Shown: one piece after another, positions 1 to 64,000 of the stretch | Position numbering within the stretch: the stretch's first letter is position 1 | Layout of the letters: each line of letters begins with the position of its first letter | NCBI GenBank assembly: GCA_002256025.1 | Contig: NKIB01012282.1 | Coordinates: 1 to 64,000, forward strand | Source: Asterionella formosa | Taxonomy: Eukaryota | DNA: 64,000 nucleotides | Direction of reading: 5' to 3' | Translations under genes and position numbers: made by a program | The notes under the pieces: generated by a model | Told to the model about the DNA's origin: nothing | What the model saw: only the letters and a program-made list of their open reading frames with translations | Database searches by the model: none

Positions 1-302
1 TAACTAGAAGTAGTAGTATTTGTTGAATATATGAGCTTATTTGTTAATCCTTGTGTGTAACTCGTTCTCCAAGTCGACACCAAAGTATACAATGAGGGTT
101 AGTCGAGTTCTCTCATTATTGAGTTCTTATACATACATGATATAACACTAACCCTATATACATCTGTATTGATGCGCAAGATCGCTCACATGGTACCCTG
201 ATGGTACTGCCCACTCTAGAGCATTGGATGAAACAGAACCAGAATTACTGAAGATGATAAAGTAATGATAACACACAGACAAACCACAACAATGACACAA
301 CT

Positions 303-740
303 TATGATGTCGTGTCCTTTATTATTGTCTTGCAAGAATGGAGCAAAGAACAAAATGCCATTGCCGCGGATCGAGCCGATGCCTTGTTACAGAAACTAAA
401 ATCTCTCAAACAGAAACAACCAGATACATACTCCTATGCTGCTGTATTGAATGCATTTACCGTCGACGGGTTCGACTTTTCGCTGTGTGGCGACGACTAC
501 ATTAGCGACAACTGTAAGCAGTTTTTGTCGCTTCCTGGCAAGGAGTTGCACACTGCCGATATGGAGCAGTTCGACACATACGTAGGAAAAGTCAAGGTTC
601 GTCCTCGCATGGAGTACGAAGGGGAACCGCCGTTCAACGCTGCTTTCTGGGCGAAAATTCAAGGAGTGCTCCAACAGTCAAGGCCTCCAGGTTTGGATGA
701 CTTGCGTGATCGCGAGCAATTGCGAGCCCAAGGGATCTAG
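303..740 (+). pseudogene. Chimeric gene fragment: PPR-like repeat piece joined to an unrelated coding fragment
   Basis: YDVVSFIIVLQEWSK...AADRADALLQKL...PDTYSYAAVLNAF resembles diatom PPR repeats. At about 460 the sequence switches abruptly to a more GC-rich, non-PPR segment. The ORF-track start at 312 is GTG, not ATG. Confidence 0.4.
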
Positions 741-1103
741 CGATAATACAAGTTGTGAAGGCATGTCGCGACATGAGTGACTGACATCGAAATGATGCAG
801 ATGGTCAAGGTCATGTACGTGATTAACCGAGCTAACTTTTACGTTTTGACTTTTGGCTCAAACGATAGCCTGCAAGCCTTCTAAACAGGAACTGTCGGTC
901 ACCGAGCTCTTCGCGATAATGCCTGCCACCTTCAGTGGATCTGGATTCACTTGGTCCGCCAGTTGCGACGGGGATAAAATTTTCCATCCTTCTTTCTTCT
1001 CTTGCGCCAGAAAATGTAGCATGCGCTGCCCTAATTTCTTGACGAAATCCTGGTTTGTTGTTTTGCGTGAAGCGTCCGTAAACCATGAACCGTTTGATCT
1101 TGA

Positions 1104-1263
1104 CATTCATGTGTCAAATCTAGTGTATCGAGGTGGCGACACGAAGACAATGACTGTACCTCACGCGGGAAGTTTCATTTTCATTCATGTGTCAGATCTA
1201 GTGTATCGAGGTGGCGACACGAAGACAATGACTGTACCTCACGCGGGAAGTTTCATTTTCATT
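1104..1263. repeat. 78-bp tandem duplication (2 copies, near-identical)
   Basis: The unit CATTCATGTGTCA(A/G)ATCTAGTGTATCGAGGTGGCGACACGAAGAC...GAAGTTTCATTTT starts at 1104 and again at 1182. Confidence 0.95.
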
Positions 1264-2441
1264 GTTTTTGTGACCATTTTTTCGTAATCCTTTGGATTCT
1301 GCAAGACATGGACGCAAAGACGATACGACTTTATTTATCGTTGCAGACAGTCGCAGTGACTCTCATGGGATATCCAACGTACAGAAAACGATTTGAGGGA
1401 ATGGATTTTTGCGAAGCCGATTTCTTAGTAGGACCTGTTCATTGAACGATGATGACTGCCGAAGCTCATAAAGTTGATAATTGAAGCAAATTTATGGAAG
1501 ATCAATGATCCACTAAGTTGATACTTTTTTATTGCTGGAGATTAACTGCACAGGAGGAATGACCTCACATCGTTTATTGACTACCTTAACATTTCATTAT
1601 TTCTCAATATTAACTCCATGTTTTCCGATTGACATTAGTTTCAAGTACTAGAACTCCTTATTACGTGCTAAGATAAATGAGCTGAATCTGGAATAGGTTT
1701 TGCTCACTGCTGCATCATGATTCCTTCTTCAGTTTTTGAATGCATAGTGTTGATTTACTCTCTTCAAGAGTTGCGCATGATGTGAGGCCATCCTTCAACT
1801 CAAGCCACCATGATGTTCAATGTGATTTTTCCATCGTGAACTTGCAACTTGGAGATTAAGGCTTTTTGAGGTTCTCAATGACAACCTTCCATCTTATTGA
1901 AGTGGACTATTAGTAAAATCTCTTTGCTTCCTGCATCGAGTTCACCCTTCAGCAGTGCACTTTACCAAATATTTGAAGGTTAAATAGTCTTACTAGTACG
2001 TTGTTTTACATTGTTCCATCACTCAAGCCTAATTACGCTAGCCTATTAAGGGAAATGTTATCTAGCTAACTACATGTAAGGACTTATTTAAGAATCTAGA
2101 ATAGTATCAATAAGAATCTCTGTTTCATCAAAATGGGTGAAGGTCATTATATTTTCTTAGCTACAATACTGTTGCTGGTAAAAGGTAACCAATATCATAA
2201 AAATATCCACTAGGGCCAATCTTAACAGAGATACAGAAATTTAAAAGAAGTTGCTCGGCCCAATTTTTTGTATCTCACATATCAGGGTGATTTGTTGCTT
2301 CCATCAACACATTTTTTGTTGCTCTGAAATGTGTATCTGTGTGTATCGCTGCAGATACATGCAGATACTGAGTTAAGCAACCACACTTTCTTGAATCATC
2401 AATAAGGTTGTCTTGTCGTCTAAAGAAGTATCTGAAAAGAA

Positions 2442-3480
2442 ATGGCACGCCCTTGTTTTACTCCTGAATCATCAACAAGGAGGTCTCCTCGCCTACTACT
2501 ATCGAAGCAATTGTTTACCACCAGAGAAGATATTGCCAATGACTCAAGTACAGATTCCGATTATCTCCTTCACAATGCATGGTCTGCATTTCCATCTCCA
2601 GTTCCTGCTGATATTTTATTGGATGACGATTCTGAAAGATCCCACCAGATTATTAACAAACAGGAAATACCTCCCAAGAATCAGAGGAAAAGAAATGCTG
2701 CAACTGCTCCCAAATATATTGAGAAGCATGGCACATACTATCGAGTAATCAATGTCTTCTTCAAGATGTTTTGTGTCTTGGGAATACATCAACATGTGTG
2801 AGTTGGATGCAAGGAAATTTCCCCATGAAGCAGTTTGGGACAAGTTATTGGATACCTACTACAGCCATGGACATAGACAATGATACATTTGGATCCATGG
2901 CATTCAAACACCCAGATTGAATACCACGGAATTGATGATAACTATCCCCTCACTTTTGACATGTTGGATAGCAAACAATTATGCAGTACCAAGTTTAAGT
3001 GATGGTGTTGCTATGGACAGTCTAATTCGCATTCCTGCAGAGGATGATGTTGCCAAGAAGCAAGCTACCTGTTCAACAAAGAAAAGGTAGAAAATATGAC
3101 AGCAATTAGTTTGAAAAACACATCCAAACAAGGAGTGGTTGATGCGCTTATAGAGCTTTAAAAAGCAAATGAGTGCCATACACAAATGACACGTGCCTCT
3201 CAAAGTTCCAATGCAGAATTTTCTCAAGCAACTTTTCTTGTAAAACGAGAGAAGGACCTAGCTACTGGATGTTGTAAGTATGTACCGCGAAAAGTTAAAG
3301 GAAGCTCAAACTGAAGTAGCAAGCAAGCGATGAAGTGTCACAAAAATTTGATGGTAAAGAGTATCAAGAGAATGTCAGTTTTGTTGAATTTTTTGAAGCC
3401 AAAATTTTTTGAAGCTATGGATGCACTGACCAAGAATTCTGTAGCTCTCATACAAACAGCTGAAGAGGATGCATCTAATC
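2442..3480 (+). pseudogene. Degenerate ORF, probably a transposon-associated accessory protein remnant
   Basis: Broken reading frames (YYRVINVFFK...ELDARKFPHEAVWDKL) followed by a charged, coiled-coil-like tail. Several stops and frameshifts; CpG-poor like the neighbouring transposons. Confidence 0.3.
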
Positions 3481-3880
3481 ATAATTAGGTTAACAATTAT
3501 ATTTCTACTTAGTTCTTGTTATTACCTAATTCCTTCCAGTTCTAGTTTGTATACTACATTATTCCTATTTTAGTCCTCAGTTCACACCATCGGCGCAACA
3601 CATTAGCCGGAGGTTGCCTAAACCCATCGTCTGCAAATACAAAGTATCATGCATATAGGATCAAGGGTATCATACGCTATGTGGCACAGGATTTTCGTAT
3701 ATATGATAATTTTTGGATCAAAACTATGATCAAGATATCTTGTAACTCTGATAATTTATTAATATTTCACCAACCTTGAAGTATAATGATAATAAGAACA
3801 TTATCATCACACAATGTATAAAAACTGATCAACAACATTTCTCATCAATATCATAAACCTTCTCATATTATCTTCGAGTA

Positions 3881-4250
3881 CTACGGGTGTGTAGTTGTAG
3901 CAATGACATTGCCGGTATGGTCATATAGCGTCAAAACCACTCCGACTAAGTTGGTATCACCACTGTCATTGTTGTCTGTATCCTCCTTGACACAGCCGGA
4001 AATTGAGCCAAGTTTCTGTGCACTAGGAGCAGGACTGATGACGGGCTTAAGACCTGGACGTTTGTCTACAAACTCATTGTTAAACAAGCTGCCGGATCTA
4101 ATGTCAATGTCGATTGAATTGATATCACCACCGTCATTGTCCCCAATGTTGACGAATCCTGTCGTTGGGGTCTTCTGATCAATTGTGTATACACCTGGAG
4201 GGGCGTAAAAAATGATCTTTCTGGCACTGTCCGTTAACGTTGTCATTGCA
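3881..4250 (-). pseudogene. Orphan fragment of an SdrD B-like (Cna-B type) repeat protein
   Basis: End of one repeat (TTLTDS...PPGVYTI...DNDGGD...NEFVDKRP), a Pro-rich linker, then the start of the next repeat (LGSISGCVKEDTDNNDSGDTNLVGVVLTLYD..GNVIATTT). Truncated at both ends. Confidence 0.7.
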
Positions 4251-4819
4251 GGGTTGTTGTGCTGTTGACTTTGTGGCTTGCCATCACCTGTGATGTGAAG
4301 CAAGTCAGCTGCCAGCGCTTTGTTGGTCCGATGAGATTGACCCACCAGCAGCATGTGTAAATCATTAGCAGAAATAATTTCCGTTCGGAAAATATTTATG
4401 CTGCCAGTTCCATCATGTTTGCAAGTGTCATGGAGGAGTCAACTAAGATTTGTGTGGCAAAAAAGTATTGGTGGTTTATACGAAGATTATGTAGGCTAGT
4501 ATGGTTTAAGGGTTTACCAAAAAGAGGGGCACGAAATATCTTTTTCCTTAATAATTAAAATAATCATTTGCATCTTTGTCAAGACCAAAGTCGAGCAATG
4601 ACTGTATATAATAAGTCTATAAGGTTAACGTTATATAGGACGTTACCATCTTTTTCATTATTAGCTATAGTATATCTAGTATGGTCAAATGTGCGTCAAA
4701 ATATATTTAGTAACCACGAGGGGTTGAGCATTATTGATCCTCTATCATTCTGGTCCTTTGCTTCTTTCATTCCAACATTGTTCTCAGCATGCTGTAGTTT
4801 CGTCGTATCATTCCCAAGA

Positions 4820-5928
4820 TCATTCACTTTGGCATTGACAGGCTCGTGCAGCCGTGATCAAGTTTTGCTTCTCAGCAGCGGCAATGAGTCCTTTTTGGTT
4901 GACGAGGTTGGCTTGGTCACGGACACATTTCCAATATGTTTTATAAAGAGTTCCTCCATTAAGACCAACATTCATGCTATTGCGACAGGCTGGTCGGTTG
5001 CAAGGACACGTCTTAGCAACAATCTGTGCACCGCTGCATCCATTGGAATCATGTGCCGCACCAATTTTTGTGTTCAGGCATTTGTCTGCTGCACTTGTGA
5101 TACCATCTTGATCAGGATCGCCGCGACAATTAACCATCTTAATCATGATGTTGTCAAAGCCAGCACCCTCTTGCGAGGCTAATTCCATTTTAGCGACGAA
5201 TGTCACCTTCAATGTGTTCGTTGCAGCAAACACCGACGACGGGATAGTTAGTGTATAGTGAACAATGTGATCTTGAGAACCTGAAAGAAAGCAAGCATGC
5301 ATCTTTATGAACTCTATCACCGCGAGCAACGTGGACTACTGAGCCGCTTCCGGGCAAGGAGGGGCTCAGATCAACCTTCTGATCGTTCAATTTGATCCTG
5401 AGAATGTCTGAAGGAAAGTCCCAGCTGGCGAGGGCGTAGAAGTCAAATTCCAATTTCAAGTTTGCTGTGGCAAGAGGGATCACAAAGGTTTTGGACGGCA
5501 TGACACCTAAATTTCCGTACGGTCCAAGAAAATTCCCAACGATGTAATTGTCCCCGACTTCATCACAATAGTCAAGCTTTGCATTTGCCCATCCTGTTGA
5601 AGACACGCTGTCCGCATCGTAAGCTTCGAATGTTTCTTTTGGCTGAATCTTACCTCCAGCCAAACATTTCCTTGCTGCAGACGACAAAGGGAACAAATGA
5701 TAACCCAAAGGTTGAGAGGGTGTGAGCAATAAACAAACGGTCTCAGTCAATACAGGCATATTATGCATCGCAATCATAGCTTATATTTGCAAGCATCGCT
5801 CAAAGATTTTTGACAAAACAAAAAGGCAAACAACAACATGGATTGACAACGAGAAAACAATAATACTTACCTGCAATCATGTCGACCATGATCAATGGTA
5901 AAACGAAAAGGGTGAAGTGGAGATTCAT
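4820..5928 (-). CDS. Secreted protein with a C-terminal thrombospondin-type-3-like repeat and a Cys-rich helical tail; frameshift near 5290 (possible pseudogene)
   Basis: Exon 1 5928-5871 encodes the signal peptide MNLHFTLFVLPLIMVDMIA. A GT-AG intron 5870-5675 joins in frame to ARKCLAGG. The frame then changes to the 4820..5329 ORF, which carries DPDQDGITSAADKCLNT..GAAHDSNGC. Confidence 0.7.
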
Positions 5929-6179
5929 GATGCTTGCTGCTTGCTGCTTGCTAGAGAGTTGGTTTTTATGTTGCTCGGTTTGTGTGTTTTCGGTTTCAAG
6001 GTCTTCTCATTTTGTTTTATGAGCAGAAGAATGTGGGGAAAATGAATGGATCAATTTTGCTGTTTCAATGTAAGCTCGGCATAAACAAGATCAAAGAGAA
6101 GACCATTCCATGAGTGTCAAGAACGCTTCTTGCATTTCTTCCTCCTACCACCAGGCATGATTAATTGAGAATGCCATAT

Positions 6180-7200
6180 TCAGTATTTCTATCTACATCC
6201 ATACATCTGTCAACATTGAATCGTCATGCGTTGCTACAGCGAGATCAAACCAAGCACAACTGTCAACGAGTGTCAACTGAGCTTGCTTGTTTATTCCCAC
6301 CAGGATTGGGAACTCTAGGTAGATTACCATCTCGTATACTATCTTGTCTGCTGTTGCATTTGTCTACATGCATCTTTCATAGTTAGTTGCAGGAAGAACA
6401 ATATCAAAGCGAATTCAGCTGCCAGCCAACCAGTATGAAGTCCTGCTGGATATTCATAGCTGCCAGTATTGGGAACTCCAACTGATGGTTATACTATATC
6501 GTTATCGTTAACCATCTTGCACATTGTTTCATTTGTCTATATACTATATATACTGTACACTTTTTAGAGTATGCTAAAGAGATCACAATGTAAAGGGAAG
6601 TCAGCAGTCAAGGAATGCCAACTGGGCATCATTGTTTATTACCACCAGGATTGTGAACTCCAGCAAGTTGTGCTATATCTTATACTTTCGATTTGTCTAC
6701 ATAAATTTTGTCAAAGTAAGCTACAGGAATATATCATCCAGTAGCCAAGCAGTATGAAGTGGACTTCGTTGTTTATTCCTACCAGCAGAATCGGGAACTC
6801 CAGCTGGCAATACTATGACATCTTATCATATTGTATACGTTGTTCAATTTGTCTACATAGATTGTTGTGGTGGCTACTGCAATATTCTCATCTAGCAGTC
6901 AAACCAGTATGAAGTGGGTGTCACTGTTTATTCCCACAAGGATTGGGAACTTCTCCAACTTGATATCCTATTTCTTATAAACAAGCAATATTGTACGTAA
7001 TTTAATTTGTTGTCATACATTTTTCATAATTAGTTAACACAGAGAGGAAAATGAAAATGCGAATTCGGCATACAAGCAGTGTGAAATAGACTTCGTTGTT
7101 TATTCCCATATTGATTCGGAACACCAGCTACATCGTTACCGGTATCATACACTTTATTTATCCGAAAGTCCGATTCTACCTTGTACATTTTGTCTACCGG
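6180..7200. repeat. Degenerate tandem array of about 6 units of ~140-180 bp
   Basis: GGGAACTC-like anchors at 6308, 6471, 6653, 6793, 6945 and 7117. Most are preceded by TGTTTATTCCCAC-like and followed by TTTGTCTACAT-like motifs; CAGTATGAAGT also recurs. Confidence 0.8.
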
Positions 7201-7499
7201 TACATTTTGTTACTGCATCATCGAGATCGAACCCAACACACGGAAGCACAGGGAAGGAGTCGTGTACGCTGAGCTTTTTGTGGTTTTTGGTATATCCACC
7301 ACCGACCTACCGTATGTATTGTACAATATGTGCTTACCTAGACATAAGGCTGGTACATCAAAGAAGCAACTACCGGTAGTAGACTATCATTGCTAGGGGG
7401 GAGTGATGAATCATCAGGACTAGCTACAGCTCCAAGTGGTACCGCAATTTCCGAAAACACCGCAAATTCCAACTGAGAGTAAACTCCAAGGATCTGCCA

Positions 7500-8570
7500 C
7501 CCTTCCTGCATGCCAACCCTGACATCTGCATGAACATTAAACGATATGGCAAAGAAAACTTGGATACCCTTCCCATCAAAATGCTTTCGGAATATATTCA
7601 TGACAAGGTCCCACCAGCACTGGTCCATTCGACATTCAATGAATCTATTGAGGAAAAAGAGGAGCAGAGTGTTAGCTTTGCACTTGACTTGGACTCTGAG
7701 GAGAAAAAGTCAAAGTTGAAACAAATTCTAATCATACATGGACTTACCTGCATTGGCCCCTCCACTGTCTATTGCTGGATGACTCGTCTGGGATTCTGAT
7801 ATGCACCAAGGAAGAAAGGATACTATGTTGATGGACATGAAAAACCTGCAACAATTCAATACCGATGGGATTTCTGCAAACGAGCAATATCTGGGCTATG
7901 AACAAAGAATGCACAGATGGATTCAGATACCAACCGAGGAAGCAGCTTTCATGAAAGAGAAGGGTGAGGTAGCTAAAAAGGGGTTCAGGATACAATTATG
8001 GCAATATTGTTGAGATTGGAGAACTACACGTTGAATGGAAAGCAGGATGCATTTGGATTTGTGCAGAAAGATTTTTCTTTGAACTCGCTGATGGGAAACT
8101 GTCTTGATTTCGAGGAAGAGGAGACACTATTGCAGTCAAAATGGGAAGGGAAATGGGACTACTAGTTGACCAAACGCCGAAATGTCACTGTGAACTTGCA
8201 ATAGAGGGAATCAAGTATTCTTGTGGTTGCGCCAAGAATTTTTACCGTTGGGTTTCTCTGAAGAGGAAAAAGGGTAAAGAGAACCTCAGGTCTGTGGTGC
8301 GAGAGAGCATGTCAACAGAAAAAGTGTTAACAACAAAACGGATAAAACATTTTTCAAGGTGAGCAAGACAATATATATGTGCATACTTCAAGATTTGGAA
8401 AGATCTGGACAAACAACATGACAGGATGGACGCCGAAGTTGACACAACAACACATGAAGCGGACCCCATCAGTGTTGAGAAGCTTGTCAAACAATTCAAA
8501 ACACACCGCTGTGCTCTCGATTTCGACACAACTTTCTGCAAGGCAACCTATGTCAACGATCTAACATAGC
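7500..8570 (+). mobile_element. Degenerate, internally deleted IS630/Tc1-mariner superfamily transposase
   Basis: STVYCWMTRLGF*YAPRKKGYYVDGHEKP (HTH and DGHE motif) and TPKCHCELAIEGIKYSCGCAKNFYR (PKxHxELxxxE signature). Several stops and frameshifts; the central catalytic region appears deleted near 8030. Confidence 0.75.
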
Positions 8571-9778
8571 GAACGACAGAGCAACAAAGCAAACAAGAAA
8601 CAAGTAGCAAAATCAACTTCATGAACGACAACAACAGATCGATGTTACATACTGTTGAATATGTGTAACGGACATGTCGGTAACGGTTACACCAATTACA
8701 CCGATACTGACAGTGACCGCACCAACCATGCCAGCGTGCAAACTAACGAACAAGACTGGACTACAGTTGAATCAAGGCATTTCAGGATTAGAAATAGAGT
8801 GTCTGGTACCAGCGAAACTGGCTCACTTTAATTTAATTATTTGGTTTTATAAACGATACCATCCCGGTGTGCTTTTATCGTCGGATTCGTTGTTTTATGG
8901 ACATAGTGTAAACAATGGAAGTAAGTCTCGTTTCTTGTTTGACTGATCCTTTCCATGAAATCCGTGAAATGCCATTTGGAATGTGGTCAAAGGACCAGAA
9001 GACTATGATGTAAAACAGTGGAAGAGAAACGCGGAGCTTTTTGCGGCGCTTGTGGAGGTGCAGCTCGTGTGATGGTAACCAAGTGTAGTAATTGTTGAAC
9101 AGAGCACAGTGTAAAATGCATGTTCCGCCAGCGTTGAGTTTACACAATACACATGCCTGCATATATATATAGCTAGTACATAACAAAGAAAAACGACACG
9201 ACAATGAACGTGATGGCTGGTTGTTGAGGAAAACGGTATGTGATGTGCATCAATCCATGTCACAAATCATATTATAGTGATGTACAGATCACTGCATCCG
9301 TATACTTAGATCCTATCCACTGTATAATACTATCATATGAACTGTTGGCTTTTACTGTATACATTAAAAGACGAATATATATATTAATTAACATACTTTA
9401 TGATTTATTTATTTATTTATTTTCTATGATGTATTGATAACACTTGCGTACATATTTTATTGTATTATTTTAACGTAATCATATTTTGATCAAAATTATA
9501 TCATAAAAATTTTTAAAAATCATCATAGTTCTATGATCAATTCATCATAGCTATGTGATATGCTTTTTTCAATATTACGTATCATACTTTGGTGATGTAT
9601 GCATCGATGTAACCCTATCGTGATATCACATTGTCATCTTATCAATCATGATGAGATGATTGGGAAGCAACTGTATTCTGCATCATACTACGGAGTATAT
9701 TATTATAACACGCACTTTAGTAGCTAAGTCACTCCTGTAATGTACACAAGTCGAAATTGCACAAAATCACACGCTAAT

Positions 9779-10205
9779 CAGGTTTGAGGCAACGGACAGG
9801 GGTTCCAACAAGCGAATGATGATACCACGGGTACCAATTTTTCCAGCGGCAAACCGTAATGATAAGGGACACTTGTCTCTCTATTGATGAGGATGACACA
9901 GACACCGACTTTTCCAGGAGCAAACAACAATGAAGAGACCCACTTGTCGCTCTATTGATTGCAACAAAGCAAGATGCGGACAAGTTCAACAGTGAATACA
10001 AGAACAACATACCATTGAAAACAAGTCGACAGTGTGTGTACGCACACGCCAAGCAGGTTTGAGGCAACGGACAATTCCAACAAGCAAATGACGATACAGA
10101 TATCAAATTCTTCCTACGAGCAAACAACAATGAAAAGAGCCACTTGCTTTCGCTCTCTTGATAGTATCAAAGATGCGGACAAGTTCAATAGTTAATTCAA
10201 GTACA
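9779..10205. repeat. Diverged direct duplication (offset ~275 bp; second copy internally deleted)
   Basis: CAGGTTTGAGGCAACGGACA at 9779 and 10054. AGCAAACAACAATGAA...AGATGCGGACAAGTTCAA is present in both copies. Confidence 0.85.
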
Positions 10206-10487
10206 GTATGCTAAATGCAGAAACGAGCGAGCGATATGAAAATGAAATGCGTTCTAATCAGAATCATTCTATAACTATAGCTGTGTGGACAGTAGTCTGT
10301 TACGCACATTTTCGTATCTCCTTCTATGCTGAATCTCAATAGTAGATGTAGTATCATGTGAGAATTGAAAATGTCAACAAGAACAAGTAGAATGTGTTTG
10401 TTTACGAATTGATTGGCGAGATTGTCATGCTGGTAGTCGACGAAACGGATTTACTATGTGCGCTGTGTGCGGAACCATTACGAGTTT

Positions 10488-10664
10488 GAATGATTTCTTC
10501 TCTGTAAACTCTTAAATGAATGATTATGAACAAAGGTTCACTGCACATGACAATTACTCAAAGATTGTATGATGTTCGAATGATTTCTTCTCTGTAAACT
10601 CTTAATTGAGTGATTATGAACAAAGGTTCACTGCACATGACGATTACTCAAAGATCGTATGATG
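10488..10664. repeat. 90-bp tandem duplication
   Basis: GAATGATTTCTTCTCTGTAAACTCTTAA...CAAAGGTTCACTGCACATGAC...GTATGATG at 10488 and 10578, with few mismatches. Confidence 0.95.
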
Positions 10665-11039
10665 ATCACTTGACCAACAATTGAAGACGTTATCGCAAAC
10701 ATTCATTCCGCTTGTCATTGCTAGTATTTCATTGTTGTTGCAAAAATCGGAGTGATGACGGATGGAAATGACGAGCAAAATTACATTACTTGAGCTGGTA
10801 CATTATCCTACCAAGAAATTCGAATACAGGAATCAAATAGAAACAATACATATAATAATTAAATATATGTAGTCAAAAGGGTTACTATTTAAATTACAAG
10901 GGGCAGCATTTATCAAAATTATTAGATGATATAACGAAAAACTATGATCAGATGATCACATCATGGAAATATGATAGTTTTTATTTGCAGACGATTGTTG
11001 GTGATGACAAGATCAAGAATAATTTGCCAAATCTGTGAA

Positions 11040-11563
11040 GTACCTTGTACTATATCCAACTTCCTGACAGTTGGACGATAAGCCCACCCAAGAGGAGCAT
11101 TGGGCATTGGGACAACAAAGCTCCAAACTAGTCAGAAATTCCATTCCATTAGCAAGTTCTTTCTTTTTATCATCATCCATGAGTAGTCAAAAATTGTGTA
11201 AGCGGGCACAAGCAGAAAGAATTGCAACTGATTTCTTCATCATGCTGAAGGACAAGGATGTCCTCAGGATCCTCCATTTATTGGTGAGCAATCCAAACGT
11301 CATCTCAATTCTAACAATGCGGAGTTGTGAAAGGAAATAGTTGTACGCATCTTTGTTTGTTGATTCCCTTTGACTTCCAACAAATGGACAGAGCACTTGA
11401 TCAGTCAATGTGTAGCTAAGCAGCATCACCTACTATGTATTTTCCTGGACAAACAAGGTTGGATACAATCTGGTAACGTTTTGTTCTTTCAAATGCCTTC
11501 TGATCTGGACATTTTCTTGGTGCCACAACACCAAAGTATAGGAAGCAACAATTGCTGTTTGCA
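11040..11563 (-). mobile_element. PIF/Harbinger (DDE_Tnp_4) transposase, C-terminal remnant
   Basis: FLYFGVVAP..CPDQKAFE...PGKYIVGDAA(fs)YTLTDQVLCPF...KDAYNYFLSQLRI.RIEMTFGLLTNKWRIL...CARLHNF. Confidence 0.85.
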
Positions 11564-13980
11564 GCCCTTCTTCGAGCCTGCCAATCAACCATATCATTTA
11601 TTTCCTTTGTCTCACATCATCCTGTGCATGTCATTATATATGTTTGAAACTCCTCTAAGTAGCTCGCCTCTCGTATCGCAATAGGCAAATGTCCTGTTAT
11701 CTGAGTTTCTCCCAATTGTAATGTTTCTCCATGGCTGGGTGGTAAAATGTATGAAGTGTGTGGCGATCGGTTGCATTTCATACATGAGTGAACACTACCT
11801 GCTAATTTATCGACATCGCAGTTCAGTTTGGCTTCCCATGGTAAATTCTTGTAAGCTACATCTTCGTCCTCTTGGTGAGACTTTACATGGTGAGTGGTGA
11901 GATTGATACCATATTTGGCGACAATGGTCATTGCGGCCTGTAGTAAGCAAATCATATTCTGGAGCCAAGGTTCCTGCAGGCGGGCCTTGGTGATTCCACT
12001 TTTCAATTCGCTCGTGTTAATAAGGCTTTGTTATCCAGATAAACATTGCGTTGGAACTTTGGGGAAGGAGAGTCTTGGGGTGTGTGAGTTGGAACCAGTA
12101 CATCAATTGCCACCATGCCCCCTAAGAAACCCCCTATTTCGGGACATAGCGATGAGAAGGGCTGTCCTCCCCCAAAGACTTTGTTACCATGTCCGTGTGC
12201 TGACATGTTGGTTGAACGATTGTATACTTTCCATCCTTGTTGTGTTGCCACCTTTTCATCGGTGACAGAGCCATCAGACGCATGCTAAGGCCACTCTTCC
12301 GGACGATACAAGGCTGTCGTAAAACATTTGCGAATCAGGTGGGAACTCATAGTCCCCAAGGGCGGTCTGAAGGGCCGGGTTAAGGGCTCGGACACGTTGA
12401 TCGAGAGTCTTAGGGAGCATGCTTAAGCTCTGAGGATTGGGAGTCTTCCTAGCTATAGCTGGTATTCCAGAGATTTCCATAGTGTCTTTGGAGCAAGAAC
12501 AATGGGTGAGGAATACCGGAGACATCATGTAAGCGGGGCATGTAAAACCAACAGTGTAACTGTTGCAAAATGTTCGCAGTGTATTACCAGAGTCAAAAGT
12601 TCTGAACAGTACTCCATCGGTGACCTCTATTAGTCTGTGATTGGTTACATCTAGATAATACTTCCATTGTTGTGAATGGGGGAGCATATCCAGGGTCCCA
12701 GAGAGACGCGCAAGCAACCGTTAGTAGAATGCAAAGGGTTTGGCGAATGATTTCCCGCAATAGCATCCAAGCTGTTGGGGACAGATTCTCCTGTGGTGGC
12801 CATTTGTACATGATAGTTCTGTCTAGGTGACAGCGGCCTTTCAATGTGGTATCAGTCACAAATTTGCCTATAGCATCGGTGATATCTGCCACTGTTAAAA
12901 CGCGTAAAAATATTCTACACTCGTTAATTTGTCTCAGTGTTTAGGGAGAGAGATGCAGAGTAGGCAGGTTGAGTCCACATATCCATAAGATAGCAATCTC
13001 GCTCCCATTGGAGTGGAAACTCCCAATTTTCCTCTAAGATGAAGTTGCCTTGTCGGGAAGAAATAAATTCCCATACATTCCTTATCCATGTTGGGTCCAT
13101 ATACCTTATTTGGGGGGGGTATCATGTGAATGGGGTTTGCTGTAAGCCAACAATGATCAACTGTAGAGTTTCGGAGAGAATTATGATGAGTTGGCCAATC
13201 TCATCGCGGTTGCGTATATGACTGACTGACTAGCATATTGACCTGGGAGATGCCCTGATCCGTGTAGTATGTATTTGTGACTCCGAAACACCCAAGTGAT
13301 GGTGGTCCAAAAAACAAAAGACGCTTTGTCTTGGATTTGAAATCCATTTTTGTTAGAAGAGTTGGAAGCAGGTCGATTTTGTCACCTTTGGCAGCAGAGA
13401 AAGTAGATCCACATACTAGGGGATATTTCATTGCTGGTCTTTACATGATTCTGTATGCTATCATGACTTCATTCTTATGTAGCTTTGAGGCCGATATATT
13501 AGTGCTTATTGTTCTCCCCTTGTGAATTAAGTGTGCCAGTTCATCATGGTTATTTCCTCCAGGCGCTAATCTAGCACCCAAGATACGGGGACCTTCTTTT
13601 ACTATCCTTTTGGGGAATGATCATCTGTTTCTCTGTATCTTCGCTCGCCTGAACTGAACTGAATTGACAAAGCTAGATTTTCTTTTGATTTGAGCTTGTA
13701 TACATCATTGTTGTGCTCCCAATCCATTGCAACATAAAAACATTTTTCCAGGGCCAGTGCACCGCCGGTGGTATACAGCAGCAATTGTTCCCAGTATTGT
13801 GCAATGGATTGCATTTCCTCTGCAAGCAAGGTCATGGATAGTCCCATTTTCTAATGCCAGCATTAATTCAGTATCATCCATGTATGTTTCAGCTACCCTC
13901 CTCCTTAGTGTGTGTGTTAATCTTGGGTTGTTGGAGAAGGAGATTCCACTAGATTTTTTGGATAGTATGCCCCTGTTAAA
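11564..13980 (-). mobile_element. Degenerate non-LTR retrotransposon (RT plus RNase H; Ambal-like), truncated at both ends
   Basis: RT catalytic motif VAETYMDDT near 13870-13895, AQYWEQLL..TGGALALEKCFY, MKYPL...FGPPSLG, and the RNase H C-terminus HHVKSHQED...EAKLNCDVDKLA. Many frameshifts. Confidence 0.85.
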
Positions 13981-14735
13981 GTGAGCTCATCTACGTAGTT
14001 ATGACTCGGAGTCAAACGAGTCAAACGATTCGAATGAGTCATCTTTGAGGTACCAAGCTCTCATCAACCACACATTATACCTTGTTACTCCGCCTATAAT
14101 GAGCCGGACGATATAAGCTATTTTGGAAGACCAATAGTTTGAAATTGAATGATCATGGTTAAAAACCTATGATCAGTAAGTGTGAGATAGACATGGGTCT
14201 ATCTATGATTGTATGTTTCTAGAAATGCAAACAGCATTTGGAGAATATTTCGTTTGTTTGTTCAAACAGAACAACCTAAACTAGATTAGTAAACTCACAA
14301 TAAGAATATAGAAACGGAAAGAGAAATGAACGTCTCTATCTATAGTCTTCTTTGTCTAACGATATATATCTATCTAAAAGGTAATACTTTAACATGGCCC
14401 CCCTAGTAGAATGTATGTATTGGCTAACCATGATAGTGCCGGTGAAGCCCCAGATCCCTGCTCATCCTCTAGTACGATGTGCGCACTGCGAATATTACCT
14501 GCGCCTGATACCGGGATACTAGATACCCGGTATATGATTTCATTGTTCTTTGTTATATATATCAATCAGCCACATATTTGTTACGACCCATCATTAGACA
14601 GTAATAAATAACACCAATCAAACTCAATCTACCGGTACCGGATTATAATACAATCTATTACTTGTACTTTATGTCACAACTATCCCCCAACCCAACAAAA
14701 CGACAACACAACGAAAGAGCAAAACACCCAAATAA

Positions 14736-17700
14736 ATGCCACCAAAACGTTCCATTGATCGACGACGACGACAGCGCAACAAGAAACCAATCATGTTGAT
14801 TGATTTTGTTTCTGACGTGGGGACCGTTCAAGAACAAACATCAAGGCACAGTATCCATCATGACGATCTGGACAATGACAATGGCACGATGGAGAGTACT
14901 GCAAGGACACCATCTGCAAGAACGAACGGTGCACAAAAGTCGAATCTGAATGGAATGGACAGCAGGGTCAATCGGAAGCAACAACAACTAGCAACGAAAA
15001 CGTCAACACAGTCAACACCAAAGCGACAAAATCCATCCATGAAGAAAGAAAAGAAGGGAGTCAAGCCACAAGAAGATGGATCATTGAATGACGAAAGCGA
15101 ATCCTTTCGAGACGACACAATGGATGATACAGACGACGACTTTCACGAAGCCAAGCAACGCCCTCCACTCAAAAAGTGTCCAAAACCTTCAGCGAAAATC
15201 AAAAAGACTGTAATGAAAAAGCGAAATCGAACATCAAAAAGGAAAACAAATGAATTCATTTCTTCGACAGATGAAGACGACGACGACGACGGGCTTGAAC
15301 TTTTTGAATCAAATCATGGAGTTGCCCCAACGGGACCCAGGCAGCGCAAATCTAACCGTGAAAGTAATCGAACGAACCAATTTGTCGACGAACAAGGTCA
15401 TGTCGACATGAAAGAGAATTCAGTATCTACCCGACAACGTAGAAAAGCCACAACAGCCACTTTGACTTATGCAGAACTAGATCATAGCGACATTGACGTG
15501 GAGGAAGCTGAAATTGGGAACACTCCACCCAAGTACAAGCGATACACAAAAGAGAGTACTTCCAATGTTGACAAGCCAAAAAAATATTCAACACAGGGTA
15601 AACCATCCTCTCGGAAATCAAGTACCAGCAGCAGCAGCAGCAGCAGTGACAAGGGAGAAGATGATGTCACTCTGGCGACATTGTCGAAGCGAAATGCGAA
15701 GAAATCTTCATTGAACGAAACAGACGAAGAAAGTACTCCTGATCGTACCAATTGGGCTCTTACGAAGAAGCTACCTATCATCTCTTCAAAAGACATGTTG
15801 GAGGATGTCAATGATGAACGCGTTTCTCCATACAATCGTCGGGGGATTCCTTGTCGACGAGCAGCAGAGCGAGCAATCATTAAGCTTGCTGCAGCAAGCA
15901 GCGGAGACGAGGAAAACTTCGATGATATGCCAATGCTGTCTGCAAAGAAAAAGAGCAATGACGATGAAGAATTTGAGGATTATCAAAGTGCCCATGAGAG
16001 CGACGATGGCAAAGTGGAAATGGATTATTATTCAGGCGACTCAGATGACACCCCAAACAATTCGACGGACAAAGGCACTAGAAGAGCAACAGCAAACGTG
16101 GACGACGATGAAATTTTTGATGCAGATGAAAGTAGCGGAGACGAACAAACGAATCCGCCAATGATTCAATCACCTATGCTCGAAATTATTCCAACTCCTA
16201 GGAAGAGTCGAGTTGACACCAGTGAGTCGGACGAGTTAGATGGCGAACTTACTTATACATCGCATCGCATACCATGTTGCAGTTCCACATGCGATGCCAT
16301 CACCATGGAGCGACTGCCTCAGCGTCATATTTGTTTCTTACTTCCAGATGGCCAATCCAGACAATGCTTTGCATTGGAAACCCTTCATAAAATTGCGTTC
16401 TCCAACTCTCCCTGCTTAGACAGCGAAGGCAATGTCATGTTCAAGCAGCCACCTCATTTTCGCGCTGGCATATCGGATGACTTGGTAGATCAAATTGCGT
16501 TGAAATTCGGGCGCAGTGCTTTGGACCTTTGTGGTGATTTTTATAATCGAAAGGAAGTTGCTACTTCTGTGACATCTCCAAACAGCAAAGGTGAGAGGGA
16601 CAATGAGTTTGGATATATGGTGAACTTTGATGGCACCCTCGCAGACAACATTCGATTCAACGAGATGGTAGATCAATATTTAAGTCAGTATATGGGAAGT
16701 AAAGATATATATTGCTGTCCAGTCTGCTATGCAGAAGCTTTCCGTCGACTTTCATTTGGAAATACAAGGGGATTTGACCCAAATGATGACAGCGAAGGAG
16801 CATTGGGTGACACAAATACGGAGTTTCGAGATTATGATCCAATCTCTGTCTTGGGTTCGTTGGACAATGATGCATACAAGCTGGCCTCAACATTTTGCTT
16901 TCGGAAGCTTGCTGAGGTAAAGCGACACCTTCGTGACGATCACGATCTTGACACCAAAGAGGTTGATGGTAACGACTTTTATAAACGATTCCAGATTCGC
17001 GCGTCTGATGGCTTGTTGCAGCGTCACTTGGATCGGCGATTTCGAGGCAAACCAAAGCAAGGGTGCATGCTGATTTATTGGAATGAGGGAAACAGTGAAA
17101 TCTTTATTTATTTGCTCCATCTAATGGAGCGTGCTAAGCTGTTACGAGATGAAGCCAAGAAGGGCAATCAGGCCACCCGCGGTTATGAGGAAGCGCGAGA
17201 ATTTGCGGAAAATATGCAAATGTTCTGGGATTCGTTTGAGAGACGGGCCAAATCGATGTGGGAGCTTTTAGCTTCACCCTACGAAAAAGAAAGCGATGAT
17301 ATCAACGATTTTTTTGCCAATGGAGACGAGGAGGTGGATGAGTCACATCGCATACACATCAATGCCATCTTAAGCCAAGACGGCAGTCAAGCATATACAC
17401 CCGAAGAAGAAATTATTGCTGCTTTAAAGGCAAAGCGAGCCTGTAAAGGTGAGGTCGAAGGGAGTTCTGACAGCGACGACGCCGGCTCTGAAAATTCTGA
17501 TCCTGAGGAGGACGACGGGCTGGAAGTGGAAGAAAGCTCTGTTGACGTAATTCATCCGGGGTACTATTCCGAAGACGACGAAGAACAAGACGATTGGATG
17601 AAAGAAAAACTGAGTAAACGAAAGTCCAAAGGCAGGGCATCAAAGCCTCCTGGCAAGATTATTGGAGCGAAGAAATTAGGCAGGTCGAGGAAGTCGAATT

Positions 17701-17810
17701 CGATCAAATTAAGTCGAAATTTATCCGCAACACCATCCACCTTGCCGTCATCTGAACAGTTGTTGAGTCAAAAGAGACGCCGTATAACAGTTGAGAGCGA
17801 GGACGAGTAG
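14736..17810 (+). CDS. Hypothetical 1024-aa protein: Lys/Arg- and Asp/Glu-rich disordered ends with a central Cys/His-containing globular region
   Basis: Long intact ATG-started ORF with basic NLS-like clusters. Motifs CCSSTCDAITM...HICF...CF and YCCPVCY...HLRDDH. Confidence 0.85.
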   Translation: MPPKRSIDRRRRQRNKKPIMLIDFVSDVGTVQEQTSRHSIHHDDLDNDNGTMESTARTPSARTNGAQKSNLNGMDSRVNRKQQQLATKTSTQSTPKRQNPSMKKEKKGVKPQEDGSLNDESESFRDDTMDDTDDDFHEAKQRPPLKKCPKPSAKIKKTVMKKRNRTSKRKTNEFISSTDEDDDDDGLELFESNHGVAPTGPRQRKSNRESNRTNQFVDEQGHVDMKENSVSTRQRRKATTATLTYAELDHSDIDVEEAEIGNTPPKYKRYTKESTSNVDKPKKYSTQGKPSSRKSSTSSSSSSSDKGEDDVTLATLSKRNAKKSSLNETDEESTPDRTNWALTKKLPIISSKDMLEDVNDERVSPYNRRGIPCRRAAERAIIKLAAASSGDEENFDDMPMLSAKKKSNDDEEFEDYQSAHESDDGKVEMDYYSGDSDDTPNNSTDKGTRRATANVDDDEIFDADESSGDEQTNPPMIQSPMLEIIPTPRKSRVDTSESDELDGELTYTSHRIPCCSSTCDAITMERLPQRHICFLLPDGQSRQCFALETLHKIAFSNSPCLDSEGNVMFKQPPHFRAGISDDLVDQIALKFGRSALDLCGDFYNRKEVATSVTSPNSKGERDNEFGYMVNFDGTLADNIRFNEMVDQYLSQYMGSKDIYCCPVCYAEAFRRLSFGNTRGFDPNDDSEGALGDTNTEFRDYDPISVLGSLDNDAYKLASTFCFRKLAEVKRHLRDDHDLDTKEVDGNDFYKRFQIRASDGLLQRHLDRRFRGKPKQGCMLIYWNEGNSEIFIYLLHLMERAKLLRDEAKKGNQATRGYEEAREFAENMQMFWDSFERRAKSMWELLASPYEKESDDINDFFANGDEEVDESHRIHINAILSQDGSQAYTPEEEIIAALKAKRACKGEVEGSSDSDDAGSENSDPEEDDGLEVEESSVDVIHPGYYSEDDEEQDDWMKEKLSKRKSKGRASKPPGKIIGAKKLGRSRKSNSIKLSRNLSATPSTLPSSEQLLSQKRRRITVESEDE

Positions 17811-18341
17811 TAATCTCGTATATTTCAAATTGCGTGGATTTAATAGTAGAGGCGGTGACGATAGGAAGGCCCCCTTTGGTAGTAGATCGGGCGTCTGAAC
17901 TAGCTAAGTTCGCGGTTCAGCTGTTAATTTGCCATCTATAACCAATGACTTCGGTATTAGTGCCATAGTCGTGTACACTCGAGATGGTAGTTCGAGCACT
18001 GAAGCTTAACCAAGTATTGTCATAAATGCTCATATGTTAATGATGAAAAACTCACAGCATTCGTTTTTATATCCTTTGTTGCTTTCCTTTTTGTTTGTTG
18101 GCAACGTTTATGTTGTTCTGGCCTTGTTGGCTTTCTCCAAAGGAGTGTTGAGGTTGTAAATATCTAAAGAATAGCTACTAAGGACATGACCCCAATTTTA
18201 AGCATTTCTTGAATAATTTATTCAAAACAGAAGCAAATTGGAATATCTAATAGGTGAAGTACCAATTAAAAACCACTCAGTGGTGACTGATAGCTACAAA
18301 TACTCTTGAGTAGATTGCCGTCCCATCTGTAGCATAGGTGC

Positions 18342-19253
18342 CTATAAAGTTGCAGGCACGGGCAACATGCTTTGATCCAAGGCAACAAAGCTAGCCACCG
18401 AATCTCGCAAGGCTTGGCCATCGGGTCCTTGATAGTCTTGCTCCAATGCGGATGCAAAGACAGCCAAAAGTTCCCCATCATTAGATTCTAACGATGCCTT
18501 GGCTATGGTGACTCTGAACAATCGGTCAACGCCAAACTCTTCGATTAACAGTTCTGGTTTCTGAACATCGATTTCAGCCTTCATTTGGAAATTCAAAACT
18601 TTTGCATTTTCCGAAAATTCAGCATGCAGGATTTGAGTGTTTGACTGACCAGGCTTGTCGCGCTCTCTCCTTAGCATCAATAGGTTGGCAATGGCCATGG
18701 GTTCTCCAATTTTGGCAAAGGTACTCAGGTCACCGGATGAGTCAATACCATTTTCTTCCAACAATACTTTTGTGGGGAAACTACAGTTGGACCCCAAAAG
18801 TGAGAGACTGATGTGAGTGCCGAGACACAACGATCACTTGAAATTAAAAAAAGGCGCGTACCGTTCAATCGCCACAACTTCCGCCTTGGCCATATCACCC
18901 GAGGTGAATATACTGGACCCCCGCCGTCCTTGTCCAGTTTTGACATTAGGCAAGTCTCCCTTGGCAGACCGACGCAACGAAAAGAATCGCTTAGGCACCT
19001 TGATTACAAACAACCCCATGGGATCGATAAATGCCTTCATTTCGACTTCATCTTGCTCGGCAAACGCGAGTTGAGGGGAAAGGCAGGACCCAACGACCAA
19101 TAGCTGCAGCAAGGATCGTCGGTTCACACCAACAGGCATTTCAGCGGGGAAATGAGGAGTTATTGACGCATGCTTGATCGCTGCCGGTGTGGATTGCAAT
19201 GTCAAGGCCGTGGTAGAGCAAGATAGGAGCATGGAGAGAATAAGTAGGCTCAT
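18342..19253 (-). CDS. PsbP-domain thylakoid lumen protein
   Basis: Signal peptide, then a twin-arginine motif VNRRSLL...LAFA. FIDPMGLFVIKVP resembles the PsbP N-terminal motif. A GT-AG intron 18861-18781 joins AEVVAIER to FPTKVLL in frame. Confidence 0.75.
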
Positions 19254-19721
19254 CCTGACGATAACGTGATGAACAAGTCTTGGTTGTCCGACGACCTGAT
19301 CCGAAATGAAATCATTTGATGGGTGCGTAACAATAAATCTATAATGTCAAAGAATGGATCGATGACGTCGTTGCATTTACCGGTATGTATCATATGTCAT
19401 ATAATTGTTATGTATGTACGAAACCCGGAGGTGATTTCGCTGCAATCATGTTGACATTATGCCGATTTTGAATTTAAATACAATTTTGTATTTTATTCAT
19501 ATCATACACATCTCTAGGATGGCGCACCTAAGGGCAATTGAAGCGGAGAAAATCGTATATAGGAATCAAAATGGCCCCTGAACTTTTTTAAAATATATTT
19601 GGACGCAATTGTTTTCGTCCAGAGGGAGTGAGTATCTTAGCAGGTACTGTATGCATACCATCAGCATTTAAAGACGAGGCAGTTGTGCTCCACTACAGCC
19701 AAGCACGGACGGACGCCCACC

Positions 19722-21743
19722 ATGTCGACGCCAAGCAGGAGAGCAACGGACACTCCTCGGCCGCAGCGGCAAAGCGGCATCGAATTCTTTATCTTTCTGT
19801 TGGTTCTTTTAAGTTTCGGTGTGATTTCCATGACATTGAGCATGTACGCTGGCGGCTCTGCATCGCACGAACTGCCTCATATGATTGAAAGCTTCAAGGA
19901 TCAGACCTTCTTCAAGTCCAGTTCCAAATCCCGGAGCGGCGGCCTTCACCCTCCTGAAGAGCCTGATGGTCTGAAAGGAAATGGTAAATTGGGCGGCTTG
20001 CTGGATCAGAAAATACCGGTTGACGAGGACGAACCAGAAGCCGGCTCGGCGTTGGCTGGACTCAACTGCGACGCTCATGGCGGTCCATCGCGCGAACTTG
20101 CTCAAGAAATGGTCTACTGGGAGGACATTGAATCGGACAACAAGTACGTCTCGCCGTTCATGCCCAAGGAGGCGGGGAGAAGGCAATACATGACCTTTGA
20201 ATCCGATCATGGAGGATGGAACAATGTAAGTGTTACAGGTTGCCACAGTTCAGTTAGCTCAAATCACACACTTCTATTGGTCACTCATATATGAAATATC
20301 AGATCCGAATGGCTATGGAGACATGCTTCGCCATGGCAGTGGCCATGGGAAGGACTCTGGTATTGCCTCCCGAGCAAGGCATGTATCTCCTCCATAAGGT
20401 AGGCGATATGTGATTTGGATGAACCGAAATTCGACGTATTCTCATTGTAACCGATTATTTCGGGTTTTTATCACTGGCTTGTATTTCAGGAAACCACAGA
20501 AAAAGGAAACAAGCAACGAAAACACTTCAGCTACAATCATTTCTTTCACATGGAAAAAATTGCTGAAGAACATGTTGGCTTGGAAGTTATTACCATGGAC
20601 GAATTCCTTCAGCGAGAAGGATTGACAGGAAACTTGAAAGACCGAGAAACAGGTGATACTCTGTTTCCACCAGATAATCGCACCAATTGGGATGGAGCCG
20701 ATCAAAATGTATTGAATGCATTGGAAGGGTACTTACGACATGTGGCAATCATTCCATCATGGGATCCTGACAAATGTATGGCCGCGTTTCCGACCTCAAA
20801 AGATCCCAAGGATGTGGTTGCGCTACAAAAAATCTATGACCAAGTAATGGCAGAAGGTGGATTTCCATCATATGAAGAATATGTAGGAAAACCACATCCA
20901 GTTGATGCTCCTGCGAAAGACCGCATGAAGGAGAATTGGGCTGGCAGAGAAGGTCCACTTTGTATCTATGATGAAAAACTTCAACAGGCACCAGTCATTT
21001 CTTTTACTCATGGTCAAGATAGGACAGGAGAAGGGTCTCGCTTACTGGTGCACTTTTATGCCTTCTTATTTTTTGAAGATTGGTTGCAAGATCTTTGGTT
21101 GAAACGATTTGTTCGAGATCATGTCCGTTATTTGGATGAAATCCAATGCGCAGCTGCTCGAGTGGTAAACGCCTTGCGAAAACGAGCTCGATCTCGTCAT
21201 CCTGAAACAAATCCAGCAGGAGATTTTGATACTTTTCATATTCGACGAGGAGATTTTCAGTACACAGTGACTCGATTTGAAGCACCTCGAATACTCAACA
21301 TGAGTCGACCAGAAATGACACCTAATGCTACTGTTTATATAGCTACTGACGAGCGCGATAGATCCTTTTTTTCGGCACTTGCCAATGAGTATGATATTGT
21401 TTTTTTGGATGATTTCAAACACTTGTTGGAGGGCGTCAACACCAATTATTATGGCATGATGGATCAATTAATTGCTTCAAGGGGCCGCATCTTTTTTGGG
21501 TGTTGGTTCAGCACTTTCACTGGCTACATTAATCGGATCAGAGGATATCACGCCAATAAAGCCAAGAAGTGGTCGGGATATGAAAATGGTTTGGTGCCAA
21601 GTTATTTCTATGCCTTGGAGGACAGAAAGTATCACATGCAGACTTTCTATCCAGTCAAACAATCCTTCTATGCCAGAGAGTTCCCTGCAAGTTGGAGAGG
21701 AATCGACCAAGGAATTGGCCAATTGCAACATTTACAATTATAA
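19722..21743 (+). CDS. GDP-fucose protein O-fucosyltransferase family, type II membrane protein
   Basis: ATG at 19722 and an N-terminal TM helix. Introns 20226-20302 and 20399-20489 rebuild GGWNNIRMAMET...GRTLVLPP. Motifs HIRRGDF, YIATDE, DQLIASRG..FFGCWFSTFT. Confidence 0.9.
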
Positions 21744-23635
21744 AACAGTTGGTGACAAACTGGTCCTTTCTTTTGTACCTGAAACACCTCAGCTTCATTT
21801 CAGGACATGATCTAGTGGGCTCTCACAGTTGACTAGTTTAAAGTATTCCAAAAAAGTTGAACATTTGATCATAGACCAAGTTAATAGAAATGAATTTATT
21901 TTCTCTCGTTATGATGTCCTCTTGGTTTGCCTCAGATGCATTTTCGACTGCAGCCTCTCTCAGGAAAGGTAAAGGCACTTTTTACATATGTTTTGCTATA
22001 CACACACACTGTTGCCTTTTTGTGGTGGTTTCAGAGATTCAACACCAGCAAGTTGCAGTCATTTTGCTGAAATGGATTGTAAAAAAGGCGGTTTTCACGA
22101 TAAAAACAGAGCTAAATTTCTCATTTACAGCAACTTGCACAGACAGGCACTTACCAGTATGCTCATCATAGCTACATACATGTAGAACATCAACAATTCA
22201 CTGCTTAAAATCGACTGTGTTACAGCTTAATGACATGGTTTTTAAGCTTATTTTATTCTTCCAAACTCAACATGAGGGCAAATGGCAAAAAAAAGCGTGG
22301 TAGTAAGCAAGCAAAGAAAACTGAAGTTACCAAAAGTAAGAAGCAAAGTAAGCAAGTTTTGTATTCTTCGCCCTATTCCATCCATACTTAAAATCATTCT
22401 CCTTTTCTGGCCGAAGCGATGAAAAAAACAATATTGAATGGCTCTAAAGGTGGTAGGATTTAAATGTATAAACACCATCATAATATCATCAGACAACATA
22501 AATGTAACAATGGTAATATGTATGATATGGCTGACTGGATTCATGCTTAGGGTACACAAGCAAGGTAGCCCTCATAGACGCTATTATTTGACTGTTTAGC
22601 TGCGATAATGCGATTGATTTGTATACATAAAACAAAAGACTGTAGTTGTTGTGAGCTAGCTATGCATCATGTCATCTCAGCCTTGAGTATAACGAAAATT
22701 ACGATTAGCCCAGAATGATGCTTTCCAATTTGGTTAATAAATTTAACACGACATGGAAAATACAATCGTGAAAAAATAATTGCAATAGCACTAATGTTGA
22801 CAACAAAATGATGTTGCCAATGGCGTTTTTTTTCATGTATTTTCGAGATGCACAATTGGAATTTCTGGTAAATATTCATTGAGCACCTTCCCTGCAAGCA
22901 ACTGCAAGAGTGATCCCTGAATCCATACTTTTGAAGAAGTTTTCACCAGACAAAATTTGTCAATTCGCGATATATATTTCAGCTTAAACATCGTTGGTTA
23001 GTCTGGTCTATTCTGATGTAAAATGATGGAAACATTTGAGCAGGACCATCACCAATTGCTATGATTCTGCACTCTTTCCTGTTGCTCTTCTCTCCTTTTT
23101 CATGTTTCTTGGACACTGCATCTAAGGTAAGTTTTTCATTGAGATGTGAATACAATAGCGGGGATGACAGCAATTGCTCTCGATGCTAGCAAACACATCA
23201 TAAGGGTGAGTTTGTTAATGATATGCATGTCAATTACAATTGATCGTTGCCTTAGCTACTACTACATGCATAAAAATATATCTCAATCTTAATAATAGCC
23301 TCTATTAGACTAGCAGCTTTAGTTAGAATTGTGGCTTCCATTGAAGGAGTAGCTCTTTGCCATCCATCCAATGAAACCATCTTGGTCAGTGGTCACTTCA
23401 TCTCATTAGAGGGGTCTCAAAAGATCACATACTAATTAAGTCAAAACATAGTTTAATATTGGAAAAGATGAACAAGCTAAAGCACTTTTTACTGGAGGTT
23501 TCAAGCAGGCGACATACTAGAGCAATGCTTGACTTTGTAAATGTGAAGTGTTTCAATGTGGTTTCAAGAATTTCGGCAATCCTATGCAATATTTTAATTT
23601 TTGTAGAGGTTTTCAAATGCAGGAACCTTTGTTTT

Positions 23636-23730
23636 ACCGGTATGTTACCAGTACCGGGAAGTGCCACGGTGAATATACCAGGTCCCGAACCCTATCAGCA
23701 CAATAGTACCAGGTACGGTACCAGGTACCA
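23636..23730. repeat. TACCAGG/GGTACC self-complementary motif cluster upstream of phytochrome
   Basis: GTACCAGGTACGGTACCAGGTACCA at 23706-23730, plus ACCGGT and TACCAGG nearby. Confidence 0.75.
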
Positions 23731-24003
23731 CGACAAAAGTGCTCCGTCATGTACGCCCTTAGAAAATTGTGATATATATATTAAGAAATATGAATAATTA
23801 GTATGTAAAGTCGTCATCACAATTTCTGTCTCAAGCAATTCCACCGATGTTGTCTGTCTACACGTTTTGTCAATACACTTTAGGAACGCAGCCCAGAATC
23901 TTTTCATTTCATGTTCTGGGTTTACAAAAGTATATTTCAAAATCAACTTCGCTTGGTACGAATCGCTTGTTAATCAACCAGAGTACTGCTGTATATTCAT
24001 GCA

Positions 24004-27000
24004 ATGGTGTCTGGTAATCATCAACCAAGCAAATCCGATTTGGAAATTGCGCTCACCGAGTGCGATCGCTTTCCCTTGCATCATATTGATAGCATTCAAG
24101 CAAATTCAGGCCACGTCTTGTATTGGAGGTATCCTTCTGGGACCATTGTCGCAGCGGACGCACTCATTCACCAGGTGATTTGGATCCGAAAGCATGGCAG
24201 CGACAAACGGAACGGGAAGGGGGAAAGCGTGGCAGAGACTGCGGTCACGCCGCAACCGCCCTTGTTGTTGGGAGCCTCCTTGAAAGACTGGATCCCGGAG
24301 ATTCTGTACCATGACATCATGGACATTATCACGGGAATGGTGACGGCATGTTCCCAACGAGCCTTTCACTTTGCTACCTTTGATAGTCAAACATTCGCCT
24401 TTTCAATCTCGACCACCTTCTCGAATTATTCCTTGATTGGCATGGAAATTGAGCTTGTCAAGGAAAACGATAATTCCGAGATATTCTTGAATACTCTCGT
24501 GCATCTGGGTCGCATCTTGGAATGCCAGGTAGAGGAAGTGATCCTGAACAGGGCCTGTGACATTCTATTCGCATCACTAGGATGCTATGATCGCGGGATG
24601 GTCTATCGATTCAATGATGACTTATCGGGAGAGGTTATTCACGAAATCAAACATGAACACATTAGGTCCTCCTACAAGGGATTACGTTATCCCAGTTCTG
24701 ACATACCCCTTTCTGCCCGAAAACTCTTTGCGCACAACAGGTTGCGATACATTCATGACACTGATGTAGACAGTATACCCTTGCTGTCAAACAGTGATAC
24801 TCCAATCGACATGACACAGTGTCGCATGCGCGCCGTGGCCAAGCCTCATATTTTATATTTGCGCAATATGGGTGTGGTTTGTTCACTCTCCTTTGCCATT
24901 GTCGTGGACAATGAGCTTTGGGGAATCTTTGTTTTTCATGGATATGGCAAGCCCACCAAGCCTTCACTCCACCAAAGAATTGCTTGCGAAACAATTACAT
25001 CCATAGTTTCCGTTCGCATAGAAACGATAGTGAAGAAAGCCCAAAGTGCGCGAATCATTCAGCTGCGAGAGATACTGATGCGTTTGAAAAACGATCAAAA
25101 TGTCATTCACAACTTGCATGACTGGGGTAGCGAGCTACTTGGAAATCTTGACGCTGATGTACTTGTGGGACACATTCAAGACCCCCTTGAGGGCGAAGGG
25201 GATAATATCGTGCTTGGAGATGCTAGTCTGGCTCCATCCGCAGAGTTCTGGGCAAAAATGACTCTATCCCAAGCTTCTCATGAACTTTGTGTAATGTCAA
25301 CTCGAGTTGAAGTTGAGAAACGAGGGTTGACCAAAGTCGATTGTCCCGCATCTGGTGTCATTTACTTTCGACAGAACCGCATGCACATCATGCTTGGAAG
25401 GGATGTACGCTCCAAGGATGTCGAGTGGGCAGGGGATCCTGATGAACCAAAGTTGCGCATTGGCGGGATTTTGCATCCTCGCCAATCATTCGCTATGTTT
25501 ATGGAGAAAGCCCGTCAGGAATCACGAGCCTGGAATAGACACGACCTCCAAGTCATTTCCATTTTTCGGGACCACATTTGCAATCATTCGCACAAGTGGA
25601 TGATGGAATTGCTGCGGAACAATATCGATGACACCAATCAGAAATACATGCTGGCTATTGAAAGTGCACGAGAAAACTATGCATTCTTTGCACACATGAG
25701 TCATGAGCTACGGACTCCCTTTCATGGCGTGATGGGATGTCTAAACATTTTGAAGGACTCGTTTGATGATTTGTCACAAGAGGAAGTGAAAATTCTTTTG
25801 GAAACAGCACTTACCTCGGGTCACCATATGATCAATTTGCTGAATGAAATTTTGAATATTTCCAAGAATACACATTTATCGCATACTTGTTCAAATGATT
25901 CAGTTATTTACCAGACCTTAGCATTTGAAGCGATCTACGGAATGAAGACATTTGCTATGTCACAAAAAATTCCACTGACCTGCAAGATTTCCCCCAAGAA
26001 TAAAAAGATTATTATACAAACTGACCGTACAAAAGTTATCCAGATCGTGTCCAACACTGTAAATAATTCCCTCAAATTTACTGGTAATGGAGGAGTCCAC
26101 GTGCAATTTTCCCTTGTGAATACGCTTCACACAGCAATGGAGGAATGCGAAAAAGTGGTATGCAACTATTCTGGAGTTGTTTACATCTTGAAAGAGGGTG
26201 AATTATTCACTTCAATTGACATGGCGCGGACACACATCAATAGCATGCCAAATATTCTCAATCAGAAATGGATGTGCATATGTGTATCTGACACGGGATG
26301 TGGTATAGCGCCAACAGAACTGGTCAATATTTTCGAGAAATACATGCACACCAGTGCTGGGAGTAATCGGAATTGTCAAGGAACAGGTCTAGGTCTATAT
26401 ATATGCGTGTCGTTGTGCCAGCAACTCGATGGGTTCATTGTCTGTGCCAGTACACCGGGTGCTGGGACAGTCGTCTACATTAGTATCCCTGTTCAGATTG
26501 GAGACGAGACGATTCCTATTGAGCTTGACGATGTTGAAACGTCATCACTTGATGCTGGTGCAGATGATGTTATTTTCATGCGAGGACCCATCATGGTTGT
26601 TGATGACAATAGAGTAAATGTTCGAATCCTTCATCGAGCATTGCAAATTTCCCTCAAAGCTGCAAATATCAATCTTGATGTGCTGACAGCCGAAGGAGGC
26701 GATGCTGCCATTGCTCTCTACAAGGACACCCATCCTTCACTTTGTATCATTGACTACCACATGCCTGAGACCGATGGGATTGCGGCCACTGCTGCCATTC
26801 GAGCCTATGAGGAGGCACAAGGCCTTGACGCATCACGCATATTGTGTTATACAGCTGATGTATGCGATCAATCGAAACAGCTGTTACTAAAGTCTGGTTT
26901 TGATGATGTCATCTCCAAACCACCAGGCAAGGGATTCATTTCTGAACTGGTGGGCCGAATGCATGTGGTTGGAAATAAGGAGGAAAGTATCACAATCAAG

Positions 27001-27033
27001 CAGACAGAAGAAGTGAAGAATTCTTCGATTTAG
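24004..27033 (+). CDS. DPH: Diatom phytochrome (bacteriophytochrome-like PAS-GAF-PHY-HisKA-HATPase-REC)
   Basis: N-terminal bilin-attachment Cys (LTECDRFPLH), YDRGMVYRF, SDIP, PHILYLRNMGV, WAGDP, HPRQSF (PRxSF), H-box SHELRTP, N/G boxes (NSLKFT, DTGCG, GTGLGL) and a receiver domain (VVDDN...IDYHMP...KP). No introns needed. Confidence 0.95.
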   Translation: MVSGNHQPSKSDLEIALTECDRFPLHHIDSIQANSGHVLYWRYPSGTIVAADALIHQVIWIRKHGSDKRNGKGESVAETAVTPQPPLLLGASLKDWIPEILYHDIMDIITGMVTACSQRAFHFATFDSQTFAFSISTTFSNYSLIGMEIELVKENDNSEIFLNTLVHLGRILECQVEEVILNRACDILFASLGCYDRGMVYRFNDDLSGEVIHEIKHEHIRSSYKGLRYPSSDIPLSARKLFAHNRLRYIHDTDVDSIPLLSNSDTPIDMTQCRMRAVAKPHILYLRNMGVVCSLSFAIVVDNELWGIFVFHGYGKPTKPSLHQRIACETITSIVSVRIETIVKKAQSARIIQLREILMRLKNDQNVIHNLHDWGSELLGNLDADVLVGHIQDPLEGEGDNIVLGDASLAPSAEFWAKMTLSQASHELCVMSTRVEVEKRGLTKVDCPASGVIYFRQNRMHIMLGRDVRSKDVEWAGDPDEPKLRIGGILHPRQSFAMFMEKARQESRAWNRHDLQVISIFRDHICNHSHKWMMELLRNNIDDTNQKYMLAIESARENYAFFAHMSHELRTPFHGVMGCLNILKDSFDDLSQEEVKILLETALTSGHHMINLLNEILNISKNTHLSHTCSNDSVIYQTLAFEAIYGMKTFAMSQKIPLTCKISPKNKKIIIQTDRTKVIQIVSNTVNNSLKFTGNGGVHVQFSLVNTLHTAMEECEKVVCNYSGVVYILKEGELFTSIDMARTHINSMPNILNQKWMCICVSDTGCGIAPTELVNIFEKYMHTSAGSNRNCQGTGLGLYICVSLCQQLDGFIVCASTPGAGTVVYISIPVQIGDETIPIELDDVETSSLDAGADDVIFMRGPIMVVDDNRVNVRILHRALQISLKAANINLDVLTAEGGDAAIALYKDTHPSLCIIDYHMPETDGIAATAAIRAYEEAQGLDASRILCYTADVCDQSKQLLLKSGFDDVISKPPGKGFISELVGRMHVVGNKEESITIKQTEEVKNSSI

Positions 27034-27476
27034 CATGACTACCGGTACTTATCAACGACGTATGTGCATCCAGAAAACACTTTTGAAAAATTGGCACAGT
27101 AGACAATTACTTTTGAGATCCTTGACGTTTCGCTCTCTACAGCTCTCATTGCCAACCCAACTCTAGTCCCGACAAAAGAAATGGAGCCAATCAAGCTGTG
27201 GGGCTACGAGTGCTCTCCTTTTGTACAACTAGTACGAGATATTTGTATTTTGTGCATACACCACGTAATAATAAACTCTGCATGAGGATCTATTCACAGG
27301 GACCGGATGGTGGCCAAAAAAGTCCGCTTTCAAGTAAGCCCCTAACACTGTCATCGCCATGTTTGAAGAGCCTTAGAATATTGATTATTATAAAAAGTTA
27401 TACACACTTGTCGCCTATTACTCGAAATAGCCGAAAAGTACCTACCGGTAATATGTTTCAATCCGTTGCAACCTAT

Positions 27477-29093
27477 TCACAAAGAGGTCGCCTTAATCTT
27501 AACTATGGCCCAATTCAAGTGTGCTCTCAGTTGCTGAGCAGCTGGCAATCGCATGTCCCGAGGCACACCAACTCTGTCCCTCAAGTATGCTAGGCTATCA
27601 ACAACACCTTGCATGTACTCATCACCACCGTCCTGGAGGATAGCTTTAGCCATTTGGTCCATGGTGACGTCATGGTTTTGGTGTCCTTCCAACATGGCCA
27701 TACACACAATACTTAAAACTGCAGACACACCATTTTGGACAATATCATTGGGGATTGCCATTGGATCTGCCAACGGGGCAGCATATGCTCGAAACCCTTT
27801 CTTTCCGGCACCACGTGCAGCGAATTTGACAATTGCGTCATGATTGAAAGACATGCGCTCCACAGCTTCTCGACAAGCCATGGAGTCGTCTCCTGCCCAC
27901 GTCCAGTCAGGTTCTACACCACCATTGTGGGGTTGGAGAGGTATGGACCAACTAGTTTGGGTCCCATCCAAAGAAAGCTCTCCGTTGATTGCCTTTTCGA
28001 ATGGTTCTCCAGCTGGTTCATAGCTGCAGCCCCCGAGTTGAGGAGGAAGGTCCCAGCAATGAGTGTAGTAGTCCGACTTGGTCAGCTGATACGACTCAAG
28101 CGTCTCCATGGTATCAAACCACTTATTCAAGGCTGGATAATCATTCTTTGTGCCCTTCGGAACTCGCATCATAAAACCCTTGTAGTATAGGAGAGACGCA
28201 CACATTCGCTCCAAGAACGGCATAAACATGAAATCTACCAGTGTAACATCATTTCCCATGAAGAATGGTCCACGTGCTTTCAGAGCAGCTTCCACCTCCT
28301 TCAAAGAGGCAATAAATGCCGAGCGATATCGATCTGGGTCATTGTCTCCGGTCAACCAGTACATCCAAGCGGAAAATATTTGTCGTTCAAGGCGCAAGAG
28401 CCTCTGCGCTTCCATTTCGTCCCCCTCCTTGGGTCGCAGGGACTTTCGATCTGTAAAAATTTGGTCAAGCACATATATAATGTCATTTGACTGCCCGAAC
28501 ACTTTTCCATCGATGACAGCGACAGGTATGTTGCCACTGCGTTGAATGGCCAAAAAGCTTGCCGGTTTTTCTCCGTAACAGTTCATGTTGACTTTCTCAA
28601 TTTTGTATGGAATCTTCATTTCTTCCAGACACATCCACACCTTCTGGCAATAGGGACACCAAGATGCGCTGTCTCTGTAAAATGTGACCCTGATATCTTC
28701 CTCCTTGTTTGATTCGTCGTACAATCGAACCTTATGCAAAGGCGACGCTGCGCCAAATCCTTTGTCTAGATTTGCGCGAAACTGCCGCTCTTGTGATGTT
28801 TGCAGGCCCTGGAGTGTCGCTTGAACGTGTTCCCACGAAGTTCCAAGTTCCTCCAGAGTTGAATCCAAGCCGGATGGATTGGTAGATGGCCCCTTCCCCT
28901 TGCTACCTCCCAAGATGGACGACGCCATTTGCCCCAGCATGCTGGAAAAGGGATTGTACTTTTCGCGTTTGGCAAAAAGGCGACTGATTGTGGACCTAGA
29001 TCGACTTGAACACAATGCGGGGCCCGACAATGACTGACCGGAACGAAGGAGGCCACTACTAATCACAAGTGCCAGCAGCGGCATCAATTTCAT
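27477..29093 (-). CDS. Glutathione S-transferase, Cys-type (CPYC; lambda/omega/DHAR-like), probably plastid-targeted
   Basis: WCPYCQKVW, GNIPV..IDG....QSNDII and the GST C-domain GPFFMG....LVD. The likely start MKLMPLL carries a signal peptide and a Ser/Arg-rich transit-like region. Confidence 0.88.
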   Translation of the reverse strand: MKLMPLLALVISSGLLRSGQSLSGPALCSSRSRSTISRLFAKREKYNPFSSMLGQMASSILGGSKGKGPSTNPSGLDSTLEELGTSWEHVQATLQGLQTSQERQFRANLDKGFGAASPLHKVRLYDESNKEEDIRVTFYRDSASWCPYCQKVWMCLEEMKIPYKIEKVNMNCYGEKPASFLAIQRSGNIPVAVIDGKVFGQSNDIIYVLDQIFTDRKSLRPKEGDEMEAQRLLRLERQIFSAWMYWLTGDNDPDRYRSAFIASLKEVEAALKARGPFFMGNDVTLVDFMFMPFLERMCASLLYYKGFMMRVPKGTKNDYPALNKWFDTMETLESYQLTKSDYYTHCWDLPPQLGGCSYEPAGEPFEKAINGELSLDGTQTSWSIPLQPHNGGVEPDWTWAGDDSMACREAVERMSFNHDAIVKFAARGAGKKGFRAYAAPLADPMAIPNDIVQNGVSAVLSIVCMAMLEGHQNHDVTMDQMAKAILQDGGDEYMQGVVDSLAYLRDRVGVPRDMRLPAAQQLRAHLNWAIVKIKATSL

Positions 29094-29583
29094 TTTCGCG
29101 TGATGATTGTTGATTACTATTGTGACGATGATGATAAATTTTATCATGATCATCACAAATGTACCGACGATGATGAATGAAAGATTGATAAGATACGGTA
29201 CATACTATTTATAACCCAGTATAATATTATGGAGTCCGTCTAAATGTACAATACTTTTTGAGTGAGTATATATTAATACACGAATATAAATAATTCTCTC
29301 TCTATAAATGACAGCTAATATAATCTATGCCATTAAAAGATTATTTCGAGTTCGCACAAAAGTAAATCTATGAAATCATGAAGAAAAAACTCCATCATGA
29401 TCCAACACATTCACACACAAAATCCATGCTTGTCCATTATCGTATCGTTCCTCGTCACACTCCCTCTCTCTCCATCTCCTTTCGGTTGTTCTATCATCCT
29501 GTCTAGAGAGCCAGTCCACAATATAGGTAACTGTAACAAACACAAGACTCCAGAACGCAAAGCGATTTATTGTTTGGATCATC

Positions 29584-30186
29584 ATGACAACAAGCCCTTC
29601 CCTCACTAGCCTCCCACTGGTACTCGCTGGCTATTACACAGTTGGTGATTTATGGCCATCCACCAACTTGGTTTTGCCAGCGTGGCTATTGTTGATTATT
29701 ATTCCTCGGTGGAATTATACACAATCACTTACGCTGGTTCCTCCAATTATCCATTCGACCTTGTATGCCTCGATTATCATTCCCTTGGTGATCAATGGCG
29801 GTGGAGATGCCGGTGCCGGTGCCGGTGGCGATGGACACGAACATGAGCCCGCAATGGACTTTACCACCCTCGAGGGTGTTGTTAAAATGTTTCAAGATCC
29901 TAGCGTTGTATTTGTTGGTTGGGTGCACTACTTGGTCTTTGATTTGTTAGTTGGACGTGCCATTTCCATAGATGCCCTGGAACGAGGATCGACCAACTTG
30001 TTCTATTACTGTGTGGTGGTTCCATGTTTAGTCTTGACTTTTATGTTGGGTCCTACTGGGTTCTTGGCGTACTGTATCATCCGAACAGCTTTTTTGCCTA
30101 AATTGCAAGGATTCAAATCTACTACCGATAGTGTCATGATGGACTATCACCATGAAGGAAATTCGAGCAAAGCAAAACTGTACTAA
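29584..30186 (+). CDS. ABA4-like / DUF4281 membrane protein
   Basis: LPAWLLLIIIPRWNYT, FTTLEGV..MF, GWVHYLVFDLLVGR and PCLVLTFMLGPTG match hallmark family motifs. Confidence 0.85.
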   Translation: MTTSPSLTSLPLVLAGYYTVGDLWPSTNLVLPAWLLLIIIPRWNYTQSLTLVPPIIHSTLYASIIIPLVINGGGDAGAGAGGDGHEHEPAMDFTTLEGVVKMFQDPSVVFVGWVHYLVFDLLVGRAISIDALERGSTNLFYYCVVVPCLVLTFMLGPTGFLAYCIIRTAFLPKLQGFKSTTDSVMMDYHHEGNSSKAKLY

Positions 30187-30447
30187 ACAAGGTACACATA
30201 CCCGGTACAGAAGTTGTGTTCTTTTGGAGCATTTGGTGAATGGTCGATCCGAATCTACAATTCTTCTAGTCCTTTTATGATTTATTTAGTGATCCATTTC
30301 CGACTTGATGAAAATATTATTGGTGACACCATGGGAGAGAGCTGCTATAGAAGATACAATAGAAAATGGGTATATACCGGTATGTACTGGTAGTTGATTT
30401 AGTAGTATGTAAAAGCTGTTTAACTAAACTTTTTTTTCTTAAATCAT

Positions 30448-31100
30448 TTATAACTTGTTTCTTAACTTCATCAGTTCTAATTCTAGTTTGTCTGCCTCAA
30501 GCTGAGCTTTCTTCGTTTCTCTACATGATTCCATGACTTGTAATTCCTCCTCGGCAGCAATAGTATCTTCATCCATAAGTAATACCGATAATCGTATTGT
30601 TCGAATCAATTCCAACAAATGAGATGATGCCACACATAGATTTTCCACGGCTAGTTGGGCCTGTAGCTCATGCAAAACAGCATCAGCAGCAAGAGGGGGT
30701 GGGGGTTGTTGAACCAACATCATGGCTCCTCCTCCCGCTGAATATATATATATATATATAGTATGATATTTAACATGGTACAGTATGAAAAATATAATGT
30801 GATTCATCCAAAAATGGTGTAGTCGTAGCATATCATGCAAGAGGGAATTATAGAATGAATGAGTACTTTTGTTGCATATCTATACTCGGGGTGGTTGTCA
30901 CGGCAACACCACAAGACATCATTTCACTCACATCGCGGGTCCTTTTTCCCAGATTGCTTGCCGTTCATTTCTTCAATCAATGGAGTTGATGCGGCCGACT
31001 GCAGTAGATTAAGATATTGGGTTGATAATCGATTGCAAGTTGCATTCAATGATGCCTGCCATTCCTCGGCTGGAGTCTTGTCAGCTTCAACTCGGTCCAT
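30448..31100 (-). CDS. MED22: Mediator complex subunit 22-like protein
   Basis: Exon 1 31100-30932, intron 30931-30738 (GTGAGT...TTCAG), exon 2 to the stop at 30448. Helical pattern LSTQYLNLLQSA...ENLCVASSHLLELIRTIRLSVLLMD. Confidence 0.7.
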
Positions 31101-31739
31101 GATCAACAATGAATAATAACGAAGATGACAATCAAATTGCCTGCACATGTGTTATTTGATGATGCTATGTGAAGCTGATGCTGACAATGTTGAGCGCAAT
31201 TATTTTAGATTGAACCCCCCCGGTAAATAGTAGTGCTCGGCACACACATCAGATAGCGGGGAGGCTGGCTCCCTGGGGTACCAGGTACCAGGGTACGTCG
31301 GTTTAAAAAATTATGAGATGACAACAATATCGGTATAGTCCTACTATACATACACTATGAATAATTTGGATGTGGATGAACTACCGGTTTCTGAAGAATA
31401 TGTGGCTGAGTTGCATCAAATCCAGGCATGTTTATACATCCATAATTCACTTCGCAATAAGTAATCATTCATTTAACATTTTGAACTGTTTTCAACCCAC
31501 ATCATAGATATCGGTATGGCAGATTGATTGTGTAGGGGAATTCGCACTGCTTTTTAAACTATGCATCATAAATAATAAATGTGCAAAAATAATATTCTTC
31601 TGTGAACTTATTAATTTGTTAAGTACTAGAAGTTCAGCACATATAAAGCAATCATTTCTATCGCAGATTAAAACTTCAAAGCCTACTATTTCTAGATTTG
31701 TCTACATTGCGCTCCATTGCCCAGAAAAACAGGGCAGTG

Positions 31740-33130
31740 GACGTGGCTGTTGATGCTTGTTCACTTCCCTGTATGGAAGTCGGTGTAACATTTTTTGTGG
31801 TAACTTTAATCTTGTCCCAATTTCTGTGGCTGAACAGCTCGTGTCAGCTGGGAAATTGAATCCCAAGTGTGGATTGATGAAATGCCTTTTGTGTGGGCCA
31901 CCACACTGTGGGGTGTTTCTGTTGTTGATTTTACTGTGGCTTCTTGTGCTGAATCATGTGCAGCAAAGAATTCTGTGATTGATGTATGACATTGGTTGGC
32001 CTGAAGCCTGGAAATCTCGACCAAGTAAGTAGTGTGCCTTTTCATACTTTTTATTCAGTTTTGCTTGGAGAATATCATCTAATCTAACTGAGAAAAGATG
32101 AGCATGATCCCTGGTGCTAATTTCCTGCTGGATTGCATAATATCCTTTAATTTGTCATTGTAGACAGAGTTCACTAGACTAAATTTTTTGTACAAGTGTA
32201 ACTTTTCATTTCGCTCAATCCACAAACTGGAAACTAGTCTCCACCATTGATTCATTACCTGGCTGGTGGCGGGACCAACCTTTGCATTCCGCTCGATCAA
32301 ATGTGAGATCCTCTCTTGAATGGTGCTTCAATGCTGTGCATCAAGCTTTAATGAGATAACCCGAAAGTGTAAGGACAGGGCCAAGCTAATTTTGCAAAAG
32401 GATTGCTATTCTGATAAAGTTCTCGGTTCAGGCGCTTGTATTCTAATGAAAACAGGGTATGAATTCAGATTGACCTCTATACATTCAATGCTTTGTATAG
32501 GAAATCCATGCCGGATTAACTTGTTGCCCTGCAGATGTCTTCCTAATTGCTATCTCGCATTCTGAAAGTCGAAGGCCCATACTGTACTTTGTTCTTGGTT
32601 ATTTGCGCACTGCTGTATAATATGCTCATTTCTTTCCATTGAGCCACAGTGAGTACACCTGGTGTCTCCATTGTCTATTGGTCGTCTCCTAGTAGCGCCA
32701 GTGGGGAGGAGCCATCCGTGAATGTATTTGCTGATCATAAGTCTATCCTTCGATTGTTACGATTTAACCGCTGCAAGGTGTATGATCACTGTCCAGTCAA
32801 TAGACAACATCCGAGTTTTTGTGAATTGGTGCTTCTTCAGAAAGTAGGTTTTGTACTCCTTTTCTTTAATGGGAACTCGGATCTGAGCGCTGATATAGCT
32901 ATGAATGCGGCGATCGTCATGATGGCCAAGCCGAAGACTAGCTTTCATAGTGGGGTAGTGAAGGATGTTTTCTTGGGTCCTCCTGTTCCGAAGGTCGGAT
33001 GTTTGGTGAGTGCTGGCTCATATGACACATAGTTGTTGATGGAAGTATTCAGTATAGATTCATTGAGCGATGTAGAATCTATATGTATATATTTACTAGT
33101 GTATTCAAGAAGGAATCTATGTGCGTACAC
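31740..33130 (-). mobile_element. Degenerate 3' part of a non-LTR retrotransposon ORF2 (post-RNase H zinc-binding region)
   Basis: SIDWT...ISKYIHGWLLPTG...CTHCGSMERNEHIIQQC (CxxC...H...C) and WW...LWIERNEKLH. Frameshifted. Confidence 0.7.
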
Positions 33131-33945
33131 GCCAAATCCTCAACAGCGAATTGAAAACTTCTATGGAAATCGAATTTCAGTTTGGTAATTGGAGATTTAA
33201 AGAGAGTCTTTGAATAACTTTGTGGGAAGCAAAGATGCATAGAAAGGAAAAGTTTAGCTTAGCTTAGCTGATAATTTTAAAATCGTCAATTGAGAAAACA
33301 GTGTGTTAATTGACAGGAAGGTCAATTTTTTTGTATAACAAGAAGGCTAATTTTGTACCTGGCAGAGAAAGTAAGTGGTACTAGGGAGTACCACTAGCAC
33401 GTAAGAATCTACGTGAAGAATTCAACCCCCTGCAGGAACGAGTACAAAGCTTCTTTTTGAATTTGTGTCTTCCCCGGGACCGTAAGGAGAGACAGTAAAA
33501 TTTCCCGAATTGGAAATACGAAGATTTTGCCGCGATAGCTTCTCAATCTTCGATCTTCGTATTCTTTCAGGCACCGTAAGCAAGCTTCGGCCTTTAAATT
33601 ATTTGTTTCTACAATGCGACATGTTCGTTGATGTTGCTTGTATGTATGTCTATAGAGCTGTATAATAAAAATGACATCCATTGTCTTAAATAATGAATGG
33701 AAGTACATGCATGTATAACTTATATATAACTGGCCTGCTATGCAACATTTGATTAGCTGTAGGTGTCGAATATAGCAATACACAGAATCCCCCGTCTCAC
33801 ATTTGATGCGTATATGTATCATTGATATGCACAGGCAGCATTCGCATCCGCTTCACATCATTAGCTCGCACCATCAACTGTATCGTCATCAGACATTCTA
33901 GTATTGCTGTGGTGCAACTCAACTCAACTCAACTCAGCACCGCTC

Positions 33946-35958
33946 ATGATGACTGACGGCAATGTCCGAGTCGTGGTTCGAATCCGACCGCTGAGTCGTT
34001 CTGAAGAAGAGCGCGGGTGTCGCCAAGCCATTAGTTCCTTGACGCAGAGTCAGGACGACTTGGGAAAAGCAGCCGCAGGATGTGTAGCAGCAGTACCTGA
34101 AGTACTCGAGGTAAGGCATCTGCAGCAGCAGCAGCATTCCGAGGAAAAGCGATGGTTCGAATTCGATGCCGTCATTGGAGAACAGTCCACTCAACAAGAC
34201 GTGTACATCAAGTCAGGAGCACATGCCTGCGTGTCGGAGGACTTGTTCGCCGGCTACAATGCCACAATTCTTTGCTATGGGCAGACTGGAGCTGGCAAGA
34301 CGCATACCATGGGAAGTACATTTTCAGTACTAGACGACGAAGAGAAAGGCGTGCTACCAAGAGCCTGTGATGATCTATTTCAGACGATATACGACAAATG
34401 CGATGGCAATGCTGAGGTACAACTCAGCTACCTTGAGATTTACAATGAAGAGGTGCGGGACCTACTGGTTCCCGAAAACTCGAGCAAGAACAATAAGGAC
34501 CTCAAAATTAGAGAAACCTTGAATGGGGAAGTCTATGTTTCGGGACTGACGGCGCAGCCTGTGAACAATTCACAGGATATCGGAAACTACCTAGAGATCG
34601 CTTCGAAACGACGGGTCACGGGATCAACTGCCATGAATGCTGTATCCAGTAGATCACATTCCATTTGTACATTGAACATCAAGGGAATTTTGGAAAACTC
34701 ACAAACATTCACTTCCAAGTTGACTTTGGTAGATTTGGCAGGATCAGAGAGGCTCAAAAAGACAGGGGCAGAAGGGAACAGGGCGATGGAAGGCATTCAT
34801 ATAAACAAGTCACTAATGGTGCTGGGACAAGTCGTATCAGCACTAGCTCAACGTCGACGCCAAAGGAAACCACCATACCGAGATTCAAAGTTAACCAGAC
34901 TTTTGCAAGATTCATTGGGGGGAAATTCAAGGACTATCATGGTGGCATGTGTAAGTCCAGCAGATTACAATGTTGAGGAATCAACCAATACCTTACGATA
35001 TGCGACAGCTGCGAGGAATATCAAAAATACAGCGACCAAGAACCTTCTCAAGAATATATCGCAAGAAGAAGCTGCTTTGATGCAGCGGGAGAACCAATTG
35101 CTCAAGCAACAAGTGGCTGAATTACAAGCAGTCCTTAGGAATTTGGGACCTTCGCCACCTAGTTCCACTGTCACATACCTCACAGACGATGAGTCAAGCA
35201 TGACTGATTGGACGGATCAAGAACCACAGAATGAAGTCATTTCTCTGAAGAAACAACTGAATGTTGAAACGTTGGAATTTAGGAAGAGTGCAGAAGGATC
35301 AATTGAAGTGACACAACTCAAAATGGAAATGGGCCAACTTAGGGAACGACTGAAGGAATTGGAAGCTGTGGAAACGGAAAATGAAGAATTGCGACAAGAA
35401 CTTGAAGATGCCATAGCTGATGCTGCAGGTGCTAGAATGGCAGCTACAAAAATGACGGACATTCTGGAACACCTCAGGTCACTGAAGCAAGATGAACTAG
35501 AGCGAAGTCAACTGAAGCTGAAGTACAAAAAGAAGGAACAGGAATGGGTCGATTTCATTGCCAAAATGTTGGATACTCGTGCAGACCAGATCAAGGCTCT
35601 GCAAGAAGACTTTGAATTAGTCATAAGGGTAGTCGAGTCACCTGCAGTTTATCAAATGAAGGAAGGAAAGTCAGGCTGGTTCCGGCGGGCAGAGTACAAA
35701 GAAGTCTACGACCCAGAGCTACGCGAGAAGGTATTGACAGAACACGTGCAATTCTTCAAAGACAGAATGGATGAGATTCAAACTGGTATTTTGGTTCGCG
35801 CTATTTCTCTACAAGGAATGAGAGACAGGCTACAGAACCAGCGTGAACGGATGGAAACAGAAATCGGTGCCACACAAGATGAAGCCGATTCGTTGGAGGC
35901 ACCAGATCAAGATATTTTAGAAAAGTTAGTGGACATGCTGGTAGGTCCAACCATGTAG
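33946..35958 (+). CDS. Kinesin motor protein (kinesin-4-like) with a C-terminal coiled coil
   Basis: VRVVVRIRP, P-loop GQTGAGKT, SYLEIYNE, switch I NAVSSRSH, switch II LVDLAGSER, PYRDSKLTRLLQDSLGGNS. Confidence 0.93.
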   Translation: MMTDGNVRVVVRIRPLSRSEEERGCRQAISSLTQSQDDLGKAAAGCVAAVPEVLEVRHLQQQQHSEEKRWFEFDAVIGEQSTQQDVYIKSGAHACVSEDLFAGYNATILCYGQTGAGKTHTMGSTFSVLDDEEKGVLPRACDDLFQTIYDKCDGNAEVQLSYLEIYNEEVRDLLVPENSSKNNKDLKIRETLNGEVYVSGLTAQPVNNSQDIGNYLEIASKRRVTGSTAMNAVSSRSHSICTLNIKGILENSQTFTSKLTLVDLAGSERLKKTGAEGNRAMEGIHINKSLMVLGQVVSALAQRRRQRKPPYRDSKLTRLLQDSLGGNSRTIMVACVSPADYNVEESTNTLRYATAARNIKNTATKNLLKNISQEEAALMQRENQLLKQQVAELQAVLRNLGPSPPSSTVTYLTDDESSMTDWTDQEPQNEVISLKKQLNVETLEFRKSAEGSIEVTQLKMEMGQLRERLKELEAVETENEELRQELEDAIADAAGARMAATKMTDILEHLRSLKQDELERSQLKLKYKKKEQEWVDFIAKMLDTRADQIKALQEDFELVIRVVESPAVYQMKEGKSGWFRRAEYKEVYDPELREKVLTEHVQFFKDRMDEIQTGILVRAISLQGMRDRLQNQRERMETEIGATQDEADSLEAPDQDILEKLVDMLVGPTM

Positions 35959-36096
35959 TTTAAGAGGGCCACATTGAGTCTCCATGATGTTTGGAACACA
36001 TGAAGTTAGGCATTGTGAAATAGCATCATGGACCCGATGCAGAAATTTCCTTCGTCATTACTGTCAATTGGTAATGCCGAACATGCTCCGCTGGGG

Positions 36097-38109
36097 TCAC
36101 CTTAATCCATTACCGAGTTTCTCTTGTTCCGTCAACGCCTTGACCATACACATGATTACAGCCAGATTGTGCTGCGTGTAGTCGATCTTTGTAAGTTGCC
36201 GATCGTAAATACTCTTTTGAAACGCTCCCAGTATTCGAAAAGGATTCTTCAAAAACATAGCTTGTTCCGGCCTGACCTGAGCTTGAAGCGTGTAGCGAAC
36301 TGCCAGCGACACTGCATTGAAAATTAATTCCTGGTCCGCTATTCTTCCTTGTTCTACAGCCAGGTCGTAGATTGCGCATAGACCTTCCGCCATAACCGCA
36401 GTCGTTTTCACAGATGGATCATCATAAAATATACCAAACTTGTCTCGGTCTTCATCCTCGACAACCCTATCGCCATATTGATAATTCCTTGCGATTTTAG
36501 CTCCCCGCATAGCAAATTCGACCATGCCTTCATTAATATGCCACAATCTCATCTCAGCAATTGAGTACATCATCCACCTGTCATTGATCAAACTTTCATC
36601 ATCAACATTTTCTTCGTTGGCCACCACAAATTCAACTGCTCTAACGGCAACGTCTGACCACGCAGGATCGCTTTTTAAGCCCATTCGTTTCACTGTGTTA
36701 TGGAGTTTCGAGAGGGCGAACGCAGCCTGGCCTGCTCCAGAGGAAAGGTTCAGTTCTTCGTCCAAATCATAATTGTCAATTTGTTGCCTTTGAACTAAGG
36801 AACCATCATGTCGCTGTGCCCCAACGATCCACTGGGCCAAGCCCGTTGACGTGGTGAGATGTGTTGGATCATGTGCTGCATCCATAAATTCGGCAAGCGC
36901 CAATAGTAAAAGTGAATTCATGCCCAATAGAGTAAATTTGGTACCATCCTCAGTTGTGTCTACCACGCATTTTCCTAAATTGTTAGTATCGTAGGGAAGG
37001 GGGCAATCTTCCGTTTGCGCGAGTAGCCATTCAAGTGATTTAACAGTTGCACTGAGTAATGCAGGGTCCTTCCATGTTCGATAACTCGTTGCCATCGAAA
37101 AGGAAGCTGCGGCTTGGCTTAATAAACTGTAACGGCCAAGTTCATTATCTGATCGTGGCTTGTATTGGTATGTCATTTTCCCTGATTCAGTCACAGATCG
37201 AGACAAGAACTTGGCAGCTTCCTTCGCAGCTTCAGTTAAGGTATTTGAATCAAGTGAAGAGAACAACCGATGCCCGTGGTGAAGGGGTAAAGCTTGAGGC
37301 AAATATGCAGACAAGTCGCAAAAGACAGCTTTCGTCTGGAAAAAGTCAATTTGTATTTGTGTGGTTTCAATGTCGTCGACAATCTGTTGGTTGCTTCTCA
37401 CGTCAGGCCATCCCTTGAGGTTCCTTTCTTGTGCGAGTTTGATTAAATGATCCCAGCGGAGGTTCTCTCCAGAATCCATCAAAGCCCGAGCGAACACCTC
37501 GTCAGGAAGAAAAGCCCACCCCTTATCCCAGTCCAACCCAATTCCATACCACCACTCCGACAATTCAGGTTTTTGTTCCACATAGTCAAACGCTTCTTTG
37601 TGAGCAATGCCAACAACAACGTCCACTTTCACCCAATCGTACAAGTGCGCTTCTCTAGGCAATTTTGCAGCCGCTTTGCTGAGAGCAATTCTGGGGCTTG
37701 CTTTCGACTTTCCCATGGCAATATGGGTACATCCCATTTCCTCGCTACCTCTCGAGAAGAAGACAATGTACTCGTTGTTACGTGTTCTCGGGGTGTTGTC
37801 AATTAACTCCTTGACGCCTTGAATGTGCAGTACCGACGACGGACTCTTCCCTCCATACAAGCACACGAGGAGCAGCGAGACCGAGATCACAGCGACCAGC
37901 CATGCGAGCATAGCTTGGTTTTGTCTAATATATGTGGACGCCTCCGAGTCAGGAATAGTTTCACTCGTCGCTGGATCCATCTCAGTGTCATGGTCGTCCG
38001 ATTCTGACGATGAATCAGAATTGTCCTTCGCTCCTGGAAGCAGCGGCGGTAGCAGCTGAACTGGCTCACGACGCTTCGGAACTTTCGACACGAAGGTTCG
38101 CCGTCTCAT
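36097..38109 (-). CDS. Type II membrane protein with a bacterial-like alpha/alpha-toroid domain, function unknown
   Basis: Intact intronless ORF from MRRRTF with one TM helix (AMLAWLVAVISVSLLLVCLY). Motifs WVKVDVV, AFLPDEV, GKMTYQY, LGMNSLLLLAL, GAFQKS...KIDYTQHN. Confidence 0.75.
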   Translation of the reverse strand: MRRRTFVSKVPKRREPVQLLPPLLPGAKDNSDSSSESDDHDTEMDPATSETIPDSEASTYIRQNQAMLAWLVAVISVSLLLVCLYGGKSPSSVLHIQGVKELIDNTPRTRNNEYIVFFSRGSEEMGCTHIAMGKSKASPRIALSKAAAKLPREAHLYDWVKVDVVVGIAHKEAFDYVEQKPELSEWWYGIGLDWDKGWAFLPDEVFARALMDSGENLRWDHLIKLAQERNLKGWPDVRSNQQIVDDIETTQIQIDFFQTKAVFCDLSAYLPQALPLHHGHRLFSSLDSNTLTEAAKEAAKFLSRSVTESGKMTYQYKPRSDNELGRYSLLSQAAASFSMATSYRTWKDPALLSATVKSLEWLLAQTEDCPLPYDTNNLGKCVVDTTEDGTKFTLLGMNSLLLLALAEFMDAAHDPTHLTTSTGLAQWIVGAQRHDGSLVQRQQIDNYDLDEELNLSSGAGQAAFALSKLHNTVKRMGLKSDPAWSDVAVRAVEFVVANEENVDDESLINDRWMMYSIAEMRLWHINEGMVEFAMRGAKIARNYQYGDRVVEDEDRDKFGIFYDDPSVKTTAVMAEGLCAIYDLAVEQGRIADQELIFNAVSLAVRYTLQAQVRPEQAMFLKNPFRILGAFQKSIYDRQLTKIDYTQHNLAVIMCMVKALTEQEKLGNGLR

Positions 38110-38320
38110 GATGGACGCTCCTCTGCATTCAACGCCAAGGAGACATGGAACGTGGTGAGCGACGCAAGCATTGCATCTTCCGTTCAGTTGCACGGATGCA
38201 CTAAATGCAATGATAAATTATTTTTGGCGTCGTAGGAAATGTATGTTTCTTCTACCCTCCAACCCTGTTTGGTCTAGACGTCTATGTATAATAAGTACTG
38301 GTAAATGCAAACAGACAGAC

Positions 38321-38490
38321 AGTACCTGGTACCTGGTACCTGGCACGTAGGAGTCCGTACGGTTTACGATTGTTACCAGGTACCGGTACCAGGTCCCTAA
38401 CATACCGGTAGTTAGGTAGTACCAGTAGCTTGTAAGTAGCATACCAATATGAATGATGGCACCTGGTACCAGGTACAGGTCGTACCTGCA
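38321..38490. repeat. (GGTACC[A/T])n self-complementary heptamer array
   Basis: AGTACCTGGTACCTGGTACCTGG at 38321, TACCAGGTACCGGTACCAGG near 38374 and ACCTGGTACCAGGTAC at 38461. Confidence 0.85.
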
Positions 38491-41400
38491 AGTTGCGGTA
38501 ATTTGCTGAAAAACTAAATATTTAGCTATCTTTATCCGAGATTAAAACCGCAACTTGCTTGTAGTCTGTCTGTCTTGTCCTTCTAAATTTCTAAACCTGT
38601 CGTAATGTCACGAAATCTAGCCCAAAGGAGTCCCTGACTGCATTTTTGCTCTGCTAAATACTACGAACGTACCCGAAAATAAATCAACTCTCAGCGCAAC
38701 CTTTTATGGCCATACATATAGTCGTAGCTGTGTACTGCACTGGTAGTTAACTAGCCCCTTCGACAAAGCTCGCGATGTACATATACCGGGTACTTGTCAC
38801 ATTCTATGAGCGAGCGGGTCGTCAACATAGATGGTAAGGCCCCGTCTTTGCGATGCCCGAATTACGAAGATTGAGTCGCCCGGATACCTAATGGGTGTTT
38901 ACTCTTCGTATTTTCGTCCCTGAACGGCTACATAACTCGCATTTTCCCCCCGAGTACGAGAATTACCGGTAATCTTCGTTCGACCGAATATTTCTTGGGT
39001 CATCCCCGATTTTGACCCATCTTTTTTATTTTCTTGAAGAATCTTCGTTTCCCGAAGATTGATCGGGCAAACGAAGATTGTCTCCACCAATCAGAATAGC
39101 GGTAACAATATATAATCGTCATCACATTGACTGATGATATACCGGTAGTACCGGTAGTCGATACTTCTATTATTATTTTTATTTTTATTATTGTCTTTAT
39201 TATTGGATATTATTAATAAAATTATCCTTACATTCAATATTTTTATTATGATAATAATAATAATTTGTAACATGACGACTCTGCTAACACTATTTCTAAA
39301 TAACTGTGGGAAGTCCACCTATTTCAAAGCTTGGGAGATTTTTCACTCAGGTAGCTATGACATCCATTGCATCTTTGCGTTTCGATTTTTTGTTGGGGGC
39401 ATGGAGATTTTCTCAATCATAGAAACTTAATAATACTGTAATTGTTTCTTGCTTCATGATGCAACCATGGATAGGAAACCCTTTATGATTCATGGATGGT
39501 AAAATATCTGCTTGATGCAAGCTGAGCAACAATCCACATAACCCTACCCAATCATTCTGATACCCAAAAAATACTTGACAAATCTTCACACTTGCCAACA
39601 AGGCAGCAGCACACATGATAGAGGGCTCACAAGTAACATACATTACACAGTGCATCGAATACTCAACAGTGAACAATTTGCCACATCCCCAACCATATGT
39701 TCTTGAAACTACAGTATTTGCATCCCCCACCAACTGTGCCAAGTATTGTTGTGTCTCGCAAATGTGCAGAAAAGTGTGGGCAGAACCAACAGATCATCTC
39801 CATTCTCGCACCCAGATTAAATAGAACACACCACCACACCACAGCCGACAGCACCTATATATAATCTAATACACATCCCAGCTATCATTGAAGAGAAGAA
39901 ACTCACCATTGTTTGCCCACTGATTTGCGCACCACTGACCTCGAAAGCAAGCTCAACTGGCCAAGGAGAGACAACAAAGATGTGAATAAGTAGCTAGTGC
40001 CACTGACACACTGCTGGCTGTATTTCTCAATTTCCGCTGTATACTACTAAGTACATCATGAATATCATACAACTGTGATAAAAACAATAGAGTTATGGTC
40101 TAGTAAATATAAATGAAAATATAAAAAATCAGTTTCTTCTGCCCAACCATTATCGCAACCAATTTAATTATCAATTCAATATTAGCTGTAGGCTAGAATA
40201 AACTCAAAATTCATCTCGTTTCACATAAAATTTCCGTAGAGTAGCATAATACAATGTGGCTACGATGTAGTAGGTACAATAAGAGCAGCCAGTCAAATGA
40301 ATAATCCATTTGATAAAAATATATAAATATTCACTACTTTTGAGGAGCATAGTGCCTCTAACAAACTTTTCTTCTTTGATCAGCAAGTACCTCAGGTGCA
40401 AGCTAGAGCCGCCGCTGTCGCATACATATTGCTGTGGGGAGCGTTGTGGCTGCTGATCTGGAGGGGATGGAAGATTGGCTTGGTCATTATCATTCCCAAA
40501 CTTCTCAATGCTACTAGCTACTATGCTGACCATGTTAAGACCATGAGCTGACAGTAAGAAGAACTTCAGGTCTTGTTGAACGCTCACAAATATATGCAGC
40601 TCTTGCTTGCCTTAAGAGAAAATAAGTTGCCTGGTGCAGAAAAGATCATTGCTCAAAAAAATTCTGGTGTAGTATTGTGTGACCCTGTTGGAATCTCCAT
40701 GTACTATGGTGCTTGTTCCATCATTCGAAAAATTGATCTTCACTCTAATTTCAGTCTATCCCCCAGAGCTTCTTGTCAGGGGTAAGTAACCGTGGATCAA
40801 GAAGGCGAAACGGTCTCACAATGCCTGGTTGTTCATTAACGATAGACTTCAGCCCTTGCTGTCCTGGCGGAGAATCTTTTCAGGAACCTGCAAACCCCTC
40901 CTTGGTGGGATCTGCAAAGAATTTCCATCGTAGCAATACAAAGAATAATCTAACCCTTCTGTTGACAAGCTTGTTGGTGTTCTTGTTCAAGGAGTGGTCG
41001 AGGCAGCTGACCAGCCCTTTATTCCACCTTCTTGTTGAAAGCTGTTAACAAAGCATCTGTTCAAGTTATTTGTGAGTTTCTTTCAACCAATTGTTTAAAA
41101 ATCGATGGTCATGACACCACCACAAATGTCATGCTCTTCAATTTCTTGAAATACGGAAACTTTGACTTTCTTTGTCTGATTCATCATCACATGTTACCTG
41201 AGTGACTTTTAGAGTAATCTCACTCAATTTCAGTGAGTGATCAAAATGACGATTACACTGCCTTCCCTTGGGCTTCCAGGGCGTTGTATAAGATCAGTTT
41301 ATTGTGCGTGTGCACATTGGGTGGAATCAATGTCCCTCCTGCCAAAAGAATATATATAATATAATGGTTCCACAGGTGTATCACCAGGCGACTAGTGGTG

Positions 41401-41795
41401 CTGGCAAATCGATGCAACTGCTATTGGACAGAGGGAGTACATACTAGTAGTTGTTACATCAGCCAGGCACGACATAAAAAATACAATTGTAAAAGAATGA
41501 TAGTATGCAAGACAATAACACTAGTAATGTTGACAATGAAAATTGATGTCGCCCAGCCATCGCAACAACATGATGTCGTGTTTTCTTGCAAGTTGAAAAT
41601 CTTTTTCAGTTTTCAGCCACTTAATGGAAATGGGAATCATATTAAATGTTAATAAATGTTAAAAAGAAACTCCGTCTGCAAATTCCACTAAGTTGCACAA
41701 GCTTTTTCAGTAAATGATACTTTTGCACTTGTATGTAAGATGAATTGACATAACAAAAAATATGATCATATAATAATACTTAAAATGATAATACA

Positions 41796-44700
41796 CACCT
41801 TTTAGCCAAGTACAAAGGCAAGTTTAGGAAAGACTAACATAATAATACAGCGAATATTACGAAAATCATAGTATCATAGCTACGGAGGTTTCCGGGATAT
41901 GATAGTTATTTATAGATCCAAAACGACTGGTTCACCATGACAAAAGGAGCAAAGTAAACCGTTCCCGCTATGGATCCACGACACATCAGCACCATCGGAC
42001 AGATCAACGAAGGAGTGTTGAAATCAGAAAGAAAAAGGATGCAGAAAGAAGCGGAATTGGAACAGCAGAGGAAAAATCAGGTTGACTACAAGAATGAAAG
42101 TTACAATGGTGCCAATGTAGATCTTGCATTTGATCAAACAATGACAATGGGACAATTTTTGGACACAGTTACTACGCACTTGGAACACCGGACGAAAGAA
42201 CACAAGAGTAACAGAGACAAGACAAGAAAGAAGCAAAAAATCACTATATTTTTGACGAAAATGAGCTCATTACAAGAAAACGAAGAGGAATATAAGAACA
42301 GTCATTTGCATCTCGACAAGGAAGGACATGAAGATGAAGAGGCTGAGCTGGAAATAACCACTACAGCAGAGAGAAAAAAGAGGAAAAAGCGAAGCGGGAT
42401 AATGCAGAATACTATGAAAGCGAGGGGCAGCAGGATGCAGAAATGGAGGAGCAGCAAGGAGATGAAATCTTGAAAATCAAAGGTTATTTCTACATGGATT
42501 TAGAGGAATCGGGGACTCCAGAAACATTGCAAACCAAACCAGCAGCAAAGTCGAAGCCAGCGGAAGGTGTGACAGGAAAATAGCAGTAAGCATCAGAAGA
42601 GTTCCCTCCGATTCAGCCAGTCACCACAGCGGCGCAACCAATCAAAGACGTAACAGCTACAGGACCCATGCAAAAGCCAATGGTTGGATGGAAGACAAAA
42701 GTACGAGGAATTATACCCCCGAGACAAAGACTTTGAGGCACAAATCAAAACGTTCAAGCACAACTTAGAATGTTAGAGTATATGAAAAACACGGATGTCA
42801 CAGTGAGGATGCTGACACTTGCTTCTTGACCATGGAACCGTGGAGCTTCCAGCTCATGCGGTATTTAAATTGAACTCTACAGACCAAATCAGCTATCTTA
42901 AAATCAAAGAAGGAACTAAGCGTCAATACATTGATGCATACATTCATGTGAAATCACAAAAAGGATATGCGGCAATGAAAAGAGCTATACTAGTACCATT
43001 TTTGAAAGATAACAGGATGTTTTTGGATGAATATACTTTAGAAAGCACGGAAGATGTTCAAGTGGGGTGGTTATTTTGAAAAAAATGTTTCATTGCCTCT
43101 TTAGAAAAAACGAAAGAGTGGATCGATAGCTTACTTGGAAAAGAATTAGCCACAACAACTCTTGACTATCAAATTAGAAGCCAAGGGATCAAATCCGCGA
43201 AATTTGGCATCGAAGTGAAAGCATACGCATATGGAATCAGTGCTAGCAAGTCCACAACCCGAAAGACCTACAATGTGGCAAAGAGCAACTCATTGCAAAT
43301 TACGATTGGCACAGAGATTTTATTACTGGAAACTGAGGATGAAATCATAGAAATAGCAAGGCTGCTAAATGAAGTGGCAGAAAAACAAGCAGCATATGAT
43401 ATTGAAATGAAAACTGTGAATCGAGAGTTAGGCACCATGTACAAGAGCATCGATGAGCTAATTGGATATCAATTTAAGGCAGCAACAAGTCAGGCGAGCT
43501 TCACAGATTCCTCAATTTCTGACCTACGCACTCAAGCAAACGAGACAACTACAAGGCTGTCAGAACTTAGTTTGACAATTCAAGAGTAAGTGAGACTAGT
43601 GGCAGGATCAGGACTTGAAAGATCAAATCTCGTTGCAGAATCCAGGTCAACACCACAGGAAGAAGAACAAGAGCTACAACCTATTCTTATGCAATTGCAA
43701 AGTCGCTCAGATTCCCCCGATGATAGCTATGTAGGCTACTGAAACCATGGAAAGAGATGATCAAGCACAATGGCAAATCGCTCGACAAGCAATTAGGAAA
43801 GCAAGAAAAAATATGGCAAAAAATGAGTTGCATCAAGAGCCACCACTGCCTCTAGAAGACTCGGACAGCACTGACATGGAGGAATTCGATTCTACTATAA
43901 GTGCTGCCGTTTGTTCAGGAATGGAGACAACACAAAGGGTAGTAGGAGCACAAATAAGAGCCGCCAGATCTCTCCAAAAGGCGACACAAAATATGGACCA
44001 CCATTCCGGCTTAGAAATAACTCAAGAAAGAGAAAATCAAGACCCAAGCCGATCATCCCAAAACCCAGGAATAAAATGATGGAGAAAAATCTACCCAATT
44101 TGTGGTTATTGTTATCAAAGGAGTCAAAGGGAGATGAAGAAGAAAAACAAAAGAAGGCCCTTCAGAAGCCAGCAGGCGTAGATAGTCAGGAGAAGAGGAG
44201 TGCGGTAGACCAAGGTAACAAGGTGCTTCTACCATCAAGCAGAAGACAAAAAGCAGGGAAACATCAAGAATTTCAAGAACTAAGGGAAGCAACAGGGAAC
44301 AAAATTCAAACCAGATAACTCCAAGCAGGGAGACAGGCTGATATGTCCCTAGACACATGGGGGGATGAAATGATACAGGTTCAAGATAATACATTCAGAG
44401 TATATTTTCAGGTTATACAAGGTCTATACCTCATCAGGATGTCTAAAAACTTGACATACTGTTTGGAAACAATGAAAGCATCCCAAGCTAGCCTGTTTGA
44501 GTGAAGTGAAACAAACACTAATTGGTTGAACCCTCCTGGCACAAAGGAAGAATTTAGAGAGAGAACAATAAGAGCACTTCAAACTGCAAAATGAAAATTT
44601 TCGACAAGCGAGCTGCCCTCAAGCAAGCTGAAACTATAGACTGGCACGGCAATGGGGATCACAGGAAAATGGTGTGGCAGAGCGGAGCAGGACTTGGGAG

Positions 44701-47700
44701 AATATCCTTCAGGTATGGGACGTTGGAGTTATGACTTTAAAAGGCAAAAAATCAGTTGCAATCACAATCATCACAGCATACAGAGTGTCTCAAGTATCAA
44801 TACCTCAACATGGGGATTAAACAACATATCACCAACAACATATGTTAATGTCAAGACAAGGGATAAAAAGTCCAAACCCAAGGGGACAATTTGTTCCAGA
44901 CATAATTATTTTCATCAAGAAACAGCAGAGGAAAGGCAGGGAAAAAATTTTGATGATTAATGCCAATGAGGAAATTGGAATAAACTCCAAGGGAATCGCA
45001 ACACTGCTAAGTGAATGCTCATTGACAGATTTACTACAACACAGGCATCCTACGTTACAAAGCCCAGCCAGTTACATATAACAGGGGTACAAAAACAATA
45101 GATTATATATTGGGAACATCACATTGCAATGAGGCAGTGGAAAGGTGTGGGATGCTTCCTTTTTATCATCACATGCAAGCAGACCATCGAGCAATATACA
45201 TCGATTTTCATGCAAACAAGTTAGTATCTAGGAGGAAACCAACATGAAATCGCAGCATTCAAAAATAGACAATTTCAGTCTACAAATCCAGAAGAATGCA
45301 GGAAATATCTTATGGCAGTAAAACAAAATACTGGAGAATTCATAAGATTATGGCAAGGATACTACTAGATGCATTAGAAGGGTTAAGTGCAACAAGGGAA
45401 GACATACAGGCTGAATGGGAAAAATTGGATTGCGACATAGTAGGCAGGGTAATGATAATAGGAGAGAATGCAGTGAGGAAACCAATGGGGAAACATTCCT
45501 GGTCCAAGCAATTGAGGAAAGCGGCCTATGATCATCAGAATTGGAAGAGGAGATATAAAATGCATGAATACGCATGGGACAGAAGAGGACGAAGTGATGG
45601 AGGAGGAACTTCACCTCACAGCGGGAATACTCCCAACCGAAAAGAGCATAGGTTGCTCCAAGGAAATACTGTCATCAAAATGCAGGACCATCAAGACACA
45701 ATTAAGAGATGTGCAAAAACAATCGATATCAAATAGCAGGAGGGAACTGGAAGAAGAGCTAGAGCATCTAGAGGGTTATTCTTCCAAAGTGGCCAGAAAG
45801 AAAGAAGAAGACTCAGAGCCAATTTGCAAGCAGAGTACTCCAAACCCGGTTTTCAACGCTAAAAAGGATTTTTAATCCAAGCAAAGCTGGAGCATTATCA
45901 AAGGTTCTAGTCCCTACAATAACAGTAGAAGAATCAATCACAACATGGACTACGGAATTCGAGGTAGAAGCCCTGGAACAGGCATTACTCAAGCACTGCC
46001 ATTCCCATTATCGAAAAGCAGCCATCACGCAATTTGGGCATGGATCAATGAAATATTTACTTGGGTTCAACGGGCTCACTGAGGCAGCAGATCAAATTTT
46101 GGAGGGGACATTATTTCATAATACAGACAAGGAATGCTTTCCAGGCGTCAGAGAGTTTGTTGCGGCAATGGCGATCCCATAGGAAATGAAAGACTTAGCT
46201 CCGCTGAACACACCGATTAAATTGGAGGATTTTACCAATGGAGTCAGAGAATGGAAGGAATCAACGTCTACTTCTGCAAGTGGGAGGCATTTAGGACACT
46301 ATAAAGTGGCTCTACAGGATAAAGAACTTTCAGAAGGGTACCCAAAATGATAAATATGCCAGTCCGCTATGGGTTCTCTCCAAATAGATGATAAAATGCG
46401 ATGTCAGTACTGTTGGAAAAAGACAAAGGTGACCAAAGATACACAGACTCAGGATTTTACATTTGTTTGAAGCAGACTATAATTTATTTTTGAAACTGAT
46501 TTGGGGATGCCGCATGATAGTAGGAAGAGCAGAAAAATCGGGGTCTTTATGAGAAGAAATGCAAGGATTGGGAAAAAAAACAGAAGTACTTTGGATGTGT
46601 TATTTAAGAAAACATTGACGTTCGACATAGCAAGACAACAACGATCTAATCTGGCGCTATTTGACAATGATGCTGCATGCTGCTATGATGGAATACTTGT
46701 AAATCTGGCTATGCTTTGTTCCCGGAGGTTTGGGTAACTACCCATGGAGGCTATACTGGCTCACTCGGAGAATCTACATCTGATGAGCAAAATACACGAT
46801 GAAAATTGTGTATAGAACCTCCCAGAGCTTTTATCGAAGTACAGATCAAGAACAGTTAGCGGGAACAGGTCAGGGGAGTGGCGCCTCCCTGTTGGCCGTG
46901 TGGCTTTCAATATGCATCGTTTTATTAATAGCCTATAAAAGGAATGCGCCAAGCAAGGAGCATGAGGTACATTGACCCAACTGGGAGAATCACATCAGAT
47001 CGAAATGCGGATTCATTCGTAGATGGTACACGGAAAGGTTTCAATGACGAAAAAAAGCACCAATGGATATCATCACAATTGGATATCATCACAATGCTGA
47101 ATATGCTCAGAGAATGTGCACAACTTTGGGAAAATCTGCTTTTCTCCTCAGTTGGAGCATCGGAAATATCGAAATGCTACTATCAAATGATGCACTGGCA
47201 TTGGGATCAGCTAGGGTATCCAAGACTCACAGTTTTAAAACAAAGCAAGTTGGATCCAACTCCAGAGGAATATGAGGTTGGTCAGAAACAAAAGTATGCA
47301 ATGAAAATATTTTCAGAAAGAGATACAGAGAGAAGAGATGCAAGTCAGGCACATCACTTGATCTGGGCAGCCCAAATGATGTACTCAATACCAGTGATGA
47401 GCATGACCCAAACTCAGTTAGAAGGAATCCAAAATAAAGAAAGAAGAGCCAGCCTAGGCAAGATGGGCTTTAGTCAGAATTTTCCGAAAGCAGTAGTATA
47501 TGGACCACTCACCACAGGAGGGCTAAAAATGGTGGAATTAACAATTGAACAGGGCATATGCTTGACGGAAAATTTCCTGTATCACAAATATGCACAAGAT
47601 GAAGTTGCAAAATTGATGGATATGTCACTAAGAATTAGTCAATTGGAATCAGGGAGCGAGAACAGAAAACATTCTATCAATTGGAAAGGTGGCCATCCCT

Positions 47701-49432
47701 TACTTGACAGACACATGGCTCATGAACATGAGAATTGTTTTGGGGAAACATAACTTTCAGATTGAAATCAGCAATGCCTGGAGTCCCGGTCTGCAATGTT
47801 GTCGAGACTCAATGATCATGCAAATTTTAGCAGAAAGGCGTTTGAGCAAACACAGACTATTTCATCTAAATACATGCAGAATGTAACTTCAAGTCTTGTC
47901 GGTTGCGGACATGATTGCAACAGCAGATGGGAAACGACTTAGACCTGAAATTTTAGCATGCAAAAGAATCACACACAGAATCACAAAATGGGAATGGCCT
48001 AACCAACAGACCAACAAAAACAGGATTGGAAGCTAGCAATGCAAAGATACTCTCTTGCTAATGGCTCTAAGAGAAAGCTGATGTTAAGAAAACCGCTTGG
48101 AAGATGGACCACACAGCCGACCCAAGACTGGTCAACATACATCCAGCTAGAAGGGGAAAACTTATGGGTTTTGGATAAGAACACAAAACAGTGGAAAGTG
48201 TTCACAAATAAGTCGCAAGGGCTGCATACTCAGAGGTCTCGAAACTCCATTCCCACTCAAACAGCGGCCTGCGCAGGACCGGTAGATGGCGATTCATCTC
48301 AAAACAGTTCAACCAGAGCGGAACTATTTTGACTAGCCTCAATTTTGAACTTTTTACAGATATATATAAATTATTTTGAGATAGACACGACGTCAGAGCT
48401 ACAGATATGGACTGACAGTGCAGCTGCCCTGTCGAGGATCAGATTTTTATCGTGGAGTTTACATACTGGGAGAACACCAGCCAATACAGACATTGTATCT
48501 CTAATTTCGAGGATAATTAAAACCATACCAGTAACAGTTAGACTGAATTGGATAAAGGCTCATCAGGATGCGGATAAAAAAGCAAAGAAATTGACAGTGG
48601 AGGCGCAAATGAACATTACGGCTGAGATAATGGCATCCAATTTTCTTGAAAGATGCCATTCAGTTGCCAAAGGAGGGCCAAGAAACAACTCTAGCCATTT
48701 TCATACAATGCAGGCAAGTCTTATTATCAATAATCAGCCTATACACAAATCGACAGCAGAGCCGATGAGACAAAGTATATAGTTAAGAAACTACTACATC
48801 TATTTTGGGGAAAAACATGGGAACTCAAAAGCCACATTAGTGGATTGGGACAATCTTGCAAAAGCATACAAAAATCAGACATACACAGACAAAATATTTC
48901 TCACCAAGTACCTACACGATTTTCCAATCAGAGCATGATGAAAAAATTAGGAGGTATTATAGCAGAAGAGGGGAAATATCCAGGAGAGATGGTCACCTAT
49001 TCGGAACAAAGATAGAGGAGTTATTGACGGCAAGGCTTCGCAAAAACCTGAGATTTTTAGAAAGAGCAAAATATATTTTTTCTCCGCTTCCAAGGGAGCA
49101 GCAGAAACAGGACAACAATCAATTCAGGAGTGTTTTCAACCAAAACTACACAAACCACAACAACAAAAACCACAGGAAGTGCGAAAAAGGGAGATTATAC
49201 ACGCAACACACAATAAATAATTAATTCTACAACTTACATTAGGAGTGCAGCACAAGAGAAGAGCTCCAAGAACAAAGCTACCACAATTTTTTTTAACCAA
49301 TACTTCCACAAGAGGAAGTGACAAACAACTCAAAAACCCCACCGCCCCACCTCTTATGGGCCATAGAGCGCAATGAAGACAAATCTAGGAATAGACTAGT
49401 AAGAATGCGCTATAAAAATGATTAAAATATAA
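41796..49432 (+). mobile_element. Near full-length but decayed non-LTR retrotransposon (ORF1, APE endonuclease, RT, RNase H; Ambal-like)
   Basis: ORF1 remnants 41970-44350. APE motifs WGDEM, SETNTNW, MGRWS, TAYRV, INANE, TIDYILG, DHRAIYIDF. RT motifs SGRHLGHYK, FEADYN, DNDAACCYD, GTGQGSGAS, SFVDGT (degenerate FVDD). RNase H motifs TRAELF, IWTDS, WIKAHQD. Flanked by a 16-bp direct repeat. Confidence 0.9.
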
Positions 49433-52388
49433 TTAAAATGATAATACAATTATATCAAGCGTTGTATTGGTTTTCATAATTTGTCAGAATCGATTCTAAT
49501 GCACAAAATATGCATCATAATTATTGCAACAGCTTCTATTTAAAATTAGGGTCAATGATTGTGCAATAAAATTCATCAGCCATTTCTAATTGAATCATAA
49601 ACTGACCATACAATATTTATAAATTTCTCAACAATGTTTCTTTTCAATATCATAAGCCTTTGTGTTATATTTGAATTTCCCATGATCATCGGATATTAAT
49701 AATAGCTTCAAGAAGTCAACATATAATTTGCTCAATTTTATCCTATTATGCCTATTTTTTCTCGTTTATCTATCTTAACATGATCGTAATTCTAATCAAA
49801 GTCACTGTTTAAAGTAGCTAAGTAGAAATGGTTTGTAATCTAACTGCTTCATTTACCAATTTCTACTTTGCTAGTCGCAATACAAGTTTCCCTGTTCTTG
49901 TCATGTCATGGCTTGCTCCTGTCTCGCCCCTTTCTTCTTCTATTCTGAGCCTTGTGTCAGTCAGTGCTTGATATCTCGTCCCCTTATTAACTCCAACTCT
50001 GAATTCTTTGGTTTTTTCCTATGTAGTCATTCTAGCAGTGGAAAGGAATTGATCGTTGGTAATGTTATACTTAACATGATCAGAACAAGAGCAAGTACCA
50101 TTCTATCTTTGCTTACCAGAAATCGAAGTAACTGATGCATATTTCTGTAAAATCATGTGTCATTTGAATAATGAATAAGTAATCATCAAAAGTTACATCC
50201 AATGATGTCGCCTATAGATGACAAGTACTTTTTGTTTACCACTGTTACCTTGAAGGAAGCAACAAGCATGTGTTGCTTGGTTATACTCTAACACCAGTTG
50301 TAAATGGATCCATTATGAGAACACTTATCAATTTTCTTATGTTCACATTGGTCGTTCCCAGCAGGCGAAATGAGGTTTTGAACACTTGAGGAGAAAGCAA
50401 TCACTTTGTCTTTATCAACCCAACAATCGGTCATCCTGACCTTTTTTGTTTGCATACCTTAGCTAGATTGCTGGCGAGTCGCCATCCGGTAGTAGTACTA
50501 ATTTTTTCTTGGTCTAGTGTAAGGGAACTTTCACCACTATATTAATGGATCCCCCTCAATTAGCTAAAATCAGTCAAATTCAGTCATGGCAGGCAGTGTA
50601 CTACATTGGGCTGGGGACCGAGGTCAATGAACTAAAAGATCCATATAGACAAAATACGTCGTAACTAGCTAGTACAACTGGGATTTCAAGTGCCCAACGA
50701 CTTCAAAACCATAGCATAGAATAGGTGGTTATGATCACTCTGACCAGAAAGCAGCCCAAATTTTGGAAGGTTCAGGAAAATTGCACTTCTTTCCTGACAT
50801 TTCTTGAAAGTCATAAGTATTTTCTGAAAATTGTAGCTACTAGTCATATGCTGTTCGCTGGTTTTTGCCATTGGAAGAATCTAGCTTTTTTTCGCTGAAC
50901 CGTGCTATGAATTGAAGACATTCTCTACATAATACGACTTAAAGCACCTGTCCAGTGACACGTTGTCCATTTCAGGAATTTCACTGACTTGCTGGTATAC
51001 ACGACATCAGAATGATACGAGGAGGACGCCGAAGTTATATTGCTTGCTTGTAAACATGTATTTGTTCGATGAATGTAAACATTTTGTCTATTCATGCATG
51101 ATTATATTTATATATAAATGTCAAAAGTCTATCATACTAGCTATGATAGCAGGCTTGGGCTACTGTGACTACAATACATAGTATGTGGTACTCTGAGATT
51201 GATTCCAGCTGTTAAATTCTTCTGCAGTGCGTCTGACTGCAATACAAGCTCAGTGCACAAAAACCTTCTGTGGTGAGGATTGCTTAGTTGATAAGCACAC
51301 CTTCATAGGTGTCGGGATTGATACATGCATTCTCCACCTGTCTTTATTTTTCATGTAGTCCCTAGGGTTCCAGGGGTGTGGCTAATGAATTAAAAAGACA
51401 GTTTCCCATTATACTGCTGTATTGACACTTAAAAACCAGTACAGATCCCCATGCACCACCAGCACCCGAAGTCACTAAGTTTTTTGGGATGACCCTGTTT
51501 GGTAGCTAATTACATAAGTTCATTAACATCAGGGCTGGCAGCGCCATGAAGCGCTATGCAGTTGTCTACCCACCCTTCTAGCAAATGATCTGTCTTAAAG
51601 TGCTTAATATATGTAAAGTTGCTTAATTTCCAAAACCTTCTGTTCTTTGCCCAGCTTATTGCGAGCTTATTTGATCTATGTTGTAATCTTTCATATGAAA
51701 AATAACTAAGGCTCTCTTGCCAAATTTGTTTATATATATTCATTGTTCACTTAGACATTCACTCTCAACTGACAACTCAACTCCACTTAGCTACTAGTAG
51801 AAGAATCATGAATATCCAATGTTATCTGCATTGCATAGATATACCTTGCCTTCATTGAAATATTGATTATTGAGAACATTCTCCATTCTTTTGTTTGCTG
51901 GTATAGTGCTTGGCAAGAAATGCTGTTCAAATTCTCACAGCATTTCAAGAAGGGATTTTGGCTGGAGTACTGGTATTACCGGTATTCAAGATTGATTAGT
52001 TCGACTGAACTAATATGCATCCAGTTCTTGTGTATGGTAAATCTTGACATCGATCCGCCACATCATACTATGTGATCATGACGCGAGGAAGAACCAAAAT
52101 AATACGGAACACACACGACCCCATGCACCCTCAAGCACACGACAAATAATCAGGATCTGTAATACAATTGACTGTAAATCACATACCAGGGTACCGTGGT
52201 ACCTTTCATTCCAAAATAGTTTATGAGCCACTCGTATATCCTTCGCCCTCGCAATCCTTTCCTACGCTTCCTTTGTTGCTCGACCCGAAGAGCGAAGAGC
52301 GACAACCATTGAGCACCCGAAAGTCCATTCGTCAAAGCGATGCATGAAGCCAACGTAACGTGGAGAACTAGACCATTACAAATCTGCA

Positions 52389-53393
52389 ATGTCGGCACTT
52401 TTCTCCCTGCGCTTTCGTCAGGGCTTACAGGGTATACAATCGGAATTGGCCTTCGAATCTTGGCATGAATACCCTCAATTCAATTCGAATCAAGGATTGG
52501 GTCGAGTGGCCCTGTTGGCTTTCCTCTTGGGTCTCACCCTAGGCATTCATTTCGTCATGATGATCATGCTGATGCTGGTTCGTTTCTACGGCAATTCAAA
52601 TAGTGTGTTCCCTGGAATAGACTTCCTTGGTACAGACCGACTGCAGTTGTTGATACAATGGTGTCTCTATGTGGTGTTAGTATGTTCCTTCCATTTGTTG
52701 GAATTCTTTACGACAGCCATCTACAATCCCAACGTGGCTACGGCAGATGGCTTCCTCGTTAATCATTCTCCGGCCTACACAGCCGCGGCCTTGGTAAGTT
52801 AATAGGAAAACGACAGCTGCTTGCTCTGTACAGAATTCTCACACATACCGGAATCGGTTTTATTTCTAGCTTGCCTCTACTGAATTCATACTCAAGTTTA
52901 TACTTTGGCCCTCTCTTCGTTCGGATGCTTTTCTCGGGGTTGGCATCATCGTGGTAGTTGCGGCACAATGTATTCGCTCCGTGGCAATGAAAACATGTGG
53001 CGAGTCATTTAATCATTTGATCCAAACGGCGAAGAAGGAAAATCATTTACTAGTCAAACATGGAATGTAAGTTTGGTGATGGTGATTTGTGTCATTGCTG
53101 GCGGCGGTGCCCTCAACTGTTGTTCCCCATGGTGCAGCTACAAATACATACGACACCCATCGTATGTCGGATTTTTCTACTGGGCTGTCGGAACCCAACT
53201 TGTACTGAACAATTACGTGAATATTGTTGTATTTGCCATTGCCGTCTGGTGGTTTTTCAGGGTTCGAATACCTTACGAGGAAGAATCTCTGTTGCTTCAT
53301 TTTGGAGACGAATATATGACGTATGCCAAGACAACTTATATTTGTATTCCCTTTATTCAATCTTCAATCAATGGTAAAGTCAAGAATAGATAG
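52389..53393 (+). CDS. ICMT: Protein-S-isoprenylcysteine O-methyltransferase
   Basis: Introns 52794-52869 and 53067-53137 give FHLLEF..TA..NP...FLVNHS..Y, FNHLIQ...HLLVKHGIYKYIRHPSYVG and RIPYEEESL...FG.EY..Y. Confidence 0.92.
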
Positions 53394-53797
53394 ACAAGAG
53401 GTACTCAGAGCTGTGATGAAGAAAGAAATCTCGAATTTTCTACCGCATGTTTAACTCGAGCAAAGGGACGAACTATGGACCGCATGGCGCCAGAATGGGC
53501 ATGACAAATGAGTTGCTCAGTACGACAACGTCGATCTCTCTCTCTCTTTTGCCCCATCGGTGATTCGATGAAGGTATGGCCTAAGGAAGTTGTCTACCGG
53601 TATGCTGCGAATCAAGAAATAGGAATTGCACTCTTAACTTAAATCATTGTGTTAAATTGTTGGTACAATGCTACCCTACCTCGAACTTAGAAGAATCCAG
53701 TTGCATATCCTCACATTTTTGTCTTTCTTGCTCTTAATTGGACACTTTCCGTTCAGTCTATATAAACATCCAACTCTAGCTACCCGAAAACGTCATC

Positions 53798-55043
53798 TTA
53801 GCTGTTCTTGCCCTTGTCATCCGACAAGGCGTTTTCAATGTACGCAATCCACCTTTGAAAATTCCAAAAGATGTTGCCCACCTCCCCAGAATTCGTTCTC
53901 ATAGCTGGCTCCAACATTTTCAATCGGTTCAGTTCCTCTTCGAAAGGAATTCGACGAAAGGGCTCCTCGGGTTCACCAGAGGATGCTCTCGCCAAGGACT
54001 CCGTAAAATCCATTTCGTAGCTCTGCTCCAAATGAAATCTCATGTTGTCTAGTTCGTCTTCTTTGGCAATCACGTCTCTCAGTAAGCGCATCGTTACTTG
54101 TGGGGATGGCCTTCCGAAGAAAACATGATGCCGAGAGGGAACCCAAACGAACGAAAAGTGATCCTCAAACATAATGAATTGTCCTTCCACAAAATTTGTA
54201 CCGGTAAAGCCAGTCGCGGCAATATGCCCTTGACCTGGATAGCGTTCAAGTTTCTTGAGTCCCCACTTTGCTGCAGATTCGTTGGTGAGTTCAATAGGTG
54301 CCATGCTAGCTCTTGAATTGGCGGGAGGAGCGAGATTGGCTTCGAAGGTGACTTGATGCCGAGACACGTGTTTGTCTCCAGTAGCTTTAGTGGCAATGAG
54401 CGTATCTCCTTTGTAGGTGACATTGACAAGTTCGTAGCCATTATCACCGTAGCTTTCGTATGCAGTATTTTGGGTAGCAAAAATCAGTCAGCATCAACAG
54501 AAACAGTTGCATCTCAATATGACGTACTCACTTTCCGACCCAAAGGCCTTCGAGATTAAATCTCGGAATACAAGATCTGGCAGCCCTGGCCTCGTCTTTC
54601 CACTCATCGATCATCGTATCTTTTCCCTCGAAATATTCTGCCTTGAAAACAGTGTCTATCTTGTTTAATGCCTTACTGTAGACAAAGTCAGGATCTCTGG
54701 ATTCCTTTTGTTCAATTGCTTTTTCTAAATCTAGGACTCGACTTTCATCACCCATTGCCTGAGCCCACTTAAGATTTTCTTTAAAGGTGGCGACGTCTGA
54801 GCGCAGCTTCGCTAAGTCTTCACCTCTCACAAATCTTTGCTTTGATTGTTCTTCATGTTGCAAGCGCTTTGCACGAATGTCCGAGGGAATGCTGTCGCCA
54901 AAGAAAAATCCATCAATGTCTGAATTGTAAAGTAAAAATAAGCGTTTAGAAGCAAATCGAGACGGCTGAAATGCATTCACCGAGGAGTTGAAGGGCAACA
55001 ACAAAAGCAGCGACGACCACATCGTTGCTCTCTTCGTTGACAT
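53798..55043 (-). CDS. DUF3506 (EXECUTER C-terminal / cyclin-D1-binding-like) domain protein, probably plastid-targeted
   Basis: Signal peptide ending VNA-F. Intron 54531-54453 gives LEGLWVGNYGDNGYELVNVTY.GDTLIATKATGDKHV, followed by YPGQGHIAATGF...FVEGQ. An alternative start lies at 55022. Confidence 0.75.
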
Positions 55044-55239
55044 GAACTGCCAACGTTCCAACAAGTGCCCAATCATAGGCAATTCAAATAAATATGATGA
55101 TATATATAGATTTTCAATTGATTGTTGTAGAGAATTCTCAGAATTTCCTGTCATCACATATTGTTAGAACCAATGAGAATATCGCTGACATAATTCAATT
55201 TTGATTTGTTCGCTATTGTTAGCCATGTCCATAGCTATA

Positions 55240-55690
55240 TACCGGTACCAGGTACCTGGTACCTTGTACCGGGTATATCTTTTCCTTCTGCGGTGTGTTG
55301 CCTCCCTTTCTGCTCGAGTCCTAGACCTACCATTCCTGGTACCAGGTACCTGGTACCTGGTACCGGCATCATCTGACCTGTTCTTCTTTCCGCCCAAGAT
55401 AACATTTCCAGACGAGCGTACGACAGGCGGCGTATACAGATGGCAGAAAGCAAGAAGGAGGCGGATGGATTCTCTTGCTTGCTGAATGCTGGCTATTGTA
55501 CAAATGTACGCATCAATATCTATATAATTATGTACGTGTGTTTTTTTAATTTATGTCCATATGGGGGTACCAGGTACCGGTACTGGTACTGTCAAAATAC
55601 ATCCCGGTAATCCAAAATCCCGGGTGGTCGTAAAATATACTTGTATATGGAAAAATAATGCATACAGTAGGTACCATACCTGGTACATAG
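55240..55690. promoter_or_regulatory. Dense (GGTACC[A/T])n arrays in the divergent DUF3506/HSP90 intergenic region
   Basis: Clusters at 55240-55276, 55335-55366, 55566-55590 and 55669-55686. A regulatory role is inferred from position only. Confidence 0.55.
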
Positions 55691-55905
55691 GAATTGCAAC
55701 GAGGTATTCCTTCTAGGCATGTATTTTACATGTATATCATGCCTAAAGCAAATCATGGATTTCGATCGAGACAACCACGAAATAGAGGAGTTCCATCGAA
55801 GGTCAGACTACCGGCAACCCTGCTCCAAGAAATCCCGCCAAACAAAAGTTGGGCTCATAAATATCGTGAGAAGGACGATTGAATCTGAAACCACCAACTA
55901 TCAAC

Positions 55906-58401
55906 ATGGTGAGTGCGTTGGTCGTTGCGGATCTACATGGGCGGAAACGATGTGAGATCTTCAAAAGGAAAATGGCTGGGAAAGAAGGACCTGAACAAAG
56001 CAATGGACCGCATCGTCACTTTCTGTCATTTTTGAGTTGGATATTTTTAGTTTTCCATTGATTTCCATTTGCATCATCCACATTATGTCGCTCACCTAAA
56101 GCTCACGTTCCGTCCTCACTGCCACAGTCTGCCCCTGATGCTGAAAGCTACGCCTTTTCCGCTGATATCAATCAGCTCCTTTCGTTGAGTAAGTACTAAC
56201 CTTTCTCCTCAATGGGAATGCTTGTGAGCTGGTCATTCTCGGCTTCTCCCCCACTCCCGAACGTATGTAGGAATCAATACTATCAAATTGTGGGTCTTCT
56301 CACGCATTCGTCCTTTTCGAATCCTTTTTACTTTGCAGTCATCAACACCTTTTACTCCAACAAGGAGATTTTCCTTCGAGAGCTGATTTCCAACTCGAGT
56401 GATGCCCTTGATAAGATCCGTTACCAGTCTTTGACGGACTCTTCGGTCCTCGATTCCGAACCCGAACTTCAGATCAAGCTCATCGCCGACAAGGCCAACA
56501 ACACCCTCACCATTGAAGATTCTGGTATCGGAATGACCAAGGCTGACCTCATTAACAACCTCGGAACCATTGCCAAATCCGGAACCAAGCAATTCATGGA
56601 AGCCCTCACTGCGGGTGCCGATATCTCCATGATTGGACAATTTGGTGTTGGTTTCTACTCGGCCTATTTGGTGGCTGACAAGGTCGAAGTCACGTCGAAG
56701 AACAATGATGACGAATGCTGGACATGGACCTCAGAAGCTGGAGGCTCTTTCACTGTCACGAAGTCTGAAGAGACGTTGATTAATCGTGGTACCAGAATCG
56801 TCCTTCACCTCAAGGAGGACATGAGCGAATACCTCGAAGAAAAGCGTGTTAAGGATCTTGTCAAGAAACACTCTGAGTTTATTGGATTCCCAATCAAGCT
56901 TTATACCGAAAAGACAACGGAGAAGGAAGTCACTGACGATGAAGACGAGGACGACGACGAAGATGATGACGAGAAACCAAAGGTTGAAGAAGTTGACGAC
57001 GAGGAAGAGGCCAAGAAGGAAAAGAAGACGAAAAAGATTAAGGAAGTTTCGCATGAATGGAAGCACCTCAATAACACCAAGCCCATTTGGATGCGTAAGC
57101 CTGATGATGTCACCCACGACGAATATGTTGCATTCTACAAGTCAATCTCCAATGACTGGGAAGATTATGCTGCTGTCAAGCATTTTTCGGTTGAGGGTCA
57201 GCTTGAATTCCGCGCAATTCTCTTTTGCCCAAAGCGTGCTCCGTTTGACCAGTTCGAGGGGGGAGCCAAGAAGAAGTTTAATCATATTAAGCTCTACGTC
57301 CGTCGTGTGTTCATCATGGATAACTGTGAGGACTTGATGCCAGAGTGGCTCCAATTCATCAAGGGTGTTGTCGATTCCGAGGATCTTCCACTCAATATTT
57401 CTCGTGAAACACTCCAGCAGAACAAGATTCTTCGCGTGATCAAGAAGAACCTTGTCAAGAAGTGTATCGAGATGTTCAGTGATCTCACTGAAAACGAAGA
57501 TGGCTACAAGAAGTTTTACGAGTCTTTCTCCAAGAATCTCAAACTAGGTGTTCACGAGGACTCGACCAACCGTGCCAAGATTGCCAAGCTCTTGCGATAC
57601 CATTCTACCAAGAGTGGCGACGAGATGACTTCCCTTGACGACTACGTTGGCCGTATGGACGACAAACAACCAGGTATTTATTATATTACTGGAGAGTCCA
57701 AGCGTGCCGTTGAAACTTCACCTTTCCTTGAAAAACTCAAGAAAAGAGGGTATGAAGTACTTTACATGGTTGACCCTATTGATGAGTACTGTGTCCAGCA
57801 ACTCAAGGAGTTTGAGGGTAAGAAGCTCCTTAGTGCCACCAAGGAGGGACTTGATTTGGCCGAGGACGAAGATGAAAAGAAGGCTTTTGAAGAAGCTAAG
57901 AAGAAGTCAGAGGGCCTCTGTAAGCTCATCAAAGAAGTTCTTGACGAGAAGGTTGAGAAGGTCGTCGTTTCGAACCGCCTTGCTGATTCCCCTTGCTGTC
58001 TCGTCACTGGAGAGTTTGGATGGTCGGCGAATATGGAACGTATCATGAAAGCGCAGGCTCTTCGGGATGCTTCGCAATCCGCTTACATGAGCTCGAAGAA
58101 GACCATGGAGATCAACCCCACAAATGCCATCATCATTGCTCTCCGTGACAAGGCTGATGCCGATCAGTCTGACAAGACTGTGAAGGATTTGATTTGGCTA
58201 CTCTATGAGACTTCTTTGCTTACTAGTGGATTCTCTCTAGACGAGCCTGCTACCTTTGCGGCCCGTATCCACCGCCTTGTGAAGCTAGGTCTCTCAATTG
58301 ATGACGATGGTGATGAGGAAGTAATGGAAGAAGACTTGGATGATCTCCCTCCTCTCGACGGTGATGACAATGAAGAAAGCGCCATGGAACAGGTTGATTA
58401 A
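55906..58401 (+). CDS. HSP90: Cytosolic heat shock protein 90
   Basis: Coding exon 1 is the ATG alone (55906-55908); intron 55909-56127; exon 56128-56188 ([20 protein letters not shown]); intron 56189-56338. Motifs [43 protein letters not shown] and C-terminal MEQVD. Confidence 0.97.
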
Positions 58402-58497
58402 GAAATCCATAATTCTCGCCTAACTCATTAGATATAAAGAAGGTTGAATTGCATCATTAGACTGTACTAAGTATTCACCTGATACAATGAATCCGCT

Positions 58498-58808
58498 GCG
58501 AAGCGGTTGCTTACATGGCAGATATTGTTGTTGTTTTGGAAATACATGTTATGATAGTACACCATGAAATTAATGACGAGACCACCATCGAGCAGGATAC
58601 CGAAACAACTGACTGTATTTCTCAGCTTCAGACTACCGGTAATCCAAGAATTTGCTGTGTAGCGAAGCGGTTGCTTACATGGCAGATATTGTTGTAATAT
58701 TGGAAAGCATGTTGTGATAATTAACCATAAATTTAAATGGCGAGACCACCATCGACCAGGATACCAAAACACGACCAACTGTATTCTCAGCTTCAGACTA
58801 CCGGTAAT
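58498..58808. repeat. Diverged tandem duplication (period ~164 bp) between convergent genes
   Basis: GCGAAGCGGTTGCTTACATGGCAGATATTGTTG at 58498 and 58662. Both copies end in CTCAGCTTCAGACTACCGGTAAT. Confidence 0.92.
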
Positions 58809-58869
58809 ATGATGATCAGATTCGTCCATTTAATTGTTAACAAATAAGTTTGACCAAATTGAAATATGA

Positions 58870-60060
58870 TTAAACCTCTGAAATCGGTTTAGATTTCTTC
58901 TTGTTCCTCTTTTCCCCAGACGCTAGCTGCGTATCCGATGAATCATCACCGAAATCAAAATGTTTGACCGTTTTTTTAATTTTTTTTCGTCGAAATAATC
59001 CAAATTTTCGCTTGGAATGAGTACTCTCAGTCAAGTCACCGCAATCGAGATCAGAACAAAGCCCATCGCCTTGATCTATTTTCTGCTCACGATATTTTGC
59101 AAATTTGGCATCCCAACTGTAAATTACTCCTGTCCCTGATATTAAATCATGCATCTCGCGTCTATCCTGTCGAACGACACCGAGTAATACACCAAATATA
59201 CCCCAAACACTAATTGGCAAAAACATGGTCCGCAACGCGGCACGCCAGGTTGTGACCGATGTCCCATCTTCAAAATTTATAACTTTTAGGCCAATGATAG
59301 TCTTGCCAATGGTTCGCCCTGTCGCTGCCAATGCCGATGTGTAATAGACAAAACTCCACAAAACGAAGACAGAAAAAATGAGCCATGGAAGCTCGTTCAA
59401 TTGATATGTTCCATAAGCATTTCTCAACACAATGTCGACTGCCTGTTGAATGAAAAATACCACCACCGCAAATGTTGTCGTAACAATAAGTTGATCAATC
59501 AAAAAAGCAAGGCCACGAGATATTGTTCCAGAGTATCGACCTTGAACAGCGATCGCAATGCTTGAGGCCCCTTTTGGTAGTTTATGCTGCCTGTCCTCAG
59601 GAAGGCCAGGTGCTTGTGGAATTCCAGGCTTGCGAAACGTCCCGACTCCTTGAATGGCTTGATCCACAACTACTAGTTGTGACCGCATCCCATCCATCAA
59701 AGGCGATATTATGCCTGCCGTGCTTCTCGCAACAATAGCACCAATTTCGGCGCGCTCTGCAAGCTCATTCATATTCACATTCTGCAACAAGGCATTGATG
59801 TCTACTTTTTGAAGTAGCTTGTTGATGTCCACCTTCATGAGTACCTTGTTGATGTCCACCTTTTCAATCAACGCGTTCATGTCGATCTTGGCAACCAAGG
59901 CATCTACGTCGATGCGCTGGACAATTCCATCGACATCAACATATTCAACAATACCAGACGTGACTGGACCAAGTGCATACCCGAACGCTTTGGACATCGT
60001 GGAGGTTGTTCTCGGCTCTACGGAAGGCGGAGAGTCATCATTCCTTTCTGTCCTTCCCAT
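58870..60060 (-). CDS. RDD-family membrane protein with N-terminal (V/I)DxxxLxxK nonamer repeats
   Basis: SRGLAFLID (R and D), GRTIGKTIIGLKV, RAALR and RREMHDLISGT (D). Repeats VDVDGIVQR-IDVDALVAK-IDMNALIEK-VDINKVLMK-VDINKLLQK-VDINALLQN. Confidence 0.88.
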   Translation of the reverse strand: MGRTERNDDSPPSVEPRTTSTMSKAFGYALGPVTSGIVEYVDVDGIVQRIDVDALVAKIDMNALIEKVDINKVLMKVDINKLLQKVDINALLQNVNMNELAERAEIGAIVARSTAGIISPLMDGMRSQLVVVDQAIQGVGTFRKPGIPQAPGLPEDRQHKLPKGASSIAIAVQGRYSGTISRGLAFLIDQLIVTTTFAVVVFFIQQAVDIVLRNAYGTYQLNELPWLIFSVFVLWSFVYYTSALAATGRTIGKTIIGLKVINFEDGTSVTTWRAALRTMFLPISVWGIFGVLLGVVRQDRREMHDLISGTGVIYSWDAKFAKYREQKIDQGDGLCSDLDCGDLTESTHSKRKFGLFRRKKIKKTVKHFDFGDDSSDTQLASGEKRNKKKSKPISEV

Positions 60061-60332
60061 GTTCTTAGACTGGACAGAATTGATAAATATTGTGCGTCAG
60101 GTAGAATGTTATAAGCAACGAGAATCATTCTAGAGTTCTTGCAATAGTGTCAACCCATGTTCAAGCGATGCAACAAGTATACCGTATACTGGAATCAGAT
60201 TCGCTCCTCCCGCAAAATTTTCCTGGAACAAAAGGTTTTGAATAAGACGGTTTATACTATGAAGAAAACGAAATAACCTTTTTCACGATCATTTCAGGAC
60301 CTTTGTCCCAGAGACACCCACCGCCGTCGCTA

Positions 60333-60468
60333 TACCAGGGTACCTGGTACCTGGTACCAGTATTTGTCCTGTCGTGTATGGAGTACCAGCTAAAAACTGT
60401 TAGCCACCGTTATTTTACTCCATCTTCGGACTATCAATATTGAAGAACCTGGTACCTGGTACATGGTA
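60333..60468. repeat. (GGTACC[A/T])n array upstream of the RDD gene
   Basis: TACCAGGGTACCTGGTACCTGGTACCAG at 60333-60360 and ACCTGGTACCTGGTACATGGTA at 60447-60468. Confidence 0.85.
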
Positions 60469-60479
60469 ATTCAACAATC

Positions 60480-62060
60480 AAAACTTGATGCAAGTACAAA
60501 AGGCAGTGCTAGAACTTCAATTCCCTCCTTGTGTGTCAGCGCCAGAGGCAACAACCACAGACCAAGGGAAAATAGGGGGGACTTGCAGCAACAGTTTTGA
60601 TCTCTTGTGGCGCCTGCTGGTCTCCTTGTTGTGAGGTCTCTCCCAAGCAGGTAAGCAGGGTTTGTCTTGTTTGTGGTGCTGGCAAATCTCCACTGTGTCA
60701 AAGCCATTGCACAAGGATCTTAATTTCAGGAGCTGACAGCATAGGCTTATTGGCTGCACAAAGAGCAATAAATTTGTTCTGTAGCTTAATAAATTCATAT
60801 TGCCTTTTGTTTTGACAGCCACTCAGAAGTAACCAGTTCCTCTGCATTTCTCTTTCTCAGCCAAAATTGCAGATGCAAGCACATTTGATCCAAGAGCATG
60901 AATGCCAGCAAATGCCAGTCAATAGGCCAGCAGAGATTCTTTTTTGCGTGAGTTGAGATGGGCTTGGACAGCAATTTCCTTCCGTTGCTTGACAGGCTTG
61001 GACATCAAGGTTGATTCCAATTCCATCATCTTCACAATTCCTGTATTCAACAACACAATCATAGAGTGCCAGTATATCCATTTGACAGATATAATTCTTG
61101 GGGCGAAGTAGCATTTGCAGTGTTGTTGTTTTGGGTGCTATTTTGCAATGTTTTCTTGTAAGTTAGCTTTCATAGTGATTGAAAACATTGTAGTTGAGTG
61201 GGCCCATCCTCAGTTGGAAATTGCAGTCATGTTGGAGGAAACTTGAGCAAATGACTCATCCCATACAGTGCTTACTATTCCAAAAACAATGTCAACTTTA
61301 TTGAGTGAGAATTCCTGACAATAGTCCGCTTTCTTGGTGAGCAGCTAGTTCCTGCTTTGCTTTCCCTCATGGCAAATTCATGTCGTTGCCCATCATCTTA
61401 TACAATAACTGCAGTGGGAACTTTTGGTCTTCCTCCAGTCATTGTATGTTTTTGACTAACACTGCCTTCTGCATTTGCTGTTCTCATCTTGCCATCACCA
61501 AAATTCTCACAGGTATGATCAACATTGTGTGTGTCCTTCTGCTCTATGCTTGTCCTCCGCTTGTCCTTTAGGTGGCTATCAAATGATATCTCACCACCAC
61601 CACCACCACCCTCCTCCTCTTTCTCCTGCTGGTGTGCTTGAAATAAATAAAATAAATAAATCGCTGGGTTGATTGCTGGTGCTACTACTGGTGAGGAAAC
61701 ATACATGGTGATGGCGGGGCAAGATTCCTAGGAGCATTTAAGTTTCTGGTTGACATTATGGAAATGGAAGCAAAAGTCAGCGAGGATGATGAGGCGGCAT
61801 TAACCACTGCAGGTGAGAACATGGTCGACATAGCAGTACTAGAGTAAATTGTTCATCTGGCTGGTACTTGGTATGGTTGATTGAAAGCCATGGGAGCAAT
61901 CTTTGCTTTCCTAGTAGCCTCCACCACTTTAGAAATAGTGCCATATGGCATTTTACCTCCATTGTTAGCTTTGATAGCTTCTAACGCTCGAATTATGTTG
62001 TTGAGGTTTAGCTGCTCAATTTCCGTTTCATGAGGAGTAGGTAAGCATTCCTTTGTCTGC
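60480..62060 (-). mobile_element. Heavily decayed pogo-like (DDE_1) transposase, N-terminal half
   Basis: Fragments NNGGKMPYGTISKVVEA, LPWLSINH, GGRPK and ALYDCVVEY resemble, from memory, stramenopile pogo-like transposases. Many stops. Confidence 0.45.
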
Positions 62061-62929
62061 CAACATGATTAAAGTCTCTCAATGATGACTCTCCAAATAA
62101 TTATATATTGTGAGACTTATATGTTGGATTTGTTGGCTTTTTTCTATATCGTGCATACCAGCCACAGTGCTGATTTGCTAGTAGTTTATTATGCCAGTAC
62201 CAGGTACTGCTAAGGTAGAATATATAATATATATATATTGGCTCATTGGCACTTAAACAACTCAACTCGAAATAAAACGAATTATTGTGGTGCTCAACTT
62301 AATTATTACTATGGCGCGAAAATACCATAGTACTGGATGTGGAAAAATCTTGAAACTAGCTAATTATTTATATAGCTTCAGCTTCCCCTATCTTTTGAAA
62401 AAGCCATGTAGGCTCAATGGGATGAAACTGATTTGGACTAAACAACGTCGACAGTCAATTTTGGGCTGCTATAACTAAAGAACTGGTACAAGATTGCAGT
62501 GTTCAAGTACAAACAATGCTGTTCTTTACATGCAAAGAAAGAACTTTTTTGTATAACACTGATATACAATATTACAAATAAGTGGGTCAAACCGTGTGAT
62601 TACTCCGTTTTGTTATGACTATCAGCCAGTACAAAAATGAAAGTTGGTATGACTCTCAGTTTCTAGGTGGTAGTCAGTTTTGATCTATTGTGCATAGCAA
62701 AGATTTTCACATAGCGGTGGCTTTCAGTGCTAATTTTTTATACATACCTGAATATATTTCCCCCTCAAACCATGTTAATTATTAATCCATTTATACTTCA
62801 AAAATTATTTTTATATTACTTAAAATTTTGCACTTTTGTGGGACAGCATCATCAGTGAATTCTTCTGAGTGAGGATGCATTACATAAATCACAAGATTAT
62901 CATTCAATTACTTGCAGAGTCTCAAACTT

Positions 62930-63650
62930 TATCATGGTTTGGTGGATTGGCAGTAGTAGCACCAGTAGCACCAGCCAGCAATAGCAACAGGAGGAGATGC
63001 AGCCATAGTAGCAGCAAGTATAAGAACCACAGGAGGAGGAGGTGCATAGAGAGGGAATGGTGGCTGCTGCTGGTCACCACAGTGATTGATGTTATCAAAT
63101 CTTGTAATTAGAGCTTGCCTTGTTTGTTGAACAGGCAAATCACCTGATTGTTTGTACCAACATGAAATCAAATTCAGCTCTTCCAATTTGTTCTTTTGTT
63201 TTGTTCTGCACTTTCAATGTAAATAATTTTTCTTTAAGTGTATAGAACTTTTGTTGCCTTTTTGTTTCTTTTGTACTAATTACAATGTCTGATATTTGCT
63301 TCCATTCCAGTGTAGCAGCAAAAATATTTGGCCCCAGAGCAAATGTTTGTGCAGAGGCCAGAAGTCCTGCTGTTGTCCTTTTCTTATGTCCTTTGCTTGA
63401 TGTGGGCATCTGCTGTCTCCTTTCTACTTCTAGCTTGGGTCTTCTGGTCAATTTCATTTTGCACATCCTCAACTTGCAAAACTCATTGATGCTTCTAACA
63501 ATTGTTCCAGCAAAGCCAGTACAAATGTTTAAATCATCAGGAGGACAAGGTAGAACAGCAGTAGCCTCTGTTGATGCAGTGAAAATAAATAATTCTCAAA
63601 ATAACAACTATTGGATCTTTATTATTCCTTGTTTTCATTCTCCGATGCGA
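62930..63650 (-). mobile_element. Decayed pogo-like transposase, C-terminal region
   Basis: KKRTTAGLLASAQTFALGPNIF...LNLISCWYKQSGDLPVQQTRQALITRF. Frameshifted and CpG-poor. Confidence 0.45.
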
Positions 63651-63674
63651 TGCAACAAATCATCACATACTCAC

Positions 63675-64000
63675 TTAGGATCCAAATGAAGCGAAAAAGT
63701 CATCGGCATTGTTGACCTTCATCTTTTGCACTGTTGGCTTTTGCCCAATGTACGCGCCAGAACTGGGAGCCAATGGAGGAGGCGTGATATTTCCCATAGG
63801 TTGCGTTCCCGTGGAGGATGGAGCCGATGTTGTGGGCTTTTGGGCGAATCCAAATGAGGATGGTGCAGCTGCAGAATACGAGGATGGTCCAGCACTGGAC
63901 AACCCTCCACTACCAAACTTGGCGGCCATGCGCGCCTTTGCTTCATCTCGAAGCCTCGTCTGGCGCATGACATACTGTTCATCAGATTCTCCAGACAATC
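63675..64000 (-). CDS. 3' end of a gene running off the window; possible ArfGAP-like C-terminus
   Basis: Open frame from the window edge: ESDEQYVMRQTRLRDEAKARMAAKFG..., a Ser/Pro-rich linker, ending DDFFASFGS*. The catalytic domain is not in the window. Confidence 0.55.
   Translation of the reverse strand, partial: LSGESDEQYVMRQTRLRDEAKARMAAKFGSGGLSSAGPSSYSAAAPSSFGFAQKPTTSAPSSTGTQPMGNITPPPLAPSSGAYIGQKPTVQKMKVNNADDFFASFGS

Follow-up and report, generated by a model that had tools for sequence, protein, structure and literature searches.

TA-framed CCWGG and CCGG arrays upstream of genes in the diatom Asterionella formosa: probable excision footprints of transposons

Genes and unit arrays of the locus

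The window is a 64,000-nt stretch of Asterionella formosa DNA (assembly GCA_002256025.1, contig NKIB01012282.1, positions 1–64,000). Pfam matches support the presence of phytochrome, Med22 (weakly), Cyclin_D1_bind (which we take to be equivalent to DUF3506), HSP90 and RDD. Two other labels given in an earlier note, which was made from the sequence alone, are "toroid gene" and "ICMT"; these show no Pfam match among the open reading frames tested. The distances from arrays to starts in that note were borne out, with ATG codons at 24004 (phytochrome), 60060 (RDD), and 14736 and 52389 (open reading frames). The likely MED22 ATG, read by eye, is at 31100. The HSP90 ATG is near 55905 and is followed by an intron at 55907–56127, as seen in RNA contigs. 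RNA contigs from one run end at array edges (52180 and 55245), but contig ends cannot show starts and were not used as evidence.

The arrays consist of a short unit, either TA+CCWGG+TA or TA+CCGG+TA. Every cluster listed in the earlier note is found at its coordinates. The features of the window are as follows (strand is given where one was assigned).

14630–14641: TA-CCGG-TA unit with part of a second one, roughly 100 bp upstream of the 1024-aa open reading frame
22045–22142, plus strand: degenerate copy of a ~98-bp MITE with CCWG ends
23635–23654: TA-CCGG-TA and TA-CCAG-TA units, upstream of phytochrome
23706–23730: pair of TA-CCAGG-TA units some 270 bp upstream of the phytochrome ATG
27040–27450: two single TA-CCGG-TA units (27040, 27443), no CCWGG unit; convergent phytochrome/GST spacer
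30199–30392: CCCGG, CCGG and CTGG units, no CCWGG unit; convergent ABA4-like/MED22 spacer
31272–31296: CCAGG and CCAGGG units in an array some 170 bp upstream of the likely MED22 ATG
38296–38475: cluster of CTGG, CCTGG, CCAGG, CCGG and CCAG units, upstream of a 670-aa open reading frame (36097–38109, minus strand)
38485–38561, plus strand: shortened TA-flanked MITE with CCWG ends, left end intact and right end decayed, adjoining the array
38659–38796, plus strand: truncated copy of a young dispersed repeat, with an empty site (38752–38753) and a CCGGG unit (38784)
38964–39156: three TA-CCGG-TA units (38964, 39140, 39149); a single TA in the paralog on C51
51968–51984: CTGG and CCGG units bordering a CpG-poor block
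52184–52203: CCAGGG and CCGTGG units, roughly 190 bp upstream of the ATG at 52389
55240–55275: array of CCGG, CCAGG, CCTGG, CCTTG and CCGGG; divergent spacer before HSP90
55335–55366: CCWGG array of mixed orientation
55566–55686: array of CCAGG, CCGG and CTGG with a further CCTGG unit, 220–340 bp before the HSP90 ATG
58634–58806: tandem duplication of 164 bp, both copies with TA-CCGG-TA; convergent HSP90/RDD spacer
60333–60468: arrays of CCAGGG, CCTGG, CCTGG and CCAG (60333–60362) and of CCTGG (60447–60468), 270–400 bp before the RDD ATG
62198–62206: single TA-CCAGG-TA unit in a CpG-poor block, away from called starts

Abundance of the units and position relative to genes

In the whole genome (68.4 Mb) the 13-mer GGTACCWGGTACC is found at 9,910 sites, vs. 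5 for its reversed control. TACCWGGTA occurs 26,886 times (reversed control 902) and TACCGGTA 28,528 times (control 1,718); GGTACCSGGTACC has merely 157 sites. The window contains 11 copies of GGTACCWGGTACC, where the maximum across 100 dinucleotide shuffles is 0, together with 18 of TACCWGGTA and 21 of TACCGGTA. One-mismatch variants of TACCWGGTA number 200, summed over all 8 fixed positions, and the minor unit variants are CCAGGG (23) and CCSGG (18). Genome-wide, units form chains of up to four. We dropped an interpretation of CCWGG and CCGG as sites for methylases: the bare words, outside the TA frame, are enriched just 1.2x and 1.4x, whereas the TA-framed words are enriched 36x and 56x.

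Position was analyzed in a 424-kb genome sample in which genes were called by a rough, home-made coding model and ten extra contigs were chosen from those listing the 13-mer. The arrays show a broadly spread bias to 100–600 bp upstream of starts. GGTACCWGGTACC is found 29 times in 77.8 kb of divergent spacers, once in 41.8 kb of convergent spacers, and not at all in 147 kb of coding DNA. Of 82 TACCWGGTA clusters, 42 are near 5′ ends, 8 are near 3′ ends and 32 are far from genes (p = 5e-5). These spacer and cluster counts agree with the proposal in the earlier note of a general, 5′-biased mark on unrelated genes, for which it had suggested the comparison with convergent spacers. The note had noticed no multi-unit arrays in coding regions or transposon bodies; this holds for the 13-mer in coding DNA, but elsewhere in the genome multi-unit arrays are present inside repeat bodies. 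Similarly, ACCGGT was described as interleaved with heptamers upstream of genes; it does occur in arrays, but TACCGGTA is a separate word that is found in convergent spacers as well (window positions 27040, 27443, 30375, 58634 and 58799; 61 vs. 21 in the sample).

The earlier note viewed the arrays as a promoter or boundary element, for instance a site bound by protein. In such a view a general promoter protein, or one that excludes nucleosomes, would bind selected sites that copying errors have multiplied; the strong 5′ bias and the lack of arrays in coding DNA would fit this. Contigs from other lakes also show the arrays unaltered, with 0 gaps over 51990–55350, 55337–58527 and 58666–60348. 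In addition, TACCGGTA and TACATGTA are reported as promoter motifs in Phytophthora infestans (PMC3597505, PMC3520976). Several observations do not fit. A CCWGG unit lies within 700 bp of 37 of 89 called starts (the 13-mer at 21) and 52 have none; strand bias is absent (W 48 vs. 37); and the sharp position or strand bias expected of a transcription factor or general regulatory factor site is not seen, the starts being those of the rough model. TACCWGGTA is absent from 12 of 14 flanked HSP90 loci of other organisms and present in two, probably from one organism. These loci come from a metagenome scan in which 14 of 80 loci had flanks; all are distant (≤88% protein identity), with no close relative among the loci returned. 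In a paper on binding specificities in P. infestans (PMC11267843), a term search of the main text gave no occurrence of TACATGTA, GGTAC, GTAC or CCGG. Furthermore, as shown below, units enter repeats as TA-duplicating insertions, far from any need for a protein site, and the ends of resident elements predict the unit sequence and its flanks. An origin as protein sites is considered very unlikely.

Empty and filled alleles and the resident elements

Paralogous repeats show empty alleles, with one TA, and filled alleles in which the inserted unit is flanked by a TA that is duplicated relative to the empty allele. Four sites in the window have empty or filled paralog partners (38752, 38964, 39140 and 39149). 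At 38752–38753 the window has a single TA and the paralog on C67 has TA-CCGG-TA. The CCWGG arrays of the window have no empty paralog within the sampled own-genome sequences. No filled/empty polymorphism was seen among the 12 indel rows listed, of 93, for public contigs from other lakes, a table dominated by repeats.

One young repeat is found in 30 copies, with 142 substitutions in 16,751 aligned bases. Six of its seven distinct indels of at least 6 bp are unit insertions at TA, each in a minority of copies. Three different inserts are found at one GG-TA-CC site, and a new T unit lies beside an A unit.

In a set of 205 own-genome sequences, where non-TA indel rows were possibly counted more than once, 27 of 102 six-bp rows are TACCGG at TA and 5 of 85 seven-bp rows are TACCWGG. 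The TACCGG rows represent 25 distinct sites by our own count, most without CCGG nearby. The TACCWGG rows all follow GG, and two are without a unit nearby. Only two are clean de novo single CCWGG insertions; the other three display a mutated empty allele, possible slippage, and a position beside an inverted unit, respectively. An earlier, stricter pass gave 47 indels, 16 of them TA-duplicating, on overlapping data that are not independent.

These rows bear on whether microsatellite-like slippage or template switching at short palindromes could make and extend arrays with no transposon. Dimers form perfect palindromes or direct repeats, slippage is compatible with one CCGG site and with one CCTGG row, and the commonest 7-bp insert adjoins its own inverted copy. 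However, 24 of the 25 distinct TACCGG sites are incompatible, and new units do not behave as copies of the adjacent unit: one TACCGG site of 25 does so, and neighboring units in arrays have the same W in 25 cases and the opposite W in 25. Growth by CC..GG units only, TA duplication and the match to element ends would be left unexplained. Slippage is thus highly improbable as the origin, and may serve as a secondary means of array extension.

A non-autonomous family is resident in the genome, with ~98-bp MITE and ~1.4-kb forms and unequal ends, CCT..TGG. Among the 15 complete MITE copies whose ends are intact, 11 have CCT..TGG, 4 have CCA..AGG and none is symmetric; overlap of the two ends merges exactly to CCWGG. 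The MITE end gives 655 exact matches vs. 0 for the control; 42 single matches in viral contigs were taken as chance. In a small sample (n = 13), 6 MITE ends are near 5′ ends, 1 is near a 3′ end and 6 are far from genes. For the CCGG class, full-length TA-CCG..CGG-TA elements carry a DDE_1 frame, with the D35D spacing of pogo by our own count, and some copies are >99.5% identical. One of these (L177, 2,464 bp, DDE_1 E-value = 1e-21) provides a cognate transposase with CCG ends. In both classes the inserted bases are terminal bases of a resident element (CCT..TGG/CCA..AGG and CCG..CGG). Other TA-flanked families with CCA ends may add to CCWGG. An 11-letter pogo end was rejected as count evidence, since its 146 matches are not above the control (117), and the loci alone were used.

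Flanking nucleotides match by family, MITE with CCWGG units and pogo (CCG ends) with CCGG units, a comparison that is partly circular inside arrays. At positions −1 to −4 the frequencies of G, G, T and C are 0.74, 0.59, 0.47 and 0.47 for MITE ends (n = 58) and 0.80, 0.67, 0.41 and 0.57 for TACCWGGTA (n = 282). The values for G, A and A are 0.39, 0.36 and 0.45 at pogo ends (n = 33) and 0.33, 0.37 and 0.37 at TACCGGTA (n = 380). The background frequency of G at −1 of all TA is 0.26. The MITE is located preferentially at (G)G-TA-C(C), and a unit directly precedes 20 of 42 MITE ends vs. 799 of 20,065 non-coding TA.

This target preference could also be read as footprints with a duplicated GTAC target and CWG ends, in which case a transposase of another type than the TA-targeting one could be at work. 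G precedes 43 of the 58 MITE ends, 11 of the 15 complete copies lie in G-TA-C, and at GTAC sites both parses give an identical 7-bp insert. Against it, 15 of 58 ends are without the G with TAC intact (the search required TACC), 4 of the 15 complete copies lie outside GTAC, and both clean de novo CCWGG scars end in TA-T or TA-G, not TA-C. A GTAC target is accordingly judged hardly likely.

MITE copies adjoin arrays, as at 38485–38561 of the window, and the arrays might be regarded as what decay has left of the bodies or termini of a single MITE family. The units, however, hold just the outermost 2–4 bases of the ends, and the properties of a MITE (short, non-coding, with TIRs, target duplication and high copy number) are those of the element, not of the arrays. 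The alignable flanks that the earlier note had named as a sign of a single MITE family are not found: for nine arrays of the window, alignment of the 100-bp flanks is confined to overlaps or the shared motif, which refutes this explanation for the window arrays. The result is negative because the arrays appear to be leavings of the MITE and not its body. Decay of one MITE family is almost certainly not the origin.

The DDE_1 profile gave 93 matches in the genome, DDE_3 gave none, and Transposase_1 also gave none in a search whose control was likewise silent. No autonomous CCWG-ended element was found in this fragmented assembly, with the ends of about 40 of the 93 DDE_1 matches examined; only the TA duplication therefore places the CCWG family in a superfamily. 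By eye, a transposase frame is absent from long CCWG-ended copies and from a 4.5-kb CC-ended element on C67.

Proposed origin and comparison with known systems

The combined data on alleles, ends and flanks suggest, with a probability of about 0.85, that cut-and-paste transposons of the TA-targeting IS630-Tc1-mariner type left the arrays behind as stacked excision footprints. Three states are seen: a single TA, TA-element-TA, and TA plus end bases plus TA. A purpose-built promoter or boundary element, as proposed in the earlier note, is unsupported as the origin, the units being end sequence inserted at a duplicated TA with flanks that match the elements. Most likely the arrays are a mostly neutral record of transposon traffic and not a proven gene switch.

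In the proposed process an element enters a TA and duplicates it, as the paralogs display. Staggered cuts at excision would leave short pairing overhangs (T:A or CTG:CAG; CG:CG) that are joined by end repair. Overlap of the CCT..TGG ends would give CCTGG and a reversed element CCAGG; the mixed W of the units may thus arise because the element lay in either orientation. The CCG..CGG pogo ends would give CCGG. A scar at GGTACC reads GGTACCWGGTACC, i.e. two new targets. Because the MITE prefers GG-TA-CC, each scar would rebuild the target and arrays of mixed orientation would grow by positive feedback. The 5′ bias may have three sources: elements would insert where DNA ahead of genes is open and unmethylated, 7-bp scars would be purged from coding DNA because they shift the frame, and scars would decay in CpG-poor blocks.

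The very large number of scars, about 26,000 per class, weighs against a footprint origin. A further and tentative idea, possible but rather doubtful, is that the ~55,000 scars double their targets and form landing pads upstream of genes that renew themselves. They would map open chromatin in heritable form, and the host may since have put them to use as promoter or boundary elements.

The most over-represented promoter words of a genome can be transposon scars, and motif finders would thus misread scars as regulatory sites. Comparison of empty and filled paralogs is a simple test that can be applied to similar motifs elsewhere. The past cut-and-paste activity that is implied far exceeds what counts of surviving elements show, and the implied feedback creates insertion hotspots beside genes. 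Searches of open-access full text, a collection with few subscription papers, turned up no report of this motif family in diatoms and none of arrays built from footprints.

Sleeping Beauty and Tc1 footprints, TACAGTA/TACTGTA, consist of TA, terminal bases and TA with a central A/T ambiguity (10.1101/659086, PMC8151067), and Sleeping Beauty footprints are heterogeneous, with several minor products (10.1101/659086). TACATGTA is a Tc1 footprint as cited in PMC3520976. The diatom units have the same composition, a central W and minor products. Unlike these, the diatom scars are natural, fixed in tens of thousands, and stacked in arrays, and the scar would rebuild the preferred target. The diatom W appears to come from unequal ends and orientation, whereas that of Sleeping Beauty/Tc1 comes from a mismatch between equal ends.

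A Stowaway MITE in a beta-amylase intron of Triticeae shows repeated insertion at one TA with heterogeneous footprints (PMC1925063). Gain and loss recurring at one site, and a new element beside an old footprint, are common to both systems. The Stowaway case is one locus, whereas the diatom units are genome-wide, chained up to four, 5′-biased, prefer GG-TA-CC and have other termini. The source of the CCGG class resembles pogo-like elements (PMC7325037) in TA duplication, short TIRs and a DDE_1 frame. A pogo with CCWG ends was not found among the DDE_1 matches examined (about 40 of 93), and the array-forming MITE is only putatively driven by pogo.

The mimp MITEs in Fusarium effector promoters are likewise a MITE mark in promoters, and their deletion showed no direct role in expression (PMC3599309). 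In Fusarium one class of genes is marked by the element itself, whereas in the diatom scars mark unrelated genes. The Phytophthora promoter palindromes TACATGTA (motif-1/M93) and TACCGGTA (M94) (PMC3597505, PMC3520976) are a similar case of TAC..GTA palindromes abundant upstream of stramenopile genes, and M94 is the identical word. The authors read them as protein sites and set aside the footprint idea on the basis of abundance and conservation (PMC3520976). By analogy with the diatom arrays, the same scar process could be a source of TAC..GTA "promoter motifs" in other eukaryotes, including these two in Phytophthora.

The TA-framed unit and its distribution

The heptamer clusters listed in the earlier note are all present in the window. 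The arrays are thus real, but their true unit is a short word framed by TA dinucleotides rather than the heptamer. The 13-mer GGTACCWGGTACC (W = A or T) is found 11 times in the window and 0 times in any of 100 shuffles. Genome-wide (assembly of 68.4 Mb, 15,436 contigs) it has 9,910 copies vs 5 for the reversed word; versions with C or G as the middle base number only 157. Genome-wide counts are 26,886 for TACCWGGTA (control 902) and 28,528 for TACCGGTA, the TA-CCGG-TA word (control 1,718). In a 424-kb sample, whose ten extra contigs were chosen among those listing the 13-mer, TA-CCGG-TA (190 copies), TA-CCWGG-TA (141) and TA-CCAG/CTGG-TA (119) are present at 56, 36 and 7 times expectation; without the TA frame, CCWGG and CCGG overall are at 1.2 and 1.4 times. 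TA-CCAGGG-TA (n = 23) and TA-CCSGG-TA (n = 18) are minor units.

Genes in this sample were called with a simple coding model. Divergent spacers have 29 13-mers in 77.8 kb, convergent spacers one in 41.8 kb and coding DNA none in 147 kb, with a broad rise in density at 100–600 bp upstream of starts. This bears out the earlier placing of the arrays upstream of gene starts and away from coding regions. The 82 TACCWGGTA clusters divide into 42 at most 700 bp from a 5′ end, 8 equally close to a 3′ end and 32 far from genes (p = 5e-5). The bias is weaker for TACCGGTA (n = 136: 60 near 5′ ends, 23 near 3′ ends, 49 far, 4 in coding DNA). A CCWGG unit accompanies only 37 of the 89 starts, and W is unbiased with respect to strand (48 vs 37). 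No 7-bp unit is found in the 147 kb of coding DNA; at window 54199–54206, TACCGGTA lies within a called coding segment, and a 6-bp scar preserves frame.

CpG-poor blocks (~39–52 kb, 60.5–64 kb) alternate with genes in the window. Units are scarce in CpG-poor non-coding windows of the analysis (6 in 120 vs 57 in 142), where CCAG/CTGG are more numerous than CCGG, a pattern that CpG decay would give.

A diatom source fits the window phytochrome, which has diatom proteins as its best named relatives (43%–49% identity), and most sequencing runs containing the region were sampled from lakes or fresh water. At window 53620–53631 the 3′ ends of the RNA contigs of two convergent genes overlap. A 164-bp tandem duplication (window 58498–58808), between the 3′ ends of HSP90 and RDD, has one TACCGGTA per copy; in one RNA contig a copy is missing, through either collapse or a one-copy allele.

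Empty and filled alleles

Alignments of dispersed repeats display a single TA in one copy and TA+CCGG+TA at the same site in another. Window position 38752 is empty and its counterpart in C67, another sequence of this genome, is filled, with identical flanks; positions 38964, 39140 and 39149 are filled, and empty in a second such sequence (C51). Among 30 copies of the repeat at window 38659–38796 (142 substitutions in 16,751 aligned bases), six of seven distinct indels of at least 6 bp are unit insertions at TA, and every one of these is confined to a minority of the copies. One GG|TA|CC site has received CCTGG (8 of 24 copies), CCGG (one) and CCAGGG (one).

In 205 own-genome sequences, TACCGG at TA makes up 27 of 102 six-bp indel rows (25 distinct sites by our own count, one compatible with slippage). 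TACCWGG makes up 5 of 85 seven-bp rows, and in each the insert comes after GG. Two of the five are clean de novo insertions; in a third the empty allele is mutated, a fourth could have arisen by slippage, and the fifth has an inverted unit next to it. Bare TA sites also took two-unit insertions, one of 13 bp and one of 14 bp.

The CCWGG arrays of the window have no empty paralog in the sampled own-genome sequences, and contigs from other lakes show no gaps across the several arrays they span; these arrays are therefore old or fixed.

TA-GC-TA is enriched 2.6 times, and TA+G-N-C accounts for five of nine TA-duplicating 5-bp indels among own-genome paralogs. These words may be scars left by another TA-targeting family, one whose ends are G..C.

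Paralog pairs with TA+G-N-C 5-bp indels
L343/C57
L193/L188
L003/C57
C75/L341
L338/L321

Nested elements with CAGTATACTGGTA-type repeats in two other loci (L046, L049) contribute TACTGGTA words that are not scars; one of these elements, judged by eye, contains a hAT-like remnant.

Resident elements and their flanks

A search for TA-anchored inverted repeats yielded several families starting with CC. One is a ~98-bp MITE with relatives of ~1.4 kb, whose end has 655 exact matches (control 0).

MITE copies and further TA-flanked TIR families starting with CC
Window 38485–38561, MITE copy
Window 22045–22142, MITE copy
G000 C51:34454–35351, further family
G000 C57:19617–20366, further family
G000 C67:764–5314, further family
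L184 and L189, further families

The further families start with CCAG, CCAC or CCGC, and they include a second pogo family of the CCGT type; CC ends are unusually frequent in this genome. In L096 and L098 the MITE lies directly downstream of a retroelement integrase frame, and some copies may spread as passengers.

All 15 complete MITE copies with both ends intact have unequal ends (CCT..TGG in 11, CCA..AGG in 4, symmetric in 0). When overlapped, the ends give exactly CCTGG or CCAGG, depending on orientation. The full-length elements that terminate in CCG..CGG code for a DDE_1 (pogo-type) protein; overlapping these termini yields CCGG. Some pogo copies (L080–L088) are >99.5% identical and keep open DDE_1 frames, so that pogo activity is likely recent or current. 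In the full-length pogo element L177, positions 1848–2285 form a further stop-free frame (145 aa), antisense to the transposase.

Insertion flanks sort by family, although the comparison is partly circular within arrays. Positions -1 to -4 are G 0.74, G 0.59, T 0.47, C 0.47 outside MITE ends (n = 58) and G 0.80, G 0.67, T 0.41, C 0.57 outside TACCWGGTA (n = 282); pogo ends (n = 33) show G 0.39, A 0.36, A 0.45 and TACCGGTA (n = 380) G 0.33, A 0.37, A 0.37. MITE ends directly follow a unit in 20 of 42 cases and GG in 25 of 42, vs 4% and 7% of 20,065 non-coding TA. Complete copies lie in G|TA|C in 11 of 15 cases and in GG|TA|CC in 5 of 15. Such flanks predict that de novo CCWGG arises after GG and CCGG mostly does not; both are seen (5/5, and 3/25 sites). 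The target could instead be GTAC with element ends of CWG, a parse at odds with 15 of 58 MITE ends and with both clean scars.

Origin of the arrays and comparison with known systems

It is highly probable (about 0.85) that the arrays are stacked excision footprints of TA-targeting cut-and-paste transposons. The earlier note proposed a promoter or boundary element; as an origin this gives way, since TA-duplicating insertions, element ends and flanks match the units instead. Against the footprint reading, clean de novo CCWGG cases number only two, and neither searches by transposase family in the own genome nor a look through the long copies found a transposase with CCWG ends. The lack of empty paralogs and of gaps for the window's CCWGG arrays, and the GTAC parse, also count against it.

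In the parts consulted of two sources, the cuts of Tc1/mariner excision fall slightly inward of the element ends, by a few bases, leaving 3′ overhangs, and repair gives TA+end bases+TA plus several minor products (PMC8151067, 10.1101/659086). The unequal MITE ends would pair with no mismatch. A scar at GGTACC would read GGTACCWGGTACC, the word first noticed, and would contain two new targets, so repeated visits would give chains of units with random W. Neighbouring units are consistent with this (25 same, 25 opposite W). We infer both the excision chemistry and this target-rebuilding feedback. The 5′ bias may reflect insertion where DNA is open and unmethylated, removal of scars that shift the frame of coding DNA, and decay in silent blocks.

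TACCWGGTA is absent from 12 of 14 metagenome HSP90 loci with flanks. In the other two (L250 and L252, probably one organism), ~11 kb contains seven copies and one 13-mer but lacks TACCGGTA, in a setting of long TAC/TAG repeats. A search of L252 revealed no TIR element. The motif is thus patchy and not lineage-specific as first thought, which is expected if the word tracks resident elements.

A full-text search of main texts in an incomplete collection gave no diatom report of the motif family and no promoter arrays built from footprints. The Phytophthora promoter motifs TACCGGTA and TACATGTA are reported in sources consulted in part, where one paper put the footprint idea aside, citing abundance and conservation (PMC3597505, PMC3520976). 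Sleeping Beauty and Tc1 already provide footprints of the same grammar, and for one Triticeae locus the part consulted describes repeated insertion next to an old footprint (PMC1925063). The points of interest here are the scale, the self-renewing target and a test applicable to similar motifs elsewhere.
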